A DNA stretch of 64,000 nucleotides from an uncultured Thermoleophilia bacterium (GTDB lineage Bacteria > Actinomycetota > Thermoleophilia > UBA2241), in NCBI GenBank assembly GCA_963814545.1, contig CAWFDC010000014.1, positions 201,387 to 265,386 on the forward strand, in the 5' to 3' direction. Positions within the stretch are counted from its first letter, which is position 1. The number at the start of each line of letters is the position of its first letter. A model generated the notes under the pieces. That model saw only the letters and a list, made by a program, of their open reading frames with translations. It had not been told where the DNA came from and did no database searches. Of this stretch, positions 1 to 64,000 are shown piece after piece. The translations under genes were made by a program, and so were the position numbers.

Positions 1-132
1 ATCGTGCAGCTCCACCGCGGACACATCAGCGCCGACTCGAAGAAGGGAGAGTGGGCCCAGTTCTGCGTCGAGATCCCGGCGACGCTCGAGTGCCCTCTCC
101 CTCAAGCGACCAGTACTGGAGACACCCCATGA
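1..132 (+). CDS. sensor histidine kinase, extreme C-terminus only (gene begins upstream of window)
   Basis: Frame 1 reads IVQLHRGHISADSKKGEWAQFCVEIPATL..., resembling the end of an HATPase_c domain. Its TGA overlaps the hydG ATG (ATGA). Too short for a firm call. Confidence 0.3.
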   Translation: MVQLHRGHISADSKKGEWAQFCVEIPATLECPLPQATSTGDTP

Positions 133-1527
133 CCGTCCCGCAGACCGGCAGCTTCATCGACGAGACCCGCATCGACGAGGCGCTGGGCGCCGCCGCCGAC
201 AAGGACGCGGCGCGCGTCCGCGACGTGCTCGCCAAGGCGCGCGAGCTCGAAGGCCTCGAGCATGGAGGACGTCGCCGTGCTCTCCTCGGTCAGCGACCCG
301 GAGCTGCTCGGCGAGCTCTTCGCCACGGCGCGCGACGTCAAGGACGCGATCTACGGCGCGCGCCTCGTGCTCTTCGCCCCTCTCTACGTCTCGAACCTGT
401 GCACCAACGACTGCCTCTACTGCGCCTTCCGCGTGCGCAACAAGGAGCTCAAGCGCCGCGCCCTGACGCAGGAGGAGATCCGCCGCGAGGTCGAGATCCT
501 CGTCGACCAGGGGCACAAGCGCGTGCTGCTCGTGGCCGGCGAGTCGTACCCGAAGCAGGGCTTCCAGTACGTGCTCGACTCGGTGGCGACGATCTACGAC
601 GTCAAGCGCGGCAACGGCGAGATCCGCCGCATCAACGTCAACGTCGCGCCGCTCAGCGTCGACGAGTTCCGTGCCCTCAAGGCGACCGGCATCGGCACCT
701 ACCAGCTCTTCCAGGAGACCTACCACCGCGAGACCTACGGCGCGGTGCACGTCGGCGGCAAGAAGCGCGACTACGACTGGCGCGTCACCGCCATGCACCG
801 CGCCATGGAGGCGGGCATCGACGACGTCGGCATCGGCGTCCTCTTCGGGCTCTTCGACTGGCGCTTCGAGGTCCTCGCCCTCATGCAGCACATCCGCGAG
901 CTCGAGCGCGCCTACGGCGTCGGGCCGCACACGATCAGCATGCCGCGCCTCGAGCCGGCCATCGGCAGCGACATGGCCTGCGAGCCGCCCTTCCCCGTCG
1001 ACGACGTCGACTTCCGCAAGCTCGTCGCGATCCTGCGGCTCGCCGTCCCCTACACGGGCATGATCATGAGCACCCGCGAGACGCCCAACATCCGCCGCGA
1101 GACCTTCGCCCTCGGCGTCACCCAGATCTCGGCCGGCAGCCGCACCAACCCGGGCGGCTACGTCGAGGACGAGCACTTCGACGAGGCGCAGTTCCAGCTC
1201 GGCGACCACCGGGCGCTCGACGAGGTCATCCGCGACGTCGCCGAGCTCGGCTACATCCCGTCCTTCTGCACCGCCTGCTACCGCCTCGGCCGCACGGGCA
1301 TGGACTTCATGGACCTCGCCAAGCCCGGCGACATCAAGCACCACTGCGACCCGAACGCGCTCTCGACCTTCCTCGAGTACCTGCTCGACTACGGCAGCGA
1401 GGCGACGCGCGCGGTCGGCGAGCCGCTCATCGCGCGCACGACGGCCGCGATGGACCCGGTGCGCCGGGCCCACACCGAGAAGATGCTGGCGCAGGTGCGC
1501 GCCGGCAAGCGCGACGTGCTCTGCTGA
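129..1527 (+). CDS. hydG: [FeFe]-hydrogenase maturase HydG (radical SAM tyrosine lyase), frame-disrupted near 255-265
   Basis: N-terminus MTVPQTGSFIDETRIDEALG...KARELEGLE lies in the frame of ORF 51..1892. ORF 262..1527 continues MEDVAVLSSVSDPELL with the radical-SAM motif CTNDCLYCAF and the C-terminal FeS region CTACYRLGRTG...HHCDPN. Span is 1399 nt (3n+1), so one +1 break. Confidence 0.9.
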
Positions 1528-1631
1528 CGGGTACACTCCGCCGACGGAGGAGCCGTCACTCCGGGCGCCGCGACACGCCGGCCCCGGTCACGACCCGCGC
1601 GAGGCATCGCGCCGACACGACGAGGAGCGAC

Positions 1632-1892
1632 ATGAGCGACGAGCACATCATCATCGGCATCCACGTGAGCGACCGGCTCAAGAACGCCGTCGAGGTGCAG
1701 AAGGTCTTCACCGAGTTCGGCTGCAACATCAAGACCCGCATCGGCCTGCACGACGTGGACGCCGAGGTGTGCTCGCCCAGCGGCGTCGTGCTGATCGAGT
1801 TCTACGGCACGACCGCTGAGGCCGAGGCGATGGCCGCCAAGGTCGGCGCCGTCGAGGGCGTCGACGTGCAGACGATGGTGTTCGGGCACTGA
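1632..1892 (+). CDS. small ACT/NikR-C-like protein of the TM1266 family (putative iron-only hydrogenase system regulator)
   Basis: 86 aa, MSDEHIIIGIHVSDRLKNAVEVQKVFTEFGCNIKTRIGLHD... It sits between hydG and the lyase-like gene, as in Thermotoga-type hydEFG clusters. The family assignment is from memory of that synteny. Confidence 0.6.
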   Translation: MSDEHIIIGIHVSDRLKNAVEVQKVFTEFGCNIKTRIGLHDVDAEVCSPSGVVLIEFYGTTAEAEAMAAKVGAVEGVDVQTMVFGH

Positions 1893-1982
1893 CGACGAGA
1901 GCGCGACAGGGACGGGGCGTCCGCGCCGCCCGCCACCGCGACAGGTGGCGCGCAGGGCACGCCGCCCGGCCCCGGGGGTGAG

Positions 1983-3416
1983 ATGAGCAGCGACGACAGC
2001 CGCATCGAGCGTGACCTCCTCGGCGAGGCGCCGATGCCGGCCGGCGCGCTCTGGGGCGTGCACACGTTGCGGGCGCGCGAGAACTTCGCCCTCGCCGGCC
2101 GCCCCGTGCACGCCGAGCTCGTGCACGCCTTCGGCACCGTCAAGCTCGCCTGCGCGCGCACCAACCGGCAGCTCGGCGCCTGGTCGGGCGACGAGGTCAA
2201 GGCCGAGGCCATCGAGCGCGCCTGCCGCGAGATGGCCGACGGCCTGCTCGACGAGCACGTGATCGTCGACGCGCTGCAGGGCGGCGCCGGCACGAGCACC
2301 AACATGAACGTCAACGAGGTGCTCGCCAACCGCGCCCTCGCGATCCTCGGCGAGCCGCCCGGGAGCTACGCCCGCGTCTCGCCGACCGGCGACCTCAACC
2401 TCCACCAGTCGACCAACGACGTCTTCCCCACCGCCCTGCGCCTCGCCGCCATCACCCTGCTGCACCGCCTCGAGGACCAGGTCGTCACCCTGCAGGAGGC
2501 CTTCCAGGCCAAGGAGCAGGAGTTCGGCCACGTGGTGAAGGTCGCCCGCACCCAGTACCAGGACGCGGTGCTCACGACGCTGGGCCGCGAGATGGGCGCC
2601 TACGCCGAGGCCCTCAACCGCGACCGCTGGCGCATCTACAAGTGCGAGGAGCGCCTGCGCGTGGTCAACCTCGGCGGCACCGCCGTCGGCACCGGCTTCG
2701 CCGCCCCGCGGCAGTACATCTTCCGCGTCGTCGACACGCTGCGCGAGCTGACCAGCGTCGGCTTCGCGCGGGCCGAGAACCTGACCGAGGCGACGCAGAA
2801 CGCCGACGTCTTCCCCGAGGTCTCGGGCATCCTCAAGGCGCACGCCGCGACGCTGCTCAAGGTGGCCGGCGACCTGCGCCTGATGAGCTCGGGGCCCGAG
2901 GCCGGGCTGGGCGAGATCCGCCTGCCGCAGCGGCAGGCGGGGTCGAGCATCATGCCGGGCAAGGTCAACCCTGTGATCCCCGAGGCGGTGACGCAGGTCG
3001 CCCTCCTCGTCATGAGCTACGACCAGACGATCGCCCTGGCGGCGGGGCTCGGCAGCCTCGAGCTCAACCCCTTCCTGCCGCTGATCGCCGTCTGCCTGCT
3101 CGACAGCCTCGAGCTGCTGGCGCGCGCCGACGAGACCCTGCGACGCCACTGCGTCGAGGGGCTCGAGGCCGACGAGGAGCGCTGCCGCGCCCACGTGCAG
3201 GCGTCGAGCGCGGCGGCCACGGCTCTGGTGCCCGAGATCGGCTACGAGGCGGCGAGCGACGTCGTGCGCGCCGCCCGCGAGCGCGGCCTCACGGTCCGCG
3301 AGGTCGTCGTGGGCGACGGCCTCCTGACCGCCGAGCAGTTCGACGAGCTGCTCAGCGCCGAGGCCGTCTGCCGCCTCGGCATGCCCGACAAGCTCGGGCG
3401 CAGCCTCGAAGGGTAA
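1983..3416 (+). CDS. aspartate ammonia-lyase / class II fumarase family protein (HydEFG-associated type)
   Basis: Intact 477-aa ORF with GAGTSTNMNVNEVLANRA and GSSIMPGKVNP signature segments of the fumarate-lyase superfamily. Embedded between hydG and hydF. Confidence 0.8.
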   Translation: MSSDDSRIERDLLGEAPMPAGALWGVHTLRARENFALAGRPVHAELVHAFGTVKLACARTNRQLGAWSGDEVKAEAIERACREMADGLLDEHVIVDALQGGAGTSTNMNVNEVLANRALAILGEPPGSYARVSPTGDLNLHQSTNDVFPTALRLAAITLLHRLEDQVVTLQEAFQAKEQEFGHVVKVARTQYQDAVLTTLGREMGAYAEALNRDRWRIYKCEERLRVVNLGGTAVGTGFAAPRQYIFRVVDTLRELTSVGFARAENLTEATQNADVFPEVSGILKAHAATLLKVAGDLRLMSSGPEAGLGEIRLPQRQAGSSIMPGKVNPVIPEAVTQVALLVMSYDQTIALAAGLGSLELNPFLPLIAVCLLDSLELLARADETLRRHCVEGLEADEERCRAHVQASSAAATALVPEIGYEAASDVVRAARERGLTVREVVVGDGLLTAEQFDELLSAEAVCRLGMPDKLGRSLEG

Positions 3417-3428
3417 GGAGTACGCGCT

Positions 3429-4736
3429 ATGGGCCTGATGGACGCACCTCGCGGCATGCGGCTGCACATCGGCATCTTCGGCCGCCGCAACGTCGGCAAG
3501 TCCAGCCTCCTCAATGCCATCACGCGCCAGGAGGTCTCGATCGTCAGCGACTTCGCCGGCACCACGACCGACCCGGTCGAGAAGCCCATGGAGCTGCTGC
3601 CGCTCGGGCCCGTCCTCTTCATCGACACCGCCGGCATCGACGACGTCGGCGTGCTCGGCGAGCTGCGCGCGCGGCGCACGATGCAGATCTTCGACCGCAC
3701 CGACCTCGGTGTGCTGGTCACCGAGGCGGGCTCGTGGGGCGAGTTCGAGGACGGGATCCTCGACGAGTTCCAGGAGCGCAAGACGCCGGTCGTCGTCGTC
3801 TACAACAAGATCGACCTGAACCAGCACCCGGCCCCGGTGCCGCGCCTCGAGGAACTCAAGATCACCCCGGTGCGGACGCAGGCGAGCGAGGGGCGCGGCG
3901 TGCTCGACTTCCGTCAGGCCCTGCTCGACGCCGCGCCGCCCGACTTCATCGACAACCCGTCGATCCTCGGCGACCTCGTGAGCTCCGGCGAGATGGCCGT
4001 GCTCGTGGTGCCGATCGACAAGGAGGCGCCGCGCGGCCGTCTGATCCTGCCGCAGGTGCAGTCGATCCGCGACCTCATGGACTCGGACGCCATGGCACTG
4101 GTCGTCAAGGAGCGCGAGCTCGGGCACGCCCTCGAGCAGCTCAAGCGCCCGCCGCGGCTCGTGGTGACCGACTCGCAGGCCTTCCTCAAGGTCGCGGCCG
4201 ACACGCCGCGCGACGTACCGATGACGAGCTTCTCGATCCTCTTCGCGCGCTTCAAGGGCGACCTCACGAGCCAGGTCGAGGGCACGCTCGCCGTCGACGG
4301 GCTGAAGAGCGGCGCCCGCGTCCTCATCGCCGAGGCCTGCAGCCACCACCCCATCGCCGAGGACATCGGCCGCGTCAAGATCCCGCGCTGGCTCACGCAG
4401 TACGTCGGCGGCAAGCTGCACATCGAGCACGTGCAGGGTCACGACTTCCCCGACGACCCCACGGGCTGGGACCTCGTGATCCACTGCGGCGCCTGCACCT
4501 TCAACCGGCGAGCGATGCTGGGGCGGATCCTGCGCTGCAAGCAGGCCGGCGTGCCGATCACCAACTACGGCCTCGTCATCGCCTACAGCCTGGGCATCTT
4601 CGAGCGCGCCCTGCAGCCGTTCCCGGCGGCGCTCGAGGCGCTCCGCCAGGCGCGCGAGCGCGCCCTCGAGGAGCACGCCGCGCCGCCGGTCACCGCCGGG
4701 CTGCCCGACGATGTCGCCGTCGACGAGCTGTGCTGA
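3429..4736 (+). CDS. hydF: [FeFe]-hydrogenase maturation GTPase HydF
   Basis: Intact 435-aa ORF. P-loop GRRNVGKSS and DTAG are present. C-terminal cluster-binding motifs EACSHHP ... HCGACTFN (CxHx~50HCxxC). Confidence 0.9.
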   Translation: MGLMDAPRGMRLHIGIFGRRNVGKSSLLNAITRQEVSIVSDFAGTTTDPVEKPMELLPLGPVLFIDTAGIDDVGVLGELRARRTMQIFDRTDLGVLVTEAGSWGEFEDGILDEFQERKTPVVVVYNKIDLNQHPAPVPRLEELKITPVRTQASEGRGVLDFRQALLDAAPPDFIDNPSILGDLVSSGEMAVLVVPIDKEAPRGRLILPQVQSIRDLMDSDAMALVVKERELGHALEQLKRPPRLVVTDSQAFLKVAADTPRDVPMTSFSILFARFKGDLTSQVEGTLAVDGLKSGARVLIAEACSHHPIAEDIGRVKIPRWLTQYVGGKLHIEHVQGHDFPDDPTGWDLVIHCGACTFNRRAMLGRILRCKQAGVPITNYGLVIAYSLGIFERALQPFPAALEALRQARERALEEHAAPPVTAGLPDDVAVDELC

Positions 4737-4772
4737 GGCGTCGCGTCGCGCGCGCATGAGCACCCCGAACGC

Positions 4773-5883
4773 ATGAGCGCCCCGAACGGAGAGAACCCGC
4801 CGCTCGGTGTCGCCGACGCCCTCTCCCGCGCCGCGCTCGAGAGCTGGCTGCGCGAGGACGACCCGGCGCGCCTCGAGGAGCTGTGGTGCGCCGCGGACGA
4901 GACCCGCCGCGACTACGTCGGCGACGAGGTGCACCTGCGCGGCCTCTGCGAGGTCTCCAACGTCTGCGTGCGCGCCTGCACCTACTGCGGCATCCGCGCG
5001 CCCGAACCGCGGCGTCCAGCGCTACCGCATGGAAGCGGACGATGTCGTGGTCTGCGCCCGTCAGGCCCGCGAGTTCGGCTACGGCACCATCGTCCTGCAG
5101 GCCGGCGAGGACTACGGTCTGCCGGCCGACTGGGTCGCCGGTGTCGTGCGGCGCATCAGGGAGGAGACGGCGCTCGCGATCACGCTCAGTCTCGGCGAGC
5201 GCCCCGAGGCCGATCTCGCCGCCTGGCGCGAGGCCGGCGCCGACCGCTACCTGCTGCGCTTCGAGACCTCGGACGAGGGGCTGTACCGGCACATCCACCC
5301 CGACCTGCCGGGACGGGTCAGCGACCGCCTCGCCGACCTGCGCACCCTGCAGCGCCTGGGCTACGAGGCCGGCACCGGCATCATGGTCGGGGTGCCCGGC
5401 CAGACCTTCGCCTCGGTAGCCGACGACATCGACCTCTTTCGAGGGATGGACATGGACATGATCGGCATCGGGCCGTACCTGCCGCACCCGGCGACGCCGC
5501 TGGGGGCGGAGTTCGCCGCCCGGGTCGCCAACGACGACTGGCCGTCCGACCAGGCGCCCAACAGCGAGCTCATGACCTGCAAGGTGATCGCCCTCACCCG
5601 GCTGGTGCGCCCCGACGCCAACCTGCCGGCGACGACCGCGCTCTCGCTCGTCGACAGGGAGGCGGGGCGCTCGCACGGGCTGCGGCGCGGGGCCAACGTG
5701 GTGATGCCGAACCTGACCCCGCCCGAGTACCGCGAGAAGTACGAGATCTACCCCGAGAAGGCCGCCGTGCACGAGACCGCGGAGGCGATCAACGCCAGCA
5801 TCCAGGCGCTGCTGCGCGAGCTCGGGAGGACGGTCGGGAAGGGCGCCGGCGGGCGCGGGCGTACGCCCGGCTCCGGCGTCTGA
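4773..5883 (+). CDS. hydE: [FeFe]-hydrogenase maturase HydE (radical SAM), frame-disrupted near 5005
   Basis: ORF 4773 carries ...CEVSNVCVRACTYCGIRA (CxxxCxxC). ORF 4807 continues RGVQRYRMEADDVV...QAGEDYG...LRFETSDEGLY...GIMVGVPGQT. Span is 1111 nt (3n+1), so one +1 break. Confidence 0.85.
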
Positions 5884-5954
5884 GGATACTGCCGGAAGCA
5901 GGCGGCCGGCATCGGGGCCCGGATCAGGGCTCGAGGCGGCGTGCCGTGGGGCCG

Positions 5955-6000
5955 GACGGCGAGGGGCCGGGGCGCTGATGCGCCCCGGCCCCTCGCCGTC
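5955..6000. terminator. 21-bp perfect-stem GC hairpin between convergent hydE and the phosphodiesterase gene
   Basis: gacggcgaggggccggggcgc-tgat-gcgccccggcccctcgccgtc followed by ttc. Located in the convergent intergenic gap. Confidence 0.55.
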
Positions 6001-6051
6001 TTCACGCCCGCGAAGCGCTGCACGCGCTCCGTCGTGGCGGATCGACCTCCG

Positions 6052-7782
6052 TTACGGCTTGATCGGGATCTTGTAGGCCTTGCCGTCGGTCGGCGAGGTC
6101 TGCTCGATACCCAGCGTGCGGAGGATCGTCGGCATGACGTCGGCGAGGCGGATCTCCGCCTTCTTGACGCCCTGGCAGATGCCTGGGTTGTACCAGACCA
6201 TCGGCACGCGCTGGACCTGCCGCTGGTGGCCGCCGTGGTCACCCCAGACCGAGTAGTTCGTGTGGTCGGCGAGCAGCCCGACGACATCCGCCGAGCCCTC
6301 GAAGGCCATCGTGTTGACGAGTTCCTGCCCGTGCAGCTTCCACCACGACTTCTCCGCCGACGTCATCGGCGTGCACGTCCTCCCGGCTCTGAAGACCTTG
6401 TAGCTGTCGTTGTCCTTACTCTTCACGTAGGTCGCGACGACGCCGGGCAGCGTGCCCATCACCTTGGCGGCCGCGATCTTCTTGCTCCAGGACTGGTCGA
6501 TCAGGTAGGTGTGGATGGAGGTCGACTGGTAGCTGAACCTGACGTTGCCGGTCGCCATGAGCGGCGCCAGCGCCGGCGGGCCGTCACTCCAGTTCGGCAC
6601 CATCGGATCGGTGCCCCAGCCGGGCACCCACGCGCCGGCGTACCAGCCGGCCGAGTTGCCGCCGTCGTACACGTTGCTGCCGCCGAAGAACCGCTCGGAG
6701 TCCTGGCCACCGTGGTCGGCCAGCACCACGATGAGGGTCTCCTCGAACTGCCCGAGCTCCTTCAGCTTGGCGATCAAGCGGCCGAGCGCGTTGTCGGCGT
6801 TCTTGGCCGCGAACGGCAGGTGGACCCAGTCGAAGTTGCTGTTCGGGTCCCACGTGTAGTTCAGCAGGTCGTCGACGTCGCCGCCGCCCCACATGTGACC
6901 CATCTTGTCGATGGCGCTGAAGTTCAGGAAGAGGCCCGACCAGTCCTCGTTCTCCATGATGGCCGTCGCCGCGTTGGCGACCCAGCCGTCACCGCTCTCG
7001 CGACCGGCCAGCGTACCGGGGACGTAGCGGCCGTCCTCGTAGTACATCCACGCCGGCGCCGTCGAGGCGGTGCCGTAGTCGTCGCCGACCTTCACGTCGG
7101 AGCTGATGTAGAAGCGGTAGTCCGTCGTGGATGTAGCTCGGGCACGTTGCCGGCGGGCCGCGCCACCGGGCCGGCAACGGGTCGATGCCCATGGGTTCCA
7201 GCACCGCCGGGTCGTTGCTGATGTAGCTGGGCAGGTGCCGTGAGCGCCTTGCGCGAGCCCATGCGCACCCAGTAGTCGGCGTTCGCGGCGGCCATCGACT
7301 CGACCTGGTAGCCCTTCTGGCCGATCATCGCGACGACGGTGCCGGGGAACTTCTCGTGCAGGTAGTCGCCGATCTTCGGGTAGTCGCCGGCCGCCTCGAT
7401 GAGCTTCACGTAGTCGTTGTAGCCGAGGGCGCCGGTCTCGACGATGGCGCCCTCGCCGTAGCCGAGCAGCCCGTCGATGTCACGGATCGCCTCGTCCGAC
7501 CAGCCCATGTGCTTCGGGAACAGGCCGCTCGCGATCACGTTGTGACTGACGACCGTGTCGGACTGCATGTGCCCCACGTAGGCGTTCGGGAAGTGCAGGC
7601 CGTTCTCCTGGAGCCAGAGCACGTTGGTCATGTCGTACTGCTCGGCGTACTCGGGCCGCATCTGGTCCATGACGACGAGGAGCACGCGCGTCGGCTGCTG
7701 CGCGAACGCCGACGCCGGCCAGCACGAGCAACAGCAGGAGCGAGACGAGCAGAAGGATGGAGAGACGACGGACCCTGACCAT
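6052..7782 (-). CDS. secreted alkaline-phosphatase-superfamily phosphodiesterase/nucleotide pyrophosphatase-like protein, multiply frame-disrupted
   Basis: Signal peptide MVRVRRLSILLLVSLLLLLVLAG is followed by LLVVMDQMRPEY, VLADHGGQD and WGDHGGH metal-site-like motifs. The pieces lie in ORFs 7480..7866, 7092..7685, 6989..7204 and 6052..7095, with at least 3 frame changes. Confidence 0.6.
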
Positions 7783-8101
7783 GTGGTACCCCCTTGGCCG
7801 TGGATGAACGGCGCCTACCGGCCGCCCGTTGCCCGGGACGTATACATGGAGGGGCCTCGGTGTCAACGGCGTGTTGCGTGTCTCGCTTCACGCCGAGCCT
7901 CGGGCGTTGCCAGTCCTGACAACGACCGCGCGGGCCGGCGCGTGCGCGAGGCGGCGGGCCGGGGCACGCCGGCGACGCCGAGGGCGCGACGCCGAGAGGC
8001 GACGTCGGCGGGTCACCGGCGACGCCCGGCGCAGGCGCCGGGCGCCTGCCCCGCCCTCAGTCGCGCGCCCCGGAGGCATCCGGTATACTCCGTCTCCGCG
8101 T

Positions 8102-8178
<77 letters not shown>

Positions 8179-8194
8179 GGCCCTCACCCCTCCC

Positions 8195-8464
8195 TCAGTT
8201 CATCGAGAGCAGGCGCTCGTAGGCCTGCGGGTCGTAGCCGCCGACCGCCCTCCCCCCGATCATCACGAACGGGAAGCCCTGGATCTTGTGCGCCCGCATG
8301 TCGGCGGCGATGCGACGCTTCAGGTCGTTGCTCACGGTGTCGAACTCGATGACCGTCGGCTGCACGCCGCGCTGCCTGAAGAACGCCTTGGCCTGCGCGC
8401 AGTGCCCGCAGGTCGTGAGCGACACGATCAGTACTGGCGGCGTGGCCACCGGTGGCCTCCTCAT
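8195..8464 (-). CDS. glutaredoxin/NrdH-like thiol-disulfide oxidoreductase
   Basis: MRRPPVATPPVLIVSLTTCGHCAQAKAFF... has a CGHC active site in a short thioredoxin fold, and GFPFVMIGGRAVGGYD is glutaredoxin-like. The longest ORF extends to 8518. Confidence 0.7.
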   Translation of the reverse strand: MRRPPVATPPVLIVSLTTCGHCAQAKAFFRQRGVQPTVIEFDTVSNDLKRRIAADMRAHKIQGFPFVMIGGRAVGGYDPQAYERLLSMN

Positions 8465-8685
8465 GGAAAGGACAGATGCAGTCCTGTATATACCCGGAGG
8501 CTCAAGGGACGAGTTCACCCATACGCTAGGCGCGCAGCCGGGGGCCTGCGAGGATGAGCTGAGCGCACGAGCGAATGGGCTCGGGGCGCACTCAGCGCCT
8601 GGCAGCGGGGCAGCGCCTGCGTCACGAGACCGGCGCCGATCGCCGCCGGTGTATCGTTGGCACCGCCCCGCGGCAAGGAGAGCGC

Positions 8686-9659
8686 ATGCAGGTGCCGATC
8701 GACTGGCTGCTCGACGGTGAGCCCTACGTCAGCTACCGGACGCGACGCGACCTGCTCGGCGAGGCGGCGGGCAGCGGTCCGGTCGTCGAGGCCCGGCGCG
8801 AGATGCTCGCCGACCCGCAGGTCCGCAGCCTCGTCGACGGCCTCGCCGGATGGCCGGGCACCGTCATCGCGAGCCACAAGAGCGCCGGCCAGCCGTTCCA
8901 CCGGCTGACCTTCGTGGCCGACCTCGGGCTGCGTGCCGACGACCCCGGCGTCTCCGAGATCGTCGCCGCCGTCCGCGCCCATCAGTCGGCAGAGGGTCCG
9001 TACCAATTGCCGACGAACGTCCCGCAACGGTACGGGGGGACGGGTGTCGAGACGTGGGCATGGGCGCTCTGCGACGCCCCGCTCCTCGTCTACGGCTGGC
9101 GACCATGGGCCTCGGCGAGGATCCCGGCGTGCGCAGGGCGATGGCGCACCTCGTCGGTCTCGTACGCGAGAACGGCTGGCCGTGCGTGGTCTCGAGGGAG
9201 CTCGGGAGCTTCCGGGGGCCGGGAGCGAAGGCCGATGCATGCCCGTTCGCCACGCTCGCGATGCTGAAGGCCCTCGGCGCGTTTGACGACCTTCGCGACT
9301 CGGAGGCGTGCCGCACCGGCGCCGAGACGCTGCTCGGCCTCTGGGGCGCGAGTCGCGAGCGGCACCCGTATCTCTTCTACATGGGCACCGACTTCCGCAA
9401 GCTCAAGGCCCCTTTCGTCTGGTACGACCTCCTGCACGTGCTCGACGTGCTCACGCGCTTCCCCTGGCTCGCCGGCGACCCGCGGCTCGACGACATGCTC
9501 GACACGCTGACGGCGAAGGCGGACGAGCGCGGGCGCTTCACCGCCGAGTCCGTGTGGGCGCCGTGGAAGCACTGGGAGTTCGGCCAGAAGAAGCAGCCAT
9601 CGCGATGGATCACGCTGCTCTCGTGGCGCATCCTCGGCCGCGCGGCCGCCGGCCGGTGA
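8686..9659 (+). CDS. hypothetical protein (weak resemblance to alpha/alpha-toroid prenyltransferase/terpene-cyclase-like repeats), frame-disrupted near 9100
   Basis: ORF 8575..9267 (from MQVPIDWLLDGEPY) continues in ORF 8850..9659 (...GEDPGVRRAMAHLVGLVRENGWPCV...). The functional call is only by motif feel. Confidence 0.3.
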
Positions 9660-9689
9660 GTCGGCCGGCGGCCGCGCCACGACACCGCG

Positions 9690-11673
9690 TCAAGGCGTGA
9701 ATGAGGCAGGCGTCGGCTCGACCGGGCCGACGCCTCCCCGCGTCCGGCAGGATCGGCTGCTCAGCGGAGGGCCTGCGCGGCTCGCGCCGTGCGCAGCCTG
9801 TCGGCAAGGTCGCAGGCCTCGGCGTACGGCGCCGGCGCCGCTTCGTATCTCGGCGTCGAGGATCAGACAGCGGTCGCTCGCGCGGTCGTACGCGGGCCAC
9901 GAGGGCAAAGCCGCGTCGCTCTCCTCGCCGGCTCCCGACGCGGCGTTCGGGTCGCCGTCGCGGGCGAACGCGACCCAGTAGCGCATCATCGCCTGCGAGA
10001 GCTCGCCGTCTACGCCGCTGTTCACGTCGAGCGCGAGGACCGGGTTGCCGAACACGTAGGGGTATCTCGAGACCGTGGAAGGCGCCGAGGTCGCCGACGG
10101 CCGGAGGCACGCGGGCGAAGTGGTAGAGGTAGGCTGCGCCGCCCGCCTCCGAGACCGCGGCGGCGGCAAAGCGCGCCGGGGCGACGAAGCCCATGACGGT
10201 GACCGCCTTGCTCAGCGCCGCCTTGCGCGAGCCGTGCTCGTCGTCGGGGAAGAGCTCGAGCACGGCGTCGTCGTCGGGCTCGTAGAGGCGGCGCACGTAC
10301 CTGGTCAGTTGCGCCGCCGTCGCGCCCCTCATCCCCAGCAGGAAGAGGTTGGCCTCGTCGGCGTTGGCGCCGACGAGCAGGTCGACGTCGTGCAGCTCGC
10401 CGGCGGCGAACAGCGCCGCCGGGTCGCCGGGCAGCACGACGCCGTCGACGACCGGGACGAAGCCGAGGCCGCCGGGCCCGCGCGGCACGGTGCGCTCGGC
10501 GGCGCGCAGGAGGCGCCCGACGGGGGCGGCGCGCAGCGCCGCGAGCTCGTCGGGCGCCTCGTCGCCGCCGAGCTGCCGCGAGAGCTCGCGCCCCGTCTCC
10601 TCCGCCTCGGCGAGCGACCGCACGGCGTCCATGCCGGCGCCGCTCGAGTCGAACGGGCCGCTCTGCACGATCGCCCGCGCGAAGAGGCCCTCGGCCGGCG
10701 GGCTCACCATCAGGTCGCAGATGCTCATCCCGCCGGCCGACTCGCCGAACACGGTCACGTTCGAGGGGTCGCCGCCGAACGCGGCGACGTTGTCGCGCAC
10801 CCACTCGAGCGCGGCGATCTGGTCGAGGAGTCCGTAGTTGCCCGAGGCGCCAGAGGGATCCTCTTTCGAGAGCTCTGGGTGGGCGAGGAAGCCGAGCGGC
10901 CCGAGCCGGTAGTTGATGGTGACCACGACGGCGCCGAGCCGAGCCAGGTTCCCCCCCGAGTAGACGTCGAGCGAGCCGCTGCCGGTGGAGAAGCCGCCAC
11001 CGTGGATCCAGACCATGACGGGGAGCCGTGGGGCCCCGTCGGCGGCCTGCCCCGCGGCGCCGTCGTCCCCCTGCCCCGTGCTGCCGGCCCCGGTCCCCTC
11101 CGCGACGTCGTCCAAGCCGCCTGCGGCGGCGCTGCGGGGCGTCCACACGTTCAGGTAGAGACAGTCCTCGTCGGTCCCGTCGAGCGCGAAGAGACTGAGG
11201 CCGTCGCCTTGCGGCTGCGGGCACGACGGCCCGTAGCGCACGCACGCGCGGACACCATCCCACGATGCCGGCGCCTGCGGCGGACGCCAGCGCAGCTCGC
11301 CGACCGGTGGCGCCGCGTACGGGATCCCAAGGTAGGCGCGGACGCTGTCGACCTCCGCGCCCGAGATCAGACCTCCGGCGACGCGGAGGACGCCGGGGCT
11401 CTGCGTCGCGGCAGGCTCGTCGCTTCCGCTGCAGGCGCTCACGGCAGAGCCGCCGAGGAGGATGGCCGCCCGAGGGCGGAGAGCCGTGCCGCGCCGAGGG
11501 CGGACCGTGCCGCGCCGAGGGCGGAGAGCCGTGCCGCGCCGAGGAGCATCGGCCGCGTGCGCGCGAGTCGGCGACCGCGAGGCGCGGAGGTTCGCGCGTG
11601 CGCTCTCACCGGGCAGAGGCGGAGCGCTCGGCGGGCGCGTGTCGCGAGTGCGGTCATCGCTGCTAGGGTACAC
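9690..11673 (-). CDS. type B carboxylesterase / para-nitrobenzyl-esterase-like lipoprotein, frame-disrupted near 10070-10170
   Basis: GIPYAAPPVGELRW, WIHGGGF oxyanion hole, GESAGG nucleophile elbow. A lipobox-like ...GGSAVSAC is present. The C-terminus continues in ORF 9690..10169. The true start is uncertain. Confidence 0.8.
11473..11541 (-). repeat. in-frame 24/21/24-bp tandem repeat in the esterase 5' region
   Basis: Encodes RRGTALRP-RRGTVRP-RRGTALRP immediately upstream of the signal/lipobox segment. Confidence 0.7.
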
Positions 11674-11736
11674 CGAGCGCGACGCCGCTCACCCTGCACC
11701 TGAGGGTGAGGGCAACCCACTCGACGAAGGGGCCGG

Positions 11737-13355
11737 ATGGCCGACCAAGGCGGAGTGACGATCGTCTGGCTGCGCCGCGACCTGCGGCTGCTGGACAACC
11801 CCGCGCTGACCGAGGCGAGCCGGCGCGGCGGGCCCGTCCTGCCGATGGCCTGTGGCCTCGCGACGATGCCGCGACCGCAGCGACGCCGGCGAACGGCGTT
11901 CGGCGGCAGCGCGACGGCGGCAGCCCCGAGGCGGCGCGACGGCCGCCGGACTCGACGCGGCCCGCCGAGGCGTGCCCGGCGCCGCCGCGCGCTGGTGGCT
12001 CGCGCGCTCCTTGATCGCGCTCGGCGACGACCTGCGGCGCCGCGGCTCCGCGCTCCTGGTGCGCGCCGCCGACTCGGGCACCGACGGTGCTGCGGCGGCC
12101 GTCGCCGGGCTGGCCGCCGAGGCCGGCGCGCGCCGGGTCGTCTGGGCACGCGGCATCGACCCGCCCCAGCGCGCCGAGGACGAGGCCGCCCGCCGCGCCC
12201 TCGGCGACGCAGGCGTCGAGGCGGTCGTCGTGCCCTCGGCCGCGCTGCTCGTCGCCCCGGACGCCGTCGAGACCTCGCAGGGCGGGCCCTACAAGGTGTT
12301 CACGCCCTTCTGGCGCGCCGCGAGCGGCGGGTTGAGGCCGCCGGACCCGCTGCCGGCGCCGAAGGTGCCGGCTGCCCCGGCGGCCGTCCCCGCCGGCCTC
12401 TCCCCCGCCGACCTCGAGCGCGACGCCGTGAAGGCCTGGGCCGCGGGGTTCGGCGACGAATGGCAGCCGGGCGAGGCGGGCGCTCGCGCCCGCCTCGCCC
12501 GGCTGCTCGACGACGTCCTGCCCGCGTACGCCGACGACCGCGACCGCCCCGACCTCGAGGGCAGCTCGCGGCTGTCGCCGCACCTGCACTGGGGCGAGCT
12601 CTCGCCGCGTCAGGTGTGGCACGCCGTCGCCGGCCGCCTCGCCGAAGCGGGCTTCGAGGCCGAGGCCGCCATCGGCCCGCCGTCGTGGAAGGAGGGCGGG
12701 CCGATCGCCCGGCCTCGCCCGCGGCGCCGCCGCCTTCCTCCGCCAGCTCGGCTGGCGCGAGTTCGCCCACCACCTCCTCTGGCACTTCCCCGACACCGTC
12801 GCGCAGCCCCTGCGCACCGAGTTCGCCGCCTTCCCCTGGCGCGACGACCCGAGCGGTCTCGCCGCCTGGCAGCGGGGCGTCACCGGCTACCCCTTCGTCG
12901 ACGCCGCCATGCGCTCGCTCTGGACCACCGGCTGGATGCACAACCGCGCCCGCCTCGTCGCCGGGTCGTTCCTCGTCAAGGACCTGCTGCTCCCCTGGCA
13001 GGCGGGCGCCGCCTGGTTCTGGGACACGCTGGTCGACGCCGACCTCGCGAACAACACCCTCGGCTGGCAGTGGGTCTCGGGCTGCGGCGCCGACGCCGCG
13101 CCGTACTTCCGCATCTTCAACCCGGTGACGCAGGGCCGCCGCTTCGACCCGGACGGCGCCTTCGTGCGCCGCTGGGTGCCGGAGCTGGCCGAGCTGCCGG
13201 CGCAGTGGGTCCACGAGCCGTGGGAGGCGCCGGCCGACGTGCTCGCCGCGGCCGGCGTGCGACTCGGCGAGACCTACCCGGCGCCGATCGTCGATCACGG
13301 CGAGGCCCGCTCCCGCGCGCTCGCCGCCTACGAGGTCGTCAAGCTCGCACGCTAG
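11737..13355 (+). CDS. phr: deoxyribodipyrimidine photolyase / cryptochrome family, frame-disrupted (at least 2 breaks)
   Basis: TIVWLRRDLRLLDNPAL (ORF 11737). YKVFTPFWRA ... SRLSPHLHWGELSPRQ (ORF 11852). TGWMHNRARLVAGSFLVKDL ... WQWVSGCGADAAPYFRIFNP (ORF 12909..13355). Confidence 0.85.
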
Positions 13356-13486
13356 ACGGGAGTCGCGCGGGGCCTCCGCGCCGCAGCGGCCTCAGGGCAG
13401 CGGCAGCGTTCGCCCAGCGGTGCTGCGGCTGCTCTCGCCAAGGCCGGCAGCCTCAGCCCAGGTCGACGATCCGCGGCTCCGCCAGC

Positions 13487-13960
13487 TCAGCCGAGCGTCA
13501 CGATCCGCGGCTCCGGCCGCCCGTCCCCGACCTCGACCAGCGCCAGCGTGCGTGCCTTGCCGAAGCGTGCCCTCCCCGCCGATCCCGGATTCAGGAAGAG
13601 CACGCCGTCGCGCCACTCGATCGCCGCCCGGTGGCTGTGGCCGCTGACGACGATGTCGTAGCCCTCGGCGACCGGGTCGTGGCGGCCCATCAGGCTGTGG
13701 CCGATGTGACAGACGATGAGGCGCAGGCCGGCGACCTCGACCTCCGTCTCCCAGGGCAGCGAATCGCCGAAGCTCGGCAGGTCGACGTTGCCGGCGACCG
13801 CCGTGAGCGGGGCCAACGCGCTCAGCCTCTCGAGGATGTCGAGCGTGCCGACGTCGCCGGCGTGGACGATGTGCGCGACGCCGGCGAGCAGCCTGTCGAG
13901 CGCCGGGTCGTAGTAGCCGTGTGTGTCGGAGACCACGCCGATGAGGGACCGGTGCGCCAC
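13487..13960 (-). CDS. YfcE/MJ0936-type metallophosphoesterase
   Basis: Intact 157 aa with GVVSDTHG, HAGDVG, GNVD and SGHSH motifs. Confidence 0.8.
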   Translation of the reverse strand: MAHRSLIGVVSDTHGYYDPALDRLLAGVAHIVHAGDVGTLDILERLSALAPLTAVAGNVDLPSFGDSLPWETEVEVAGLRLIVCHIGHSLMGRHDPVAEGYDIVVSGHSHRAAIEWRDGVLFLNPGSAGRARFGKARTLALVEVGDGRPEPRIVTLG

Positions 13961-14084
13961 GGCGCAATACTACCAACACCGCGCCGCATCCACGGCCCGA
14001 CCGTCCCCATGTCTGTTGCCCGAACGCCGACTCTGCCCCGCCGCCGAACGCGCCGACGGCGGCGGACGGCGACGTGCCGCTCGC

Positions 14085-14417
14085 CTACCTCTTGTAGTAC
14101 GCGATGACGTCCGAGTGGACGCCCTCCGCAGTCGCCTTCGAGAGACTCGTGCCTTGCTGGACCCATTCGGTCGCCCCCGCGGGCTTCCATGCCCACCAGC
14201 ACCAGGCCTTCTCCTCGCCGTCCGCCTCGGTGATGGCCACGTCGCAGAAGACGGGGTCGCTGCGGGCGAGGCTGCGGTAGTAGTCGGCGAACTCCGTCTT
14301 GGTGAAGCACCCGTCGATCGGGTCGTCGTAGACGAAGTCGTCGGCGCAGGCATCGAGGATCATCTCGAGGTCGTTGCTCATCCAGCCGCGCATGAACCGC
14401 TCCATGTGATCGCTCAC
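14085..14417 (-). CDS. NTF2/SnoaL-like small protein
   Basis: 110 aa, no catalytic motif recognised. Clear paralog of 59539..59886, sharing ...DDFVY(D/E)D..DG.FT+.EFA.Y... Confidence 0.45.
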   Translation of the reverse strand: MSDHMERFMRGWMSNDLEMILDACADDFVYDDPIDGCFTKTEFADYYRSLARSDPVFCDVAITEADGEEKAWCWWAWKPAGATEWVQQGTSLSKATAEGVHSDVIAYYKR

Positions 14418-14567
14418 GGGCTCCTCCTGCTCCGATGACGAGGTCGCGTGCCCAGACTACTCCGTGTCTCGCCATCGGGCCACGTTTCGGGGGTCGCCCA
14501 CGCCTGCCGCGCTGCCGTCGCCTGATAGGCTCGCCCCGAGGACGGGGGCGTACGAGGGAGGTCGACG

Positions 14568-15318
14568 ATGAAGGGACTGGCCGGCAAGCGCGTCGTGGTC
14601 ACCGGGGGCACGAGCGGCATCGGCGCCGCGACCGTCGCAGCGCCTGCGCGACGAGGGCTGCGACGTCGTCATCCTCGCGCGCCGGTCCGGCGAGGGCGTC
14701 ATCCAGTGCGACGTCGGCGACCGCGCCCAGGTCGAGGCCGCCTTCGACGCAGATCGGCGACCTCGACGTGCTCATCGCCAACGCCGGCACGAGCTACCGC
14801 AGCCCGGCGCTCGAGATCACGGAGGAGCACTGGCGCGAGGTCCTCGCGACCAACCTCGACGGCGCCTTCTGGTGCGCGCAGGCCGCGGCCCGGCGCATGC
14901 TGCAGGGCCGCGGCGGCACGATCCTCTTCACCGCCTCGACCAACGCCCTCGTCGGCTACCGCTACTACGCCGACTACAACGCCACCAAGGCGGGGCTCGT
15001 CGCGCTGACCAAGTCGCTCGCCCTCGAGTGGGCGCCGAAGGTCCGCGTCAACGCCGTCTGCCCCGGCTACGTGCTCACGCCCATGCAGGAGGCCGAGTAC
15101 ACGCAGGAGATGCTCGACCAGGTGAACGCGCGCATCCCGCATGGGGCGCCACGCGACGCCGGAGGAGCTCGCCGGCCTCTTCGCCTACCTCGCCTCCGAC
15201 GAGGCCGCCTACTTCACCGGCTCGACGATCGTCATGGACGGCGGCGAGACCGCCGGCAGCATCGTCAGCGGGCCGGCGGTCCGGGCGCACGCGAGCACGG
15301 CGCGCGGCCGACGACTGA
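14568..15318 (+). CDS. short-chain dehydrogenase/reductase (SDR), frame-disrupted (3 breaks); 3' end uncertain
   Basis: TGGTSGIGAA, NAGT, YNATKAG (YxxxK) and PGYVLTPM motifs. The pieces lie in frames of ORFs 14568, 14435 and 15141 plus a short third-frame stretch (LRDEGCDVVILARR...). Confidence 0.75.
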
Positions 15319-16700
15319 CGACGACCGCGACCACCCGGTCGCGGTCGCCCAGGCGGACGACTCACCGAGCCAGTCGGGCAGCTCGTACCGCGCCAGCACG
15401 TCGTCGACCGTCTCGCGACGCACGACGACGGCCGCGTCGGTGCCGTTGACGAGGACGACCGCCGGCCGCGTCATCGAGTTGAGGCTGGCGTTGAAGGTCT
15501 GCGCGTAGGCGCCGCAGGCGAGCGCGGCGACGACGTCGCCGCGCGCGACGGCCGGGAAGTCGTAGCTCAGCGCCAGCTCGTCGTCGGTGCAGGTCGGGCC
15601 GAAGAGCTCGGCGGGCCCGACCTTCGGCGCGTCCATGTCGTCCGCCTTCACCCAGCGATACTTGTAGCCCTCGATGCAGGCGCGCAGCAGCAGGTGCTTC
15701 TGCGCGTCGGTGATGACGAAGCGGCGGCCGAACTGCTCCTTGACCCACTGGACGCGGGCGAGCAGCACGGTGGACTCGCCGACGAGGGAGCGCCCGAGCT
15801 CGAAGATCACCAGCGGGCGCGGCAGGCCGGCGGCGTCGAAGGCCTCGCCGAGGGCGCCGAGCTGCACCGCCGCGAAGTCCTCCGGGCGGGGCGACCCTGT
15901 GCGGGCGCTCGTCGCCGGACTCGGGGTCGGACGGGTAGGCCCAGCCGCCGCCGACGTCGAGCACCTCGGGGACGAAGCCGGTCGCGTCGCGCAGGCGGGC
16001 GATGGCGCCGACGACGTCGCGCATCGCGGCGGCGTGGTAGTCGGGGCGGTTGATGAAGTAGCCGATGTGGTGGTGGTAGCCGCGCAGGAGGAGGCGGTCG
16101 GGCGCGCCGAGGGCGCGCGTCACCGCCTCCTTCGCCTCGTCCTCGGTGAACCCCCACACGGTCGTGAGCACGCGGTCGGCGATCTGCGGCCCCTCGGGAG
16201 CGACGCCGAGGCGCACTTCGTCCATCGAGAGCTTGAGGCGGATGAAGGCCGGGGCCCGCACGCCCGCCCGGCCCGCCACCTCGAAGCAGCAGCTCGAGCT
16301 CGCCCGGGTTGTCGAGCGTCACCGTGATGCCGTGCTTGACGGCGAGCTCGAGCCACTCCGCGGTCTTCGCCTGGCCGTTCATGACGAGCTTCTCGCCCGG
16401 CACCCCGGCGCGCAGCGAGGTCTCGACCTCGCCGGGGCCGAAGGCGTCGCCGCCGGCGCCCTCCTGCGCCAGGATGCGGCGCACGGCGAGGATCGGGTTG
16501 GACTTGACGGCGTAGTAGACCTCGACCGGGTCGTAGACGGCGCGCACCGCGGCCAGCGTGCGCCGGTAGCGCTCGCGGATCGAGTTCTCGGAGATCGCGA
16601 AGAGCGGCGTGCCGAACCGCTCGGCCAGCTCGACCGCCGGCACGCCCTCGACCATCAGTTGCGCTGCCATCGTCCCTCCGTCCGTCGTCGCCGTCGGCAC
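15265..16700 (-). CDS. PLP-dependent Orn/DAP/Arg-decarboxylase family (fold III) enzyme, frame-disrupted (2 breaks)
   Basis: YYAVKSNP (PLP lysine), HHHIGY, DVGGGW, ELGRSLVG, CGAYA. The pieces are ORFs 15807..16700, 15362..16279 and 15265..15867. Confidence 0.75.
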
Positions 16701-16860
16701 GACTCTAGGCCGCAGCGTCAGCGCCGAAGGCGCGCCGCGACGTCACGCGCAGCGGACAGCCGCGCCTCACGTCGTGTCACAGGCCGCGACTCACGTCAGG
16801 GCAGAGGCCGGGCCGAGCCGCTAGGATGCCCGCGAGACCCCACGACGACAGAGGACACCG

Positions 16861-17815
16861 ATGACCTCAGAGCCCACCTGGTCGGGAGTGCTGCACGCCG
16901 GCGTCCACGGCTTCCTCCGCGCGCCGCTGGTCGCGCCGGAGGCCGGCGCGCTGCGCGCCGCCGGCGCGACCCACGCCGTCTACGGCGTGCCTTTCGACAG
17001 CACGACGCTCTACCGCACCGGCTCGATGCACGGCCCCAAGGCAGTGCGCGACGCCTCCGTGCAGTTCGTGCCGTACCACTACGACTACGACGTCGACCTC
17101 GCAGAGCGCTGTGCCCTGGTCGACTGCGGCGACGCGGCGGCGATCCCCGGCAACGCCGCGCGGACGCTCGACATCGCGCAGACCGACCTCGGCGCAGATC
17201 TTGGGCGCCGGGGCGATGCCGATCCTGCTCGGCGGCGAGCACACGGTGACGATCGCCGGCACGAGGGCGCTGGCCGCGCACGCCCCCGGCCCCCTCGGCC
17301 TCGTCGTCTTCGACACCCACCTCGACACCGCGACCGACATCGGCGGCGAGGAGCTCACCTACTGCGCCCCCGTCTCGCGCACGCTCGACCTCGACGCCTT
17401 CTCGCCGTCCAACACCGTGCTCGTCGGGGTCCACGGGCCGGCGAACCCGCGCGAAGAGCGCGAGTGGGCCGAGCGTCACGGCGTGACGGTCTTCTCCGTC
17501 GCCGACATCGAGCGCCGCGGCATCACCGCGGTCACCGAAGAAGCGATGGAGATCGCCTGGCGCGGCACCGCCGGCGTCTACGTCTCGGTCGACATCGACG
17601 TGCTCGACGCGGCGTACAACCCCGGCGGCGCGCCCGAGCCCGGCGGGCTCACGAGCCGCGAGCTCTTCGCCGCCTTGCGCGTCGTCGGGGCACGCGGCTA
17701 CAGCGCCTTCGACGTCGTCGAGGTGGCGCCACAGTACGACCCGGCGGGCATCACGGCGATCACCGCCTGCCGCGTGATCCTCGATCTGCTCGCGGCGGCG
17801 GCGAGCGCCGGCTGA
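16861..17815 (+). CDS. speB: agmatinase/ureohydrolase family, frame-disrupted near 17195
   Basis: LGGEHTVT, FDTHLD and SVDIDVLD Mn-binding motifs. ORF 16861 continues in ORF 17111..17815. Divergent from the decarboxylase gene. Confidence 0.75.
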
Positions 17816-17865
17816 CGCCGGCGGGTCCGCCGCCGCGACCCGACTCTACGCGGCGCTGGGCCGAG

Positions 17866-18351
17866 TCACTCCGCGGCGCCGGCGGTGAAGATCAGCGACT
17901 CGGCCCCGTCCGAGCCGAAGAGGGTGAGCGTGGTCTCGGTCGCGTGGAACGAGGCGGCGTCCTCGAGCAGCCCCAGGTACGCCGCCTCGGCCTCCATGTC
18001 GGACTCGGGCCCGGCCATCATCGTGCTGGCGATCTGCCCCACGGAGAAGTCGTTGACCCCGCCGGTCGTGTACGACCCGCTATAGGTGTTGACCGCGCTC
18101 GTGCCGCTGATGCTGCCGTCGGCGAAGCTCGCCGTGATCGTGAAGTCGGCCGGGTCGACGCCGGTCTCGCGCCAGCGCACGAGGCTCCAGTCGGTGCCGT
18201 CGAGGGCGGCGGAATCGGCTTCGCCGCCCCCTCCGTCGCTCCCCCCGTCGGCGCCGTCATCGCCGCAACCGGCGAGCACGAGCAGGGCCGCGGCTGCGGC
18301 GATCGAGAGAGCCAGCGCCGCCAGGCGCCTCGTGGACAACGTGCGCGTCAT
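17866..18351 (-). CDS. META-domain (HslJ-like) lipoprotein
   Basis: MTRTLSTRRLAALALSIAAAAALLVLAGCGDD lipobox. Then LDGTDWSLVRW ... ISGTSAVNTYSGSY ... ASTMMAGP...EAAYLGLL, typical of META domains. Confidence 0.6.
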   Translation of the reverse strand: MTRTLSTRRLAALALSIAAAAALLVLAGCGDDGADGGSDGGGGEADSAALDGTDWSLVRWRETGVDPADFTITASFADGSISGTSAVNTYSGSYTTGGVNDFSVGQIASTMMAGPESDMEAEAAYLGLLEDAASFHATETTLTLFGSDGAESLIFTAGAAE

Positions 18352-18596
18352 CGTGCCTCCCCATTCGGTACCGGTCTGGCCGGAGCGCAGGAGCGCGCCC
18401 GACGTCCATCGCGGGACGCTACCATGTCCCCTCTGCTGATGCCCCGCACGACCCACAGGCCCCGCCGGACGACCGGGACAAAGCCCCTGGAGTACCCGCT
18501 CGCCGAATGACGCCTACAGAGGGGCGACCCGGGCCTCCTGCCCCCTGGGCGGCCCGAGCCTCCTGCCCTCTCCCGGCGGGACCGGACCCCGGCACC

Positions 18597-18968
18597 TCAC
18601 GCGGAAACGAGTCCGGCGATGGCGAGCGCGAGGGGGACGAGGGCAAGGGCGACCACCGCCAGCGGTCCACGGCCGCTCGCGCCCCGAGCCCGCGCGGCCC
18701 GCCAGCCGAAGAGCGCGAGAGCGGCGCCGATCACGGCGATCACGGCCGCGAGCGCAGCCGCCTCTGCGCCCGTGCGGGTGTACGCCCAGTCGAGCCAGAG
18801 GATGACGGCAGCAAGGAGGGCGAAGACGAGACCGGCGGCCACAGGCGCCCCGCCCGCAGCGGCGGGCGCGCCGGCCGCCCCACCGTCGGCACGCGAGCGA
18901 CGTGGATCGAGGATCTCGTGCGGGCGCGTCAGGCGCGGCCCGCGGTGGCTGGACGGCGTGAAGCCCAT
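18597..18968 (-). CDS. hypothetical small membrane protein (3 predicted TM segments)
   Basis: MGFTPSS... followed by hydrophobic stretches VAAGLVFALLAAVILWL, AALAAVIAVIGAALALFGW and LAVVALALVPLALAIAGLV. The longest ORF extends to 19022. Confidence 0.4.
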   Translation of the reverse strand: MGFTPSSHRGPRLTRPHEILDPRRSRADGGAAGAPAAAGGAPVAAGLVFALLAAVILWLDWAYTRTGAEAAALAAVIAVIGAALALFGWRAARARGASGRGPLAVVALALVPLALAIAGLVSA

Positions 18969-19130
18969 GGCGGGCTCATCGTACCGTACGCACGCGCGAG
19001 GTGGCGACGAGCGCCGGCGCACCCGGTCGGGCCACAGGGAGCTACGGGACTACCCACACCATGGAGGAGTCGGTCACGTGGCTGTGGGCGGACCGAGGCG
19101 GGGTCGGCCGGCAGAGTCGGCCGGTGAGTC

Positions 19131-19207
19131 TGGTAGCGGCGGGAGGACTCGAACCTCCGACACGCGGATTATGATTCCGCTGCTCTGACCAGCTGAGCTA
19201 CGCCGCC
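19131..19207 (-). tRNA. tRNA-Met (anticodon CAT; elongator-type or possibly tRNA-Ile2)
   Basis: Reverse complement ggcggcgtagctcagctggtcagagcagcggaatCATaatccgcgtgtcggaggttcgagtcctcccgccgctacca. The G1-C72 pair argues against an initiator. Confidence 0.85.
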
Positions 19208-19642
19208 CACGCGGAGCAGTAGGGTACCACATCCCCCAGATCGCCCTCAACGCGCCTTTGGCACCCCTTGACAGGTGCCCGCCGCTGTGTGATTTTGTGG
19301 GCGTCTGGGCCCGTCGTCATCCCTTCGCCTGGACCCTTATTGGCCATTACGTCCTAGTCTAGAGAGTCAAATTCAGCCTTCCAGCCGTCGCCGCGAGCGC
19401 AAATACACGTATAATGAGAACTGCGTCACAAGGCTCCGCCAGACTCTCCCTGAGGGTGAGCCGAGACGCCAGGACGAGATGTCCCCTGGTCGTCATGTCC
19501 CCCAGCGTGATGACCCTTGCCGGCCGGGACTGCCCCCCAGTCCCGGCCGGTCCCCCCTCCGGGGCAGATCGCGCCCGAAGTCACCCCGTCACGGCCCCTT
19601 GGACCTCCCCGCGATCACGCCTGCCGAGCGCCTCCAGGTCGG

Positions 19643-19671
19643 TTGAAAGCCACCCCCCTTTCGACTACCAT
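19643..19671 (+). promoter_or_regulatory. candidate promoter for the tRNA-Tyr/tRNA-Thr pair (TTGAAA-17-TACCAT)
   Basis: The hexamers sit 12 nt upstream of the tRNA-Tyr 5' end. The -10 fits the actinobacterial TAnnnT pattern. Confidence 0.45.
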
Positions 19672-19683
19672 TCCAAGGCTCCC

Positions 19684-19768
19684 GGGGGAGTGCCCGAGTG
19701 GCTAAAGGGGGCGGACTGTAAATCCGTTGGCGCAGCCTACCTAGGTTCGAATCCTAGCTCCCCCACCA
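19684..19768 (+). tRNA. tRNA-Tyr (anticodon GTA), long variable arm, CCA encoded
   Basis: gggggagtgcccgagtggctaaagggggcggactGTAaatccgttggcgcagcctacctaggttcgaatcctagctcccccacca. Confidence 0.9.
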
Positions 19769-19769
19769 G

Positions 19770-19845
19770 GCCCGGTTAGCTCAGTCGGCAGAGCACCTCC
19801 ATGGTAAGGAGGGGGTCCGCGGTTCGAGTCCGCGACCGGGCTCCA
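19770..19845 (+). tRNA. tRNA-Thr (anticodon GGT), CCA encoded
   Basis: gcccggttagctcagtcggcagagcacctccatGGTaaggagggggtccgcggttcgagtccgcgaccgggctcca, 1 nt after tRNA-Tyr. Confidence 0.9.
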
Positions 19846-19981
19846 ACTCTCCCACTGCTCTACTCTGCACCTCTCTGCCCCTCGCCGCTGTGCCCCGCTC
19901 CTCTCCGCTCATCGCAATCGGCCTCGGCGCGGTGACGCACCGCCGCGTGCCGCGCCGTCGACGCAGAAGCGCTAGGAGGAG

Positions 19982-20430
19982 TCAGGGGGCGGCTGGCTCC
20001 TCGGTGAGGCACAGCGCGTCGCAACCCGCCGTGCGCGCCGCTTGAGCCAGCCGGCGATCCGCCGTCACTAACGGGAGATGGCAGGCGAGCGCAAGCGCGA
20101 CGTAGCAGGCGTCGTACACGCTGAGCCCGAGCCTGACGGCGAGTTGGAGAGCGTCGCCGACGATGGCTCCGACGGCGACTCTTCGGAAGGGGAGCGCCAG
20201 GACGCGATCGAGTGCCACCTCGGCCTCCTCGATCGGCCATGGTACCCATCTGACGCGCTTCCAGAGAGCGTTCGCGCACTCGGCATCGAAGAGGTCGACG
20301 GTCAGACAGTCCCCAGGGAATCACGGGCCGCCTCGAACCACCGCTCGGCGCGGACGCTGCACGAGTCACTGGCGATGACGGGCACGATCGCGCTCGCGTC
20401 GATCACGCAGGGGCCGACCCGACGGATCAC
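19982..20430 (-). CDS. vapC: PIN-domain toxin VapC, frame-disrupted near 20305
   Basis: GTG start overlapping the vapB stop (GTGA). VIDASAIV (first Asp), DAEC, YDACYVALA and TADRRL acidic residues. The N-half is in ORF 20302..20535 and the C-half in ORF 19982..20218. Confidence 0.75.
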
Positions 20431-20687
20431 CGCGAGTCCCTGTCCTCGCGGATGAGTTCGGCGCTGCTCGGGCCCTTGTAGGGTCCGTACTTCGCCTCCA
20501 TCTCTTCGCGGAAGCGCCGCGCGTCTTCGAGCCACTCCTTCGCGGAGAACGGACGCACGGGCGCGTTCAGCCCCCGCTCCAAGAGGTCGATGACCTCGGC
20601 GCTGAGCGAACGATGCTCGGCGGCGGCACGCAGCTTGATGCGATCGTAGAGATCCTGGGGGACACCGCGGACGTGGAGAATCGGCAT
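20427..20687 (-). CDS. vapB: VapB-type antitoxin (RHH/Arc-like N-terminus)
   Basis: MPILHVRGVPQDLYDRIKLRAAAEHRSLSAEVIDLLERGL is a typical ribbon-helix-helix antitoxin start. AAGGAGG lies upstream. The longest ORF extends to 20795. Confidence 0.7.
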   Translation of the reverse strand: MPILHVRGVPQDLYDRIKLRAAAEHRSLSAEVIDLLERGLNAPVRPFSAKEWLEDARRFREEMEAKYGPYKGPSSAELIREDRDSR

Positions 20688-20709
20688 GGCGATCGCCTCC
20701 TTCGTCCTC

Positions 20710-20739
20710 ACGGTACCCTCCTTGGTTGCATTTTGCAAC
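20710..20739 (-). promoter_or_regulatory. candidate vapBC promoter (TTGCAA-17-TACCGT) with overlapping perfect palindrome GTTGCA-AAA-TGCAAC
   Basis: The palindrome at 20725-20739 covers the -35. This is the classic layout for antitoxin autorepression. Confidence 0.5.
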
Positions 20740-21159
20740 AACTGAACGCAGTCATCCACCATCGGCGGACATCCTCCCGGCTGCCCGCAGAGCACAGCCT
20801 ACGCGACCGGTGCCGCCGGAGAGATGGTGACGACGCAGGGTGCAGGCTGACGCTGGCGGGCTGGTACCGTGACGACCCTGCAGCGAATGGCTCCTGGGAG
20901 CGCGGCGGCGCGGCGGCGAGAGTGCGCAAGGCCGTCCCGGTGTCGGCGCCCGTCGATTCGTCTGTCGGCTGAAAGCTCTCGATCGACGGATTCCGCCGTC
21001 GTCAACCGGTGACGATGGCGCGTTCCGCCAAAGACCACGGTCGACGATAGCGACTTCGCTGACTGCCTCGCACCCCCCGCCCCGCTTCGGAGCCTGCGGT
21101 CGCCGCGCCGCCGGCGTCGCGCCGCCCGCGCCGGCGCCGCCACACCGGCACCGCAGACG

Positions 21160-22274
21160 TCAGCAGATGCGCGGCAGCAGTTCGCCGGCCGGCATGTCGA
21201 GCACGCGGCGCGTGCCGAACGGCGTGCGCAGAGCGACGCGGCCGGGGTGCGCCGCAGTCACGGCCCCGATGACGGCCGCGTCGCGGCCGTAGGGGTGCGC
21301 GCGCAGGGCGGCGAGCACGCGCGCGCTCGCCTCGGGCGCGACGACGAAGAGCATCTTGCCCTCGTTGGCGAGCGCGAACGGGTCGTAGCCCAGCAGGTCG
21401 CACACCGCGCGCACGCCGGGCGCGACCGGCACGGCGTCCTCGCGGATCTCGACGCCGAGCCCCGCGCCCTCGGCCAGCTCGGCGAGCACCGTCGTGAGGC
21501 CGCCGCGCGTCGGGTCGCGGAGGAAGCGGAGGGCGGTCGTGGCCGGCGGGCCGGCGTCGGCCGAGCCCGCCGCCCCGCCGCCGAGCGCCTGATGACGCCC
21601 TCGACCATCCCCCACAGCGGCGCGCAGTCGCTGACGACGTCGGTCTTGAGGTCGAACTCGCCGCGCGCCGCAAGGATCGCGACGGCGTGGTTGCCGATCC
21701 CTCCGCTGAGCACGACGTGATCGCCCTCGCGCACGGCGGCGGCGCCGAGTTCGTGGTCGACGACGACCTCGCCGACGCCGGTCGTCGTGATGAAGACCCC
21801 GTCGCAGGCGCCGCGCTCGACGACCTTGGTGTCGCCGGTGACGATGGGCACTCCGGCCTCGTCGGCCGTCTCCCGCATCGTGCGGCAGATCGCGCGCAGC
21901 TCGTCGAGGGCGAAGCCCTCTTCGATGATGAAGGCGGCGGCCAGCCCCAGCGGCCGCGCCGCCGCCGTCGCCAGGTCGTTGACGGTGCCGGCGACCGAGA
22001 GACGACCGATGTCGCCGCCCGGGTAGCGCAACGGCTGCACGACGTGGCTGTCGGTCGTGACCGCGAGACGGCCGGGCGAGACGAGGATCGCCGCGTCGTC
22101 GAGGCGTTCGAGCACCGGGTTGGAGAACGCGGCGACGAAGACCTCGGCCACGAGGTCACGGTAGAGACGGCCGCCGCTGCCGTGGCCGAGCAGGATGCGG
22201 TCGCCGCGGAGGCGGGTGGCGGCGGGCTTCGCCGGCCCGCCCGCCGTCGGCTTGTTGCCGGACGAGTCAGTCAT
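21160..22274 (-). CDS. hypE: [NiFe]-hydrogenase maturation protein HypE, frame-disrupted near 21590
   Basis: ILLGHGSGG, TTDSHVV and GDTKV motifs. The C-terminal half is in ORF 21160..21615, ending ...AGELLPRIC (the PRIC carbamoyl/cyano-carrier Cys motif). Confidence 0.9.
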
Positions 22275-23349
22275 CGAACCCCCGGTAGCGGTAGCGCGCG
22301 GCGCAGGCGCCCTCGCTCGAGACCATGCAGGCGCCCACCGGGTCCTCGGGGGTGCAGCGCGTGCCGAAGAGGGCGCACTCGGCCGGGTCGAGGACGCCGC
22401 GCAGGACTTCGCCGCAGCGGCACCCGGCGGGCTCGAGGGCCTCGCCGGGATCGACGGCGAAGCGGCGCGCGGCGTCGAAGGCCGCGAATTCGTCCTTGAA
22501 GTGCAGGCCCGAGCCGGGGATCACCCCGAGCCCGCGCCAGTCGGCATCGCCGGGCTCGAAGACCTGGTCGAGCACGCGCCGCGCGACGGGATTGCCCTCG
22601 GCGCGCACGGCGCGCGTGTACTCGTTGGCGATCGCCGGCTCCTCCATCCTCAGGAGTTGGATGAGGGCGCGCAGCACATCGTGCGCGGCGAAGCCCGTGA
22701 CCACCCCGCCGATGCCGTACTCGTCGGCGAGGAAGCGGTAGCAGTCGAGCCCGGTGACGACGCTCACGTGCCCCGGCAGGACGAAGCCCTGCAGCGGCGT
22801 CTCGCCAAGATCGAGGAGCGCGCGCAGCGGCGGCGGCATCGTCTTGTGGAGGCTGAGGGCGCTGAAGTTGGCGAGGCCCCGCTGTCGTGCCTCGAGAACG
22901 GCCGCGGCGACGGTCGGGGCGGTGGTCTCGAAGCCGATGCCGGCGAAGACCACCTGCCGCTCAGGGGCCGCGGCCGCGAGCTCGACGGCGTCGCGCGGCG
23001 AGTAGACGACGCGCACGTCGGCGCCGGCGGCGCGCTCGACGGCGAGGCTGGAGCGTGAGGCGGGCACGCGGACGAGGTCACCGAAGGTGACCAGCGTGAC
23101 CTCGGGCAGCCGCGCCAGCGCGACGATGTGGTCGAGGTCGCGGTGCGCCGTCACGCAGACGGGGCAACCCGGGCCGGAGACGAGGCGCACGCTCTCGGGC
23201 AGCAGCTCGCGCAGGCCGAAGCGCGCGATCGCCATGGTGTGGGTGCCGCAGACCTCCATGAAGGTCGCGGGCGGGCGCGACGCCGCCACGGCCGCGAGCT
23301 CGTGCCGCAGCGCGTCGACGACGCGGGCGGCGTCGTCAGGCGCGGCCAC
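22267..23349 (-). CDS. hypD: [NiFe]-hydrogenase maturation protein HypD
   Basis: Intact 360 aa with FMEVCGTHT, GPGCPVCVT and GFETT motifs. Overlaps hypE and hypC. Confidence 0.92.
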   Translation of the reverse strand: MAAPDDAARVVDALRHELAAVAASRPPATFMEVCGTHTMAIARFGLRELLPESVRLVSGPGCPVCVTAHRDLDHIVALARLPEVTLVTFGDLVRVPASRSSLAVERAAGADVRVVYSPRDAVELAAAAPERQVVFAGIGFETTAPTVAAAVLEARQRGLANFSALSLHKTMPPPLRALLDLGETPLQGFVLPGHVSVVTGLDCYRFLADEYGIGGVVTGFAAHDVLRALIQLLRMEEPAIANEYTRAVRAEGNPVARRVLDQVFEPGDADWRGLGVIPGSGLHFKDEFAAFDAARRFAVDPGEALEPAGCRCGEVLRGVLDPAECALFGTRCTPEDPVGACMVSSEGACAARYRYRGFDD

Positions 23350-23590
23350 CGGCCTCCGCCTCCTCGGCGGCCGCCGCTTCGCCGAGCTCGGCGAGCAGGG
23401 TGAGCGTCTCCTCGGCTTCGTCCTCGGTGAGCACGCTGAGCGCGTAGCCCGCGTGGACGAGGACGTAGTCGCCGATCGCGGCCTCGGGCAGGAGCGCCAG
23501 GCTGGCGCGCTGCTCGAGACCCTCGAGAGCCAGGGTCGCGGTGCCGTCGTCGGCGACGGCGGTGATGCGCATGGGAAGAGCGAGGCACAT
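23336..23590 (-). CDS. hypC: [NiFe]-hydrogenase maturation chaperone HypC
   Basis: MCLALPMRI... has the N-terminal Cys2 motif. 84 aa. Confidence 0.9.
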   Translation of the reverse strand: MCLALPMRITAVADDGTATLALEGLEQRASLALLPEAAIGDYVLVHAGYALSVLTEDEAEETLTLLAELGEAAAAEEAEAGGRA

Positions 23591-23710
23591 GGACGGTCTC
23601 TGTCTGTCGTTGTCAGGTCGGCGGCGCGTCGCGGCGGCGATGCCGGCTGCGCTCTCGCCGCCGGGGCGACGACGCGTGGCGCGTCGCCCGGGCGACGTCG
23701 GCCGCGGCGA

Positions 23711-26569
23711 TCAGTCGAGCTCGCCGCGGCGCCTGAGCTCAGTATAGCCCGCCACGGCGGCCTGCCCCAACGCGACGCCGCCGTCGTTCACCGGCACGAG
23801 GCCGGAGGCGAGGACGGCGAAGCCGTCGGCGGCCAGCGCCGTCTCGCACTGCGCACTGAGCAGGCGGTTCTGGAAGACGCCGCCGGAGAGGGCGACGCGA
23901 CCGATGCCGGTCGCGTCGCGCAGCCGGCGGCTCAGATCGAGCACCAGCGCGGTGACGCTCGCGTGCAGGCGCGAGCCGATGAGGCCGGGCGCGCGCCTCG
24001 CCTCGGCGTCGTCGAGGACGGCGCCGAGGAGCGGCGCGAGCCGCACGACGAGCGGCTCGCGAGGCGTACCCGGCGCCGAGCCCGGGGCGTGCGCGGCGAG
24101 CAGGGCGACGTCGACGTACACGGAGGACAGCGCCGCGTCGACGTCGCCCTCGACCGCGTACGGGTACGGCTCGGCGCCGCCCCGCGACATCATCTCGAGC
24201 TCGATCGCCGCCTGCCCCTCGTAGGTCACCGCACCGCGGACCCCAGCCAGTGCGGCGACGGCGTCGAAGAGGCGGCCGCAGCTCGTCGTGAGCGGCGCGT
24301 TGACGCCGGCGCGGACCTGGGCGGCGACCGCCGCCAGCTCCTCGTCGCTCGGCGGGCGGTCGACGCCGTCGTCGGCCACGGCGGCGAGTCCCGCGTCCGT
24401 CGACACTGCGGAACGGCCGCCGCGACCCTCGGGCGCTGCGCGCCCGAGCAGCGCCGCGGCCCTCTCGAACCCTTCGTCCCCGAGCAGCGCGAGGCTCCAG
24501 CCGAGCGCCGTCCGCCAGGGCCGCTCGATCGCCGCCGCGCCGCCGGCGAGCGGCAGCGCCTCGAGGTGCGCGACACGCCGGTAGCCAAGCAGGTCGCAGA
24601 CGAAGACCTCCCCTCCCCACAGCAGGCCGTCGTCCCCGTAGCCGAGACCGTCAAGACTCACCCCGATGACCGGCTCGGTGACGCCGTGCTCGATCATCCG
24701 TGCGGCGATGTGGACGTGGTGGTGCTGCGTCGGCAGCTTCGTCCCCTGCGGCAGCGAGAGCGCGTGCTTGGTCGCCAGGTACTCGGGGTGCAGGTCGTAG
24801 GCGATGACCTCCGGCTCGAGGCGGAACAGGCGCTCGTAGAGCGCGATGCTGGTCTCGTAGTGCTCCAGCGTCTCGAGGTTCTCGAGGTCGCCGATGTGCT
24901 GGCTGAGGAAGGCGTTGGTGTCGCGCGTGAGGCAGAAGGTGTTCTTGAGCTCGGCCCCGCAGGCGAGCACCTGCGGGAGGGCGCGCGGGAGGGCCACCGG
25001 GAAGGGGGCGTAGCCGCGCGAACGGCGGAGCAGGCGGGTGCGACCGCGCTCGACGGCCGCCACGGAGTCGTCGTAGCGGGCGGCGATCTCGCGGTCGTGG
25101 ACGAGGTAGGCGTCGGCGATGCCGTGCAGGCGGCCGGCCTCCTCCCACCCCTTGACGATGGGCTCCTCGGCGAGGTTGCCGCTGGTCATGACCAGCGGAC
25201 GGCCCGCGGCGCGCACCAGCAGGAGGTGCAGCGGCGTGTACGGGAGCATCGCGCCCAGGTAGCTCTGGCCGACGGCGACCTCGGGGTCGATCTCGGCGTC
25301 GGCGGGAGCGGACGCGGCGTCGGCGGGCGTGACGTCGAGGGGCCCGGCCTCGGCGGCGCGGTCCGACGTCGTCGCCGATGCGCTCGCCGGCGCCGCCCTG
25401 TGAGCCGCGCCGTCGCCGAGCTCGGGTCCCATGACCCCGCGCCCGTCGACCTCGCGCCAGCGCAGCAGCACGATCGGGTGCTCGGGCGACGTGAGGAGCG
25501 CCGCCTCGTCCTCGTCGACGAGGCAGTGGCGGCGCAGCTCGTCGAGGCCGGCGAGCATTGCGGCGAGCGGTTTGTGCGGGCGGCCCTTGCGTCGCTTCAG
25601 GCGCCGTACGGCCTCGCCGTCGGTGGCGTCGCAGGCAAGGTGGAAGCCGCCGAGGCCCTTGATGGCGAGGATCTCGCCGCGACGGAGCAGCTCGGCGGCG
25701 GCGCGGATCGGCGCCGCCGGGTCGGCTTCGTCGCCGGCGGCGAGTTCAACGACCGCGCCGCCTTCGGGCGCGGCCGCCGTCGCCCCGGGCGCGGCTCGGC
25801 CGCCGTCCGCAGAGCCGACGGGCGCGCCGGCGGCGGCGAGCTCGTCGGCGGCGCCGGCGACGTCCTCCTCCCCGCCCTGGACCCTCAGCAGCCGCACCCG
25901 CGGCCCGCAGACCGGGCAGGCGTTGGGCTCGGCGTGGAAGCGGCGGTCGAGCGGATCCTCGTACTCCTTGCGGCACGCGGGGCAGAGCGGGAAGTGACGC
26001 ATCGTCGTGCGCTCGCGGTCGTAGGGCAGCGACTCGATGATCGTGAAGCGCGGCCCGCAGTTGGTGCAGTTCGTGAACGGGTAGTCGTGGCGCCGGTCGG
26101 CCGGGTCGAGCAGCTCGCGGCGGCAGTCGTCGCAGGTCGCGATGTCGGGCGAGACGAGCTGATAGGCGTCGGGGTCGACGCTGCTCTCGAGGATCGAGAA
26201 GGCGGTGTGGCCTTCGGGCGCCGCCGCCCTGCGCTCGAGGCTGGCGATGTACGAGCGCGGCGGCGCCTCTCGCGGGAGGGCGTCGACGAAGCCGTCGACG
26301 GCGCCGGCGTCGCCCTCGACGTGGATCTCGACGCCGGCCGAGGTGTTGCGCACCCAGCCGTACACGCCCCGGCTCCGGGCCAGCGTGTAGATGAAAGGCC
26401 GGAAGCCGACGCCCTGAACGACGCCGCGCGCCCAGAGGCGCGCGGCGGACGGGGCGTCGTGCGAGGCGCCGGTCTCACGGCCGGCCCGACCGGCGCCGGC
26501 GTGACCGTCGCCGGTCCGGCCGTCGCCGGGCCGGCCCTCGCCGGCGCCGGGCGGGCTCAGTGAGGGCAT
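23711..26569 (-). CDS. hypF: carbamoyltransferase HypF (with low-complexity Ala/Gly/Pro-rich inserts)
   Basis: Acylphosphatase start VQGVGFRPF. Two zinc-finger pairs CDDC...CTNCGPRF and CPAC...CPVCGP. YrdC-like and Kae1-like halves (LKNTFC..., VALSGGVFQN). The start at MPSLSPPG overlaps the upstream gene by 13 nt. Confidence 0.9.
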   Translation of the reverse strand: MPSLSPPGAGEGRPGDGRTGDGHAGAGRAGRETGASHDAPSAARLWARGVVQGVGFRPFIYTLARSRGVYGWVRNTSAGVEIHVEGDAGAVDGFVDALPREAPPRSYIASLERRAAAPEGHTAFSILESSVDPDAYQLVSPDIATCDDCRRELLDPADRRHDYPFTNCTNCGPRFTIIESLPYDRERTTMRHFPLCPACRKEYEDPLDRRFHAEPNACPVCGPRVRLLRVQGGEEDVAGAADELAAAGAPVGSADGGRAAPGATAAAPEGGAVVELAAGDEADPAAPIRAAAELLRRGEILAIKGLGGFHLACDATDGEAVRRLKRRKGRPHKPLAAMLAGLDELRRHCLVDEDEAALLTSPEHPIVLLRWREVDGRGVMGPELGDGAAHRAAPASASATTSDRAAEAGPLDVTPADAASAPADAEIDPEVAVGQSYLGAMLPYTPLHLLLVRAAGRPLVMTSGNLAEEPIVKGWEEAGRLHGIADAYLVHDREIAARYDDSVAAVERGRTRLLRRSRGYAPFPVALPRALPQVLACGAELKNTFCLTRDTNAFLSQHIGDLENLETLEHYETSIALYERLFRLEPEVIAYDLHPEYLATKHALSLPQGTKLPTQHHHVHIAARMIEHGVTEPVIGVSLDGLGYGDDGLLWGGEVFVCDLLGYRRVAHLEALPLAGGAAAIERPWRTALGWSLALLGDEGFERAAALLGRAAPEGRGGRSAVSTDAGLAAVADDGVDRPPSDEELAAVAAQVRAGVNAPLTTSCGRLFDAVAALAGVRGAVTYEGQAAIELEMMSRGGAEPYPYAVEGDVDAALSSVYVDVALLAAHAPGSAPGTPREPLVVRLAPLLGAVLDDAEARRAPGLIGSRLHASVTALVLDLSRRLRDATGIGRVALSGGVFQNRLLSAQCETALAADGFAVLASGLVPVNDGGVALGQAAVAGYTELRRRGELD

Positions 26570-27519
26570 CGCAGCTGCAGGTCGTCCTTGTAGTGGAGCT
26601 CGCCGCACTCCGCGCAGCGCAGCTCGTAGAGGAACCCGATCGCGACCTGATGCCGGGCGCAGAACTTGAGACGCGCGGCCAGTACCTCGAGGGTGGTGGC
26701 TCCGCAGGCCATGCAGGTGAGGAGGACGTCGTCGCCGAGGTGGTAGTCCTGGCGCAGGTGCTGCAGAGCCCCGGCGGCGCCCTGGTGCACGGGCAACTCG
26801 GCCTCGAGCGCCTCCTGCGGGTCCAGCCACGGCGCCAGGACCTCGTCGGCCAGCGGGCGGACGAGACCGGGCAGGCAGGCGAGCTTCTTGTGGATCGACT
26901 TGAGGTGGCGCTGGTACGGGCAGCCGTCGCCGCGCTGCTCTCCCATCAACTCGCTCTCGTGCCGGGCGAAGAGCTCGCGCCGGGTGACGAACGCGCGGAC
27001 GTCGGCGTGGTCGACCACCTCCACCTCGCAGCGCACCTTGGGCGGCCGGCCGCGGCCACGTGGCTGCGTCGGCCGCGTCAGCGTGAGCAGCCCGATGTCC
27101 GGGTCGCCGTCCATCGCCGCCAGCACCGTCGCGAGCCAGGACGGCTCGAACTCGAGCGTGTCCTCGGCCCGCACGAGGTACTCGGCGCCGGTCGCGTGGT
27201 AGGCGCGGCCGAGGCCGCAATGCCGGTCGTCGGGCTCGCGGTTGACGAGCTCGAACCCGGCGATGCGCCCCCGCATGTACTGCCGCGTGAGGTACGTCGC
27301 GACCATCTCGGGGGCGCCGGGGGCGAAGACGGTCACTTCGGCCGCGCCGTCGGCGCCCTCACGCAGGCTCACGAGGGTTCGCCGCAGCGGCACGAGCCCG
27401 TGCGTGGCGAAGAGCGCCACCGCGACGCGCGCGGTGCCGTCGCCGGCCGGGAGCGGCGCGCCGCCGTCGTAGTCGCGTGGGTCGCGTCCCTCGCCGCCGC
27501 GCAGGTCCGCGCCGCTCAC
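26557..27519 (-). CDS. uncharacterised GT-A (family-2 glycosyltransferase)-like protein with C-terminal 4-Cys zinc ribbon
   Basis: The GTG start overlaps the endopeptidase stop (GTGA). GAEYLVRAEDTLEFEPSWLATVLAAMDGDPDIGLL resembles the DxD/acceptor region of GT2 enzymes, with AED in place of DxD. The C-terminus is LTCMACG...YELRCAECGELHY. Confidence 0.5.
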   Translation of the reverse strand: MSGADLRGGEGRDPRDYDGGAPLPAGDGTARVAVALFATHGLVPLRRTLVSLREGADGAAEVTVFAPGAPEMVATYLTRQYMRGRIAGFELVNREPDDRHCGLGRAYHATGAEYLVRAEDTLEFEPSWLATVLAAMDGDPDIGLLTLTRPTQPRGRGRPPKVRCEVEVVDHADVRAFVTRRELFARHESELMGEQRGDGCPYQRHLKSIHKKLACLPGLVRPLADEVLAPWLDPQEALEAELPVHQGAAGALQHLRQDYHLGDDVLLTCMACGATTLEVLAARLKFCARHQVAIGFLYELRCAECGELHYKDDLQLRCPH

Positions 27520-28011
27520 GCCGCCCCTACCTCGGCACGGACGAGCTCGATGACGCGCTCGGCGGCCTCGGCGACCGGCGCCGAGAGCTCCTCGGCGAAG
27601 GTCTCGACGTCGACCGCCTCGACGGCGAACACGGTCACGTCGCCCGGCATGTCGTAGCCGAGCGTGCGCCCGAGCTCGAGCGCGGTGCTCGAGGCCGATC
27701 GAGTGCGCCGAGCTGTAGCGGTGGCCGCCGGTGAAGTCGCGCGCCTCGTAGCGCACGACTTCGCCGGCCTCGCGGCCGCTCTGCAGGGCATCGACGATCA
27801 CGACCTTATCGTAACCTCTCAGCAGCTCGAGCAGCCGCAACCCCGCGACCTCGCTCTCACGCACCTCGACGCCGTCGGGCAGGGGCGTCGCCCGCAGGCG
27901 CTGGGCGACGTAGAGCCCGACCCCGTCGTCCGACAGGATCGGGTTGCCCATCCCGAGGACGAGCGTCGACGTCACCTCACAGGTAACGCCGGACACTGGT
28001 GACGACCTCAT
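27516..28011 (-). CDS. hydrogenase maturation endopeptidase (HycI/FrhD/HoxW family), frame-disrupted near 27690
   Basis: LVLGMGNPILSDDGVG...VVIVDA in ORF 26557..28011. The C-terminal half ...LELGRTLGYDMPGDVTVFAVEAVDVETF... is in ORF 27516..27791. The start is uncertain: 28011 overlaps mvhA by 35 nt and alternatives exist. Confidence 0.8.
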
Positions 28012-29448
28012 GCGTATGCTCGTTCTTGACCGTGACCTCGAGCGGCATCTCGCCGGGCAGCGCGTGCGTGGCGCAGCCGAAGCAGGGGTCGTAGGCGCGG
28101 AACGCCATCTCGATCATGTTGAGCGTGCCCTCGCCGATCTCGGTGCCGCCCTTGATGAGGCCCTCGGCGGCCTTCTTCAGCGACATCGAGATGGAGGCGT
28201 TGTTGTTGGTCGTGCCGACGATCAGGTTGACGTTGGTGACCATGCCCTGGTCGTCGGTCTTGTAGTGGTGGTAGAGCGTGCCGCGCGGCGCCTCGACGAC
28301 GCCGACGCCCTCGCCGACGATGCCCGTCGGCAGGGTGCGCACGTCGGGGTTGATGATGTCGGGGTCGGTCGCCAGCTCGTGGGCGCGCTCGGCCGCGTAG
28401 AGCAGCTCGACGAGGCGCGCCCAGTGGGTCGCCAGCGTCGCGTGGACGGGCTTGCCGCCCAGGGTCGAGAAGTAGCGCTCGTACTCGGCCTGGGCCAGCG
28501 GCGTCGCCATGCCGTCGGCGGCGTTGAGGCGCGAGAGCGGCGAGGCGCGGTAGACGCCCGAGTCCTTGCCGTCGACGAAGCCCTTCCAGCCCACCGCCTT
28601 GAGGTACGGGTAGACGAGGTAGCTGTACGGCTCGACGTGCTCGGCCAGGTGCTCGAGGTAGTCCTTGCCCTCGAACTTGAGGAGCTCGGCGCCGTCGGGC
28701 CCGGTGACGCGGATCTTGCCGTCGTAGAAGTTGACGTGGTTGTTCTCGTCGACCATACCCATGTAGTAGGTCGAGTGGGTGAAGGCGTCGCTCTTGATGA
28801 GGTCGACGTAGTCGTTGTTGCCGAGCACGATGTCGTCGAAGAGCTGCAGCGAGAACTTGGCGAACTCGACGAGCCCCGCAGTGATCTCGACGACGCGGTC
28901 GCGCTCCTCGGCGCTGAGCGCCTTGGAGACGCCGCCGGGCAGGCCGCAGACCGGGTGGATCTGCTTGCCGCCGATCATGGTGATGAGCTCGGCGGCCTCG
29001 GCGCGTGCCTTGATGACGGCTCCGCCGGTCTCGAGGCCGACCTTGTGGATCACGCCGAGGATGTTGCGCGCGGCCGGATCGGACGTCGGCCCCATGATGA
29101 AGTCGGGGCCGGCGAGCACGTAGAAGTGCGTCGCGTGGTCGGTGACGAAGAACGTGTTGTAGAGCAGCTCGCGCAGCTTGACGCCGGCCGGCGCCGGAGT
29201 CGACGCCGTAGACGGCGTCGATCGCCTTGGAGGCGGCCATGTGGTGCGCCTCGGGGCACACGCCGCAGATGCGCGGCGTGATGCGCGCCAGCTCCTCGAC
29301 CGGGCGGCCGACGCAGAAGCGCTCGAAGCCGCGCAGCTCGGGGATCTGGAAGTAGACGTTGGCGACCTCGCCGGCGTCGTTCGACGAAGATCTCGATCTT
29401 GCCGTGACCTTCGAGGCGGGTGATGGGATCGACGGTGACCTTCTTCAT
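27977..29448 (-). CDS. mvhA: [NiFe]-hydrogenase large subunit, MvhA/F420-non-reducing (group 3c-like), copy 1, frame-disrupted (2 breaks)
   Basis: MKKVTVDPITRLEGHGKIEIF; the CxxC Ni site is at ...CPEAHHMAS. The C-terminal DPCFGCATH is followed by a 30-aa extension. The pieces are ORFs 29050..29697, 28008..29261 and 27977..29119. Span is 3n+2. Confidence 0.9.
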
Positions 29449-30426
29449 CAGACCTTCGCCCTCCTCAGCAGCGAGCCGGCCAGGCCGAAGCGGTAGAAGG
29501 TGCCGACCGGGTCGGGGACGGTCGCCGCGATGCACGGCGATCTCCTCGGGCGTGGGCGCGTCGATGATCGAGGCCAGGGTGCTGAGCATCTTGGCGCCCT
29601 GGTCGATCACGCCCTCCGGCGGCCCGTAGCAGCCGCGGCACGCCATGCCGACCGCGGTGCAGCGGCCGCCGCACCCGGCGCGCGTCGCCGGGCCCATGCA
29701 GATGACGCCCTGCTCGAGCAGGCACTTCTCGGGGTCGGGGATCGACGTCGCGATGCGCTTGAAGCCGCTGATCTTCTTCTCCTCCTTGACCCGCTCGCAC
29801 TCGTCGCAGCAGGTCTTGGGGGAGGCGCCGATGACGGCGCCCTTGGGCGGCAGCGCGCCCTCGCCCTTGAGCGCCGCCGATGACGACGTCGAGGACGGCA
29901 GCGATCTGGTGCGCCTCGGGCGGGCAGCCCGGCATGTAGTAGTCGACGTCGACGCACTGGTCGAGCGTCTTCACGGTGTCGTAGAGGTGGGGCAGCTCGA
30001 GCTCGCCTTCGGGGACCTCGTAGCGCTCCTGCGGGTAGACGCCGTCGGGGTTGTCGACCGACGGGTTGTCGCGGTAGACGAGGTCCTTGAGCTCCTGGGC
30101 GCTGGCCTCGTTGGTGAGGCCCGGGATGCCGCCCATCGTCGCGCAGGCGCCGAAGGCGACGAGCACCTTGCTCTTGTCGCGCAGCAGCCTCGGCCAGGTG
30201 CTCGTTCTCGCTGTTGCGGATGCAGCCGTTGAAGAGGCAGAGGTCGATGAAGCCGTCGTCGTAGCCCCTCGACGTCCTTGTACTTGAAGTCGGCGGCGAC
30301 GGGCCAGAAGACGACGTCGAAGTTCTCGTCGACCTCGAGGATCTTCTCCTTGATCTCGAGGACGGCGATCTCGCAGCCGCCGCAGCTGCCCGCCCAGTAC
30401 ATGGCGAACTTGAACTTGTCACTCAT
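29448..30426 (-). CDS. mvhG: [NiFe]-hydrogenase small subunit MvhG-like, copy 1, frame-disrupted (about 4 breaks)
   Basis: MSDKFKFAMYWAGSCGGCEIAVLE..., ...FGACATMGGIPG..., ...YYMPGCPP..., ...GCGGRCTAVGMACRGCYGP... spread over four ORF-track frames. Collinear with the intact copy at 45065..46042. Confidence 0.85.
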
Positions 30427-30471
30427 GCGGGCACCGCCTCCTTCGCGGCCCTGGCGTCGTCGCCGGCGTGG

Positions 30472-30915
30472 TCAGATCTCGCCGTGGCCGGGGCCTTCGT
30501 CGGCGACCTTCCAGCCGAGCGGGCCGAGGGCGCGGATCTCCTCGGTGAACTCGGTGACCACGCGGGCGAACTTGTCGCCCTCGGCGGCCGAGACCCACTC
30601 GAGGCGGATGCGGCCGGGCTCGAGGCCGAGCTGCTCCAGCATCTTCTCCATCAGCGGGAAGCGGCCGGCGGTGCGGTAGTTGCCGTTGATGTAGTGGCAG
30701 TCGCCCGGGTGGCAGCCGGCGATGAGCACGCCGTCGGCGCCCTCGGCGAAGGCCTTCATGATGTGCGTCGGGTCGACCCGCCCGGAGCAGTTGGTCTTGA
30801 TCGGGACCAGGTTGGGCGGGTACTTCATCCGCGAGGTGCCGGCGAGATCGGCGCCGTTGTAGCTGCACCAGCGGCAGAGGAACCCGATGAGCCGCGGTTC
30901 GAACTGTTCGCTCAC
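30472..30915 (-). CDS. mvhD: MvhD (methyl-viologen-reducing hydrogenase delta subunit) family protein, copy 1
   Basis: VSEQFEPRLIGFLCRWCSYNGADLAG...IAGCHPGDCHY, 147 aa, intact. Confidence 0.88.
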   Translation of the reverse strand: MSEQFEPRLIGFLCRWCSYNGADLAGTSRMKYPPNLVPIKTNCSGRVDPTHIMKAFAEGADGVLIAGCHPGDCHYINGNYRTAGRFPLMEKMLEQLGLEPGRIRLEWVSAAEGDKFARVVTEFTEEIRALGPLGWKVADEGPGHGEI

Positions 30916-30940
30916 TCGTGTTCTCCTCCTCACGCCGGCC

Positions 30941-32919
30941 TCACGAGGCCGCCATTGCGCCTTCGATCTCGGCGAAGATCTGGTCGTCGAGGAAGCCCCG
31001 CTGCTGCGGGACCCCGGAGCCACAGGAGGCGACGCAGACGCCGCAGCCCTTGCAGGCGGCTTCGATGACCTCGGCGACGCCCTTCTCCTCGTTGTAGCGG
31101 ATGCGCTGAGTGCGGACAGAGCCCGACGCAGATGTGGCAGCCCGAGCACTTCTCGGGGTCGATGTAGGCGATCGTCGGCTCGATCTTCACGGTCGCGTTG
31201 TCGACCAGCGCCAGCGCGCCTGCGGCGGCGGCGCCCGCCTGGGCCACCGTGTCGGGGATGTCCTTGGGGTACTGGCAGGCGCCGGCGATGAAGATGCCGT
31301 CGGTGACCGTGCTGACCGGCTCGAGCTTGGGGTGACGCTCGAGGTAGAAGCCGTTGGCGCTGCAGCCGAAGCCGAAGATCTGCGCCGTCTCCTTGGCGTC
31401 GTCGCGCGGCGAGAGCCCGGACGACAGGATCACCATGTCGACCGGCAGGCGCCGCATGATGCCGAGGAGCGTGTCCTCGACCTTGACGACCAGGCGGCCC
31501 TCCTCGGCCTCGGAGAGCCCGATGTAGCTGACCTCGGCGGCGCGGCCGCGGATGAAGTGCACGCCCTCGTCCATGAGGCGCTTGTAGAACTCCTCGTAGC
31601 CCTTGCCCGAACAGCGCATGTCGATGTAGAACTCGTAGACCTCGGTCTCGGGCAGGTGCTCCTTGATCAGGTGCGAGAACTTGAGCGAGTACATGCAGCA
31701 CACGCGCGAGCAGAACTCCTGGTGGTTGTCGTCGCGGCTGCCGACGCAGTGCAGGATCGCGACCGACTTGGGCGGCTCGCCGTCCTTGCACACGATGTGG
31801 CCGGCGGTCGGCCCCGAGGCGTTGGAGATACGCTCGAACTCGAGGCTGGTGATGACGTCGTCGAGCGTGCCGTAGCCGTAGCGCGCCTCGGGCGTCGGGT
31901 CCCAGAGCTGGAAGCCGGTCGCCATGATGATGGCGCCGACCTCGATCTCGACGATCTCGTCCTTCTGGTCGAAGTCGATGGCCTCGGGGCCGCAGGCTGC
32001 CACGCACGGCTGCTTGCACTTCTTGCCCGTCAGCGTGAGGCACTTCTCGGGGTCGATCGTGGCCTTGAGCGGCACCGCCTGGGGGAAGGGGATGTAGGCG
32101 GCGGCGCGCTTGCTCAGGCCCTGGTCGAACTCGTTCGGGACCTTGCGCACGACGCAGGCCTCGGTGCAGAGGCCGCAGCCGGTGCACTTGTCGATGTCGA
32201 CGTAGCGCGGCTTCTGGCGGACCTTGACCTTGAAGTTGCCGACGTAGCCGTCGACCTCGGTGACCTCGCTGTAGGCCAGCAGCTCGATGTTGGGGTGCTT
32301 GCCGGCCGCCGACATCTTCGGGGTGAGGATGCAGGCCGCGCAGTCGAGCGTCGGGAAGGTCTTGTCGAACATCGCCATGTGCCCGCCGATCGACGGGTCG
32401 CGCTCGACGAGGTAGACCTTCTTGCCCGCCTGCGGCGAGCTTGAGGGCGGCCTCGATGCCGGCGATGCCGCCGCCGACCACCAGCACGTTCGGGTTCATC
32501 GGCACTTCGATGGGCTCGAGCGACTCGTTCAGCGGCAGGCGGTGGATCTGCGCGCCGAGGATGCGCTTGGACTTCTCGGTCGCGGCGTCGCGGTCCTCGG
32601 TCACCCAGGAGCAGTGCTCGCGGATGTTCGCCATCTGCAGCAGGTACGGGTTGAGGCCGCCGTCGGCGGCCGCCTTGCGGAAGGTGGGCTCGTGCATGGT
32701 CGGCGAGCAGGCGGCCACGACGGCCCGCGTGATGCCGTGCTCCTCGATGTCCTTCTTGATGAGCTCCTGACCGGGGTCGGAGCACATGTACTTGTACTCG
32801 CGCGCCACGGCCACGTTGGGCTGCTCGGCGGCCCAGCGCGTCACCTCTTCGACGTCGACCTTGCCGGCGATGTTGGTGCCGCAGTGGCAGATGTAGACGG
32901 CGATCTTCTCTTCACTCAT
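30941..32919 (-). CDS. hdrA: heterodisulfide reductase subunit A (HdrA), full-architecture copy, frame-disrupted (2 breaks)
   Basis: N-terminal Cys domain KIAVYICHCGTNI...AACSPTMHE. FAD motif VVGGGIAGIEAAL. Inserted ferredoxin CTGCGLCTEAC. GACQYPKDIPDTVAQA. C-terminal CSGCHICVGLCP and CKGCGVCVASC. The 3' end was read by eye in a third frame. Confidence 0.88.
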
Positions 32920-32939
32920 TCTCGCTCCCTCCTCGCCGC

Positions 32940-33815
32940 TCACGCCGGGATCGCAGCCAGCACCGGGTCGCAGGAGACGACCTGCTTGTCGATGGCGAGC
33001 TGCTTCGGGTCGGCGCCCAGCGCCAGGCCGGCGAGCTGGGTGAAGTACATGACGGGGATGTCGAAGTCGGTGCCGAAGGCCTTGTTGACCTGCCGCTGGT
33101 AGCCCTCGAGGTTCATCTCGCAGAGCGGGCACGCGGCGACGACCACGTCGGCCTTGTACTGGCGCGCGGCGACGAGGAGCTCGTGGCAGAGGCGCAGGGC
33201 GCCGTCCCGCTTGGTGAGCATCATCATGCCGCCGCAGCAGTCGGTCTTGGCGTCCCAGTCGGTGATCACGTCGGCGCCCATGGTCTGGAAGAGACGGTCC
33301 ATGGTGGTGGGGAACTGGACGTCGTCGAAGGCGCCCATGGGCCGCGAGAACTGGCAGCCGTAGTACGGCGCCACGCGGATGCCGGTGAGGCGGCGCGTGA
33401 CCTTCTGCTCGATCGCCTCGAGGCCGATGTCGTTGATGAGGATGTCCATGATGTGGCGGATCTTGACCTGGCCGTCGTACGAGCGCCCGACGGCGCCCAG
33501 GGCGCCGTTGACGGCCTCGAACACTTTCGGGTCTTCGGCCATGTAGCGGTTCGCCTTGGCGAGCGACGTGTAGCAGGCGTTGCAGATCACGCAGATCTCG
33601 CTCTCGCCCATCTCCTGGGCGATGGCCATGTTGCGCGCGGCGATGGCGAACGAGTCGAGCTCGCGCACCGAGAAGTAGCTGGTCGCGCCGCAGCAGTTCC
33701 AGTCGGGGAGCTCCACGAGGCCGACGCCGAGCTTCTCCATGAGCGCCCGCGTCGAGATGTCGTAGGCCTTGCCCGTCGCCTCGGCGGAGCAGCCCGGGTA
33801 GTAGAGGTACTTCAT
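32940..33815 (-). CDS. hdrB: heterodisulfide reductase subunit B (HdrB), two CCG domains
   Basis: Intact 291 aa with YYPGCS...NCCGATS and YYGCQ...DCCGGMM. Confidence 0.9.
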   Translation of the reverse strand: MKYLYYPGCSAEATGKAYDISTRALMEKLGVGLVELPDWNCCGATSYFSVRELDSFAIAARNMAIAQEMGESEICVICNACYTSLAKANRYMAEDPKVFEAVNGALGAVGRSYDGQVKIRHIMDILINDIGLEAIEQKVTRRLTGIRVAPYYGCQFSRPMGAFDDVQFPTTMDRLFQTMGADVITDWDAKTDCCGGMMMLTKRDGALRLCHELLVAARQYKADVVVAACPLCEMNLEGYQRQVNKAFGTDFDIPVMYFTQLAGLALGADPKQLAIDKQVVSCDPVLAAIPA

Positions 33816-34403
33816 TGGGCCTTCGCCTCCTCAGCCTCGAGGTACGCCGAGATCTTGGCGAGCTCGTCCTTGCCCTTGATGTTCTTGGCCGCCAGCGGCA
33901 TGCGGCCGTTGGCGAGGAGCTTGAGCCCGAGCTGCCAGAACTTGAACGGCATGCCCCAGTCCTTGGTCATCATGTACTTGGCCATGAGCTCGAGCTCGTG
34001 GTTGCGGCCGTGCTTGCGCACGCTGTCGATGAAGATCTTGGTCATCGCCGGGTTCTTGCTGCTGTGCTTCGGCGCGAGGTCGTACTTGATGGCCATGCGC
34101 TTCAGCTCGTACATCAGGTCGGTGATCTTGATGCCGGCGGGGCAGCGGACGGTGCAGTAGTAGCAGGAGGTGCAGAGCCAAATGGTGTTGCTCTTCACCA
34201 CGCGGTCGATCATGCCGGCACGGAACGCGGCGATGACCTCGCGCGGCCCGTACTCCATGAGGTAGCTCGTCGGGCAGGATCCCGGTGCAGGTGCCGCACT
34301 GCTGGCAGATCTTGATCTTCTCACCCGACGGCATGGCCATGACGTCTTCGGTGAACTTACGATGCAGTTCCTTGGCTTGCGCGGTGGTCGCTAGTTCGGT
34401 CAT
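33812..34403 (-). CDS. hdrC: heterodisulfide reductase subunit C (HdrC), frame-disrupted near 34285
   Basis: MTELATTAQAKELHRKF...CQQCGTCTG (ORF 33831..34718), then ...CTSCYYCTVRCP... (ORF 33812..34324). Two 4Fe-4S motifs. Confidence 0.85.
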
Positions 34404-34548
34404 TCTCCTCTCCAGTTCCGCAGAGACTGGGCACGTGATGAGTTCGATGCCGCACCCCGGGCCCTCGACCGGCTGGCCCGGCGGAGACACCGCAAAGGCT
34501 TCGGCGCAGACCAGAATCGACCGCTGCGCCGGGCGCGCGTCAGGGTGC

Positions 34549-34566
34549 TTGTGAAGAGTGTAGCAA
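34549..34566. promoter_or_regulatory. Rex-operator-like site TTGTGAA-GAGT-GTAGCAA (one perfect, one degenerate half-site) about 146 nt upstream of hdrC
   Basis: Compared by eye with the known Rex consensus TTGTGAA-N4-TTCACAA. The right half matches 4/7. Confidence 0.25.
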
Positions 34567-34718
34567 ATTGCGCCACTTCTCTCACTCCCGAAGCTGCGCC
34601 TCCCCAGCGGCGTGCGCCATCTGTACAAGGCTAGCACCGCGCACACGGCGGCGCGCCTGACGAACTGTACAGAGAGCGGGCCCCCTTCCACCCCTTTCGA
34701 TAAGCCGGGCGGGGGCAC

Positions 34719-34784
34719 GCATCAGGGCTTCTCCCGAGACGCATCGGGAGTTCTCCCGGCAGGCATCGGGAGGCTCCCGGACGC
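34719..34784. repeat. three tandem ~22-bp units, each carrying the palindrome CGGGAG-nn-CTCCCG
   Basis: gcatcagggcttctcccgagac / gcatcgggagttctcccggcag / gcatcgggaggctcccggacgc, followed by a fourth half-site (gtcgggag). Lies in the hdrC / tRNA-Thr intergenic region. Confidence 0.7.
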
Positions 34785-34809
34785 GGGGTCGGGAGAGTGC
34801 TTGATGCCG

Positions 34810-34851
34810 GGCGGCGCGGGCGCAAAGCCGCAGCTTTGCGCCCGCGCCGCC
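34810..34851. repeat. 19-bp perfect inverted repeat (hairpin) overlapping the putative tRNA-Thr -35
   Basis: ggcggcgcgggcgcaaagc-cgca-gctttgcgcccgcgccgcc. A TTGCGC-17-TACAAT promoter candidate (34836-34864) lies in and after the right arm. Confidence 0.7.
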
Positions 34852-34884
34852 GGTGACCTACAATCCTCAGCGCTTCACTTCGGA

Positions 34885-34960
34885 GCCGACGTAGCTCAGC
34901 TGGCAGAGCACATCACTCGTAATGATGGGGTCCGGGGTTCGATTCCCCGCGTCGGCTCCA
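34885..34960 (+). tRNA. tRNA-Thr (anticodon CGT), CCA encoded
   Basis: gccgacgtagctcagctggcagagcacatcactCGTaatgatggggtccggggttcgattccccgcgtcggctcca. Confidence 0.9.
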
Positions 34961-35134
34961 GTTCACAGCTCACCCCGCCGCAGATCACGCCGCAAATCAC
35001 GGGTGTTTCGCTCCTCCCCACCCTTGCCAGTGATGCAGGCCTGCCAACACTTGCCAACATCGGGCCTCAGTTCGCCTTCTCCGCGGCGCCCCTGAGGATG
35101 CTCTGAACGTGAGCGGCGATGCCGAACTCACCGC

Positions 35135-35162
35135 TTGTTAGATAGCGGAGATTGAGTAGAAT
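35135..35162 (+). promoter_or_regulatory. candidate sigma70-type promoter for fic (TTGTTA-16-TAGAAT)
   Basis: Lies in the lower-GC stretch upstream of fic. A GATAGC/GCTATC inverted repeat brackets the -10. Confidence 0.45.
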
Positions 35163-35245
35163 GCTATCCAACAAAAGTGGCGATTATCCTCAATAAGGGT
35201 GACGGAATCTCTCCGGATTCTCATTTGTGTTCGGTTGGGAGAGGC

Positions 35246-36409
35246 GTGTCAGAGACTTCTCAGGGCGGCAGAGCCGGTCGATACGTCAGGCAGACAAGCG
35301 GCTACTCGGCCTTCATCCCGCGGCCTCTACCCCCAGCGCCACCCCTCAAGCTGACCGCCCCGCTTCAACATCGTCTCTCTGAGGCAGATCGCATGCTGGG
35401 TCGCCTTGACGGCATCACGCAGATCCTGCCCGATCCCGACCTGTTCGTGGCGATGTACGTGAGGAAAGAGGCGCTGCTCTCGTCTCAGATCGAGGGGACA
35501 CAGGCGACTCTCGTGGACATGCTTGAGTACGAGCTGGCTCCCGCCCGAATGGCACGCGGGGACGCCAAGGAAGCAGTCAACTACGTTGGGGCGCTGAACT
35601 ACGGCCTCGACCGCCTGAAGACCTTCCCAATGTCCTTGCGACTGCTGCGGGAGATCCACGAGCGGCTCCTGACAGATGTGCGTGGAGCCGAGAGAGAGCC
35701 TGGTGAGTTCAGACGTTCGCAGAACTGGATCGGCCCGGAAGGGTGCGGTCTCAACGAGGCCACCTACGTTCCCCCGCCGGTTCCAGAGATGAAGGAGGCC
35801 TTGGGCGACCTCGAGATGTTCCTCCACTCGGACAAGCCGATGCCCCCGCTCTTGAAATGTGGCCTCGTGCACTCACAGTTCGAGACGATCCACCCCTTCC
35901 TTGACGGCAACGGGCGTATGGGTCGATTGCTGATCACGTTCCTGCTCTGTCAACAAGGCGTCCTGCACCGGCCCCTTCTCTACCTCAGCTACTACTTCAA
36001 GAGGCGGCGTCTTGAGTACTACGACCGGCTCCAAGCCGTTCGCGATGTCGGAGACTGGGAGGGCTGGATCGAGTTCTTCCTGAAGGGTGTCATCGACGTG
36101 GCCGCACAGGCCATCGACACCACGCGTCGGGTTCTCGAGTTGCATGAGCGAGACCGCGCCTTGTTGCAGACGAAGACAAGGTCCGCCAATGCTCTGATCC
36201 TCCTCGATCGGCTCTACCACCGTCCTCTCGTCTCCGTCAACGAGGTTGCTTCCTCCCTCCACATCACCTTCAACGGAGCGAGCAGGATCGTGAGTCAGTT
36301 CGAGAGCTTGGGCTTGCTCAGAGAGATAACGGGAGCCGAGCGAGGGCGCATTTTCGTTAACGACCCATACATTCAGCTGCTGCGCGAGGGCACGGACCCG
36401 TCGTCGTAG
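35246..36409 (+). CDS. fic: Fic/DOC family protein (class II, auto-inhibited) with C-terminal winged-helix domain
   Basis: Active-site HPFLDGNGRMGRLL. N-terminal inhibitory-helix motif SSQIEG ([ST]xxxE[GN]). GYSAFIPRPLPP start region. A GTG at 35246 is preceded by GGGAGAGG; the longest ORF starts at 35177. Confidence 0.85.
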   Translation: MSETSQGGRAGRYVRQTSGYSAFIPRPLPPAPPLKLTAPLQHRLSEADRMLGRLDGITQILPDPDLFVAMYVRKEALLSSQIEGTQATLVDMLEYELAPARMARGDAKEAVNYVGALNYGLDRLKTFPMSLRLLREIHERLLTDVRGAEREPGEFRRSQNWIGPEGCGLNEATYVPPPVPEMKEALGDLEMFLHSDKPMPPLLKCGLVHSQFETIHPFLDGNGRMGRLLITFLLCQQGVLHRPLLYLSYYFKRRRLEYYDRLQAVRDVGDWEGWIEFFLKGVIDVAAQAIDTTRRVLELHERDRALLQTKTRSANALILLDRLYHRPLVSVNEVASSLHITFNGASRIVSQFESLGLLREITGAERGRIFVNDPYIQLLREGTDPSS

Positions 36410-36571
36410 GCGTCGCGGGACCCACGAACTCGTCGGGACGAGCAGGGTGTGTGATGACCAAGGGTGTCCGTCACGGTTCCCGGCCGGCTGGCCGATGCCC
36501 CGGAACGCGCGACGAGGGCTCGCGCGTCACACAGGAGCGACGCCGCCGCACTCGATCGCCGGCTTGGCTCC

Positions 36572-37654
36572 TCAGACCTCGGACGACTTGACGCCGACCT
36601 GCTGCGGATGGCCCGCGCCGGTGGCGTAGGTATCCTCAAAGACCTCCCTTAGGACCGGGCTCTCACGGAGGGTGTTGAGGGCGATCGCGGCGTGGTCCTT
36701 CGTGTAGCCGTTGCCGATGATCATCGTCGTGTCGGCACCGACGCCCTCGGCGCCCAGGGCGGCGGCCGTGAAGCTCGTCGCCATGGAGAAGAAGTAGACC
36801 GTCCCGTCGTCTTTGGTCGCGAGGATCGACGACAGCTCGGTACCGGGCACGTTCACGCAGTTGATCGTCAGGTCGGCCATCCGGCCGCCTGTCGCCCTCT
36901 CCACCTCCTCGCGCACGAAGAGCTGGTCGGTGGCCGAGCCGCAGATGATGTGATCGACGAGGTCGGCCCTCTCGAGCCGCCTGCGGCCGGCCTCGTCGAG
37001 CTCGATGCCGATGATCCTCCCCGTGATCCCGACGCGCTTCCGCGCCTCGTGAGCGCAGAGCAGGCCGGCCTTCCCCCCGGCGCCGACGATGAAGACCGTC
37101 TGGCCGGGCTTGACGAGCTTGGCGGTCTGCGCCGGGGCGCCGGCGACGTCGTAGACGGCGAGCGCCAAGCCCCGGTCCATGCCGGCCGGCATGCGCGCGT
37201 ACACCCCCGTCTGGAAGATGATCGCCTGGCCGCGTACCTCGAGCTGGCAGGTGGCCTTGTCGACGGAGACGATCTCGTCGACTCTGAGCGGCGTGAGGGA
37301 GAGCGAGTGGAGGACGGCGACCGGGTCACCGACGTCGACGCCCGGTCGCTCGAACGCCGGCCCTATGGCGGCCACAGAGCCGTAGAGCACGCCGCCCGAT
37401 CCCGTGTCCGGGTTGTGGTGCTTGCCACGCTCCTTGATGATGCCGAGGCTGTGGCGGGCCATCTTCACGACGTCGCCGCCCTCGGCCTCCTCGATCTGGG
37501 TGAAACTCGCCGCGTCGATGTTGAGCGTGTCGACGTCGATGAGGATCTCGTTGTCGTAGATCTCCATCGTGTTGTCGATCTTCCACGCCGGCTGCGGCAG
37601 CACGCCCTTGGGCTCTATGACCCGGTGGGCGCCGTACCTGTTGCCATGCTTCAT
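36572..37654 (-). CDS. kdd: L-erythro-3,5-diaminohexanoate dehydrogenase (lysine fermentation Kdd)
   Basis: 360 aa. MKHGNRYGAHRVIEPKGVLPQPAWKIDN...LNIDAASFTQIEE...NPDTGSGG...DVAGAPAQ...GAGGKAG...FFSMATSFTAAALGAEGVG...GNGYT matches my recollection of Kdd sequences nearly end to end. Confidence 0.75.
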   Translation of the reverse strand: MKHGNRYGAHRVIEPKGVLPQPAWKIDNTMEIYDNEILIDVDTLNIDAASFTQIEEAEGGDVVKMARHSLGIIKERGKHHNPDTGSGGVLYGSVAAIGPAFERPGVDVGDPVAVLHSLSLTPLRVDEIVSVDKATCQLEVRGQAIIFQTGVYARMPAGMDRGLALAVYDVAGAPAQTAKLVKPGQTVFIVGAGGKAGLLCAHEARKRVGITGRIIGIELDEAGRRRLERADLVDHIICGSATDQLFVREEVERATGGRMADLTINCVNVPGTELSSILATKDDGTVYFFSMATSFTAAALGAEGVGADTTMIIGNGYTKDHAAIALNTLRESPVLREVFEDTYATGAGHPQQVGVKSSEV

Positions 37655-37827
37655 GAGTGTCGCCCCTCCGGCCTCCTCCGGCGCCAGCGAGGGTCGCGGG
37701 CGCCGTCGGTCGGCGTGCTTCACACCATACCCCCGCCGTTGTCCGAGATCGGCCTGGCCGGCGACGCCGGACCTGCCCCTCCCGGACGTGCCGCTCCGCA
37801 GCCTCCCGGCGAGGGGCAGGCGTGGCG

Positions 37828-38508
37828 TCACTGCAGCCGCACCACGCCCTTGCGGATCGCGTACTTGACGAGGTCGGTCACGTCGTGCAGCTGGAGCTTG
37901 CGCATGATGTTGCCGCGGTGGCTCTCGACCGTCTTCCTGCTCAGCCCCAGGATGTCGGCGATGTCCTGGTTGGTGTTGCCCTCGGCGATCAGGCGCAGCA
38001 CCTCCCGCTCCCTCGGCGTGAGCACGCCGCCCGCGTCGGGGCGGGCGTCGCCGCGGGCGAGGCGGCGGTAGTCGTCGATGAGCTTGGCGGCGATCGGCGG
38101 GTAGAGGAAGGACGCGCCGCTGTGCACGGTGCGGATCGCCTGCACGAGGTCCTCGGTCGCCACGCGCTTGAGCACGTAGCCCGAGGCGCCCGCCTCGATG
38201 ACCTGCTGCACGTAGGCGTCGTCGTCGTACATGCTGAGGATCAGGATCTTGACGCCCGGCCAGCGGCGCTTGATCTCGCGCGTGGCCTCGAGGCCGTTCA
38301 TGCGCGGCATCACCATGTCCATGATGACGACGTCGACCGCGGCCTCGGCGAGCAACTCGAGGGCCTCGGCCCCGTCGCTCGCCTCGCCGACCACCTCGAT
38401 GTCGCTCTGCAGGGCGAGCAGCGAGCACACCCCCTCGCGCAGGATCGTGTGATCGTCGGCGACGATGACCCGTATCGGCCCCGCGCCCGTCGCCTCACCG
38501 TCAGTCAT
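37828..38508 (-). CDS. NarL/FixJ-family response regulator (REC + LuxR HTH)
   Basis: Intact 226 aa with VIVADDH, DVVIMDMVMP (phospho-Asp) and LTPREREVLRLIAEGNTNQDIA. Overlaps the kinase gene by 8 nt. Confidence 0.9.
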   Translation of the reverse strand: MTDGEATGAGPIRVIVADDHTILREGVCSLLALQSDIEVVGEASDGAEALELLAEAAVDVVIMDMVMPRMNGLEATREIKRRWPGVKILILSMYDDDAYVQQVIEAGASGYVLKRVATEDLVQAIRTVHSGASFLYPPIAAKLIDDYRRLARGDARPDAGGVLTPREREVLRLIAEGNTNQDIADILGLSRKTVESHRGNIMRKLQLHDVTDLVKYAIRKGVVRLQ

Positions 38509-39523
38509 GTTCTTCCTCCCTCAAGGGCACCACGACGTAGACGTGGGTGCCGCCGTCGTGGCTCGAGACGATGTTCACCGTACCCCCGAGCAGCTCGGCC
38601 CGCTCGCGGATCGACAGCAGACCGAGACCGTAGCGCTCGCCCGGGTCGGCGAGCACCTCGTCGGGGTCGAAGCCGACCCCGTCGTCGTGCACCGCGAAGC
38701 TCGCGTACCCGGGCTGGATCTCCAGGTGCACGGAGACGCGCGTGGCGCCGGCGTGCTTGATGACGTTGGCGAGCGACTCCTGGGCGATGCGGTAGAGGGC
38801 CGTCTCCGTCTCGGCCGCGATGCGCTCGCCGGCGCCTTCGAAGTCCACCTCGACGATGAGCTCGGAGCCGCCGAGGTGGGACTGGATGTACCAGCGGAGC
38901 GCCGGGAGGAGGCCGAGGTCGTCGAGCATCGCCGGGCGCAGGTCGTAGATCAGCAGCTTGAGCTGCTCCATCGTGTGCCTGATGAGCTCCTTCGAGGTGG
39001 CGACGCGGTCCCTGACGTCGACCGGGCAGTCGCCGAGGCCCTTCTCGACGAGGTCGAGGTTGATGAGCGTCGCCGCCAGCGTCTGACTCGTCTCGTCGTG
39101 GAGCTCGCGGCCGATGCGGCGCCGCTCGTCCTCGATCGAGGTCAGCAGGCGCGAGGAGTAGCGGCGCGCCTCGTACTCGAGGCGCTCGACCGTCTCCGTG
39201 AGCGCGGCGGACACGGTCGAGAGGGCGGGGTCTATCTGTCCGCCTTCGGTCGCGAGGTGAGGGTCGATCCCCTTGTGGATCGCTTCGACGATGCGGCTCA
39301 TGTCGAGGAGCGGGCGCAGTGTGGTGCGTACGAGCACGTAGTTGACCAGGACGGCCACGGCGAGGCCCGCGACGGCCACCGTCGCGGCGACCGTCCCCGA
39401 AGGCACCTCGGGCCACAGACGGCCGGCGAGCACCCCGCCGACGGCCACGACGGCGGCGACGACGGCGTTGGCCGCCAGCAGCCGGCCGACGGCCGGATGG
39501 CTGGTCAGTCTCCTCGCGGTCAT
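38501..39523 (-). CDS. sensor histidine kinase (HisKA_3 / NarX-DesK type), two N-terminal TM segments
   Basis: ELHDETSQTL H-box and NVIKHAGA...DDGVGF...YGL ATPase motifs. The start chosen is MTARRL with GGAAAGGA upstream; the longest ORF extends to 39640. Confidence 0.85.
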   Translation of the reverse strand: MTARRLTSHPAVGRLLAANAVVAAVVAVGGVLAGRLWPEVPSGTVAATVAVAGLAVAVLVNYVLVRTTLRPLLDMSRIVEAIHKGIDPHLATEGGQIDPALSTVSAALTETVERLEYEARRYSSRLLTSIEDERRRIGRELHDETSQTLAATLINLDLVEKGLGDCPVDVRDRVATSKELIRHTMEQLKLLIYDLRPAMLDDLGLLPALRWYIQSHLGGSELIVEVDFEGAGERIAAETETALYRIAQESLANVIKHAGATRVSVHLEIQPGYASFAVHDDGVGFDPDEVLADPGERYGLGLLSIRERAELLGGTVNIVSSHDGGTHVYVVVPLREEEHD

Positions 39524-39705
39524 CGGCGGGCAGTCCTTTCCGGCCGACCGCTCGCGGTCGGCCCCCGCGGGACGCTGCCGTGCTCGGCGCGTGCGGGACG
39601 TGCCGTGGTGAACGTTAGCCCATACCGCCGCCGGGCGCACGCGTGGCCGGCGCGCGCGCAGGCGGGCGCGGCGGGCTCACAGGCCGATCCGGCCACTCAG
39701 TAGAA

Positions 39706-39759
39706 CTACCTAGTCGACCCTAGGGTATAGACCTAGCCCTGCACACGTGGTATAGGTAG
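39706..39759. promoter_or_regulatory. cluster of palindromes in the only AT-richer patch upstream of the second hydrogenase operon
   Basis: CTACCTA (39706-12) and TAGGTAG (39753-59) form inverted arms. A perfect 10-bp palindrome ACCCTAGGGT lies at 39717-26 and CACGTG at 39743-48. Lies between the divergent kinase gene and the hdrA-like gene. Confidence 0.35.
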
Positions 39760-39874
39760 CACACGGGACCGCGGATCGGGTGCGCGCGATGGCAGCGAGG
39801 GGGCGCGCCGCCCGGCGTCGTGGTACGAGTTGTTCCAGGCATGGTCCGGCACCGCCAAGGGTCAGGGGGTTGGT

Positions 39875-41684
39875 ATGAGGATCGGCGTCTACCTTTGCGA
39901 GGAGGAGGCGGCCGCCACGAAGGCCGTCGACCTCCACTCCATCTTCAACTACGCGAACAACCTCCCCGGGGTGGAGCACGTGGGGGTCTTCGGCGAGCAA
40001 CCGAGGCTCCTGCCCGACGTCCTCGCGGCGGAGATCAAGCGGCACCGGCTCGACCGGGTGGTGATCGCCGGCCATTCCCCGGGCTTCTTCAAGCCGGCCT
40101 TCACCCGCGCGATGGCGACCGTCGGCGGCGACCCCACCGAGGTCAGGCTCGCATCGTTCAGGGAGCACGGTGCGGCCGGCGGCGCGGCCACCGCCCGCGC
40201 CAAGTCCATCCTGGCCTGCGCCGTGCTCGGCGTGCCCTACGCCCTGGCCGCGACGCCCGACTCCACGCCGGTCCACCCCACGACGGTCGTGGTGGGCGGC
40301 GGCGTGGCCGGCATCCAGGCCGCCCTCGAGATCGCCGACGCCGACAAGCAGGTGGTGCTGGTCGAGAAGATGGGCACCATCGGCGGCCACATGGCGATGT
40401 TCGACAAGACCTTCCCCACGCTCGACTGCGCCGCCTGCATCCTGACGCCCAAGATGGTGGCCGTCGGGCAGCACGAGATGATCGACCTGATGACCTACTC
40501 CGAGGTCGAGAAGATCGAGGGCACGCCCGGCGCCTACACGGTGACGATCCGCAAGAAGGCGCGCCGCGTCGACGTCGACGCCTGCGTCGTCTGCCACGCC
40601 TGCGCCGACGCCTGCCCGGTCAAGGTGCCGAGCGAGTTCGACGTCGGCATCGCGCTGCGCAAGTCCGTCTACATGCCGTTCCCGCAGGCCGTGCCCAACG
40701 CCTACCTCATCGACGAGGCGAGCTGCCTGTACGTGCAGAGCGACGGCAAGCGCTGCGGCAACTGCGCCAAGAAGTGCCCCAAGGAGTGCATCGACCTCGA
40801 CGCCAAGGACGAACTGGTCGAGGTCGCCGTCGGCAGCATCATCCTGGCGACCGGCTACGACATCTACGACGCCGCCAAGGTCGAGCGCTACGGCTACGGC
40901 GTGCTGCCCAACGTCATGACGGCGCTCGAGTTCGAGCGCCTCACCAACGCGTCGGGCCCCACCGGCGGCAAGATCGTCACCAAGACCAAGCAGTTCAACA
41001 AGAAGACCAAGACCGACGAGTGGGTCGTCGACCCCGAGGGGCCCGCGCCCACGATCGGTCGCCATCATCCACTGCGTCGGCTCGCGCGACGCCCAGCACA
41101 ACCAGTACTGCTCGCGCGTCTGCTGCATGTACTCGCTCAAGTTCGCCCACCTGGTGCGCGAGAAGCTGCCCGACGCCGAGTGCTACGAGTTCTACATCGA
41201 CATGCGCGCCTTCGGTAAGGGCTACGAGGAGTTCGCCGAGCGCATCAAGGCCGAGGGCACCTCGGTGATCCGCGGCCGCACGGCCCGCATCACCGAGGTC
41301 GACGGCCAGATGATCATCAAGGGCGAGGACATCCTCACCGAGCGCGTGATCGAGCACCCGGTCGACATCGTGCTGCTCGCCGTCGGCCTCGTCCCCGCGG
41401 CCGGCAACGCCCATCTCGCCGAGATGCTCGGCATCGAGCGCGACGACGACGGCTGGTTCAGCGAGCTCGACTACAACTCCGACCCGACCGACACCGAGCG
41501 CGGCGGCGTGTACGTCGCCGGCGCCTGCCAGGCCCCGAAGGACATCCCCGACACCGTCGCGCAGGCCTCGGCGGTCGCGGCCGGCGTGCTCAAGGCCATC
41601 GTCAGCGGCAAGGGTGTCGACAGCCACGCCACGCTGTCGCTCGAGCAGATCGAAGCCCGCGCCCGTAACCTCGTCGAGGTCTAA
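39875..41684 (+). CDS. HdrA-like FAD/FeS flavoprotein, QmoA-like variant (degenerate N-terminal domain, no C-terminal ferredoxins), frame-disrupted near 41055
   Basis: MRIGVYLCEEE replaces the CxCG Cys motif. Also VVVGGGVAGIQAAL, FPTLDCAACILTPKM, inserted ferredoxin CVVCHACADACP and CGNCAKKCPKEC, CSRVCCMYS, GACQAPKDIPDTVAQA. The protein ends about 40 aa after that. ORF 39830 continues in ORF 41127..41684. Confidence 0.8.
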
Positions 41685-41694
41685 GGAGGTCTTC

Positions 41695-42891
41695 ATGGCG
41701 ATCCGCGCCAACCCCAAGCTGATCGACGAGCTCGAGCGCTACGGAGCGGAGGACGTCTCCAAGTGCTACCACTGCGGCAACTGCTCCGCCGCCTGCCCGT
41801 TCTCGAAGGAGCCCTACACGTTCCCGCGGCACTCGATGCGCGCCCTGCAGATGGGGCTCGAGGAGAAGCTCGAAGGCGAGCTCGAGCCCTGGCTCTGCTA
41901 CTACTGCGGCGAGTGCAGCACCGAGTGCCCGCGCGACGCCGAGCCCGGCGAGACCATGATGAGCCTGCGGCGCTGGCTCACCGCGCGCTACGACTGGACC
42001 GGCATCTCCGGCCTCTTCTACCGGTCGTGGAAGGCCGAGCTGTTCGCGATCCTCCTCGTCGCCCTGCTCACCGGCGTCGGGTTCCTCGCCGCCGGCTACA
42101 TGATCGGCGGCGGCGACATCTCCATCTACGACGGCGAAGGCGCCTTCCTGCCGGCCGGCGAGAGCTGGTACGGCCTGCCGGCCAGCGGCGGCGTCCACCT
42201 CTTCGACTGGATCCTCGCCGGCGTCCTCGTCTTCTTCCTCGGCACCAACGCGATGCGCATGTGGTGGAAGACGATGGGCAGGGACAAGAGCCTCGACGTC
42301 TCCGCCGGCATGTACCTCAAGAAGGTCTACCTGCTGCCGGTGCACTTCTTCACCCAGAAGCGCTACGCCGAGTGCGAGCACAAACGGCCCTGGGTGGTGC
42401 ACCTCGTCCTCATGCTGAGCTACGTGACGATGCTGGTGCTCATCATGTTCTTCCTCGAGCGCATGGCGGCGGGCCCCGAGATCGACTGGCGGGTGCACGT
42501 CTTCGGCCTGCTGGCGACGGTCGGCCTCATCGGCACGACGGTCTTCGCCCTCCGCGGCCGCGTCAAGAAGTCGGAGACGCACTACCAGCACTCGCACGAG
42601 TCCGACTGGATGTTCCTGATCCTGCTCGTGATCGTCGCTTCGACGGGCTTCCTGCAGTACGCCCTGCACCGCTCCGGGTACGACGCGGCGGCCAACATCG
42701 CCTACGTCGTGCACCTCATGGCGGTCGTGCCGATGCTGGCCCTCGAGGTGCCGTTCAGCAAGTGGTCGCACCTCGCGTACCGACCGCTCGCCATGTACTT
42801 CGCCGACGTCCGCGCCGAGCCCGCGCTCGCCGCCATGCGTGAGCGCCAACTGGGCGACCTGCCGGCGACGGGCGCGTCGCAGGCCGCGTGA
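41695..42891 (+). CDS. QmoC-like fusion: 2x[4Fe-4S] HdrC-like domain + His-rich multi-TM cytochrome-b/NarI/HdrE-like membrane domain
   Basis: Intact 398 aa with AAGGAGG RBS. CYHCGNCSAACP and CYYCGECSTECP are followed by about 6 hydrophobic segments with conserved-looking His residues (HLFDW, VHFF, VVHLVLML, RVHVFG, VVHLMAV). Confidence 0.7.
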   Translation: MAIRANPKLIDELERYGAEDVSKCYHCGNCSAACPFSKEPYTFPRHSMRALQMGLEEKLEGELEPWLCYYCGECSTECPRDAEPGETMMSLRRWLTARYDWTGISGLFYRSWKAELFAILLVALLTGVGFLAAGYMIGGGDISIYDGEGAFLPAGESWYGLPASGGVHLFDWILAGVLVFFLGTNAMRMWWKTMGRDKSLDVSAGMYLKKVYLLPVHFFTQKRYAECEHKRPWVVHLVLMLSYVTMLVLIMFFLERMAAGPEIDWRVHVFGLLATVGLIGTTVFALRGRVKKSETHYQHSHESDWMFLILLVIVASTGFLQYALHRSGYDAAANIAYVVHLMAVVPMLALEVPFSKWSHLAYRPLAMYFADVRAEPALAAMRERQLGDLPATGASQAA

Positions 42892-42902
42892 GGGAGATCA
42901 GC

Positions 42903-44631
42903 ATGGACGAACCCAAGATCGGCTTCTACATCTGCAACTGCGGCACCAACATCGCCAAGATGGTCGACTGCGACGCGGTCGCCGAGGCGGCGAGCCACCT
43001 GCCGGGCGTGGCGGTCGCCAAGTCCTACAAGTACATGTGCTCCAACCCGGGCCAGGAGATGATCATCCAGGACGCGAAGGAGCAGGGGCTCGACCGCGTC
43101 GTGGTGGCGGCCTGCAGCCCGCGGATGCACGAGCCCACCTTCCGCAAGGCGCTCGCCACCGCGGGCGTCAACCAGTACTTCCTCGAGATGGCCAACATCC
43201 GCGAGCAGTGCAGCTGGGTCCACGACGACCGCGAGGCGGCCACCGAGAAGGCCAAGGCGCTCGCGTTCGGCGCCGTCAGGCGCGTCGCCTACCACGAGCC
43301 GCTCGAGCGCCGCTCGGTCGACATGTGCGCCAGCACGCTCGTCATCGGCGGCGGCATCGCCGGGCTGACCGCGGCCCTCGAGCTCGCCGACGCCGGCACC
43401 CAGGTGTACCTGGTCGAGCGCGAGGACCACCTGGGCGGCAACATCGCCCGCGTCGACCTCACGGCGCCGTACCTCGACTCGGCCCGCGACATGCTGAGCG
43501 AGCGCGTCACCCGGGTGCTCGAGCACCCCGACATCGAGGTGCTGCTCGACTCCGAGGTCGAGAGCATCGAGGGCTACGTCGGCAACTTCACCGCCAAGGT
43601 CTCCGGCAAGGCGGCGGGCAACGGCGACGTCGCGACGCACGAGATCGACGTCGGCAGCGTCATCGTGAGCACCGGCTACCAGGAGTTCGACGCCTCGCGC
43701 ATCACGCACTACGGCTACGGCAAGCTGCCCAACGTGATCACCTCGTTCGAGTTCGAGAAGATGCTGCGCCGCGGGCGAGATCGAGACCAAGGAGGGCAAA
43801 GTCCCCCAGTACGTGGCGATCGTGCACTGCGTCGGCAGCCGCAGCAAGGAGTTCCACGCCTACTGCTCGCGGGTCTGCTGCATGACGGCGCTCAAGTACG
43901 CCCACGAGGTGAAGTCGGCGATCCCCAACTGCTACGTCAGCGACGTCTACATCGACATGCACGCCTTCGGCAAGGGGCACGAGGACTTCTACCGGCGCAG
44001 CTCCGAGGTCAAGACCCTCTTCCTCATGTTCAAGAAGAACGAGCACCCGGTGATGCGCAAGGCCGACCCCAAGGACGACTGCGAGATGCTGATCGAGGTC
44101 AACGAGAAGCTCTCCGGCGAGATCATCGAGATGCCCGCCGACCTCGTCGTCCTCATGGTCGGCATGGAGGCCCAGGCCGACTGCCGCGAGGTGGCCCACC
44201 TGGTCAACATCAGCCACGACAAGGACGGCTGGTTCATCGAGAGCCACCCCAAGCTCGACCCGGTGGCGACGACGACCGACGGCGTCTACATCGCCGGCAC
44301 CTGCCCGGCGCCCAAGGACATCCCCGACACCGTCGCCCAGGCGCGGGCCGCGGCGGCGCGGATCCTCGCCCAGATCTCGCGCGGCAAGATCGAGATCGAC
44401 GCCGTGTTCGCCGAGGTCGACGAGGACCACTGCTCGGGCTGCCGCATCTGCAACGAGCTCTGCCCGTACACCGCCATCGAGTTCGACGCGGAGAAGCACA
44501 AGAGCCACGTGATCAGCGCGCTCTGCAAGGCGTGCGGCGCCTGCGTCGCCGCCTGCCCGTCCGGGGCCATCAAGGCGCGGCACTTCACCGACGAGCAGAT
44601 CTTCGCCCAGATCGAGGGGGTGCTGGCATGA
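42903..44631 (+). CDS. hdrA: HdrA paralog (QmoB-core-like: N-terminal Cys domain and C-terminal ferredoxins kept, inserted ferredoxin missing), frame-disrupted near 43775
   Basis: KIGFYICNCGTNI...AACSPRMHE, VIGGGIAGLTAAL, HCVGSR...CSRVCCM, GTCPAPKDIPDTVAQA, CSGCRICNELCP and CKACGACVAACP. ORF 42888 continues in ORF 43813..44631. Confidence 0.85.
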
Positions 44632-45062
44632 GCTTCGAGCCGAAGATCGTCGGCTTCCTCTGCAACTGGTGCTCGTACACGGGCGCCGACCTCGCCGGCA
44701 CGAGCCGCATCCAGTACGCGCCCAACGTGCGTGTGATCCGCGTGATGTGCTCGGCGCGCATCGACCCGACGTTCGTGATCCGCGCCCTCGAAGAAGGCGC
44801 CGACGGGGTGCTCATCTGCGGCTGCCACCCGGGTGACTGCCACTACTCCGAGGGCAACTACAAGGTGATGCGGCGCTTCCCGCTGCTCAAGAAGCTGCTC
44901 GCGGAGTACGGCATCGAGAACGACCGCGTGCGGCTCGAGTGGGTCAGCGCCAGCGAGGGGCAGCGCTTCGCCGACATCGTCAACGACATGACCGAGCGGG
45001 TCCGCGAGCTCGGGCCCAGCAAGATCCGGCCGGCCCTGCAGGCCGACGCGGCGGAGAGGTGA
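44628..45062 (+). CDS. mvhD: MvhD family protein, copy 2
   Basis: MSFEPKIVGFLCNWCSYTGADLAG...ICGCHPGDCHY, 144 aa. The ATG overlaps the hdrA stop (ATGA). Confidence 0.88.
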   Translation: MSFEPKIVGFLCNWCSYTGADLAGTSRIQYAPNVRVIRVMCSARIDPTFVIRALEEGADGVLICGCHPGDCHYSEGNYKVMRRFPLLKKLLAEYGIENDRVRLEWVSASEGQRFADIVNDMTERVRELGPSKIRPALQADAAER

Positions 45063-45064
45063 CT

Positions 45065-46042
45065 GTGGCCGAGAAGCTGCAGATCGCGATGTACTGGGGC
45101 GCCGCCTGCGGCGGCTGCGACGTCTCGGTGCTCGACACCAACGAGTTCATCCTCGACATCGCCGCCGCCTGCGACATCCGCTTCTGGCCGATCGCCGTCG
45201 ACGGCAAGTACTCCGACCTCGAGGCGATGGACGACGGCGAGCTCGACGTCTCGTTCTTCAACGGCGCCGTGCGCAACAGCGAGAACGAGCACGTCGCCAA
45301 GCTCCTGCGCCAGAAGAGCAAGCTCATGGTGGCCTTCGGCTCGTGCGCCCACCTCGGCGGCATCCCGGGGCTCGCCAACCTCGCCACGAAGGGCGAGATC
45401 TTCGACCGCGCCTACCTGCACAACCCGTCGATCCAGAGCGGCAACGAGACGGTGCCGCAGCCGGAGAGCACCGACGACGGCTACGAGCTCGAGATCCCCG
45501 TGTTCTACGACCGGGTCTACAAGCTCGACGACGTGGTCGACGTCGACTACTACCTCCCCGGCTGCCCGCCGGCGCCGACCCAGGTCAAGGCCGTCGTGCA
45601 GGTGCTGGTGGCGGTGCTCACCGGCCAGGCCGAGGCGCCGCCCAACGGCGCCGTGGTCGGCGCCTCCGAGGTGGCCGTCTGCGAGGACTGCCCGCGCACG
45701 CGCGAGGAGAAGAAGATCACCAAGTTCTACCGTCCCTGGCAGATCATCCAGGACCCCGAGCGCTGCCTGCTCGAGCAGGGCATCCTCTGCGCCGGCATCG
45801 TCACGCGCTCCGGCTGCGGGGTGCGCTGCCCCAACACCAACATGCCCTGCCGGGGCTGCTACGGTCCGCTGCCCAACGTGACCGACCAGGGGGCCAAGTT
45901 CGTCAGCGCCCTGGGCTCGATCATCGACAGCAAGGACCCGGAGGAGATCGAGCAGATCATCGCCGACGTCCCCGACATCGCCGGCCTGAGCTACCGCTTC
46001 GGACTGCCGGCCTCCCTGCTCCAGAGGAAGGTCACGCCATGA
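45065..46042 (+). CDS. mvhG: [NiFe]-hydrogenase small subunit MvhG-like, copy 2 (intact)
   Basis: VAEKLQIAMYWGAACGGCDVSVLD, FGSCAHLGGIPG, YYLPGCPP, GCGVRCPNTNMPCRGCYGP. A GTG at 45065 aligns with the copy-1 N-terminus; an in-frame GTG at 45059 is also possible. Confidence 0.88.
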   Translation: MAEKLQIAMYWGAACGGCDVSVLDTNEFILDIAAACDIRFWPIAVDGKYSDLEAMDDGELDVSFFNGAVRNSENEHVAKLLRQKSKLMVAFGSCAHLGGIPGLANLATKGEIFDRAYLHNPSIQSGNETVPQPESTDDGYELEIPVFYDRVYKLDDVVDVDYYLPGCPPAPTQVKAVVQVLVAVLTGQAEAPPNGAVVGASEVAVCEDCPRTREEKKITKFYRPWQIIQDPERCLLEQGILCAGIVTRSGCGVRCPNTNMPCRGCYGPLPNVTDQGAKFVSALGSIIDSKDPEEIEQIIADVPDIAGLSYRFGLPASLLQRKVTP

Positions 46043-47505
46043 CCCGACGCATCAGCATCGACCCCATCACCCGGCTCGAGGGCCACGGCAAGATCGAGAT
46101 CTTCCTCGACGACGACGGGGCGGTCGAGGACTGTCACTTCCAGATCCCCGAGCTGCGCGGCTTCGAGCGCTTCGTCGAGGGCCGCCCGATCGAGGAGCTG
46201 CCGCGCATCGTGACCCGCATCTGCGGCGTCTGCCCGGCGAGCCACCACATGGCCAGCGCCAAGGCGGTCGACGGCTGCTTCGGCAACGAGTGCCCGGAGC
46301 TGGCCCACAAGCTGCGCGACATGTACTACAACGCGCACTACATCCACAGCCACATCGCCCACTTCTACGCCCTGGCCGCCCCCGACTTCGTCTGCGGCCC
46401 CGACAGCGACCCCGCGATGCGCAACATCCTCGGCGTGGTCGACAAGGTCGGGCTCGAGATCGGCGGCGCGGTCATCAAGGCGCGGGCGATGGCGCAGGAG
46501 ATCCAGATGCTCCTCGGCGGGCGCTTCACCCACCTTGTGTGGTGCCTGCCGGGCGGCGTCGCCAAGGGCTGCTCCGAGGAGGAGCTCGAGAAGATCAAGC
46601 CCATGGTCGCCGAGCTCTACGACTTCACGCAGTTCTCGCTGCAGCTCTTCCGCGACGTCGTGCTCGCCAACGAGGGCTACGTCGACCTCATCGTCAACGG
46701 CCCGTACACGCTCGACGTGCACAACATGGGCCTGGTCGACGAGAACAACAAGGTCAACTTCTACGACGGCAAGGTACGCGTCGTCGACTACGAGGGCAAC
46801 GAGATCGTCAAGTACGCGCCCAACGAGTACATGAACGTGGTCGCCGAGCACGTCGAGCCGTGGTCCTACCTCAAGTTCCCGTACCTCAAGGAACGCGGCT
46901 GGAAGGGCTTCGTCGAAGGCATCGACACGAGCCTCTACTGCGCCACGCCGCTCTCGCGCCTCAACGTCGCCGACGGCATGGCGACGCCCAAGGCGCAGGA
47001 GGCCTGCGACGAGATGTTCACGACCCTCGGCGGCAAGCCGGTCAAGGCGCAGCTCGCCCAGCACTGGGCGCGCCTCGTCGAGATGGTGCAGAACGCCGAG
47101 ACCCTGCAGATGTACTGCGACGACCCGGAGATCACCGGCGACGGCTACCGGGTCGTCCCCCAGCAGATCACCGGCGAGGGCGTCGGCATCGTCGAGGCCA
47201 TGCGCGGCACCCTGACCCACCACTACACCTGCGACGAGAACGGCATGTGCACGAGCGCCAACCTCATCGTCGGCACGACCAACAACAACGCCCCCATCCA
47301 CATGATGACGAAGAGGGTCGCCAGCACCCTGATCAAGCCCGGCGTCGAGCCCGACCAGGGCATCCTCAACATGGTGGAGATGGCGTTCAGGGCCTTCGAC
47401 CCGTGCTACAGCTGCGCCACGCACAGCCTGCCCGGCGAGATGCCCCTCGAGGTGCAGATCATCAAGGGCGGCAAGCCGTATCGCGAGTTCAGGCGTAACT
47501 GCTAG
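46039..47505 (+). CDS. mvhA: [NiFe]-hydrogenase large subunit MvhA-like (group 3c-like), copy 2 (intact)
   Basis: 488 aa with RLEGHGKIEIF, RICGVCPASHH and C-terminal DPCYSCATH plus extension. The ATG overlaps the mvhG stop. Confidence 0.92.
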   Translation: MTRRISIDPITRLEGHGKIEIFLDDDGAVEDCHFQIPELRGFERFVEGRPIEELPRIVTRICGVCPASHHMASAKAVDGCFGNECPELAHKLRDMYYNAHYIHSHIAHFYALAAPDFVCGPDSDPAMRNILGVVDKVGLEIGGAVIKARAMAQEIQMLLGGRFTHLVWCLPGGVAKGCSEEELEKIKPMVAELYDFTQFSLQLFRDVVLANEGYVDLIVNGPYTLDVHNMGLVDENNKVNFYDGKVRVVDYEGNEIVKYAPNEYMNVVAEHVEPWSYLKFPYLKERGWKGFVEGIDTSLYCATPLSRLNVADGMATPKAQEACDEMFTTLGGKPVKAQLAQHWARLVEMVQNAETLQMYCDDPEITGDGYRVVPQQITGEGVGIVEAMRGTLTHHYTCDENGMCTSANLIVGTTNNNAPIHMMTKRVASTLIKPGVEPDQGILNMVEMAFRAFDPCYSCATHSLPGEMPLEVQIIKGGKPYREFRRNC

Positions 47506-47517
47506 CGGCCGCCGCGG

Positions 47518-48099
47518 ATGAGCGACGCAACGCAGGCGAGCGGTGAGAAGGGCGGCGATGTCAAGACGCTGCTCATCGGCATGGGCAACCCGATCGTCAC
47601 GGACGACGCCGTGGGGATCCTGCTGGCGCGCGAGGCGGGCGCGGCCCTCGGGCCGCGCCCCGGCCTCGACGTCATCGACGAGTGCTGCATCGGGGGCCTC
47701 AACCTGCTCGACCTCGTCGCCGGCTACGACCGCCTCGTGGTGCTCGACTCGATCAAGACCCGCGACGGCGTGCCCGGCACCTGGTACCGCTTCGACGCCA
47801 CCGACCTGCGCGAGACGATGAACCTGCGCAACGTGCACGACGCCAACTTCGCGACGGCGATGGCCCTCGGCCGCTCGGTGGGCATGCACCTGCCCGACGA
47901 CGCCGACGTGCACATCCTCGCCGTCGAGATCGACGACAACATCAACTTCGGCGAGCAGCTCAGCCCGCCGCTGGCGGCCGCCTACGACGAGCTGCGCGAC
48001 GAGATCCTCGCCGAGGTGCGCCGGGTGCTCGACGGCGAGGCGGCGAGCGAGGCCGTCGGCGACGAGCCCGCGACCGCAAGGAGCGCGACATGGAGATGA
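47518..48099 (+). CDS. hydrogenase maturation endopeptidase, copy 2 (intact)
   Basis: LLIGMGNPIVTDDAVG, VVLDS, HDANF. 193 aa. Confidence 0.85.
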   Translation: MSDATQASGEKGGDVKTLLIGMGNPIVTDDAVGILLAREAGAALGPRPGLDVIDECCIGGLNLLDLVAGYDRLVVLDSIKTRDGVPGTWYRFDATDLRETMNLRNVHDANFATAMALGRSVGMHLPDDADVHILAVEIDDNINFGEQLSPPLAAAYDELRDEILAEVRRVLDGEAASEAVGDEPATARSATWR

Positions 48100-48296
48100 T
48101 CAAGCTCGACTGCCCCTCGTGCGGGCGGACGAACCAGCCGCTGACCCAGACCGAGGAGCAGCTGCAGTACCGCTGCGGCGCCTGCGGGATGGTGTACTAC
48201 GGACCGGCCAAGTGCGCCGACGACCTCAAGCCGACCGACGTGCCCGACACGCCGGTCGAGGGCGGCGGCGACTGGGACACGGCTCCGCCGAAGTAA
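48090..48296 (+). CDS. 68-aa 4-Cys zinc-ribbon protein
   Basis: MEMIKLDCPSCGRTNQPL...LQYRCGACGMVYYG. Overlaps the endopeptidase stop by 10 nt. The Cys spacing and flanks resemble the C-terminus of the 26557..27519 protein. Confidence 0.55.
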   Translation: MEMIKLDCPSCGRTNQPLTQTEEQLQYRCGACGMVYYGPAKCADDLKPTDVPDTPVEGGGDWDTAPPK

Positions 48297-48319
48297 GCGC
48301 TGGGGGGCGCGTGCAGAGG

Positions 48320-48349
48320 GGTCGGCGGCCGCTCACGCGGCCGCCGACC
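48320..48349 (+). terminator. 13-bp GC hairpin after the zinc-ribbon gene
   Basis: ggtcggcggccgc-tcac-gcggccgccgacc. There is no U-tract, so function as a terminator is uncertain. Confidence 0.4.
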
Positions 48350-48367
48350 CACGCGCCGGTGACGCGG

Positions 48368-50428
48368 ATGCGCTCACTCCACAGCCCTCGCGACGGGTCC
48401 ACGACCCTGCCCGACGGGGGCACGATCGCCGTCGTGGGTGGCGGGCCGGCGGCGGCCTTCTTCAGCATCCAGGCGCTGAGAGGGGCGCGTGAGCGCGGCA
48501 AGGACGTCCGGCTCCTCGTCTTCGAGCGCAAGATGGAGGTCTCCGGCGACGGTTGCCCGGCCGACACCGCCTGGAAGGGCTGCAACCACTGTGCCGGCGG
48601 CATCTCCCCTCGTCTGACCGACTCCCTGAAGGAGCACGGGCTCGAGCTGCCCGAAGGCGTGATCCAGGGGCGGACGAGCCACATCACCGTGCACGGGGAC
48701 TGGAAGAGCATCGAGCTCCCCGTGCCGCCAGGCAGGGAGATGCTCAGCGTGTTCCGCGGGTCACGCCCCGAGCGGCGCCCGGACGCGCATCTGAACCTCG
48801 ACTCCTTCCTGCTCGAGCGCGCCGCTGAAGAGGGCGTACACGTCGTCGACGCCGAGGTCTGCGGCATCCGCTGCTCCAGTAACGGCAGACCCGTGATCTC
48901 GTACCGCCGCCCGGGCTCGAGCGAGACGCGCGACGAGACCGTCGAGGCGGATCTCGCCGTGTTCGCGGCGGGCGTCAACCGCGCGACGGACATGGAGGTG
49001 GCCGCGGACCCGCTGCTGACCGCGCTGGCCGACGTGCTCCCCGGCTTCCGCCCGCCGCGCGTGCGCAAGGCCTTCATCGTCGAGATGGAGACCGAGGAGG
49101 AGCTCAGCGACGCCATGCGCGGCGAGATGCACTTCGTCCCCTACGGCTCGAAGGGCCTGCGCATCGAGCTTGCGTCCCTGATCCCGAAGGGGAGATGGAC
49201 GACCGTGGTCCTGCTCGGCAAGAGCATCGACAGGGCGCCGCTCTCGCAGTACCTGGAGGTCGTGGAGCGCTTCCTCGACCTCCCGCACATCAAGCGCGCC
49301 CTCCCCCGGCGCGCCGGGTTCCACCCCGTCTGCGTGTGCCACCCGAACATGACGGTCGGGGCGGCGCGCAACGGCGTCGGCGAGCGCCTCGCCGTCATCG
49401 GCGACCTCGCCGTCTCGCGCCTCTACAAGGACGGCCTGTACTCGGCCTTCCTCACCTCCTCGGCGCTCGCCGAGTGCGTGCTCGAGCGCGGCATCGACCG
49501 CCGCAGCCTCGAGCTCGGCTACTGGCCCGCGGTCACGCGCGTCGACCGCGACAACCGCTCGGGGCACGCGGTCTTCGCCCTGACGCACGTCGTCTTCTCG
49601 CGCCCGATGCTCAGCCGCGTCGTCTACCAGGCCGTGCTGACCGAGCGCCGCAACCAGCCCGAGGAGTCGCGCCGGCTCGGCGACGTGCTGTGGCGCATCG
49701 CCAGCGGCGACGACAGCTACGCACGCTGCCTCGCCGGCATGTTCCGCCCCGTGGCGGTCTGGCGCGTCGTCGTCGGCGGGGCCCTGGTCACGGCGAGGAA
49801 CTGGGTGACCGAGAAGGTCTTCGGGCTGAGCTGGAAGGGCATCGGGCGCTACCAGACGGGCGTCTCCCGGCAGAACGTCGAGAAGCGGCGGGCCGACCTC
49901 ATCTCCACGCTCGGCTACCGGCCGTTCGGCGAGCAGCCGCAGATGGAGAGCATGTTCTCGATCCGCATCCGCAGCGGAGGCGCGGCGATCCTCCGCCAGC
50001 TCGAGAAGTTCGGCGACGAGGCGCGCGAGTACTTCACGCCGCGCCTGATCCGCGTGCGACGGACGGCCGGAGCGCCGACCGACGTGGGCACCACGATCCG
50101 CTACAACGTGACCCCGCCCTGGTACTCGTTCTCGGTCGCCCTCGAGAGGATCGTGCCGGGGCACTGCCTGCTGTACCGGGCGCTCGACGGCTTCCCGCGC
50201 GACGGCATCCTGGCCTTCGACGTCGCGGGCGAGGGACCGGCCCGGAGCCTCCTGACGATCTACCTGGCCTTCGACTTCCCCAAGCCGAGGAACCCCTTCA
50301 AGCGGGCCGCCTGGTGGCTCTTCCGCCTCACCTTCCCCGGGTTCGTGCACGACGTGCTCTGGAACCACGCCCTCTGCAAGCTCAAGTATCTCGTCGAGAG
50401 GGCGGAAGCTGAGGCCGAGGACGACTGA
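48368..50428 (+). CDS. FAD-dependent oxidoreductase (geranylgeranyl-reductase-like) fused to a C-terminal SRPBCC/START-like domain
   Basis: Intact 686 aa. IAVVGGGPAAAF dinucleotide motif and KGCNHCAGGI. The C-terminal ~160 aa (FSIRIRSGG...YNVTPPWYSFSVALERI...LTIYLAFDF...) looks like a lipid/ligand-binding SRPBCC fold. Both domain calls are by eye. Confidence 0.5.
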   Translation: MRSLHSPRDGSTTLPDGGTIAVVGGGPAAAFFSIQALRGARERGKDVRLLVFERKMEVSGDGCPADTAWKGCNHCAGGISPRLTDSLKEHGLELPEGVIQGRTSHITVHGDWKSIELPVPPGREMLSVFRGSRPERRPDAHLNLDSFLLERAAEEGVHVVDAEVCGIRCSSNGRPVISYRRPGSSETRDETVEADLAVFAAGVNRATDMEVAADPLLTALADVLPGFRPPRVRKAFIVEMETEEELSDAMRGEMHFVPYGSKGLRIELASLIPKGRWTTVVLLGKSIDRAPLSQYLEVVERFLDLPHIKRALPRRAGFHPVCVCHPNMTVGAARNGVGERLAVIGDLAVSRLYKDGLYSAFLTSSALAECVLERGIDRRSLELGYWPAVTRVDRDNRSGHAVFALTHVVFSRPMLSRVVYQAVLTERRNQPEESRRLGDVLWRIASGDDSYARCLAGMFRPVAVWRVVVGGALVTARNWVTEKVFGLSWKGIGRYQTGVSRQNVEKRRADLISTLGYRPFGEQPQMESMFSIRIRSGGAAILRQLEKFGDEAREYFTPRLIRVRRTAGAPTDVGTTIRYNVTPPWYSFSVALERIVPGHCLLYRALDGFPRDGILAFDVAGEGPARSLLTIYLAFDFPKPRNPFKRAAWWLFRLTFPGFVHDVLWNHALCKLKYLVERAEAEAEDD

Positions 50429-50524
50429 GCGGCGCCGCGGCGTCAGCCGCGAGGCTCGAGCGCACGGCATCTCGCGGCACCGCTGAGCGGCGCAGCGCAC
50501 GCCGCCGGCCGCGTGCCTCTCGCC

Positions 50525-51304
50525 TCAGGGGTAGGTGGGCAGACTGCTCCGGAGGTCGACCAGGGCCTGCTGGGAGACCTGGAGCAGGCCCTCCTGCGAG
50601 CGATCCAGGTCGACGATCAGGTAGAGGACCGCCGACAGGACCAGCACCAGGGTGACCAGGGCGACGAGGTTGCGCCGGTCGGCGTAGCCGGTCTGCAGCC
50701 CCACCAGGAACACGGCGGCCAGAGCGATGACGTACATGGCCAGCAGGACCATCGGCGGGATGCGTATCTGCAGGCCGACCACGACCCGTTCGGTGTGCAG
50801 GTCGATCACCTCGTTCAGCGACGAGACGTACTGGGCGGTCGTGGCCGACGTATCCGTGGCGACCCACTGCTCCGCGATCGCCCAGAGCTCACTGTGGATC
50901 TCCTCCGAGCGGGCCCGCGCCTCGGCGAGCTTGTCCTTGTCGGGGGCGACGATCCGCCACTCCAGATACTCGCTCAGGAGGTCCCGGGTCTCCGTCTGGT
51001 AGGGCTCTTCGAGGTAGCCGGCCCTCAGATACGTGGTGCCGATGGCGTTGGCCTCGCTGACCACCAGCTGGCGCCGCTCCTGCATGACGTTGAAGCCGAA
51101 CCCCACCACGAACGCCAGCAGGAAGGCGAGCAAGGCGAGTGTCGCCCCGGAGATGGCGCCGACGCCGGCATCGGACGTGGCCGGCGCCCGTCGCTGCTTG
51201 CGCACGGCGTAGCGGTAGCCGCCCTCCATCGCGGCCAGCAGTATGACCACCGTGAAGGGGTAGACGACCCAGATGGGCAGTGTGTCGAGGAACTGCTTGG
51301 TCAT
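50525..51304 (-). CDS. DUF4239-like membrane protein
   Basis: Intact 259 aa. Two N-terminal and two C-terminal TM segments flank a soluble helical middle. The family name is from memory. Confidence 0.45.
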   Translation of the reverse strand: MTKQFLDTLPIWVVYPFTVVILLAAMEGGYRYAVRKQRRAPATSDAGVGAISGATLALLAFLLAFVVGFGFNVMQERRQLVVSEANAIGTTYLRAGYLEEPYQTETRDLLSEYLEWRIVAPDKDKLAEARARSEEIHSELWAIAEQWVATDTSATTAQYVSSLNEVIDLHTERVVVGLQIRIPPMVLLAMYVIALAAVFLVGLQTGYADRRNLVALVTLVLVLSAVLYLIVDLDRSQEGLLQVSQQALVDLRSSLPTYP

Positions 51305-51362
51305 CCCCGTCGGTCTCCTCGTGGTCGGGTCCGGCGTGCCAGACGACCAGACTCAGGGCGGC

Positions 51363-51530
51363 TCACTTGGAGCGCAGCCACACCACCGCCGACGAGATCG
51401 CCCAGATGACCAGCAGGATGGCGGCGACCCAGAGGAGGAACGCGTGCTCGCCGAAGAGCGCGATGCTGGCCACGAGGAACCCCAGCAGGAGCGCCCCGAC
51501 GATGATGGCGACGATCTTGAAGTATCCCAT
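51363..51530 (-). CDS. 55-aa two-TM hydrophobic peptide, copy A (below the ORF-track size cut-off)
   Basis: Translated by hand and cross-checked against the antisense ORF-track frame: MGYFKIVAIIVGALLLGFLVASIALFGEHAFLLWVAAILLVIWAISSAVVWLRSK. Confidence 0.55.
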   Translation of the reverse strand: MGYFKIVAIIVGALLLGFLVASIALFGEHAFLLWVAAILLVIWAISSAVVWLRSK

Positions 51531-51551
51531 GCGTACCCCCGGTTCGACGTC

Positions 51552-51728
51552 TCAGTCTACTTCCTTGGAGCGAAGCCACACCACCGCCGACGAGATCGCC
51601 CAGATCACCAGCAGGATGGCGATAAGCCAGAGGAAGAACGCGTGCTCGCCGAAGACGGCGATGACGGTCACGAGGACCACGACCAGCATGAGCCCGATGA
51701 GGATGGTCAGCCCCTTGAGGTAACCCAT
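51552..51728 (-). CDS. 58-aa two-TM hydrophobic peptide, copy B (tandem paralog)
   Basis: MGYLKGLTILIGLMLVVVLVTVIAVFGEHAFFLWLIAILLVIWAISSAVVWLRSKEVD. The 3' half is nearly identical to copy A at DNA level. Confidence 0.55.
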   Translation of the reverse strand: MGYLKGLTILIGLMLVVVLVTVIAVFGEHAFFLWLIAILLVIWAISSAVVWLRSKEVD

Positions 51729-51982
51729 CTACGCCCTCCGCTTCGACGGTGCATGATCGGCATAGCTTACATCCGGAGGCTACTCGCGATGCCGAGATCT
51801 GTGACCTCGGGAAAGTACGAGTCGCGGCCCACGGATACTACGAGGGGCTCTGCCTCCTCCCACTCCGTCCACCGCGCGGCTGCCGCCCTGTCCTCCCCGT
51901 AGGCCCGCGACGCTTGCCGCCGCCGCGGATTCCACAGAGAATCGTTGGCGGCGAACCCGGAATCCCCGCAAAGGAGACCTCC

Positions 51983-53263
51983 ATGGCGTATGAACAGGAC
52001 TTCGGCACAGCCCTCCAGGTGGGCCGTCCCCCCAACATCACCGCCCTCTTCCCCAACTCCAGGGCCCTGATCGTCAGCGGCAAGGTCGTGGACCGGGCGA
52101 TGCGGGCGAAGGGCGATGCCATCGCCATGGCCGCCAACGGGCGCAACTCCCTCGTCATCCGCGGGGCCCTGCGGGCGGCGCAGCGGGCGAACGCCGCCCT
52201 CATCGTCGAGATCGCCAAGTCCGAGGGCGGCCAGAAGGCCTACTGCGCCGTCAACTACTGGAACATGGCGCGCATCGTCGACGCCCTGTGCAACGAGCTG
52301 GGCATCACGATCCCGGTCGCGATCCACGCCGACCACTACGGCATCAAGAACGACGCCGACCTCGCACAGGCCAAGGTGGAGATCCCGACGATGTTCGAGG
52401 CCGGCATGACGTCGATCGCCATCGACGCCTCCCACCTGCCCGACGACCAGAACCTGCTCGCCAATATCGAGGTCAACCCGTTCATCCCGGGGTGGGCCGG
52501 GCTCGAGACCGAGGTCGGCGAGATCAAGGGCAAGGAGGGGCTCTCGACGGTGGACGAGGCGCTCTTCCTCATCGGCGGGCTCAACGCGCACGACATCTTC
52601 CCCGACTGGATCGCGCTCAACAACGGCACCACCCACGGCATCGAGGCGTCCGACGCCGGCATCCAGGTCGACCTGACCGCCGAGATCCACGAGGCGCTGA
52701 CGCCCTACGCGGTCAGCGGCGCCCAGCACGGCACCTCGGGCAACAGCTCCGAGCGGCTGCGCGAGATCGCCGCCAAGACCCACACGACCAAGGCCAACGT
52801 GGCCACCGCCCTGCAGATGATCTCCTGGGGCCTCGAGGTGAACGACTACGGCAACGCGCAGCTCGACGCCGACGGCGAGTTCATCAAGGTCGAGGGCGAG
52901 GGCATGACCGAGGAGCTGTGGGCCGAGATGGTCGCCTTCGCCGACGAGAAGGGGTGGAAGAAGGGCGACTACAAGAACCTCAACCTGCCCTTCGAGAGCA
53001 AGCTGCTCGCGCAGCCGCGGCACGTGCGGGAGCGCATGAGCCGGCGGGTCGAGGACTTCGCCTACAAGATGATGACCGAGGTCTTCAACGCCGAGGACAC
53101 GGCGCAGCTCGGCGTCGAGGCGATCCTCAACGCCGGGTCCTGCGACCTCGGCCCCAAGACCGGGCGCATCGAGGACCCGGCCGAGTGGACCGACGCGAAG
53201 ATCGTCGAGAGGGCGAAGACCCTCGACGCCGACAAGGGCGCCAAGGGCGACTTCGACGACTGA
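51983..53263 (+). CDS. fba: class II fructose-bisphosphate aldolase family (long form)
   Basis: 426 aa with AAAGGAG RBS. AIHADHYG, IDASHL, NNGTTHG, SGAQHGTSG. The longest ORF starts at 51749. Confidence 0.8.
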   Translation: MAYEQDFGTALQVGRPPNITALFPNSRALIVSGKVVDRAMRAKGDAIAMAANGRNSLVIRGALRAAQRANAALIVEIAKSEGGQKAYCAVNYWNMARIVDALCNELGITIPVAIHADHYGIKNDADLAQAKVEIPTMFEAGMTSIAIDASHLPDDQNLLANIEVNPFIPGWAGLETEVGEIKGKEGLSTVDEALFLIGGLNAHDIFPDWIALNNGTTHGIEASDAGIQVDLTAEIHEALTPYAVSGAQHGTSGNSSERLREIAAKTHTTKANVATALQMISWGLEVNDYGNAQLDADGEFIKVEGEGMTEELWAEMVAFADEKGWKKGDYKNLNLPFESKLLAQPRHVRERMSRRVEDFAYKMMTEVFNAEDTAQLGVEAILNAGSCDLGPKTGRIEDPAEWTDAKIVERAKTLDADKGAKGDFDD

Positions 53264-53297
53264 GGCGCGCGAGCCGCGTCTGCGACGTCTGAAGGGG

Positions 53298-53333
53298 GCG
53301 GGCGCGGGGGTAGGGACCGACCCCCGCGCCCGC
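53298..53333. terminator. 13-bp GC hairpin after fba
   Basis: gcgggcgcggggg-tagggaccga-cccccgcgcccgc, in the convergent gap. Confidence 0.45.
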
Positions 53334-53357
53334 TCGACGTATCGCGCGGCGCCTCGC

Positions 53358-53395
53358 GCGGAGGCCCGCACGGCGTACGCCGTGCGGGCCTCCGC
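53358..53395. terminator. 18-bp perfect hairpin between convergent fba and the TauE gene
   Basis: gcggaggcccgcacggcg-ta-cgccgtgcgggcctccgc. Confidence 0.5.
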
Positions 53396-53427
53396 GTCTC
53401 ACAGCTCCAGGCCCACCCGGGCGCCCC

Positions 53428-54219
53428 TTACGCCTCCGGCCCGGGCTCCGCGTCGGCGCGCTTCCTGAAGACCATCAGCGCCGCGACGACCAGCATCAGG
53501 CAGGCGAAGAGGACGCGCGAGAGCCCCGCCTGCATCGTCACCGACCACTGCGACGCGGCGAACGCGGTGACCATCCCCGAGAGGCCGAGGACCGCGGCGA
53601 GGGTGAGGTCCGTGTTCTTCGCGCGTGCGTTGCGATAGGTGCCGATCAGGGCCGTCGGCACGATCACCGCCAGCGACGTCCCCTTGGCGAGCGCGTCGGG
53701 CAGCGAGAGCAGCAGCACCATGGCCGGCACCATGATGAGGCCACCCCCCACGCCGAAGAGGCCTGCGGTGATCCCTGAGACGACGCCGACGACGACGAGG
53801 AGCGCGGCGGTCGCGAGACCCAGGTGCGGGTCGCCGGCCGGCTCCCCCACCTCGAAGAACATGCGCACGGCGGTCAGGACCAGGAAGGCGGCGAAGGCGA
53901 GCCTGAGGGCGCGCTCCGGCAGGCGGTGCAGCGCGGCGGTGCCGATGACCGCGCCGCCCGCCGCGCCCAGCGTCAGCAGAGCGGCGGCGAGCCAGTCGAC
54001 CGAGTCGCCCAGCGCGTAGCCGGTCACGCCGACGAGCGCCATCGGGATGATCGCGGTCAGCGACGTGCCGTGGGCCAGGCGCTGGTCGACGCCGAGCAGC
54101 AGCGTGAGGGCGGGGACCATGAGGATCCCCCCGCCCACCCCGAACAGCCCGGCGAGGAAGCCCGAGGCCAGGCCGATCGCGACGACCAGCACCCAGAAGC
54201 GCGCGTCGCGCGGTCTCAC
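53428..54219 (-). CDS. TauE/SafE (DUF81) family anion exporter
   Basis: Intact 263 aa with about 8 TM segments and an internally duplicated GLFGVGGG(I/L)(L/I)MVPA motif. GTG start. Confidence 0.75.
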   Translation of the reverse strand: MRPRDARFWVLVVAIGLASGFLAGLFGVGGGILMVPALTLLLGVDQRLAHGTSLTAIIPMALVGVTGYALGDSVDWLAAALLTLGAAGGAVIGTAALHRLPERALRLAFAAFLVLTAVRMFFEVGEPAGDPHLGLATAALLVVVGVVSGITAGLFGVGGGLIMVPAMVLLLSLPDALAKGTSLAVIVPTALIGTYRNARAKNTDLTLAAVLGLSGMVTAFAASQWSVTMQAGLSRVLFACLMLVVAALMVFRKRADAEPGPEA

Positions 54220-54298
54220 GCCGTCACCCCGAAGCGCGTGCCTCGTCGTCTCACGCCGTCACCCCGAAGCGCGTGCCTCGTCGTCTCACGCGGTCACC
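54214..54298. repeat. 35-bp direct repeat x2 plus a 15-bp partial third copy at the amidase-stop / TauE-start junction
   Basis: tctcacgccgtcaccccgaagcgcgtgcctcgtcg occurs twice (54214-48 and 54249-83), then tctcacgcggtcacc. Each copy carries the GTGA(C/G) start/stop junction sequence on the coding strand. Confidence 0.75.
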
Positions 54299-55802
54299 AC
54301 GGGACGGCGCGCCGACGCGCCGGTGGCGGCCACGACCATCTCGGCGATGGCGAGGAGACCGGCCTCGTCGCCGTAGCGGCCGACGAGCTGCAGCCCGACC
54401 GGCAGCCCGTCGGCGGTGAAGCCGCAGGGCACGGACATGGCTGGATGCGCGGTGACCGTGATCCGCGAACACGAGCGCATCCAGTCGGTGTACGTCGAGA
54501 GGCGGTGGCCGGCGATCTCATCGACCCACTCCTTCTCGACCGGGAAGGGTGCGACCTGCGTCGTCGGGGCCGCCAGCACGTCGAAGCGCGAGAAGAAGTC
54601 GACCGCGCGCGCGAAGATGGCGGCTTGCTCCGCCTGGGCCGCGGCGATGCGCAGCGGCGTCAGCCGCAGCCCTTGCTCGATGTTCCACACCACCGTGTCC
54701 TTGAGCAGGTCGCGGTGCTGCACGTACTCGTCGTGCAGGGCGCGCACGAAGCTGAGCGCCCTCAGCACCTCGAACACTTCGTCGGCGCCGCGCAGCAGGT
54801 CGGGCTCGGCCTCTTCGACCTGCCAGCCGAGCCCGTCGAGCGCGCGGCGCCCCTCCTCGAGCACCGCGGTGACCTCCGGGGCGACCGGCAGCCCCCCGAG
54901 ATCCCGGCTCCAGGCGACGCTGACGCGCGCCGGCGACCGCGGCGGCGCGAGCGACGGCGGTCGCACCGGCGCCTGTGAGCGCTCGAGCGACGGCAGGTGG
55001 CCCGCCGGCCACGGCGGCGCGAGCGGCGGCAGGTGCGTCAGCGACAGCGGCGCGCGCGGGTCCGGCCCCGCCAGCGCGCCGAGCAGCAAGGGCGACGTCG
55101 GCGACGGTCCGCGCGATCGGCCCCGAGACCGACAGCGGGTCCCAGGCGTCGTCGGCCGGCAGCTCGGGCACGCGCCCCGGCGTAGGGCGCAGCCCGATGA
55201 CGTTGCAGAAGCTGGCGGGGTTGCGCAGGCTCCCACCCATGTCGGAGCCGTCGGCGAAGGGCAGCATGCCGGCCGCGACGGCCGCGGCGCCGCCGCCGGT
55301 GCTCCCGCCGGCCGTGCGCGAGGTGTCGTACGGGTTCCGCGTGGCGCCGAACACCGGGTTGAAGGTCTGCGACCCGGCCCCGAACTCCGGGGTGTTGGTC
55401 TTGCCGACGACGATCGCGCCCGCCCGCCGCAGACGCTGCACGAGCGGCGCGTCCTCAGCCGGCACGTGGTCGCGGTAGATCGGCGAGCCGTACGTCGTCC
55501 TGATCCCGGCCGTGTCCACGAGATCCTTCACGGCGATCGGGAGGCCGTGGAGCGCGCCGAGGTCGTCGCCGCGCGCCCGCCGGCGGTCCGCGTCGTCGGC
55601 GTCGGCGAGAGCGCGCTCCGGGACGAGCGTCGGGATGGCGTTGACCGCGCCGTCCACGTCGTCGATGCGCTGCAGGAACGACGTCGACGACCTCTCTCGC
55701 GGAGACGTCACCGCCGCGGAGCATGGTCGCGAGCGCCGTCGCCTCGAGCTCCCAGAGCTCGCCGCCGTGCGGGCTTCCAGCTCCGCCGCCCCAGCCACGC
55801 AT
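54286..55802 (-). CDS. amidase-signature family enzyme (GatA-like amidase), frame-disrupted (2 breaks)
   Basis: LHGLPIAVKDL and GGSTGGGAAAVAAG...GSDMGGSLRNPA. The pieces lie in ORFs 55455..56522 (tail), 54518..55798 and 54286..55236. Confidence 0.8.
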
Positions 55803-56522
55803 CAGGCCCCCAGCTGGTAGAGCGCAAAGGCGACGGCGAAGCCGAGCACGGCGAGCAGCCCGGCGCTGATGCCGGCGTCCTCCCGAGCCTCGGGGACAAG
55901 GTCGTCGGTCAGCATCGTCAGCAGCGCCCCGGCGGCGAAGGCCTGGGCCAGTGCGCCGATGCGCCCGCTGGCCTCCCCGACGAGCGCGCCCGCCGCCGCC
56001 GCGAGGGCCGCCACGGCGATGACCCCGCCCCACATCAGCAGGATGCGGCCCTTCGCCACCCCGTGCGCGTCGCTGAGCTCCGCCGCCGAGGCCATCCCCT
56101 CGGGCAGGTTGGAGACGATGACGGCAACGAGGAAGGCGGGGCTCACGCCGCCGCCGACGGCAGCGGACACGCCCGAGGATGAACGACTCGGGCACACCGT
56201 CGAGCGTCGCTCCGAGCATAAGCGCGCGGCCGCGCGCGGCGCGGCCCGCCGAGCCGCTCCCGCGGCTGAGGTAACGGTCGCCGGCGTAGTAAGCGAGCGC
56301 GCCGGCGGCCAGGCCGGCGGCGAGCTCGACGGCCGAGGCGAGCTCGACGGCGTCGAGCACCAGTTCGAAGGAGACGGCGCTGAGGAGGGCGCCGGCGCCG
56401 AAGGCGGCCACGCTCCCCACCATCCGCTCGCTGAGGTGGCCGCGCAGGCCGAGCCACGCCCCCACGAGCAGGGGCAGCGCGGCCAGTGCGCCCAGAAGCG
56501 CTGCCGTCAGGACCGTCGGCAC
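55802..56522 (-). CDS. ZIP (ZupT-like) divalent metal transporter, frame-disrupted near 56180
   Basis: MPTVLTAALLGALAALPLL...LDGVPESFILG, then ...VSNLPEGMASA...FAAGALLTMLTDDLVPEA. The stop overlaps the amidase start. Confidence 0.7.
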
Positions 56523-56722
56523 GAGTCACACCTCGCGGTCGAAGCGGCACCCGGCGGCCGACAAGACGACTGCGTCGCCGGGCGCGTCCCATCTCTGCGA
56601 CGAGCATAGTGGTCCGGCTCGGCACGTGTCGAGGCGAGCGGCGCGGCTCCGCCGCGCCGCGAGCCACCGTCAAGCGGATGTACGATGCCGCGGTAGGGAT
56701 CACTACCGATCGAGGAGTGGAC

Positions 56723-56947
56723 ATGGCGGACAGCAGTATGAGAACGCGGGTGGAGCCGGGGCCGGGGCGGTGTACGGCCTCGGCCTGATCGGAGCGCTCG
56801 TCTACTACATCCAGACCGCCACGGGGTTCTGGGACGGCGTCTGGGGCGTCTTCCAGGCCCTGTTCTGGCCGGCGTTCCTCATCTACGAACTGCTGGGCCT
56901 GGTGAGGGCGGAGTGCGCGCGGCGCCGCACCCGCCGAGGACGAGCAC

Positions 56948-56951
<4 letters not shown>
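56723..56951 (+). CDS. possible small membrane protein, frame-disrupted; ends uncertain
   Basis: MADSS... then ...GAVYGLGLIGALVYYIQTATGFWDGVWGVFQALFWPAFLIYELLGLV in another frame. A stop overlapping the OYE ATG appears only in a third frame. Confidence 0.25.
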
Positions 56952-58054
<1,103 letters not shown>

Positions 58055-58140
58055 GGACCCAGGCGGGCCCGAGGGCCGAGCAGGCGGCACGCGGGCGAAC
58101 GGACGGCAGCGCGACCGCGAAGCTCGAGGTGGCGGCCGCC

Positions 58141-59367
58141 TCAGTCGAGCGCGACGACGCGGTACGGGTTCTCGCAGGGCGGTCCGGCGCAGATGTGCAG
58201 GCGCCGCTCCTCGAGCTCCCAGACCATGCTCGCCGTCGTCGGCGAAGGCGCGTCGGGCCCCTCCCCACCGTGGCCGCAGATCGACGTCGGCGCGTTGGCG
58301 TGGTCGCGCAGCACCGCGCCGGCGAGGCCGACGGGGTCGACGCCCCGTCCCAAGCCGTCGCTCAGCAGCTCGCACGCCCGTGCGTGGCGGAGCCGCGACC
58401 CCGCCGACGTCGAGCCCTCGACCTCGAGCATCTCGTCCGCGAGGTAGTGGTTCGTATGCGCGAGCCACTCCCAGCCGTCGGTCACGGCACCGCCCTCGAT
58501 CACGGCCGCCCGGGAGGCCGACGTCTCGACGTCCCAGATGCGCCCGCCGGCCTGCCCGCAGAGGTGGTTCGAGCCGCGCGCGCGCTCGGAGAGCAGGGCG
58601 CGCGCCGTCGCCTCCCCCCGGGTCGGCGCTTCGAGCATCCAGCGACAGACGAGCGAGTTGGGCACGCCGGGCCGCAGGGCCGCGAGCGGCGCGCCGGCCG
58701 GCACTTCACCCGGCGCCTCGTGCCTGACGCCTCGTCCGGCGCGGCGGCCGGCGCGCCGGGCCGGCGCGTCGTCCGCCGGCGTCGTCCGCGCCGCCCCTCC
58801 GCGCGCGTAGACCGTGTTCGCACCGAAGGCCAGGCCGTGCGAGTTGAGCCCCGTCATCGCCAGGAGACCGGCCGTCGTCATCGCCAGGATCCGCGTGCCG
58901 TCCGGCGCCGCGATCCGCAGGAGCACCTGGTGCGCGATGTCCTGCTCCTCCCAGTCCTCGTTGTGCGCGACGACCGTGCGGCCTTCCCCGGCCAGCGCCA
59001 GGGACGTGCAGTGGCCGGGCTCCGGCGGCAGCGTGCAGGTCAGCTCCTCCCCGCAGTTCATCAGCAGGATCCGGGAGAACGGGACGGCGGCGCCTTCGGC
59101 CAGGCCGCGGAGCTCCTCCACGTACTGCGGCAGGCGTCGCTCCGCGGCAGCCAGGAGCGGCCGCGTCAGCGCCTCCGCCGTCGACAGCGACATGCCGCCG
59201 GCGAAGCGCTCGAAGTCGGCCTCGAACAGCGCGACGCGGCGCTCGATCAGCCGGCGAGCGCCCTCGCCGATCTGCCGGCCGATCTCGCGGTAGGACCCGG
59301 CGACCTCCAGAAGATCGAACGGAACGCCCACGCCTCTCCCCTCCATGCGCGCACGCGTATCCGCCAC
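58141..59367 (-). CDS. peptidase C45 / acyl-CoA:6-aminopenicillanic-acid acyltransferase family protein
   Basis: Single 408-aa ORF. SYREIGRQIG, the GHCTSLAL candidate autoprocessing Cys, and VVAHNEDW. A low-complexity Arg/Ala stretch sits in the middle. Confidence 0.6.
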   Translation of the reverse strand: MADTRARMEGRGVGVPFDLLEVAGSYREIGRQIGEGARRLIERRVALFEADFERFAGGMSLSTAEALTRPLLAAAERRLPQYVEELRGLAEGAAVPFSRILLMNCGEELTCTLPPEPGHCTSLALAGEGRTVVAHNEDWEEQDIAHQVLLRIAAPDGTRILAMTTAGLLAMTGLNSHGLAFGANTVYARGGAARTTPADDAPARRAGRRAGRGVRHEAPGEVPAGAPLAALRPGVPNSLVCRWMLEAPTRGEATARALLSERARGSNHLCGQAGGRIWDVETSASRAAVIEGGAVTDGWEWLAHTNHYLADEMLEVEGSTSAGSRLRHARACELLSDGLGRGVDPVGLAGAVLRDHANAPTSICGHGGEGPDAPSPTTASMVWELEERRLHICAGPPCENPYRVVALD

Positions 59368-59538
59368 GCGGCCGTCCGCCTGCGCGTCGAACCGATTTTG
59401 CCGCGACGCTACTCCGCCGCGCGACGGCGCGGCGCGCTCGCGGGCAGAAGCCCGCTCACGCTCGAAGGCACGCTACTGGCCTGCCTCCGTTCATCGCCCG
59501 TATTCTGTCCCGACCGCACGAACTGAAGGAGGCGCGCC

Positions 59539-59886
59539 ATGGGACGGCACGTGGATCTCTGGCTCGAGGGCTGGAGGAAGGGCGACGCGCAGATGGTCCT
59601 GAGCGCCGTGACCGACGACTTCGTCTACGAGGACGCCGTGGACGGGCGCTTCACGAGGGCCGAGTTCGCGACGTACCTCGAGGAGCTCTTCGCGACCGAG
59701 AGCACGCCGGAGGGCTTCGAGACCATCACCGACGTGGTCAGGTCCGAGAAGGACGGCGAGGAGACGACCTGGGGCTGGTGGACGACGCTGGCCGTGCCGG
59801 CGGAAGGAGCCGGACTGGTGAAGGCCCGGGCGGACGGAGTGTACTTCGAGCGCGTCGCCTACTACGTGAAGCCCCCGGCGGACTGA
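59539..59886 (+). CDS. NTF2/SnoaL-like small protein (paralog of 14085..14417)
   Basis: 115 aa; ...VTDDFVYEDAVDGRFTRAEFATYLEEL... Confidence 0.45.
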   Translation: MGRHVDLWLEGWRKGDAQMVLSAVTDDFVYEDAVDGRFTRAEFATYLEELFATESTPEGFETITDVVRSEKDGEETTWGWWTTLAVPAEGAGLVKARADGVYFERVAYYVKPPAD

Positions 59887-59909
59887 CACGACGGCGCAGG
59901 CGTATACGC

Positions 59910-59947
59910 GGCGAGGGCGGGCCGGATCCATCCGGCCCGCCCTCGCC
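59910..59947 (+). terminator. 18-bp perfect hairpin 24 nt after the NTF2-like gene
   Basis: ggcgagggcgggccggat-cc-atccggcccgccctcgcc. Confidence 0.5.
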
Positions 59948-60061
59948 GCGCCCTGCCTGCGCTCGGCCGCCGGTGTTCTCCGCGGCCGCCGATGCCGATA
60001 GGGTGATCGTGTCACGCCTGCCGTGCCGGCAGGCGCGACGAGGCACACGGCGCGGGAGCCC

Positions 60062-62002
60062 ATGAGAGTCATCGACTGTCCGGTCTGCGGTGCGAAGGTG
60101 AACGCACTCGTGCACCACTGCCCCGAGTGCGGCGCCGACCCGAGACTCGCACGCGAAGAGGCGGAGGCCGACCTGCGGGCGCGCGGCATCGCCCTGCCCG
60201 AAGCGGGACCGCAGCCGAGCGGGCCGGCGGCGGGGGCGGCGCCGGAACGGCTGCGGGAGCGACTCCGGGCAGGCGAAGTGACACCGGCCGCCGGGAGCGG
60301 CGCGGGTCGGCGGGCGCCGCGACCGGCCCGCCGGCGGCACTCCGGGACTGCTGTCGCCGGCGCCCTCCGTCACCGCGAGTCCGGCGGCGTGGCCGGCGGT
60401 GATCGGCGCCGCCCTCTTCATCCTGTGGGGCCTCGAGGCGCTGCCGCTGTGGCTCGCCCTCGCCCTCCTCCTCGTGTACCCGCTCTTCGTGCGCACGGCC
60501 GAGCACCGCCGCTGCCGCGAGCTCGCGGTCGACGTCGACGGCGGGCTCCAGCTCCTGCTGGGCATCGCCGCCGGCGTCATGTGGGTGGTCCTGCCGGCCG
60601 CACTCGGTGGATCGCTCTTCGACGCGACGGTGATCTTCTACCGCCAGCTCTCCGGCGGCGCGCTGCTCGAGCTGGTCCTCGTCGCCGGCGTCTTCGTGCC
60701 GCTGCTCTTCGGCCTCGTCTTCCGCTACCTGGAGCTGCGGGCCGGGAGCTGGTGGGCGCTCGCCCTGGTGACCGCGGCCTACGTGACCGTGGGTATCGTC
60801 GCCGAGCAGGGGGTCACCCTCTTCGGCGTCGCGTGGACGGCGCTCGCGGCGCTCGTCTACGCCCTCGCGTACCTGTCGACCCGTCGCCTCTGGCTCCCCA
60901 TCGGGCTGCGTGCCGGAGCCGCGCTCCTCGTCACCGACGCGCCCGTGTTCGGCCTCGACCTGCTCAAGGTCGCCAGACCCGACCTCGTGGGCCCGGACGC
61001 GACGCTGCACCTCGCGCTCCTCGGCGTCGCCGTCGCTCGTCATGCTCGCGGTCGCCCTCCGGCGCGGCGCCTTCGTCGGGCGCCGCCGCGCCTGGCACGC
61101 GCAGACGGGCCGCCCCCTCGCCTCTGCGGGCTGGGCGGCCTCGCCGTGGCCGCAGGCCGGCCTCTGGGCGGCGCTCGGCTGCGCCGCGCTCCTCGACGGC
61201 ATCTACTGGTACACCGGCGGAGACTGGTTCTGGCTGGCGCCCGCCGTGCCCCTCACGTACTGGGCCTACGTCCGCTTCGTCGAGCGGCGGACCTGCGTCG
61301 AGCTCGGCGGCGGCCTCCCGCGGGCCGTCGGCGGCGGTCGTCGCCGGTGCGGCGGCGGGGTTCGTGCTCAGTCTGCTCACGTGGTTGCCGGCTGCGGGCC
61401 CCTTCGCGGAGGGAGGATTCCTGGCGCCCGACGCGCTGACCGCCGAGCTGGTCGTCGCCACTCTGTTCTGGGCGCTCTGCGAGGAGGTCATCTGGCGGGG
61501 GCTCCTGCTGCGGTCGCTCGAGACCCGTTTGGGGAGCGGGCTGGCCCTGGTCGTCACCGCGCTGACGTTCGCGGTGTGGCACTGGCGGTGGGACTACTAC
61601 GCCCTGCTCGACCTGACCGTGGCGGGCGCGCTGTTCGGGGCGCTCTTCCTGCTGACCCGACGCGTCTGGCTGTCCACCGGTGTCCACACCGGGTGGAACC
61701 TCGCCCTCTGGGCGTGGACGGAACCGGAGATGTGGTGGTCTGCCACGTACGAGCTCATCCTGATGCTGGAGGGCGCGGCGATCCTCGCGGCGCTGCTGCT
61801 GGCGCGTCAGCGCGGGAGGCTCGTGCGGCGGCCCCGGGGCGGAGTGGCCGCAGCGCCGACGCCGATGACGCCGGCCGTCGCCGCGGCTGTGGCCGCGCCC
61901 GTGTCGGCCGGCGGCCTCGAGCCGCTGCCACTTCCGCCGCCGCCTCAGCCGCCGCCGCTGGGACCTCCGGGCGCGACGGCGCCGGAGGGTCAGACGTCGT
62001 AG
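60062..62002 (+). CDS. membrane protein with N-terminal zinc ribbon and CPBP (CAAX/Abi) intramembrane glutamic-protease domain(s), frame-disrupted (3 breaks)
   Basis: MRVIDCPVCGAKVNALVHHCPECG. Multi-TM region in ORF 60399. C-terminal CPBP motifs CEEVIWRG (EExxxR), FAVWH (FxxxH) and GVHTGWN. Frames run 2->0->1->2. Confidence 0.65.
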   Translation: MRVIDCPVCGAKVNALVHHCPECGADPRLAREEAEADLRARGIALPEAGPQPSGPAAGAAPERLRERLRAGEVTPAAGSGAGRRAPRPARRRHSGTAVAGALRHRESGGVAGGDRRRPLHPVGPRGAAAVARPRPPPRVPALRAHGRAPPLPRARGRRRRRAPAPAGHRRRRHVGGPAGRTRWIALRRDGDLLPPALRRRAARAGPRRRRLRAAALRPRLPLPGAAGRELVGARPGDRGLRDRGYRRRAGGHPLRRRVDGARGARLRPRVPVDPSPLAPHRAACRSRAPRHRRARVRPRPAQGRQTRPRGPGRDAAPRAPRRRRRSSCSRSPSGAAPSSGAAAPGTRRRAAPSPLRAGRPRRGRRPASGRRSAAPRSSTASTGTPAETGSGWRPPCPSRTGPTSASSSGGPASSSAAASRGPSAAVVAGAAAGFVLSLLTWLPAAGPFAEGGFLAPDALTAELVVATLFWALCEEVIWRGLLLRSLETRLGSGLALVVTALTFAVWHWRWDYYALLDLTVAGALFGALFLLTRRVWLSTGVHTGWNLALWAWTEPEMWWSATYELILMLEGAAILAALLLARQRGRLVRRPRGGVAAAPTPMTPAVAAAVAAPVSAGGLEPLPLPPPPQPPPLGPPGATAPEGQTS

Positions 62003-62048
62003 CCGGACGCGCCGGCGCCCGCGGCGCGGGCGCTCGGGCGCCGTCGAC

Positions 62049-62708
62049 TCAAGCGTCGCCCGGTCGCTCGCCGGCGCCCGGCTCCAGTCCGCGCGCCAGG
62101 ATCTCGAGGGCGGCGGCGCCCGGCGCCGGGAAGTCCCCGGGGCCGGGCAGGCGCTCCTGCATGGCGCGCTGCATGCCGTTCGCGAAGGGCACCGAGACCA
62201 CCACCGCGGCGGCCTCGAGCACGTCGACGTCGCCCCTGACCCTGCCGCGCTCCTGCTCCGCCCGCAGGTAGGCGGCGACGACCGCGACCGGGCCTCCCTG
62301 CAGGCCCATCGGCATGCGCTCACGGATGTAGACCTCGAAGCGCCGCGCCATCTCGGGGTCGGCCCAGATCGACGCCGTCAGCGACGTGGTGTGCTCGATC
62401 ATGCCGCTCAGGAGCTGCAGCAGGCGCTCGAGGTTCTCGCGCACCGTGCCCCGGCCGGCCCTCTCGGAGAAGTGCGCGAGCTCCTCGACCGTGTCGCCGG
62501 CGACCGCAAGGAACACCTCGTGGAAGAGCGCGTACTTGTCGTCGAAGTGCCGGTAGATGGTCCCCTCGGCCACGCCGGCCGCCTGCGCGATCTCCTTCGT
62601 CGTCGCGCGCGCGAACCCACGCTCGAGGAACACCCGTGTGGCGGCGTCGATCAAGACCTGGCGGGTGTCCGTCTTGCGTGGCGTCTTCTCCGCTCCGCCG
62701 GCGTTCAT
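62049..62708 (-). CDS. TetR/AcrR family transcriptional regulator
   Basis: Intact 219 aa with HTH ATTKEIAQAAGVAEGTIYRHFDDK. Confidence 0.85.
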   Translation of the reverse strand: MNAGGAEKTPRKTDTRQVLIDAATRVFLERGFARATTKEIAQAAGVAEGTIYRHFDDKYALFHEVFLAVAGDTVEELAHFSERAGRGTVRENLERLLQLLSGMIEHTTSLTASIWADPEMARRFEVYIRERMPMGLQGGPVAVVAAYLRAEQERGRVRGDVDVLEAAAVVVSVPFANGMQRAMQERLPGPGDFPAPGAAALEILARGLEPGAGERPGDA

Positions 62709-62798
62709 CGGTCCTCCTCCCGAAGGTCGCCCCCGGCTGCGACGGGGCGACCGATCACTGCCCGGTCCACGCCGTCCCCGCGCACGCCGCGTCCCGGT

Positions 62799-63592
62799 TC
62801 ACGCCGTGATGTCGCGGCGCCAGAACGTGATCACCGTCACCGCGAAGGCGACGACGACATACCCAGCGGAGACGACGGCGGCGGCGGCGAAGGTCATGTC
62901 GGCGGTCCCCCCCGTGGCGATGGCGCCGAACGCGGCGCCGGGCAGCCACTTGGCCGTGCTGTCGAGGAGCAGGCTGAGCACCCCCTCGAAGACGAGCAGA
63001 TACCCGATGCCGATGGCGATGGCGATGCCCGTGCTGCGCGTGATCATGCCGACGAACAGGCCGACGACGCCCCACAGCAGTACCGAGAGGGTCAGCTGGA
63101 CGTAGCCCTCGACGACGGTCCGCAGCAGGTCGGTCGTCCAGGCGTCGGTGCCGACCCCCGCGGTCTCGGCGATCGGTGGGGCGACGGCGAGGACGACCGC
63201 CGTCGTCACCAGCGTTGCGAGGCAGGTGAAGCGCGGTCAGCGCCACGACCTTGCCGGCGAGCAGGCGCCAGCGGCGGGGCTCGGCCTGCACGAGCAGCCG
63301 GATGAGCCCGCTCGAGTAGTCCGAGGTGACGGCGATCGCCCAGACGGTGAGGGCGACGATCCCCAGCATGCCGACGAAGTTCTGCAGACCGACGAACATG
63401 CCGTCGCCGGCCTCGAGCATGGCCACAGTCACGCGGTCGGCGCCGGGTGGCCCGTGAGTCACCCCGCTGGTCGCCGTGACAAGCACGATGGCCGTCGCCA
63501 GGAGCGCCGAAGAAGACCATGAGCCCGATGCCGCTGAGGAGCGTCGATGGGTTCCTCAGGCGGATGAGCTCGCTGCGGACCGCGCGGATCAT
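62799..63592 (-). CDS. ABC-2 type transporter permease, frame-disrupted (2 breaks)
   Basis: MIRAVRSELIRLRNPSTLL... is followed by about 6 TM segments spread over ORFs 63206..63592, 62755..63486 and 62799..63209. The start overlaps the ATPase stop. Confidence 0.65.
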
Positions 63593-64000
63593 GACGACAC
63601 CTCGGTCGGCGCGGGTCTCTCCGCCGCCGCGACGAGGCCGTCGGCGTCGGGCGCCGCGGCCGGGCGCCCGTTGTCGCCCGACTGCTCGCCGGTCATGCGC
63701 AGGAACACCTCTTCGAGGCTCACCTCGTGCGGGCGCAGCGCGCTGAGCGTGATGCCCGCCTGCGCCGCGGCACGGTTGACCTCGGCCGACGTCGACGCCG
63801 GCGCGGTGACCACCACGCGGCCGTCACCGACGCGCGCCGGCCAGCCGGTCGACACGAGCACCGCTGCGAGGCGCTCGACGTCCTCGAGGTGCTCCGGCAC
63901 GGCCGCGATGCACTCCCCCGCCTGGGCGACCAGCTCGCGCAGGGGACCCGAGAACAGGAGTCCGCCGTGGCGGATCATCACCAGCGTGTCGCACGCGGCC
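63589..64000 (-). CDS. ABC transporter ATP-binding protein, C-terminal part (5' end outside window)
   Basis: ...DTLVMIRHGGLLFSGPLREL... is typical of the post-H-loop region, followed by a C-terminal regulatory-like domain. It is followed by the ABC-2 permease. Confidence 0.6.
   Translation of the reverse strand, partial: AACDTLVMIRHGGLLFSGPLRELVAQAGECIAAVPEHLEDVERLAAVLVSTGWPARVGDGRVVVTAPASTSAEVNRAAAQAGITLSALRPHEVSLEEVFLRMTGEQSGDNGRPAAAPDADGLVAAAERPAPTEVSS

Follow-up and report, generated by a model that had tools for sequence, protein, structure and literature searches.

Reading-frame breaks in a 64 kb stretch of a metagenome-assembled genome are very probably single-base insertions of assembly origin

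Introduction

The classic consensus error of Nanopore assemblies is located in homopolymers and tends to deletion, and Watson and Warr reportedly described in 2019 how indel errors in long-read consensus sequences fragment gene calls. Mass pseudogenisation by reductive decay is known from Mycobacterium leprae and from recent host-restricted symbionts. Consensus indels that cause frameshifts in long-read metagenome-assembled genomes are documented (Sereika et al., 2022, PMC9262707; proovframe preprint, bioRxiv 10.1101/2021.08.23.457338) and are described mainly as homopolymer-associated (PMC9262707). The collapse of strain heterogeneity in metagenome assemblies is a problem addressed by strain-aware tools such as Strainberry (PMC8302730).

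Here, we analyse a stretch of 64,000 nt (the window) in which the reading frames of many genes are broken. The breaks resemble long-read (Nanopore/PacBio CLR) consensus errors in being private single-base indels that number hundreds to thousands per genome, in leaving collinear gene fragments in different frames, in lowering marker completeness despite high contiguity and in being missing from the short-read-style assemblies of relatives. Unlike the described errors, which are linked to homopolymers, the insertions avoid runs, outnumber deletions by ∼7:1, are clustered and lie at sites that vary among relatives, where they often double the alternative allele. Their placement at polymorphic, mostly third-codon positions, their clustering and the sparing of the conserved rpoB gene recall strain collapse (microdiversity), although the outcome usually reported for such collapse is a mosaic or majority-allele consensus and not an extra base. 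With reductive decay they share the interruption of many genes amid intact neighbours, but the mixed lesions (stops, deletions and IS elements), deletion bias, eroding codon signal and sparing of indispensable genes that mark this process are not seen here.

Methods

The DNA of the window was compared with that of five related genomes (G007, G010, G009, G004 and G012), and uninterrupted coding segments of related genomes were used as tblastn queries; together, the two approaches separate frameshifts from true gene boundaries. Frame switches were also called from codon usage by a Viterbi algorithm that had been trained with long ORFs of the same genome. After correction, 24 gene models were re-translated, 19 of them fully joined and five stitched across a remaining switch or gap.

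Frame breaks in the window

The frame breaks genuinely exist in the deposited sequence. The comparison with relatives and tblastn give 41 frame-changing junctions in 23 genes, and within the window the Viterbi caller marks ∼50 places where the coding frame changes directly to another frame of the same strand. At 36 of the 41 junctions the window has gained one base, which reproduces the count of one-nucleotide gains in the initial annotation; at the other five, either a base is lost or 8 nt are inserted. One-base losses are located at 9093, 21590 and 57553, with a fourth at 56740 in a short ORF that immediately precedes the OYE gene, and the single 8 nt insertion is located at 57738–57752. Every gene previously listed as affected is indeed broken except for vapC, which could not be confirmed, as a PIN-domain match was not found and no usable reference genome was available for its comparison. 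Beyond that list, MvhD (30473) and a conserved protein without a known family (9093) are also broken, and the esterase and the photolyase each have one further break, at 9846 and ∼11899, respectively.

Removal of 34 bases and addition of three yields single open frames with zero stops, and the reported lack of in-frame stops holds for all 24 re-translated models. Pfam searches with 20 corrected models returned matches for 17, many of which span the whole domain. Apart from the frame breaks there are no large deletions, and codon bias is kept downstream of the breaks. Neighbouring genes are intact, as had been noted, e.g. a 477-residue ORF (1983–3416), an ORF at 3429–4736 and a 2.9 kb coding stretch in a single frame (23712–26569). 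The genes of the organism are almost certainly intact.

Broken genes

The HydG-type radical SAM gene (106–1527, plus strand) has one +1 junction, an extra C at 261 (GAG[C]ATGG) that is missing from G010, G009, G007 and G012 in six-genome and local alignments; in the corrected protein the Radical_SAM and BATS domains share one frame (Pfam). The HydE-type radical SAM gene (4756–5850, plus strand) contains an extra G at 5004 (+1), likewise missing from G010, G009, G007 and G012, with a tblastn split at 5002. Two +1 junctions, near 7127 and in 7185–7236, interrupt a phosphodiesterase/alkaline-phosphatase-superfamily gene (6056–7715, minus strand), for which G010 was the only reference genome that aligned well. 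A continuous G010 segment gives three collinear tblastn pieces in three frames, and ORFs 7092–7685 and 6052–7095 match positions 2–61 and 147–224 of Pfam Phosphodiest, respectively. The conserved protein without a Pfam family (8678–9653, plus strand) has one −1 junction at 9093–9096, where the relatives have GGG and the window GG; G007 and G010, with one more G, have unbroken frames. The type-B carboxylesterase (9782–11466, minus strand) carries two +1 insertions, an extra T at 9846 and another at 10063, and after correction of the latter it matches COesterase positions 4–494 of 515 in one stretch. The two +1 junctions of the deoxyribodipyrimidine photolyase (11737–13346, plus strand) are located to ranges only, near 11850–11948 and at 12689–12735, the second being a net +1 within a length-variable linker. 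Both splits are seen by tblastn with G009 and G004 segments, the offset changes of −62, −5 and −41 nt relative to G004, G009 and G007 are all +1 modulo 3, and DNA_photolyase and FAD_binding_7 domains are present (Pfam).

The short-chain dehydrogenase (14566–15281, plus strand) has three +1 insertions, T at 14635, C at 14748 and G at 15139, none of which occurs in any of the five relatives (local alignments); the corrected protein covers adh_short_C2 positions 6–234 of 236. In the PLP-dependent (Orn/DAP/Arg-type) decarboxylase (15335–16658, minus strand), a G added to GG (15884–15886) and an A added to A (16284/16285) are +1 insertions missing from G009, G007, G004 and G012, in agreement with tblastn, and correction restores Orn_Arg_deC_N positions 5–246 of 247. 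The arginase/agmatinase-family gene (16886–17812, plus strand) has one extra C at 17190 (+1), missing from G007 and G009, and its corrected product spans Arginase positions 3–279 of 280. HypE (hydrogenase maturation; 21164–22267, minus strand) has a −1 junction at ∼21582–21590: G007 has one more base, tblastn with G004 and G012 segments gives a −1 shift, and the stitched protein contains AIRS and AIRS_C domains.

The next broken genes, those for Mvh and Hdr proteins and an endopeptidase, carry +1 insertions. The gene for a HycI-type hydrogenase maturation endopeptidase (27526–27977, minus strand) has one at 27687/27688 (GC in the window, C or G in the relatives), and its corrected protein matches HycI positions 3–127 of 130. 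The MvhA-like [NiFe]-hydrogenase large subunit (27978–29465, minus strand; NiFeSe_Hases domain present) has two, at 29198–29201 and 29383, and the MvhG-like small subunit (29466–30430, minus strand) exactly the four that had been claimed, at 29532, 29880, ∼30191 and 30265–30269 (alignments and tblastn); all six are missing from G010, G007, G004 and G012. Corrected MvhG has 320 residues, 99–100% of which align to intact homologues (∼323–325 residues) at no more than 94% identity; a search of other assemblies with this one gene did not find an intact copy above 95% identity (best 94%). In MvhD (FlpD; 30431–30931, minus strand), the insertion at 30473, missing from G010 and G007, introduces a premature TGA close to the 3′ end; the protein covers FlpD positions 2–123 of 123. 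HdrA-1 (30963–32910, minus strand) has two insertions, at 31103 (GC in the window, C or G in the relatives) and 32434, both missing from G010, G004 and G012; G007 has its own extra base at or adjoining both sites. A HdrC-like ferredoxin subunit (33816–34358, minus strand; Fer4_17 and Fer4_8 domains present) has one at 34280–34285 (alignments and tblastn). The first cluster-2 HdrA copy (39879–41681, plus strand) has one at 41052–41054, where G010 and G007 have one base fewer and G012 shows −2, the same shift modulo 3; the second (42860–44623, plus strand) has one at 43773 (GG to GGG), missing from G010 and G012.

Towards the end of the window, the amidase (54317–55769, minus strand) has +1 insertions at 55088/55089 (A added to A) and 55685, and the corrected protein matches Amidase positions 1–445 of 445 in one stretch. 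A ZIP-like membrane protein without a Pfam hit (55803–56486, minus strand) has an extra C at 56170 (+1) that is missing from G010 and G007. The small upstream ORF and the OYE-type flavin oxidoreductase (56715–58051, plus strand) together contain five junctions: 56740 (−1, in the upstream ORF), 57388 (+1), 57553 (−1), 57738–57752 (+8, in a length-variable stretch) and 58025 (+1). G010, G009 and G007 are concordant at each site, except that the +8 is not seen with G007, and the corrected oxidoreductase covers Oxidored_FMN positions 1–339 of 342. A CPBP membrane protease (60397–61927, plus strand; Rce1-like domain present) has +1 insertions at 61035, missing from G010 and G009, and at 61329, missing from G009, the sole genome that covers the site. 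An ABC-2-type permease-like membrane protein (62806–63618, minus strand) has two, at 63233 and 63504–63506, both missing from G007 and G009. Four intergenic sites (16858–16860, 30917, 51963–51968 and ∼56688–56707) carry single-base insertions like those in the genes. The noncoding share of polarised insertions (4/35) is close to the 9.4% expected by length (P = 0.57); with no deficit of insertions in coding sequence, there is no signal of selection.

Comparison with related assemblies

Comparison with closely related genomes, which the initial annotation had proposed, shows that the polarisable junctions are private to this assembly: each is missing from the one to five relatives that cover it, whose frames run unchanged. 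The relatives without the insertions have 92–94% nucleotide identity. Indel density follows assembly type and not phylogeny. Per 10 kb of coding sequence, G007 (20 contigs) has 30.5 private indels that change the frame and G012 (seven contigs) 2.9, compared with 0.26 in G010 (430 contigs), 0 in G009 (300 contigs) and 0 in G004 (60 contigs). Those of G007 comprise 121 insertions versus 19 deletions, with about one insertion per ∼350 nt in the region homologous to the window. In the genus, most few-contig genomes have a completeness of 57–77%, compared with 80–97% for many-contig genomes; G012 is an exception.

Genome-wide pattern

The whole genome (2.7 Mb) contains ∼1000 frameshift-like switches, 831 of +1 and 169 of −1, whereas switches that resemble true gene boundaries have the opposite bias (139 versus 314). 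A junction in each of SecA, LeuS, GyrA, Dxs and GlyS is bridged by one NCBIfam alignment, and for SecA, GyrA, Dxs and GlyS the assembly contains no second copy. The earlier reading of artefact rather than decay thus gains support from six lines of evidence: the polarised junctions are private, their density tracks assembly type, single-copy essential genes outside the window are split alike, nonsense codons and other lesions are absent, insertions exceed deletions by ∼7:1 and intergenic sequence is no more affected than coding sequence. We are confident that nearly all of the breaks are single extra bases from assembly and not gene decay. The frame breaks of the window are very probably an assembly artefact and not a biological feature.

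Origin of the insertions

For 14 of 34 inserted bases, relatives carry the same base as an allele in an adjoining alignment column (4.3 expected; P = 3e-5). The private insertions of G007 behave likewise: 67 of 120 are identical to the neighbouring allele (P = 3e-29), and 92 of these 120 adjoin a polymorphic column. The third codon position is touched at 16 of 18 unambiguous insertion sites, against 2/3 expected (P of about 0.03, a binomial estimate from the counts). That the sites vary among relatives and that insertions often double the alternative allele points to strain variants collapsed at the consensus. In a contiguous, presumably long-read, metagenome-assembled genome, reads of closely related co-occurring strains would be merged into one consensus, which would carry artefactual insertions and a few deletions; where the strains differ, both alleles may be written in tandem, so that one base is gained and the frame moves by +1. 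Such tandem writing was not found stated in the literature on consensus indels and strain collapse compared here. Judged from the sequence pattern and taken alone, a strain-collapse origin of the errors is likely.

The errors might instead be random insertions left over from noisy single-molecule reads where coverage was low or polishing was omitted, independent of strains. They are insertion-dominated, genome-wide and confined to few-contig assemblies, 20 of the 34 window insertions lack the two-allele pattern, and C and G predominate among the inserted bases, as the 71% GC composition predicts. Random insertions should, however, extend the neighbouring base about half of the time (52.7% simulated), whereas 15% do so (5/34 versus 17.9 expected; P = 5e-6), and this significant avoidance also speaks against the proposed association with homopolymers or GC runs. 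The preference for polymorphic columns and alternative alleles, the strong clustering and an rpoB gene untouched even in G007 are also unexpected for random insertions. The errors are therefore not the random noise of uncorrected reads that had been assumed, being placed at variable sites and often copying the alternative allele, and we consider a strain-independent origin rather unlikely.

Readings in which the indels belong to the organism fare worse. Recent large-scale pseudogenisation that also inactivates the [FeFe] maturases and one Mvh/Hdr operon would agree with indels that are present in the deposited sequence, lineage-specific and clustered, and that spare some key genes such as rpoB. 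It is very improbable, as the splitting of single-copy secA, gyrA, dxs and glyS is incompatible with a living cell, and nonsense codons, large deletions and downstream loss of codon bias are absent. Bacterial mutation usually shows deletion bias and slippage in runs, the opposite of the homopolymer-avoiding excess of insertions, which affects coding and noncoding sequence equally. Over the same 52 kb, moreover, a sister assembly carries ∼130 private insertions that differ from those of the window, compared with 0–0.26 private indels per 10 kb coding in many-contig relatives, and no mutation process would copy alleles of other species. The near-uniform +1 direction and the open, conserved downstream frames would also suit genes functional as written, decoded by programmed +1 ribosomal frameshifting or quadruplet decoding. 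The sites share no common motif (28 sites give 24 different four-base words, each used at most twice), relatives at 92–94% identity lack them, similar insertions lie in intergenic DNA and ∼1000 unrelated places across the genome are involved, which makes such decoding scarcely credible.

The switches are clustered along the genome (variance-to-mean ratio of 3.1 in 5 kb bins), and rpoB (3.8 kb) is intact in both error-rich assemblies, including G007; the errors are thus far from uniform. Under strain collapse, rpoB would be spared because conserved genes hold few variant sites. Sparing of rpoB is also what selection would give.

Genome setting and detection of frame changes

The window belongs to a genome of 2.72 Mb in 22 contigs (C14:201387-265386) with 71% G+C and an estimated completeness of 76.6%. 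It contains 331 ORFs of 60 aa or more; as long ORFs occur in all frames of GC-rich DNA, lists of ORFs alone cannot reveal frameshifts. Frame changes were sought by three independent approaches: reference-free frame tracing, comparison of the DNA with five relatives and protein-level tblastn. The frame caller was a codon log-odds model trained on 813 long ORFs of the host genome and was used with a seven-state Viterbi algorithm (six frames and noncoding) in which in-frame stops were forbidden; a switch from frame k to k+1 along the coordinate denotes one extra base, whichever the strand. The relatives belong to the same genus and show nucleotide identities to the window of ~88-95% (G007, G010 and G009) and ~75-83% (G012 and G004). 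Their DNA was rebuilt exactly from three-frame translations by codon-constraint propagation and verified against direct alignment. An indel was called wherever the alignment offset shifted from one well-matched ungapped block to the next, and the calls were clustered over the relatives; the raw list of blastn gaps, with 499 gaps of a length not divisible by three against G007, was too noisy and was not used as an indel measure. For tblastn, uninterrupted coding segments from G010, G009, G004 and G012 served as queries and the window as the target.

Frame-changing junctions in the window

Viterbi tracing of the window gave ~50 direct same-strand frame switches, and where the upstream frame remains open over hundreds of bases the switch is mostly of the type produced by one extra base. 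The final tally is 41 frame-changing junctions in 23 genes, with 36 of the +1 type (one base gained) and five of the -1 type (one base lost), which equals the manual count in the initial annotation. The -1 type is made up of three single-base deletions in genes, a fourth in a small ORF upstream of a gene, and a +8 insertion. Thirty-four single-base insertions and three single-base deletions were mapped to the base; each is missing from all of the one to five relatives that cover it, and at least two relatives lack each of them, with the exception of that at 61329. The junctions that were not mapped to the base are supported by one reference or by net frame offsets. Events specific to the window have the same sign in every covering relative and leave the frame states of the relatives themselves unchanged; a second class of ~130 events, found against G007 alone, represents insertions specific to G007. 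In local multiple alignments the window events appear as single extra bases, for example a C at 261 (GAG[C]ATGG in the window versus GAG-ATGG in four relatives) and a G at 29383 (CGTTC[G]ACGAAG in the window, again versus four relatives). In the tblastn searches these junctions reappeared as breaks between collinear HSPs of differing frame; the searches also confirmed the -1 shift in hypE and added four junctions, in the type-B carboxylesterase gene (9846), the photolyase gene (~11899) and the phosphodiesterase gene (~7127 and 7185). The indels are thus private to this assembly and the frames are continuous in close relatives, as expected of an artefact; both the frameshift-aware protein comparison and the comparison with relatives, which had been proposed as checks, bear out the breaks.

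The three approaches confirmed every gene in the earlier list of affected genes apart from vapC, and the list lacked MvhD and one unnamed conserved protein. Neither of the two candidate vapC fragments gave a PIN-domain match in Pfam, and no reference genome covers the site. A gene for a FitA-like ribbon-helix-helix antitoxin lies at 20427-20795 on the - strand (Pfam PF22513, E=2e-9); the C-terminal part of the ORF downstream of it (19860-20369, - strand) appears PIN-like by eye and has no Pfam match.

Two junctions have individual features. At 30473 the inserted base converts TAC to the stop TGA on the - strand, so that MvhD lacks the C-terminal tail present in G010 and G007; at no other junction does the insertion itself make a stop. 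In the old-yellow-enzyme-type gene (OYE), a stretch of variable length (57738-57752) has a surplus of 8 nt compared with G010 and G009, and G007 carries a much longer insert at this site. The surplus may combine a genuine in-frame length difference with one base error.

Effect of correcting the frames

With 34 bases deleted and three added, the Viterbi path follows a single frame in almost all of the affected genes. No stop codons occur in any of the 24 re-translated models, in keeping with the absence of in-frame stops described initially; five of these models (OYE, HypE, photolyase, the antitoxin/vapC region and the second endopeptidase region) are stitched over a leftover switch or gap. Pfam alignments of the corrected products run from end to end for Amidase (1-445 of 445), Oxidored_FMN (1-339 of 342), COesterase (4-494 of 515), Arginase (3-279 of 280), adh_short_C2 (6-234 of 236), HycI (3-127 of 130) and FlpD (2-123 of 123). 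Thousands of intact homologues align with the whole of the corrected MvhG, the closest being ~323-325 aa long. A search for a near-identical intact MvhG in another assembly gave a best match of 94% and no copy from the same population.

Signature of the inserted bases

Homopolymer indels, the classic Nanopore signature, are the usual expectation for consensus errors in long-read assemblies (PMC9262707). The window insertions instead avoid runs: the inserted base extends an adjacent identical base at only five of 34 sites, whereas 5000 random insertions, simulated and processed identically, predict 17.9 (P=5e-6), and none involves a run of more than 3. The association with homopolymer or GC runs raised in the initial annotation is not borne out. 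The insertions favor variable positions. The column beside the insertion is polymorphic among the relatives at 20 of 34 sites (12.8 expected, P=0.01), and at 14 of 34 the inserted base is the allele of some relative at the adjacent column (4.3 expected, P=3e-5). At 15139, for example, the window reads GC, against C alone in G010 and G009 and G alone in G007; similar tandem-allele sites are found at 27687, 29532, 31103 and 63504. The third codon position is touched at 16 of the 18 unambiguous window sites. Private insertions of G007 behave in the same way, with much greater statistical power: among the 120 that could be analysed, 92 adjoin a polymorphic column (P=5e-18), 67 are the alternative allele (P=3e-29) and fewer than expected lie in runs (P=5e-8). 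Both assemblies therefore show the association with polymorphic sites and alternative alleles that collapse of strains would produce. An association with the methylation motif GATC was not supported in the window (eight of 32 insertions within 8 nt versus 12.9% expected, P=0.058) or in G007 (19 of 121, P=0.34).

Error density across related genomes

Error density tracks the type of assembly and not phylogeny. Normalized to 10 kb of coding sequence, private indels that change the frame number 30.5 in G007 (20 contigs, 77% complete) and 2.9 in G012 (seven contigs), compared with 0.26 in G010 (430 contigs) and 0 in both G009 (300 contigs) and G004 (60 contigs). Over the ~46 kb of coding sequence aligned in the G007 region homologous to window positions 1-64000 (G007:C21:284900-364899), about 121 one-base insertions and 19 deletions are private to that assembly, a density around four times that of the window and with the same tandem-allele signature. 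The few-contig genomes of the genus mostly have the lowest completeness (57-77%), as broken marker genes would produce, the exception being G012 at 95%. This best long-contig genome of the genus also contains errors; on its contig C5, six insertions and three deletions that are private and frame-changing occur in 31 kb of coding sequence.

Three apparent frameshifts (15888, 31117 and 32431) are common to the window and G007. A systematic or ancestral origin for these was rejected, as about three coincidences are expected by chance given that G007 has around one private insertion per 350 nt. At 15884, local alignment shows the window and G007 insertions to be distinct and 20 nt apart.

Genome-wide pattern and essential genes

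Over the host genome the frame caller detected about 1000 frameshift-like switches, 831 of the +1 and 169 of the -1 type; this total is an estimate that includes at least one false positive (C4:20269, a boundary between FtsW and MurG genes by eye). Switches at true gene boundaries have the reverse bias (139 versus 314), which is expected from ATGA-type overlaps, and the +1 excess is therefore not made by the caller. Insertions are clustered, with a variance-to-mean ratio of 3.1 genome-wide and 1.95 in the window. When fragments flanking switches outside the window were stitched, single NCBIfam alignments extended across the junction in SecA, LeuS, GyrA, Dxs, GlyS and GcvT. The assembly holds only one copy each of SecA, GyrA, Dxs and GlyS, and each is divided between two frames, so that indispensable genes are broken, while the highly conserved rpoB has no frame breaks in either of the two error-rich assemblies (the host genome and G007). 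A second, divergent LeuS-like sequence (C10:37760-38701) shares 46-67% identity with the main leuS where the two match and is itself spread over three frames.

Origin of the frame breaks

These observations support an assembly artefact, with no biological feature behind the frame breaks, as had been proposed from the sequence. Real mutations in a decaying genome would be expected to include mixed lesions (nonsense codons, larger deletions and a coding signal lost beyond the break), to be rarer in coding than in noncoding DNA and to spare essential genes. The lesions here are of one type, with no nonsense codons in the 24 models, and the codon-usage signal persists in the shifted frame. Coding sequence is not depleted in insertions, since four of 35 are noncoding versus 9.4% expected (P=0.57), and essential genes are not spared; a cell cannot lack secA, gyrA, dxs and glyS, which argues against real decay, as do the genome-wide +1 excess and the dependence of density on assembly type. 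Programmed +1 frameshifting or quadruplet decoding was likewise rejected: no four-base or slippery motif is shared (24 different words at 28 sites, with at most two occurrences each), and the sites are missing from relatives. No new biology is involved.

Run avoidance, allele duplication, codon position, clustering and the intact rpoB fit a single process, which we infer to be strain collapse. Reads of closely related co-occurring strains would have been merged into one consensus that kept both alleles in tandem at variant sites; conserved genes, with few variant sites, would then acquire few errors. The same tandem-allele, run-avoiding and clustered pattern could in principle arise if the insertions were real and stemmed from recombination between diverged strains, for example from faulty repair of heteroduplex mismatches in which both alleles are kept. 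Such events would lie in short tracts of a population with many defective alleles. This origin is very unlikely, as secA, gyrA, dxs and glyS are broken despite being single-copy and the pattern is confined to few-contig assemblies.

Consequences for annotation

Gene callers would fragment the affected genes or call them pseudogenes. Around a fifth of the genes in the host genome are affected, as extrapolated from ~1000 switches in ~590 gene chains, and the completeness of 76.6% for this 22-contig genome is an underestimate. In the few-contig MAGs of the genus, frameshifts are mainly insertions at variable sites and not homopolymer errors. Homopolymer-aware polishing would leave them in place; strain-aware consensus, short-read polishing or homology-guided frame correction would remove them, and frame correction of the proovframe type is advisable ahead of gene calling.

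In a metabolic reconstruction, HydG and HydE, the maturases of [FeFe]-hydrogenase, would wrongly be taken as inactive, and likewise one Mvh/Hdr hydrogenase-heterodisulfide reductase cluster. For now the maturase genes are best regarded as intact, as are both Mvh/Hdr clusters. The maturase cluster (106-5850) begins with the HydG-type and ends with the HydE-type radical SAM gene. Between them lie a small ORF (1627-1889) and two intact ORFs whose tentative names derive from recognized sequence motifs: one of 477 aa (1983-3416) with the fumarate-lyase/aspartase signature GSSIMPGKVNP and one of 435 aa (3429-4736), presumably HydF. The two Mvh/Hdr-type clusters are separate within this one Actinomycetota-like genome. 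Cluster 1 (27526-34358, - strand) encodes the HycI protease, MvhA, MvhG, MvhD, HdrA, the product of a gene at 32956-33815 and an HdrC-like protein, and contains 13 insertions; cluster 2 (39879-50425, + strand), with two HdrA paralogues and further genes, contains only two. Three tRNA genes (19131-19845) lie in the longest stretch of noncoding DNA in the window: tRNA-Met (CAT; 19131-19207, - strand), tRNA-Tyr (GTA; 19684-19768) and tRNA-Thr (GGT; 19770-19845).

What the first reader, a model, noticed from the sequence alone, without database searches (positions are those of the whole stretch)
39875..48296. Qmo-like membrane module fused into an Mvh-type [NiFe]-hydrogenase operon (no HdrB/HdrC)
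The operon has eight co-directional genes with overlapping or near-abutting boundaries:
- A QmoA-like HdrA variant.
- A fusion protein with two ferredoxin motifs (CYHCGNCSAACP, CYYCGECSTECP) followed by about six His-rich TM segments. This is the QmoC/HdrE/NarI layout.
- A second HdrA, QmoB-core-like.
- MvhD, MvhG, MvhA, an endopeptidase and a zinc-ribbon protein.

There is no CCG-domain (HdrB) gene in this operon, whereas the first cluster in the same window has the textbook hdrCBA-mvhDGA set.

In characterised systems MvhADG docks on soluble HdrABC, and QmoABC links the quinone pool to APS reductase. A Qmo-type membrane anchor encoded together with Mvh subunits therefore suggests one of two things. 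It could be an H2-oxidising flavin/FeS complex wired to menaquinone (H2:quinone). It could instead be flavin-based bifurcation with quinone as the high-potential acceptor. I cannot tell from here whether this architecture has been described.
Basis: partly seen in the sequence, partly recalled or inferred. Interest (0 to 1): 0.85.

Follow-up and report, generated by a model that had tools for sequence, protein, structure and literature searches.

The report
Hydrogenase operon with Qmo-type membrane anchor
This operon encodes a cytoplasmic nickel-iron hydrogenase together with two HdrA flavoproteins and a QmoC-type membrane cytochrome instead of the usual disulfide-reducing subunit. The complex probably passes electrons from hydrogen to membrane quinone, and perhaps also to ferredoxin. 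The layout has already been noted in two archaea but has never been tested biochemically, and here it turns out to be widespread in bacteria.

Summary
Window 39875-48296 (+) holds eight tightly packed genes: hdrA1, qmoC-like, hdrA2, mvhD, mvhG, mvhA, a HycI-type protease and a zinc-ribbon ORF. There is no HdrB.

- **Frameshifts.** Both hdrA genes are broken by 1-nt insertions. Intact relatives show these are assembly errors.
- **Membrane protein.** It matches the QmoC model over its full length and is 41-58% identical to QmoC from sat-aprBA-qmoABC loci. All eight Fe-S cysteines and five histidines are invariant.
- **HdrA pair.** HdrA1 corresponds to QmoA and HdrA2 plus MvhD to a split QmoB. 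Their domain losses are complementary and leave one complete HdrA-type bifurcation path.
- **Distribution.** The hdrA1-qmoC-hdrA2 core sits next to mvhDGA in 53 of 84 related loci from many bacterial phyla. AprBA/Sat occur only in the six loci with canonical qmoABC order.
- **Prior description.** The same architecture ("Mvh-Qmo-Hdr") was described and found expressed in methanogenic Archaeoglobi in 2022-2024, with the same hypothesis.

Most likely it is an H2:menaquinone oxidoreductase that also reduces ferredoxin by flavin-based bifurcation. This is untested. I class it as a new bacterial member of a noticed but uncharacterised kind.

The parts
39875..41684 (+). hdrA1, an HdrA-type flavoprotein and the QmoA counterpart. 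It is 602 aa once a 1-nt insertion at 41053-41058 is removed. It has an N-terminal domain without cluster cysteines, an FAD domain with the CxGSRD...CSxxCC cluster, and a complete two-cluster inserted ferredoxin domain. It has no C-terminal ferredoxin domain.
   Evidence: It aligns to M. wolfeii HdrA residues 5-563 and is 34% identical to QmoA of an aprBA locus over residues 136-577. Intact orthologues of 602-615 aa are seen. The indel is located.
41695..42891 (+). qmoC-like gene. It encodes an HdrC-like 2x[4Fe-4S] domain fused to a six-helix membrane domain that probably binds two b-type haems (398 aa).
   Evidence: NCBIfam NF038018 qmoC, E 4.7e-55, covering model positions 4-360 of 360. The HdrC match is confined to the N-terminus.
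42903..44631 (+). hdrA2, an HdrA-type flavoprotein and the core of QmoB. It is 575 aa once an extra G in the GGG at 43773-43775 is removed. It has an N-terminal domain with cluster cysteines, an FAD domain and a C-terminal 2x[4Fe-4S] ferredoxin domain. It lacks the inserted ferredoxin domain.
   Evidence: It aligns to HdrA residues 9-245 and 326-653. QmoB of L078 aligns to it over residues 3-572. The indel is located.
44628..45062 (+). mvhD, the [2Fe-2S] connector subunit. It corresponds to the C-terminal domain of canonical QmoB. Its start overlaps the hdrA2 stop (ATGA).
   Evidence: PF02662, E 8e-57. VhuD and HdrA2 C-terminal matches. It is 33% identical to the QmoB C-terminus.
45059..46042 (+). 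mvhG, the [NiFe]-hydrogenase small subunit.
   Evidence: PF01058. Conserved position in relatives.
46039..47505 (+). mvhA, a [NiFe]-hydrogenase large subunit of Mvh/group-3c type. It carries the RICGVCPASH and DPCYSCATH motifs and a C-terminal extension for proteolytic maturation.
   Evidence: PF00374. VhuA, E 3.7e-112. The best solved relatives are MvhA chains 9sw2_F and 5odc_F, E 1e-114 and 1e-112.
47518..48099 (+). HycI/FrhD-type hydrogenase maturation endopeptidase.
   Evidence: PF01750. Present after mvhA in most type I loci.
48090..48296 (+). Small zinc-ribbon ORF (68 aa). It is conserved only in the closest relative, so its membership of the system is doubtful.
   Evidence: Weak zinc-ribbon Pfam hits below the cut-offs. 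It is 94% identical in L001 and absent or unconvincing elsewhere.
37831..39676 (-). Divergently transcribed two-component system: a GerE/NarL-type response regulator and a HisKA_3 histidine kinase. It sits between the two hydrogenase operons and is a likely regulator.
   Evidence: The same layout is seen in relatives L001-L005, with Pfam Response_reg/GerE and HisKA_3/HATPase_c.
28001..34264 (-). Paralogous textbook cluster mvhA-mvhG-mvhD-hdrA-hdrB-hdrC. This is context, not part of the complex.
   Evidence: Pfam NiFeSe_Hases, Oxidored_q6 and CCG. The same cluster is in relatives. This MvhA is 57-60% identical to the operon's MvhA.

Best explanation
The operon encodes a membrane-anchored Mvh-Qmo-type complex.

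Proposed path (inferred from homology, not measured):
1. MvhAG oxidises H2 in the cytoplasm.
2. [quoted passage not shown]
3. From that flavin the high-potential electron goes through the HdrA [4Fe-4S] cluster into the HdrC-like clusters of the QmoC-like subunit. It then passes through the b-haems to menaquinone.
4. The low-potential electron leaves through the inserted ferredoxin domain, which only HdrA1 retains, and reduces ferredoxin.

Net reaction: 2 H2 + menaquinone + 2 oxidised ferredoxin gives menaquinol + 2 reduced ferredoxin. This is flavin-based bifurcation with quinone taking the place of the heterodisulfide.

Shown here: subunit identities, domain content, conserved ligand residues, conserved synteny, and the absence of HdrB and AprBA.

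Inferred: assembly into one complex, haem binding, the quinone as acceptor, the direction of electron flow, and bifurcation itself.
For: 1. The membrane subunit is QmoC family over its whole length. It is 41-58% identical to QmoC from loci that also encode Sat, AprB and AprA.
2. Eight cluster cysteines and His217, 236, 301, 340 and 359 are invariant across Mvh-linked and Apr-linked members. Loop charges and AF2 helices give an N-in, six-TM topology with the Fe-S domain in the cytoplasm.
3. The two HdrA proteins have complementary domain losses. In solved Hdr complexes the N- and C-terminal HdrA domains form the donor arm with MvhD. The inserted ferredoxin domain is the low-potential exit, and cluster HA4 feeds the high-potential branch (PMC12350162). 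The heterodimer therefore keeps exactly one full bifurcation path.
4. The hdrA1-qmoC-hdrA2 core lies next to mvhDGA in 53 of 84 loci, in two gene orders and many phyla. MvhA is 74-82% identical across phyla, against 57-60% to the same-genome paralogue.
5. Overlapping start and stop codons link the genes.
6. There is no HdrB in the operon, and no Sat/AprBA in the window or in any Mvh-linked locus.
7. Other loci pair the same core with non-hydrogenase MvhD-linked donor modules, which fits a modular acceptor unit.
8. The same architecture is highly expressed in Ca. Methanoglobus hypatiae, and its authors proposed the same reaction. Ramos et al. 2012 had predicted a hydrogenase as a possible partner of QmoB.
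Against: - There are no biochemical data for any member of this type.
- Pfam does not recognise the membrane domain. The structure search gave no significant match. NarI chains were only the best of weak hits, with E about 0.4-0.6.
- The qmoC score of 187 bits is below NCBI's equivalog cut-off of 300.
- The haem ligands cannot be assigned with certainty. Only one of the five universally conserved histidines lies toward the outer face of the membrane.
- The domain complementarity is shared with canonical QmoA/QmoB, for which bifurcation or confurcation is itself unproven.
- H2 to menaquinone is strongly exergonic and would run without any coupling.
- Co-transcription and physical assembly are inferred from gene arrangement only.
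Confidence: 0.5

Rival explanations
1. A simple, non-bifurcating cytoplasmic H2:menaquinone oxidoreductase. All electrons from MvhAG pass through MvhD, HdrA and the QmoC-like subunit to the quinone pool. The inserted ferredoxin domain of HdrA1 is only an internal wire or a relic.
For: The subunit set and membrane anchor are the same as in the best explanation. The reaction is strongly exergonic from standard potentials (established knowledge). Canonical QmoA keeps only a degenerate inserted domain and is not known to reduce ferredoxin.
Against: Two full HdrA-type flavoproteins would be superfluous for a plain wire. Both clusters of the HdrA1 inserted domain, the known low-potential exit, are retained. 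HdrA1 gene length is conserved across phyla. The roughly 340 mV span would go unconserved unless some other coupling exists.
Confidence: 0.2
2. The complex runs mainly in reverse as a confurcating, H2-evolving enzyme. Menaquinol and reduced ferredoxin together reduce protons. This would dispose of quinol-level electrons during fermentation, hypoxia or syntrophy at low H2.
For: Flavin-based bifurcating enzymes are reversible in principle (established knowledge). Ramos et al. proposed confurcation for Qmo. The window also carries the [FeFe]-hydrogenase maturases HydG, HydF and HydE, which points to a fermentative, H2-cycling lifestyle. Many hosts are fermentative Bacteroidales.
Against: It is thermodynamically possible only at very low H2. 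Characterised Mvh-type hydrogenases work as H2 oxidisers. The only expression data were read by their authors as H2 uptake.
Confidence: 0.15
3. The hdrA1-qmoC-hdrA2 module serves an unidentified cytoplasmic partner, as canonical Qmo serves AprAB. The partner could be a sulfur-, DsrC- or thiol-based acceptor encoded elsewhere. H2 and quinol would act as co-donors.
For: The system is homologous to QmoABC, whose QmoA docks AprAB. A rough tree places Apr-linked QmoC sequences among the Mvh-linked ones, so partners have been exchanged. Only 64 kb of this genome is visible.
Against: No Sat or AprBA was found in the window or within 10 kb of any of the 53 Mvh-linked loci. No other conserved acceptor gene accompanies the cluster across phyla. 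Archaeoglobi that carry the cluster lack Sat, AprAB and DsrAB.
Confidence: 0.1

Closest known systems
Mvh-Qmo-Hdr gene cluster of methanogenic Archaeoglobi (Ca. Methanoglobus nevadensis and Ca. M. hypatiae; bioRxiv 10.1101/2022.12.01.518715; PMC10945360)
   Same: The parts list is the same: MvhA, MvhG and MvhD, two HdrA homologues, and a QmoC/HdrC fusion with a cytochrome b domain. Both lack HdrB and AprAB. The proposed function is also the same, namely electron flow between H2, ferredoxin and menaquinone.
   Different: Those are thermophilic archaea, whereas this is a 70% G+C Actinomycetota-like bacterium. Here the cluster sits back to back with a complete mvhDGA-hdrABC paralogue and a two-component system. 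Sequence orthology to the archaeal cluster was not tested. The papers do not report the bacterial distribution or the domain complementarity seen here.
QmoABC of sulfate reducers and sulfur oxidisers
   Same: All three subunits are homologous. QmoC is 41-58% identical. QmoA is 34% identical to HdrA1. QmoB corresponds to HdrA2 plus MvhD. The pattern of which flavoprotein carries which ferredoxin domain is the same.
   Different: - The gene order is A-C-B rather than A-B-C.
- QmoB is split.
- HdrA1 has an extra N-terminal domain and a complete second cluster in its inserted domain.
- It is linked to a [NiFe] hydrogenase and not to aprBA/sat.
- The flavoproteins are closer to methanogen HdrA (455-529 bits) than HdrA1 is to QmoA (239 bits).
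MvhADG-HdrABC of methanogens (solved structures 5ODC, 9SW2)
   Same: The hydrogenase module, the MvhD connector and the HdrA flavoprotein fold and clusters are shared. A true copy lies 6 kb away in the same window.
   Different: - There is no HdrB, so no disulfide-reducing site.
- HdrC exists only as a domain fused to a membrane cytochrome.
- HdrA is a heterodimer of two truncated paralogues instead of a homodimer.
- The complex is predicted to be membrane-bound and quinone-linked.
EtfABCX / FixABCX (NADH to ferredoxin plus menaquinone)
   Same: It is a precedent for flavin-based bifurcation with menaquinone as the high-potential acceptor (abstract of PMC10734219, listed).
   Different: The proteins are unrelated, the donor is NADH rather than H2, and it is membrane-associated rather than anchored by an integral dihaem protein.

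Membership tests
QmoC (NCBIfam NF038018) | N-terminal HdrC-like domain with two CxxCxxCxxxCP motifs, fused to a C-terminal multi-helix membrane domain, matched over the whole model | tested here: met
   E 4.7e-55, model positions 4-360 of 360. All eight cysteines are invariant. AF2 predicts six TM helices.
QmoC (NCBIfam NF038018) | Score above NCBI's equivalog cut-off (300 bits) | tested here: not met
   187.5 bits. It is therefore a family member but not called an equivalog of Apr-linked QmoC.
QmoC (NCBIfam NF038018) | Conserved histidines sufficient to ligate two b-type haems | tested here: inconclusive
   His217, 236, 301, 340 and 359 are invariant in 15 sequences, including Apr-linked QmoC. 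His168, 268 and 325 are conserved only in the close subfamily. Ligand pairs cannot be assigned without a structure.
QmoABC complex | Genomic linkage to aprBA (and often sat) | tested here: not met
   tblastn with Sat, AprB and AprA hits only the six loci with qmoA-qmoB-qmoC order. There is nothing in the window or in the Mvh-linked loci.
QmoABC complex | QmoB as a single HdrA-like protein with a fused MvhD-like C-terminal domain, and gene order qmoA-qmoB-qmoC | tested here: not met
   HdrA2 and MvhD are separate genes and the order is hdrA1-qmoC-hdrA2-mvhD. In L078 a single 744-aa ORF covers both.
MvhADG-HdrABC | Mvh-type (group 3c) large subunit, small subunit and MvhD | tested here: met
   HydDB classification was not available.
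MvhADG-HdrABC | HdrB with two CCG domains (the heterodisulfide-reducing site) encoded with HdrA and HdrC | tested here: not met
   There is no CCG domain in 39875-48296 or in the same operon of relatives. CCG is found only in cluster 1.
Mvh-Qmo-Hdr cluster (Archaeoglobi) | [quoted passage not shown] | tested here: met
   The architecture matches the published description and the window.
Mvh-Qmo-Hdr cluster (Archaeoglobi) | Sequence orthology of the subunits to the archaeal cluster | not tested
NarI/HdrE-type cytochrome b (PF02665) | Match to the Pfam model or to the NarI fold | tested here: inconclusive
   No Pfam hit at E up to 0.01. Foldseek gives NarI chains among the best hits, but they are not significant: E 0.36-0.58, probability up to 0.85, TM up to 0.41.
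Flavin-based electron-bifurcating HdrA enzymes | [quoted passage not shown] | not testable with these tools
   This needs enzyme assays. Only the domain and cluster inventory could be checked.

The most novel reading that the evidence does not exclude
This is a widespread bacterial enzyme class: an H2-driven, flavin-based electron-bifurcating menaquinone/ferredoxin reductase. It is built on an asymmetric HdrA heterodimer that keeps a single bifurcation path. Its hdrA1-qmoC-hdrA2 core would be a general membrane acceptor module onto which different MvhD-linked donors (hydrogenase, NAD(P)H-type modules) are plugged. It would also be the evolutionary bridge between soluble Mvh-Hdr and the Qmo complex of sulfur metabolism.
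Probability: 0.4. Interest if true: 0.8.

Novelty: new member of a known kind. Interest (0 to 1): 0.55.

Why it matters
If the proposed reaction is right, this would be a further route by which anaerobes make low-potential ferredoxin from H2. It would use the respiratory quinone pool as the sink instead of a heterodisulfide.

It would also assign a concrete function to many of the bacterial group-3c hydrogenases that metagenomic surveys label "Hdr-linked" by default. The survey here finds the cluster in soil and sediment Actinomycetota, Acidobacteriota, Bacteroidota, Latescibacterota, Aminicenantes, Chrysiogenia and others.

Finally, it bears on the long-standing question of what QmoB and its MvhD-like domain do in sulfate reducers. 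Here the homologous domain is a free-standing MvhD encoded directly upstream of the hydrogenase subunit genes mvhG and mvhA.

Tried and rejected
- **Programmed frameshift or selenocysteine in the split hdrA genes: rejected.** The breaks are changes of frame, not in-frame TGA codons. Each is a single extra base relative to the intact orthologue in L001. L001 has its own scattered indels, and the window switches frame often.
- **Classical Qmo role in APS reduction: rejected for this locus.** No Sat or AprBA was found in 64 kb or near any Mvh-linked relative.
- **Pfam scan for NarI/HdrE in the membrane domain:** no hit.
- **AF2 model plus Foldseek against the PDB:** nothing significant, with NarI only weakly on top.
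- **PDB sequence search with the QmoC-like protein:** only the HdrC-like N-terminus matched, and there is no solved QmoC.
- **Promoter and terminator scan of the operon:** uninformative. It found no sigma-70 sites, and terminator-like hits were at the level expected by chance.
- **Exact look-up of the window's QmoC-like protein in public assemblies:** not on record.
- **Literature searches for "Qmo-like" plus hydrogenase, and for QmoABC plus MvhADG:** none described a bacterial cluster of this type.
- **Downstream ORFs:** the 686-aa FAD-like ORF (48365-50428) and the zinc-ribbon ORF are not conserved with the cluster, so they are not counted as core parts.

Full report
**What is there**

The window has about 70% G+C. 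Third-position G+C tracking shows frequent frame switches along its whole length, the signature of an indel-rich long-read assembly.

On the + strand from 39875 to 48296 lie eight co-directional genes whose boundaries overlap by 4-10 nt or are 10-12 nt apart. Family searches identify them as follows:
- HdrA-type flavoprotein, twice.
- A 398-aa protein with an N-terminal two-cluster ferredoxin domain.
- MvhD (PF02662, E 8e-57).
- A [NiFe] small subunit (PF01058).
- A [NiFe] large subunit (PF00374; VhuA, E 3.7e-112).
- A HycI-type protease.
- A 68-aa zinc-ribbon ORF.

The closest solved relatives of the large subunit are MvhA chains 9sw2_F and 5odc_F, with E 1e-114 and 1e-112. No CCG/HdrB domain occurs in the operon. 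A complete mvhAGD-hdrABC cluster with HdrB lies on the minus strand at 28001-34264.

**The frameshifts**

Neither hdrA gene is intact in the window. I considered selenocysteine or programmed frameshifting because both breaks fall just upstream of the CxGSRD motif. DNA alignment to the closest relative, L001 (about 90% identical), argues against it.
- The window carries one extra base at 41053-41058 and one extra G in the GGG run at 43773-43775.
- L001 reads through both sites. It has many indels of its own in mvhG, mvhA and hycI.
- Intact orthologues are 602-615 aa (HdrA1) and 574-575 aa (HdrA2), matching my joined reconstructions.

These are assembly errors.

**The membrane protein is a true QmoC homologue**

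- NCBIfam's qmoC model matches residues 8-369 over model positions 4-360 of 360. The E-value is 4.7e-55 and the score 187 bits, below the 300-bit equivalog cut-off.
- Pfam and the PDB sequence search recognise only the HdrC-like N-terminus.
- Among related loci, six have the canonical order qmoA-qmoB-qmoC. These six are exactly the loci that also encode AprB and AprA, and four of them also have a Sat hit within the fetched flank. Their QmoC proteins are 41-58% identical to the window protein.
- In an alignment spanning Mvh-linked and Apr-linked members, all eight cluster cysteines and His217, His236, His301, His340 and His359 are invariant. His168, His268 and His325 are conserved only within the close subfamily.
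- An AF2 model (mean pLDDT 70.7; membrane part mostly 70-94) predicts six TM helices. Lysine and arginine counts in the loops (sequence) place the Fe-S domain and both termini in the cytoplasm.
- The fold search gave nothing significant. NarI chains were merely the best of weak hits.

The exact haem ligands remain unassigned.

**The two flavoproteins are complementary**

- HdrA1 aligns to M. wolfeii HdrA residues 5-563. It has the N-terminal domain without its cluster cysteines, the FAD domain, and the inserted ferredoxin domain with both clusters. It has no C-terminal ferredoxin domain.
- HdrA2 aligns to HdrA residues 9-245 and 326-653. It has the N-terminal domain with its cysteines, the FAD domain and the C-terminal ferredoxin domain. 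It has no inserted domain.
- In solved Hdr complexes, the N- and C-terminal HdrA domains form the mobile donor arm together with MvhD or its homologues. Cluster HA3 shuttles the low-potential electron to HA5'/HA6' of the partner's inserted domain, which is the exit point. Cluster HA4' feeds the high-potential branch (PMC12350162).
- By inference, the heterodimer keeps one complete path: MvhAG, then MvhD and the HdrA2 arm, then a flavin. From there one branch runs through the QmoC Fe-S clusters and haems to quinone. The other runs through the HdrA1 inserted domain to ferredoxin.
- The same split is seen in canonical Qmo. QmoA aligns to HdrA1 residues 136-577 at 34% identity, with a degenerate second cluster. 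QmoB aligns to HdrA2 residues 3-572 plus MvhD residues 4-134.

The system is therefore a Qmo homologue with QmoB split, plus a hydrogenase attached to the MvhD part.

**Conservation**

- A search of 5.8 billion proteins found more than 2,500 relatives. The closest named ones come from Actinobacteria and Thermoleophilia MAGs.
593 of its 600 pattern matches encode a relative of the QmoC-like protein.
- In the 84 loci held, tblastn with the window proteins gives the following (with manual correction for contig ends):

| Type | Layout | Loci | Hosts |
|---|---|---|---|
| I | hdrA1-qmoC-hdrA2-mvhD-mvhG-mvhA(-hycI) | 35 | Thermoleophilia/Actinomycetota, Acidobacteriota, Latescibacterota, Aminicenantes, Chrysiogenia, Holophagae, some Bacteroidales |
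| II | mvhDGA-hdrA1-qmoC-hdrA2 | 18 | Bacteroidales, Cytophagales |
| III | Core without an adjacent hydrogenase, usually with an MvhD homologue about 3-5 kb upstream | 8 | e.g. Acidobacteriota, Geobacteraceae |
| Canonical | Apr-linked qmoA-qmoB-qmoC | 6 | Myxococcota, Desulfobacteraceae |
| Actinobacterial variant | MvhD, then an 897-aa flavoprotein fusion, then HdrA, then QmoC | 6 | Actinomycetes and other Actinomycetota (incl. Thermoleophilia/Gaiellales) |

- The remaining loci are cut by contig ends.
- In the three type III loci examined, the upstream MvhD is followed by Fe-S proteins, and a Fer4_22 protein was seen in two of them.
- The 897-aa fusion in the actinobacterial variant carries Fer4_20 and Pyr_redox_2 domains.
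- MvhA from type I loci of other phyla is 74-82% identical to the window's MvhA. The paralogous MvhA of the neighbouring Hdr cluster is only 57-60% identical.
- In close relatives the whole layout is conserved: the two hydrogenase operons diverge around a response regulator and histidine kinase.
- A rough NJ tree of QmoC places Apr-linked sequences among the Mvh-linked ones, so the membrane subunit has changed partners. This tree is only indicative.

**Function**

The components and their order support a membrane complex linking cytoplasmic H2 oxidation to the quinone pool. I favour bifurcation to menaquinone plus ferredoxin (confidence about 0.5) for three reasons:
- Two full HdrA flavoproteins are retained.
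- The low-potential exit domain is retained.
- The potential span from H2 to menaquinone is large enough to drive ferredoxin reduction (standard potentials, established knowledge).

The rivals are a plain H2:menaquinone oxidoreductase, reverse operation as a confurcating H2 producer, and service to an unidentified cytoplasmic partner by analogy with AprAB. None can be excluded without biochemistry.

**Prior knowledge**

- Ramos et al. 2012 proposed that QmoB, because of its HdrA and MvhD similarity, may have a third partner such as a hydrogenase (PMC3333476).
- A 2022 preprint on Ca. Methanoglobus nevadensis describes "a fascinating gene cluster" of [NiFe] hydrogenase subunits, two HdrA homologues and a QmoC-HdrC fusion. 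Its authors speculate on electron flow between H2, ferredoxin and menaquinone.
- Lynes et al. 2024 found the same "Mvh-Qmo-Hdr" cluster highly expressed (995-2431 RPKM) in Ca. M. hypatiae. They hypothesised H2-driven bifurcation to menaquinone and ferredoxin (PMC10945360).
- Searches for a bacterial description found none. The library omits most subscription journals, including the Appel et al. 2021 review of HdrA modules that is cited.

**Verdict**

It is a new bacterial member of a noticed, expressed, but biochemically uncharacterised kind.

This analysis adds four points:
- The breadth of the bacterial distribution.
- The two conserved gene orders.
- The subunit-by-subunit homology to QmoABC, with complementary HdrA domain loss.
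- Evidence that the same core is paired with other MvhD-linked donors.

Noticed in passing
window 1-64000; specifically 41053-41058 and 43773-43775: The assembly is rich in single-base indels. Coding frame switches repeatedly inside obvious genes, including HypE, cluster-1 MvhA/MvhG/HdrA and both hdrA genes of the operon. Any ORF-based annotation of this contig will fragment genes.
   Followed up: yes
window 250-5841 (+): A [FeFe]-hydrogenase maturation set is present: hydG (250-1521), aspartate ammonia-lyase (1980-3407), hydF (3456-4730) and hydE (5005-5841). No [FeFe]-hydrogenase structural gene was looked for in the window.
   Followed up: partly
window 21166-27474 (-): [NiFe]-hydrogenase maturation genes hypE, hypD, hypC and hypF lie directly beside cluster 1. 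Next to them is a 301-aa ORF (26572-27474) with no family match. Together with the two Mvh operons and hydEFG, this makes the window a hydrogen-metabolism island.
   Followed up: partly
window 34300-37700: A lower-G+C stretch (0.63 against about 0.70) holds tRNA-Thr (34885-34960), a Fic/DOC gene (35408-36319, +) and a zinc-ADH-like ORF (36575-37657, -). It sits between hdrC of cluster 1 and the response regulator. In relatives these two genes are only about 380-470 bp apart. It looks like an insertion at a tRNA.
   Followed up: partly
window 48365-50428 (+): A 686-aa ORF starts 68 nt downstream of the operon. It has an N-terminal FAD/Rossmann-like motif, only very weak family matches (geranylgeranyl-reductase-like), and a long C-terminal part with no match. 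It is not found in any of the 84 related loci.
   Followed up: partly
L016, L019, L021, L034, L042, L043 (about 3-5 kb upstream of hdrA1): These loci have the hdrA1-qmoC-hdrA2 core but no adjacent hydrogenase. In the three loci scanned with Pfam, the upstream MvhD homologue is followed by Fe-S proteins, and L021 and L043 also have a PF17179 (Fer4_22) protein. This resembles the FlxBCD part of Flx-Hdr systems and suggests a different electron donor. L021 nevertheless has a HycI-like protease gene right after hdrA2.
   Followed up: partly
L020, L022, L024, L025, L030, L038: In this actinobacterial variant a close QmoC homologue (59-64% identical) follows mvhD, a long HdrA-like fusion (897 aa with Fer4_20 and Pyr_redox_2 domains in L020, the only one scanned) and one HdrA. 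There is no hydrogenase and no aprBA. It may be an NAD(P)H-linked version of the same membrane module.
   Followed up: partly
L055 + L075 (MAG RA.bin97); L060 + L076 (MAG binchicken_co22_40); L051 14383-18703: Single Bacteroidales MAGs carry two divergent Mvh-Qmo-type clusters, one in each gene order, with QmoC about 53% and about 41% identical to the window protein. L051 has an additional distant QmoC/HdrA set on the opposite strand.
   Followed up: no
window 8102-8178, 19131-19207, 19684-19845: Four further tRNA genes are present: Pro-CGG, Met-CAT, and an adjacent Tyr-GTA/Thr-GGT pair. The region 18.4-21 kb has weak coding signal.
   Followed up: no

What the first reader, a model, noticed from the sequence alone, without database searches (positions are those of the whole stretch)
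48090..48296. Stand-alone zinc-ribbon mini-protein after the second endopeptidase mirrors the ribbon of the first cluster
The 68-aa protein is MEMIKLDCPSCGRTNQPL...LQYRCGACGMVYYG and overlaps the endopeptidase-2 stop by 10 nt.

Its two CxxCG knuckles and their flanks line up with the C-terminal ribbon of the 26557..27519 protein (hxCxxCG ... Y-x-x-R-C-x-x-C-G-x-x-x-Y). Both paralogous hydrogenase operons therefore carry 'endopeptidase then zinc ribbon', once free-standing and once fused to a GT-A-like domain.

HypA also uses a 4-Cys zinc site. This protein lacks the N-terminal MHE nickel motif, so it is not a plain HypA.
Basis: seen in the sequence. Interest (0 to 1): 0.6.

Follow-up and report, generated by a model that had tools for sequence, protein, structure and literature searches.

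The report
Hydrogenase-linked five-cysteine zinc-ribbon mini-protein
The 68-residue ORF is a real, conserved gene from a small, undescribed family of cysteine-rich zinc-ribbon proteins that in uncultured Thermoleophilia almost always sits beside one type of [NiFe]-hydrogenase operon, but it is not demonstrably related to the ribbon in the window's other hydrogenase cluster.

Summary
The ORF at 48090..48296 exists as described: 68 aa, an AAGGAG ribosome-binding site 6 nt upstream, and a 10-nt overlap with the endopeptidase stop. It is under purifying selection (dN/dS 0.3-0.45).

It belongs to a narrow family with no Pfam or NCBIfam model. The motif is CPxC-x3-N-x13-CxxCG-x2-YY-x-P-x2-C, with five invariant cysteines. 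I found it only in Thermoleophilia-type sequences.

The family has four forms:
- short and co-directional after the endopeptidase (this window);
- longer and convergent to the endopeptidase (two subtypes);
- the C-terminal module of a CRP/FNR-like cNMP-binding protein, encoded right after the hydrogenase large subunit.

Of 29 genomic copies, 19 lie within 1 kb of the HdrA-MvhD-small-large-subunit-endopeptidase operon. About half of such operons lack the ribbon, and one congener carries a decayed copy, so it is an optional accessory.

The claimed "mirror" of the 26557..27519 protein's ribbon fails. Family HMMs do not find each other (E 440, or no hit at all), and profile-profile alignment picks a different register. 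A true HypA lies elsewhere in the genome.

My best reading, which is inferred, is a metal-stabilised docking or regulatory module for this hydrogenase or its maturation step.

The parts
48090..48296 (+). 68-aa zinc-ribbon mini-protein gene (c-type member of the family)
   Evidence: Translation. Orthologues in the same position. dN/dS 0.3-0.45. GC1/2/3 of 0.62/0.49/0.96. All family invariants present.
48078..48083 (+). AAGGAG Shine-Dalgarno, 6 nt before the ATG, inside the 3' end of the endopeptidase gene
   Evidence: Sequence. Identical in the congeners L002-L005.
48111..48122 (+). first knuckle CPSC (residues 8-11)
   Evidence: C8 and C11 are invariant and P9 nearly invariant across 29 diverse members.
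48174..48185 (+). second knuckle CGAC (residues 29-32), followed by G-M-V-Y-Y-G-P
   Evidence: C29, C32, Y37 and P39 are invariant and G33 nearly invariant. AF2 places the knuckles on a three-stranded sheet.
48213..48215 (+). fifth invariant cysteine (C42)
   Evidence: Invariant in all four subtypes. Its role is unknown.
48270..48275 (+). D-W motif in the disordered acidic tail
   Evidence: D61 and W62 are at least 90% conserved in the a- and c-type alignment. The same G(D/N)W..(S/T)P tail follows the ribbon in in-operon b-type fusions. The tail has pLDDT about 60.
48319..48350 (+). perfect 14-bp G+C-rich hairpin just after the stop; probable operon end (no T-run)
   Evidence: Fold -55.8 kcal/mol for 48290..48375, z -4.25. 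The stem is kept in four congeners, with compensatory T:A to A:T and G:C changes at one pair. The consensus terminator scan does not call it.
47518..48099 (+). [NiFe]-hydrogenase maturation endopeptidase 2, the invariable neighbour of the ribbon gene
   Evidence: TIGR00072 E 5.6e-23 and PF01750. Adjacency holds in all arrangements.
46039..47505 (+). hydrogenase large subunit 2 (Mvh/HoxH-like)
   Evidence: Orthologues of 76-98% identity head the same locus in relatives. PF00374/PF27537 on homologous contigs.
44628..46042 (+). MvhD/FlpD-like subunit (44628..45062) and small subunit (45065..46042) of the same operon
   Evidence: tblastn synteny. PF02662 and PF01058 in homologous contigs. Coordinates.
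26557..27519 (-). comparison object: conserved protein with its own C-terminal Cys-rich ribbon, after endopeptidase 1. Not a relative of the mini-protein by any test.

Best explanation
Shown:
- 48090..48296 is a real protein-coding gene. It is the last gene of the HdrA-MvhD-small subunit-large subunit-endopeptidase operon, has its own ribosome-binding site, and is followed by a conserved hairpin.
- The product is a 40-residue three-stranded zinc ribbon with an acidic disordered tail that carries a conserved D-W motif.
- It belongs to a lineage-restricted family that Pfam and NCBIfam do not describe. The family is defined by CPxC-x3-N-x13-CxxCG-x2-YY-x-P-x2-C.
- The genes of this family are physically tied to this one hydrogenase operon in at least four arrangements. 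One arrangement is a fusion in which the ribbon hangs on a flexible linker behind a CRP/FNR-type sensor domain, in place of the usual helix-turn-helix.

Inferred:
- The ribbon is a metal-stabilised (probably Zn, four Cys) protein-docking module.
- It attaches to the hydrogenase complex or to its maturation endopeptidase.
- The sensor-fused form would convey a ligand or redox signal to that target. The free forms, such as the window's, would occupy the same site as an accessory or modulator.
- The module is optional, not a core maturation factor.
For: The gene is real.

Family and invariants.
- Only about 50 clusters score E<=1e-3 among 1.84 billion representatives.
- 112 clusters have no precomputed Pfam domain.
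- Pfam and NCBIfam hits are sub-threshold and generic.

Distribution:
- 23 of 401 class genomes carry it, in two families.
- Outside Thermoleophilia there were no hits in a 401-genome sample of the phylum.
- The organisms are uncultured Thermoleophilia MAGs.

Linkage:
- c-type after HycI.
- a-type convergent to HycI, 4 of 4 proteins looked up plus 4 genomes.
- d-type convergent to HycI, 4 of 4.
- b-type directly after the large subunit in 10 genomes of another family.
- Overall 19 of 29 class matches lie within 1 kb of the operon, while the outer flanks differ.

b-type architecture:
- PF00027 at E 1e-14 to 1e-18.
- Foldseek to M. tuberculosis CRP and GlxR at E 5e-12 over about 148 residues.
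- The linker 150-174 is disordered and the ribbon is a separate unit.
- The b-type tail resembles the window's tail.

Other points:
- Ribbon cores are acidic, pI mostly 4.3-6.5, which argues against nucleic-acid binding.
- The ribbon is optional: 20 genomes with the orthologous operon have none, and one congener has a decayed copy.
- Ribbon types track the large-subunit tree and appear on its deepest branches.
Against: - No direct evidence of any interaction. Gene adjacency is the only functional link.
- Many of the genomes are close relatives, so the counts are not independent.
- Convergent orientation (a- and d-types) does not imply co-expression.
- Extra paralogues lie away from the operon: the genome's own contigs C20 and C22, and others.
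- The invariant fifth cysteine, and the additional CGC and C-terminal PGC(S) cysteines of the a-type, are not explained by a purely structural zinc site.
- The metal cannot be told from sequence.
- The AF2 model has only moderate confidence (pLDDT 71) and has no informative structural neighbour.
Confidence: 0.45

Rival explanations
1. Maturation accessory. The ribbon works with the endopeptidase and Hyp machinery, for example by holding the large-subunit precursor or C-terminal extension, or by handling nickel through its extra cysteines, during assembly of this particular hydrogenase.
For: - The one neighbour common to every arrangement is the endopeptidase gene.
- In L075 the gene lies between hypA-F and the endopeptidase.
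- The protein is cysteine-rich, with a fifth invariant Cys and CGC/PGC motifs in the a-type.
- The window copy is translationally coupled to the endopeptidase.
Against: - About half of orthologous operons do without it, and a congener lets it decay while keeping the hydrogenase.
- A complete HypA is present elsewhere.
- Fusion to a CRP-like sensor domain fits regulation better than catalysis of assembly.
- It is often transcribed from the opposite strand.
Confidence: 0.25
2. Rubredoxin-like iron protein. The four knuckle cysteines hold Fe rather than Zn, and the protein is a one-electron carrier or an oxygen-protection factor for the hydrogenase, analogous to HoxR/HupI of oxygen-tolerant membrane-bound hydrogenases.
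For: - The knuckles are CPxCG and CxxCG(M/L)V(Y/F)Y.P, as in rubredoxins.
- There are weak local matches to rubredoxin chains (E 0.2-5) and to rubredoxin-like ribbon models.
- The order and spacing would fit a circular permutation (my observation).
- Rubredoxin-type HupI/HoxR is a described hydrogenase maturation factor (PMC4257681, read).
Against: - PF00301 does not match the native sequences at E<=1.
- PF00301 matches permuted sequences only at E 0.04-0.26, over one knuckle.
- The spacing between knuckles is 17 residues, not about 29.
- The d-type lacks the D-W element.
- Foldseek gives no rubredoxin hit.
Confidence: 0.15
3. The mini-protein and the C-terminal ribbon of the 26557..27519 protein are two versions of one module, so both paralogous hydrogenase clusters carry 'endopeptidase then the same ribbon'.
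For: - Both genes follow an endopeptidase, and both have two CxxC knuckles with an aromatic-x-RC-x-x-CG-x-x-(H/Y)Y second knuckle.
- BLASTP gives E 0.012.
- hhalign profile-profile gives Prob 38-64%.
- Only about 4% of genes carry such a motif.
Against: - The best profile alignment uses a different register from the one proposed.
- The mini-family HMM never hits the other protein, even at E<=1000.
- The reverse HMM ranks the mini about 212th, at E 440.
- The knuckle spacing, the extra ligands and the phyletic distribution all differ.
Confidence: 0.07
4. The mini-protein is a partner of the downstream 684-aa flavoprotein (48374..50428) rather than of the hydrogenase.
For: The trio endopeptidase, mini, 684-aa gene recurs in contigs at about 60% identity and in G006.
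Against: - A conserved hairpin separates the two genes.
- In G007 and G002 the mini is not followed by that gene.
- The a-, b- and d-types have no such neighbour.
- G006 keeps the flavoprotein while the mini has decayed.
Confidence: 0.05

Closest known systems
HypA/HybF nickel metallochaperone (PF01155)
   Same: A small hydrogenase-associated protein with a four-cysteine zinc site made of two CxxC pairs.
   Different: - No MHE nickel motif.
- No PF01155 match.
- About half the size of HypA.
- A fifth invariant Cys.
- The ribbon can sit internally in a fusion protein.
- A genuine HypA is encoded elsewhere in the same genome.
Rubredoxin-type hydrogenase factors HoxR/HupI, and rubredoxins in general (PF00301)
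   Same: A small protein with CPxCG and CxxCG knuckles followed by aromatic residues, encoded in a [NiFe]-hydrogenase cluster.
   Different: - The knuckle order is reversed and the spacing is 17 residues.
- No significant PF00301 match, native or permuted.
- It is associated with a group-3 Hdr/Mvh-type enzyme, not a membrane-bound uptake enzyme.
CRP/FNR-family regulators (for the fused b-type relatives)
   Same: An N-terminal cNMP-binding beta-barrel plus a long C-helix, superposable on M. tuberculosis CRP and GlxR.
   Different: - The helix-turn-helix DNA-binding domain is replaced by a disordered linker and the ribbon.
- The canonical phosphate-binding Arg is not conserved (sequence inspection).
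- The window's protein is the ribbon module alone.
GATA-type zinc finger (PF00320)
   Same: Identical CX2CX17CX2C spacing. It is the best profile match among PDB sequences (E 5e-4).
   Different: - No Pfam match for native members.
- Acidic rather than basic.
- Pro39 is invariant and a strand, not a helix, follows the second knuckle.
- Bacterial, and not a DNA-binding context.
C-terminal ribbon of the 26557..27519 protein (GT-A-like + ribbon family of the first cluster)
   Same: Position after a hydrogenase endopeptidase, with two CxxC knuckles.
   Different: - 29-residue spacing.
- Additional FC..H and terminal RCP ligands.
- Part of a roughly 290-aa protein.
- No profile-level similarity.

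Membership tests
   All are present in the window protein. The family HMM scores the window ORF at E 7.6e-28 in the genome's six-frame ORFs.
   It overlaps the endopeptidase stop by 10 nt. The same linkage holds in 19 of 29 class matches and in all long metagenome contigs examined.
HypA (PF01155) | Match to the HypA model | tested here: not met
   PF01155 is not among the Pfam hits at E<=1. The genome's real HypA is at C11:366526-366819, 68 bits.
HypA (PF01155) | N-terminal Met-His-Glu nickel site | tested here: not met
   The N-terminus is MEM. In b-type relatives the equivalent residues are internal.
Rubredoxin (PF00301) | Match to the rubredoxin model over both knuckles | tested here: not met
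   No hit for the native protein. Permuted versions give E 0.04-0.26 over model positions 1-16/24 only.
Rubredoxin (PF00301) | Fe(Cys)4 centre | not testable with these tools
   Needs metal analysis and spectroscopy of the purified protein.
Ribbon of the 26557..27519 protein family | Reciprocal profile similarity | tested here: not met
   hhalign Prob 2% and 38-64% in another register. hmmsearch in both directions fails.
GATA zinc finger (PF00320) | Pfam model match and a basic DNA-binding tail | tested here: not met
   PF00320 is absent from the hits of native members. pI of the window protein is 4.3.
YgiT/MqsA-type zinc finger (TIGR03831) | Score over the curated cut-off of 20.2 bits | tested here: not met
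   The window protein scores 14.7 bits. Two d-type relatives reach 22.6-23.1 bits, but over only the second half of the model.
Zinc-ribbon fold (generic) | Two CxxC knuckles on a three-stranded antiparallel sheet | tested here: met
   The AF2 model has strands at 17-20, 24-28 and 35-39, with pLDDT 75-80 over residues 1-40. The top, non-significant, Foldseek hits are RNA-polymerase ribbon subunits.

The most novel reading that the evidence does not exclude
The ribbon is the targeting domain of a new post-translational control system for a group-3 Hdr/Mvh-type hydrogenase.
- A CRP/FNR-like sensor, lacking any DNA-binding domain, would be tethered by the ribbon to the enzyme or to its maturation protease. 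It would switch activity or maturation on a small-molecule or redox signal.
- The free mini-proteins, such as the window's, would act as microprotein-style competitors or constitutive occupants of the same docking site.
- A variant reading is that the cysteine arm of the longer forms is itself the thiol/disulfide substrate of the HdrA module.
Probability: 0.15. Interest if true: 0.75.

Novelty: new variant of a known kind. Interest (0 to 1): 0.5.

Why it matters
Small cysteine-rich accessory proteins such as HypA and the rubredoxin HoxR/HupI are known to decide whether [NiFe]-hydrogenases mature and survive oxygen. None is described for the Hdr/Mvh-type enzymes of soil Actinomycetota, which are candidates for atmospheric or fermentative H2 turnover.

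This family is a concrete, testable candidate partner. It is tiny, easy to express, and tied to one operon. It also exists naturally as a fusion to a ligand-sensing domain, which points to a way these enzymes could be regulated without a transcription factor.

Tried and rejected
- **Homology with the 26557..27519 ribbon.** I ran BLASTP, hhalign (single sequence and profile-profile) and reciprocal hmmsearch against the genome's six-frame ORFs. It is rejected.
- **HypA substitute.** Rejected: there is no model match and a real HypA is present.
- **Circularly permuted rubredoxin.** Permuted sequences of nine members were scanned against Pfam. PF00301 scored only E 0.04-0.26 over one knuckle, so the idea is not supported.
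- **GATA-like DNA-binding finger.** The spacing and a PDB profile hit at E 5e-4 suggest it. The acidic cores, the invariant proline and the predicted strand argue against it.
- **Structure search with the AF2 model.** Nothing scored below E 1.5.
- **Literature.** Four full-text searches found nothing on such a ribbon or on a cNMP-domain protein in Mvh/Hdr operons.
- **Consensus terminator and promoter scan.** It found nothing. The hairpin was found by folding instead.
- **Context of the genome's own paralogues.** The copies on contigs C20 and C22 gave no functional hint.
- **Earlier-findings index by sequence.** It returned nothing.

Full report
**1. The observation**

Window 48090..48296 (+) translates without stops to MEMIKLDCPSCGRTNQPLTQTEEQLQYRCGACGMVYYGPAKCADDLKPTDVPDTPVEGGGDWDTAPPK. 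AAGGAG lies at 48078..48083, 6 nt before the ATG.

The preceding gene, 47518..48099, is a hydrogenase maturation endopeptidase (TIGR00072 E 5.6e-23; PF01750 over its cut-off). Its TGA ends at 48099, so the overlap is 10 nt as stated.

GC at codon positions 1/2/3 is 0.62/0.49/0.96, the same signature as the neighbouring genes. In a 70% G+C genome, where long spurious ORFs abound, this matters.

A perfect 14-bp hairpin at 48319..48350 follows the stop (z -4.25). Four congeners keep it, with compensatory changes at one pair. It has no T-run and the consensus terminator scan misses it.

**2. Is the gene conserved?**

Yes.
- Four congeners carry it at 94-99% identity in the same place.
- Metagenome contigs at about 60% identity show large subunit, HycI, mini and a 684-aa gene in that order. 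In one of them the mini does not overlap the endopeptidase.
- Nei-Gojobori dN/dS is 0.3-0.45 at dS about 0.7.
- One congener (G006) retains only a remnant in two frames between the endopeptidase and the 684-aa gene.

**3. The claimed mirror of the first cluster's ribbon**

- BLASTP of the mini against the 26557..27519 protein gives 10/46 identities with a 12-residue gap, E 0.012 for that single comparison.
- The mini-family profile against that protein gives hhalign Prob 2%.
- I built an alignment of ten homologues of that protein. They conserve LLTCMACG..LEVLAARIKFC..H..AIG..YELRCPECGELHYKDDLQ.RCP.
- Profile-profile comparison with that alignment gives Prob 38-64% over 24 columns. It pairs the mini's first knuckle with the other protein's second knuckle, which is not the register proposed.
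- An HMM of the mini family, run with all filters off against 38,043 six-frame ORFs of the same genome, finds three members (E 1e-24 to 1e-38). It never finds the 26557..27519 region, even at E<=1000.
- The reverse HMM ranks the mini about 212th, at E 440.

The resemblance is that of any two CxxC ribbons. That both endopeptidases are followed by a Cys-rich ORF remains a fact. About 3.8% of crude gene calls in this genome have such a motif, so the coincidence is mildly suggestive of analogy, not homology.

**4. What the mini-protein belongs to**

Pfam and NCBIfam give only sub-threshold, generic ribbon hits.

Searching relatives revealed paralogues at 35-50% identity, including two in the same genome. 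Alignments define a family with invariant C8, C11, N15, C29, C32, Y37, P39 and C42, with P9 and G33 nearly invariant. That is, CPxC-x3-N-x13-CxxCG-x2-YY-x-P-x2-C.

The family is small.
- About 50 clusters score E<=1e-3 among 1.84 billion representatives.
- There are 112 clusters at 90% identity, none with a precomputed Pfam domain.
- Named records are all uncultured Thermoleophilia or Actinomycetota MAGs.
- 23 of 401 sampled genomes of the class have it, in two families.
- In a 401-genome sample of the phylum, the only hits were two Thermoleophilia genomes.

Four architectures exist:

| Type | Size | Distinguishing features |
|---|---|---|
| a | 81-100 aa | YGPCGC, a D-W motif, and a C-terminal YPGCS or PGGC |
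| b | about 220-270 aa | an N-terminal cNMP-binding domain followed by the ribbon |
| c | 67-72 aa | the window's type; its tail (..GGGDW.TAPP) resembles the tail that follows the ribbon in b-types |
| d | 50-80 aa | MERMACPECG..N.M..V...RQY.C..CG..YYTP..C, with variable tails |

**5. Genomic linkage**

This is the main result.
- The c-type follows the endopeptidase co-directionally.
- The a-type lies convergent to the endopeptidase of the Fer4 protein, HdrA, FlpD/MvhD, small subunit, large subunit, HycI operon. It is 22-89 nt away or overlapping. This holds on all four long contigs looked up and in four genomes, while the outer neighbours differ.
- The d-type has the same convergent position in 4 of 4 cases, beside operons whose large subunit is 77-79% identical to the window's. 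In one case it lies between hypA-F and the endopeptidase.
- The b-type follows the large subunit co-directionally in ten genomes of a second family, and there the endopeptidase is the convergent gene.

In all, 19 of 29 matches in the class sample lie within 1 kb of these genes, 8 do not, and 2 sit on contigs too short to tell.

The ribbon is not obligatory. Of about 37 sampled genomes with an orthologous large subunit (at least 76% identity), 20 have no ribbon near the endopeptidase or anywhere else.

On a large-subunit tree the ribbon types are clustered and occupy the deepest branches. This fits an old association with at least 2-4 losses.

**6. Structure and chemistry**

- AlphaFold2 with 63 sequences gives a three-stranded ribbon for residues 1-40 (pLDDT 75-80) and a disordered tail.
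- Foldseek finds nothing below E 1.5.
- The b-type model has a CRP-like beta-barrel and a long C-helix, a disordered linker (150-174) and a separate ribbon.
- The b-type's first 148 residues or so superpose on M. tuberculosis CRP and GlxR at E 5e-12, and PF00027 matches at E 1e-14 to 1e-18. The helix-turn-helix of CRP/FNR regulators is therefore replaced by the ribbon.
- Ribbon cores are acidic (pI mostly 4.3-6.5; window protein 4.3).

**7. Comparison with known families**

- HypA: no model match and no MHE. A true HypA is at C11:366526-366819 of the same genome.
- Rubredoxin (HoxR/HupI are hydrogenase factors; PMC4257681): the knuckle chemistry is similar and the order and spacing would fit a circular permutation. 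Permuted sequences, however, score only E 0.04-0.26 on PF00301.
- GATA finger: the CX2CX17CX2C spacing is identical and it is the best PDB profile hit (E 5e-4). Charge and predicted secondary structure disagree with it.
- YgiT finger: below the cut-off for the window protein.

**8. Interpretation**

Shown: a real gene, a new narrow family, tight but facultative linkage to one hydrogenase operon, and a natural fusion to a sensor domain through a flexible tether.

Inferred:
- The ribbon is a metal-stabilised docking module for the hydrogenase complex or its endopeptidase.
- The fused form couples a signal to that target.
- The free forms are accessory occupants or modulators.

I put this at about 0.45. 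The invariant fifth cysteine is not explained by any of them.

**9. Limits**

- There is no expression or interaction evidence.
- Most genomes are MAGs of related organisms, some with frameshifted genes, so the counts are approximate and not phylogenetically independent.

Noticed in passing
window 27519..28011 (-): Endopeptidase 1 of the first hydrogenase cluster changes reading frame after ..SSAHSIGL. Its C-terminal half (ALELGRTLGYDMPGDVTVFAVEAVD..) is in another frame. This is either an assembly error or a frameshifted gene. The long 484-aa ORF 26557..28011 is an artefact of this.
   Followed up: partly
L083 (G006:C153) about 4075-4190: This is a decayed copy of the c-type mini gene, sitting between the endopeptidase and the 684-aa gene. 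MEATRLDRPSCDCGR.. is in one frame and ..GDWRTALPGQ in another, and the second knuckle is deleted.
   Followed up: partly
window 48319..48350: This perfect 14-bp GC hairpin has no T-run. It is conserved in four congeners, with compensatory substitutions at one pair (T:A, A:T, G:C).
   Followed up: partly
own genome C20:141052-141306 (L014 5992..6249) and C22:53338-54003 (L013 5482..6147): There are two further paralogues in the same genome, away from any hydrogenase gene. One is an a-type ending in KYPGCS, convergent to a multicopper-oxidase-like gene. The other is a b-type (cNMP domain + ribbon) with an unusually low GC3 of 0.79, next to a tRNA gene.
   Followed up: partly
a-type relatives (alignment A2, e.g. 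P0058, P0093): They have a conserved C-terminal ..YPGCS or ..RPGGC on a disordered arm, plus a YGPCGC motif. From memory, the arm recalls the cysteine arm of DsrC/TusE. I did not test this.
   Followed up: no
b-type relatives in family f4 (e.g. L069 5497..6210): The N-terminal L(K/R)CC and a later EDC cysteine inside the CRP-like domain are conserved in most in-operon b-types. The canonical cNMP phosphate-binding Arg is not conserved.
   Followed up: no
L029 777..1052 (ENA contig_64645): This variant copy (P0006) has the first knuckle Cys replaced by Ser and a frameshifted tail. It lies in an unrelated context near a TetR gene and is probably a dead paralogue.
   Followed up: no
window 48374..50428 (+): This 684-aa flavoprotein-like gene has only weak Pfam and NCBIfam hits (geranylgeranyl-reductase-like N-terminus). 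It is syntenic with the c-type mini in several contigs but not in G007 or G002.
   Followed up: partly
G238:C11:32837-34895: There are two partial large-subunit matches in inverted orientation, back to back. This is either an inverted duplication or an assembly artefact.
   Followed up: no
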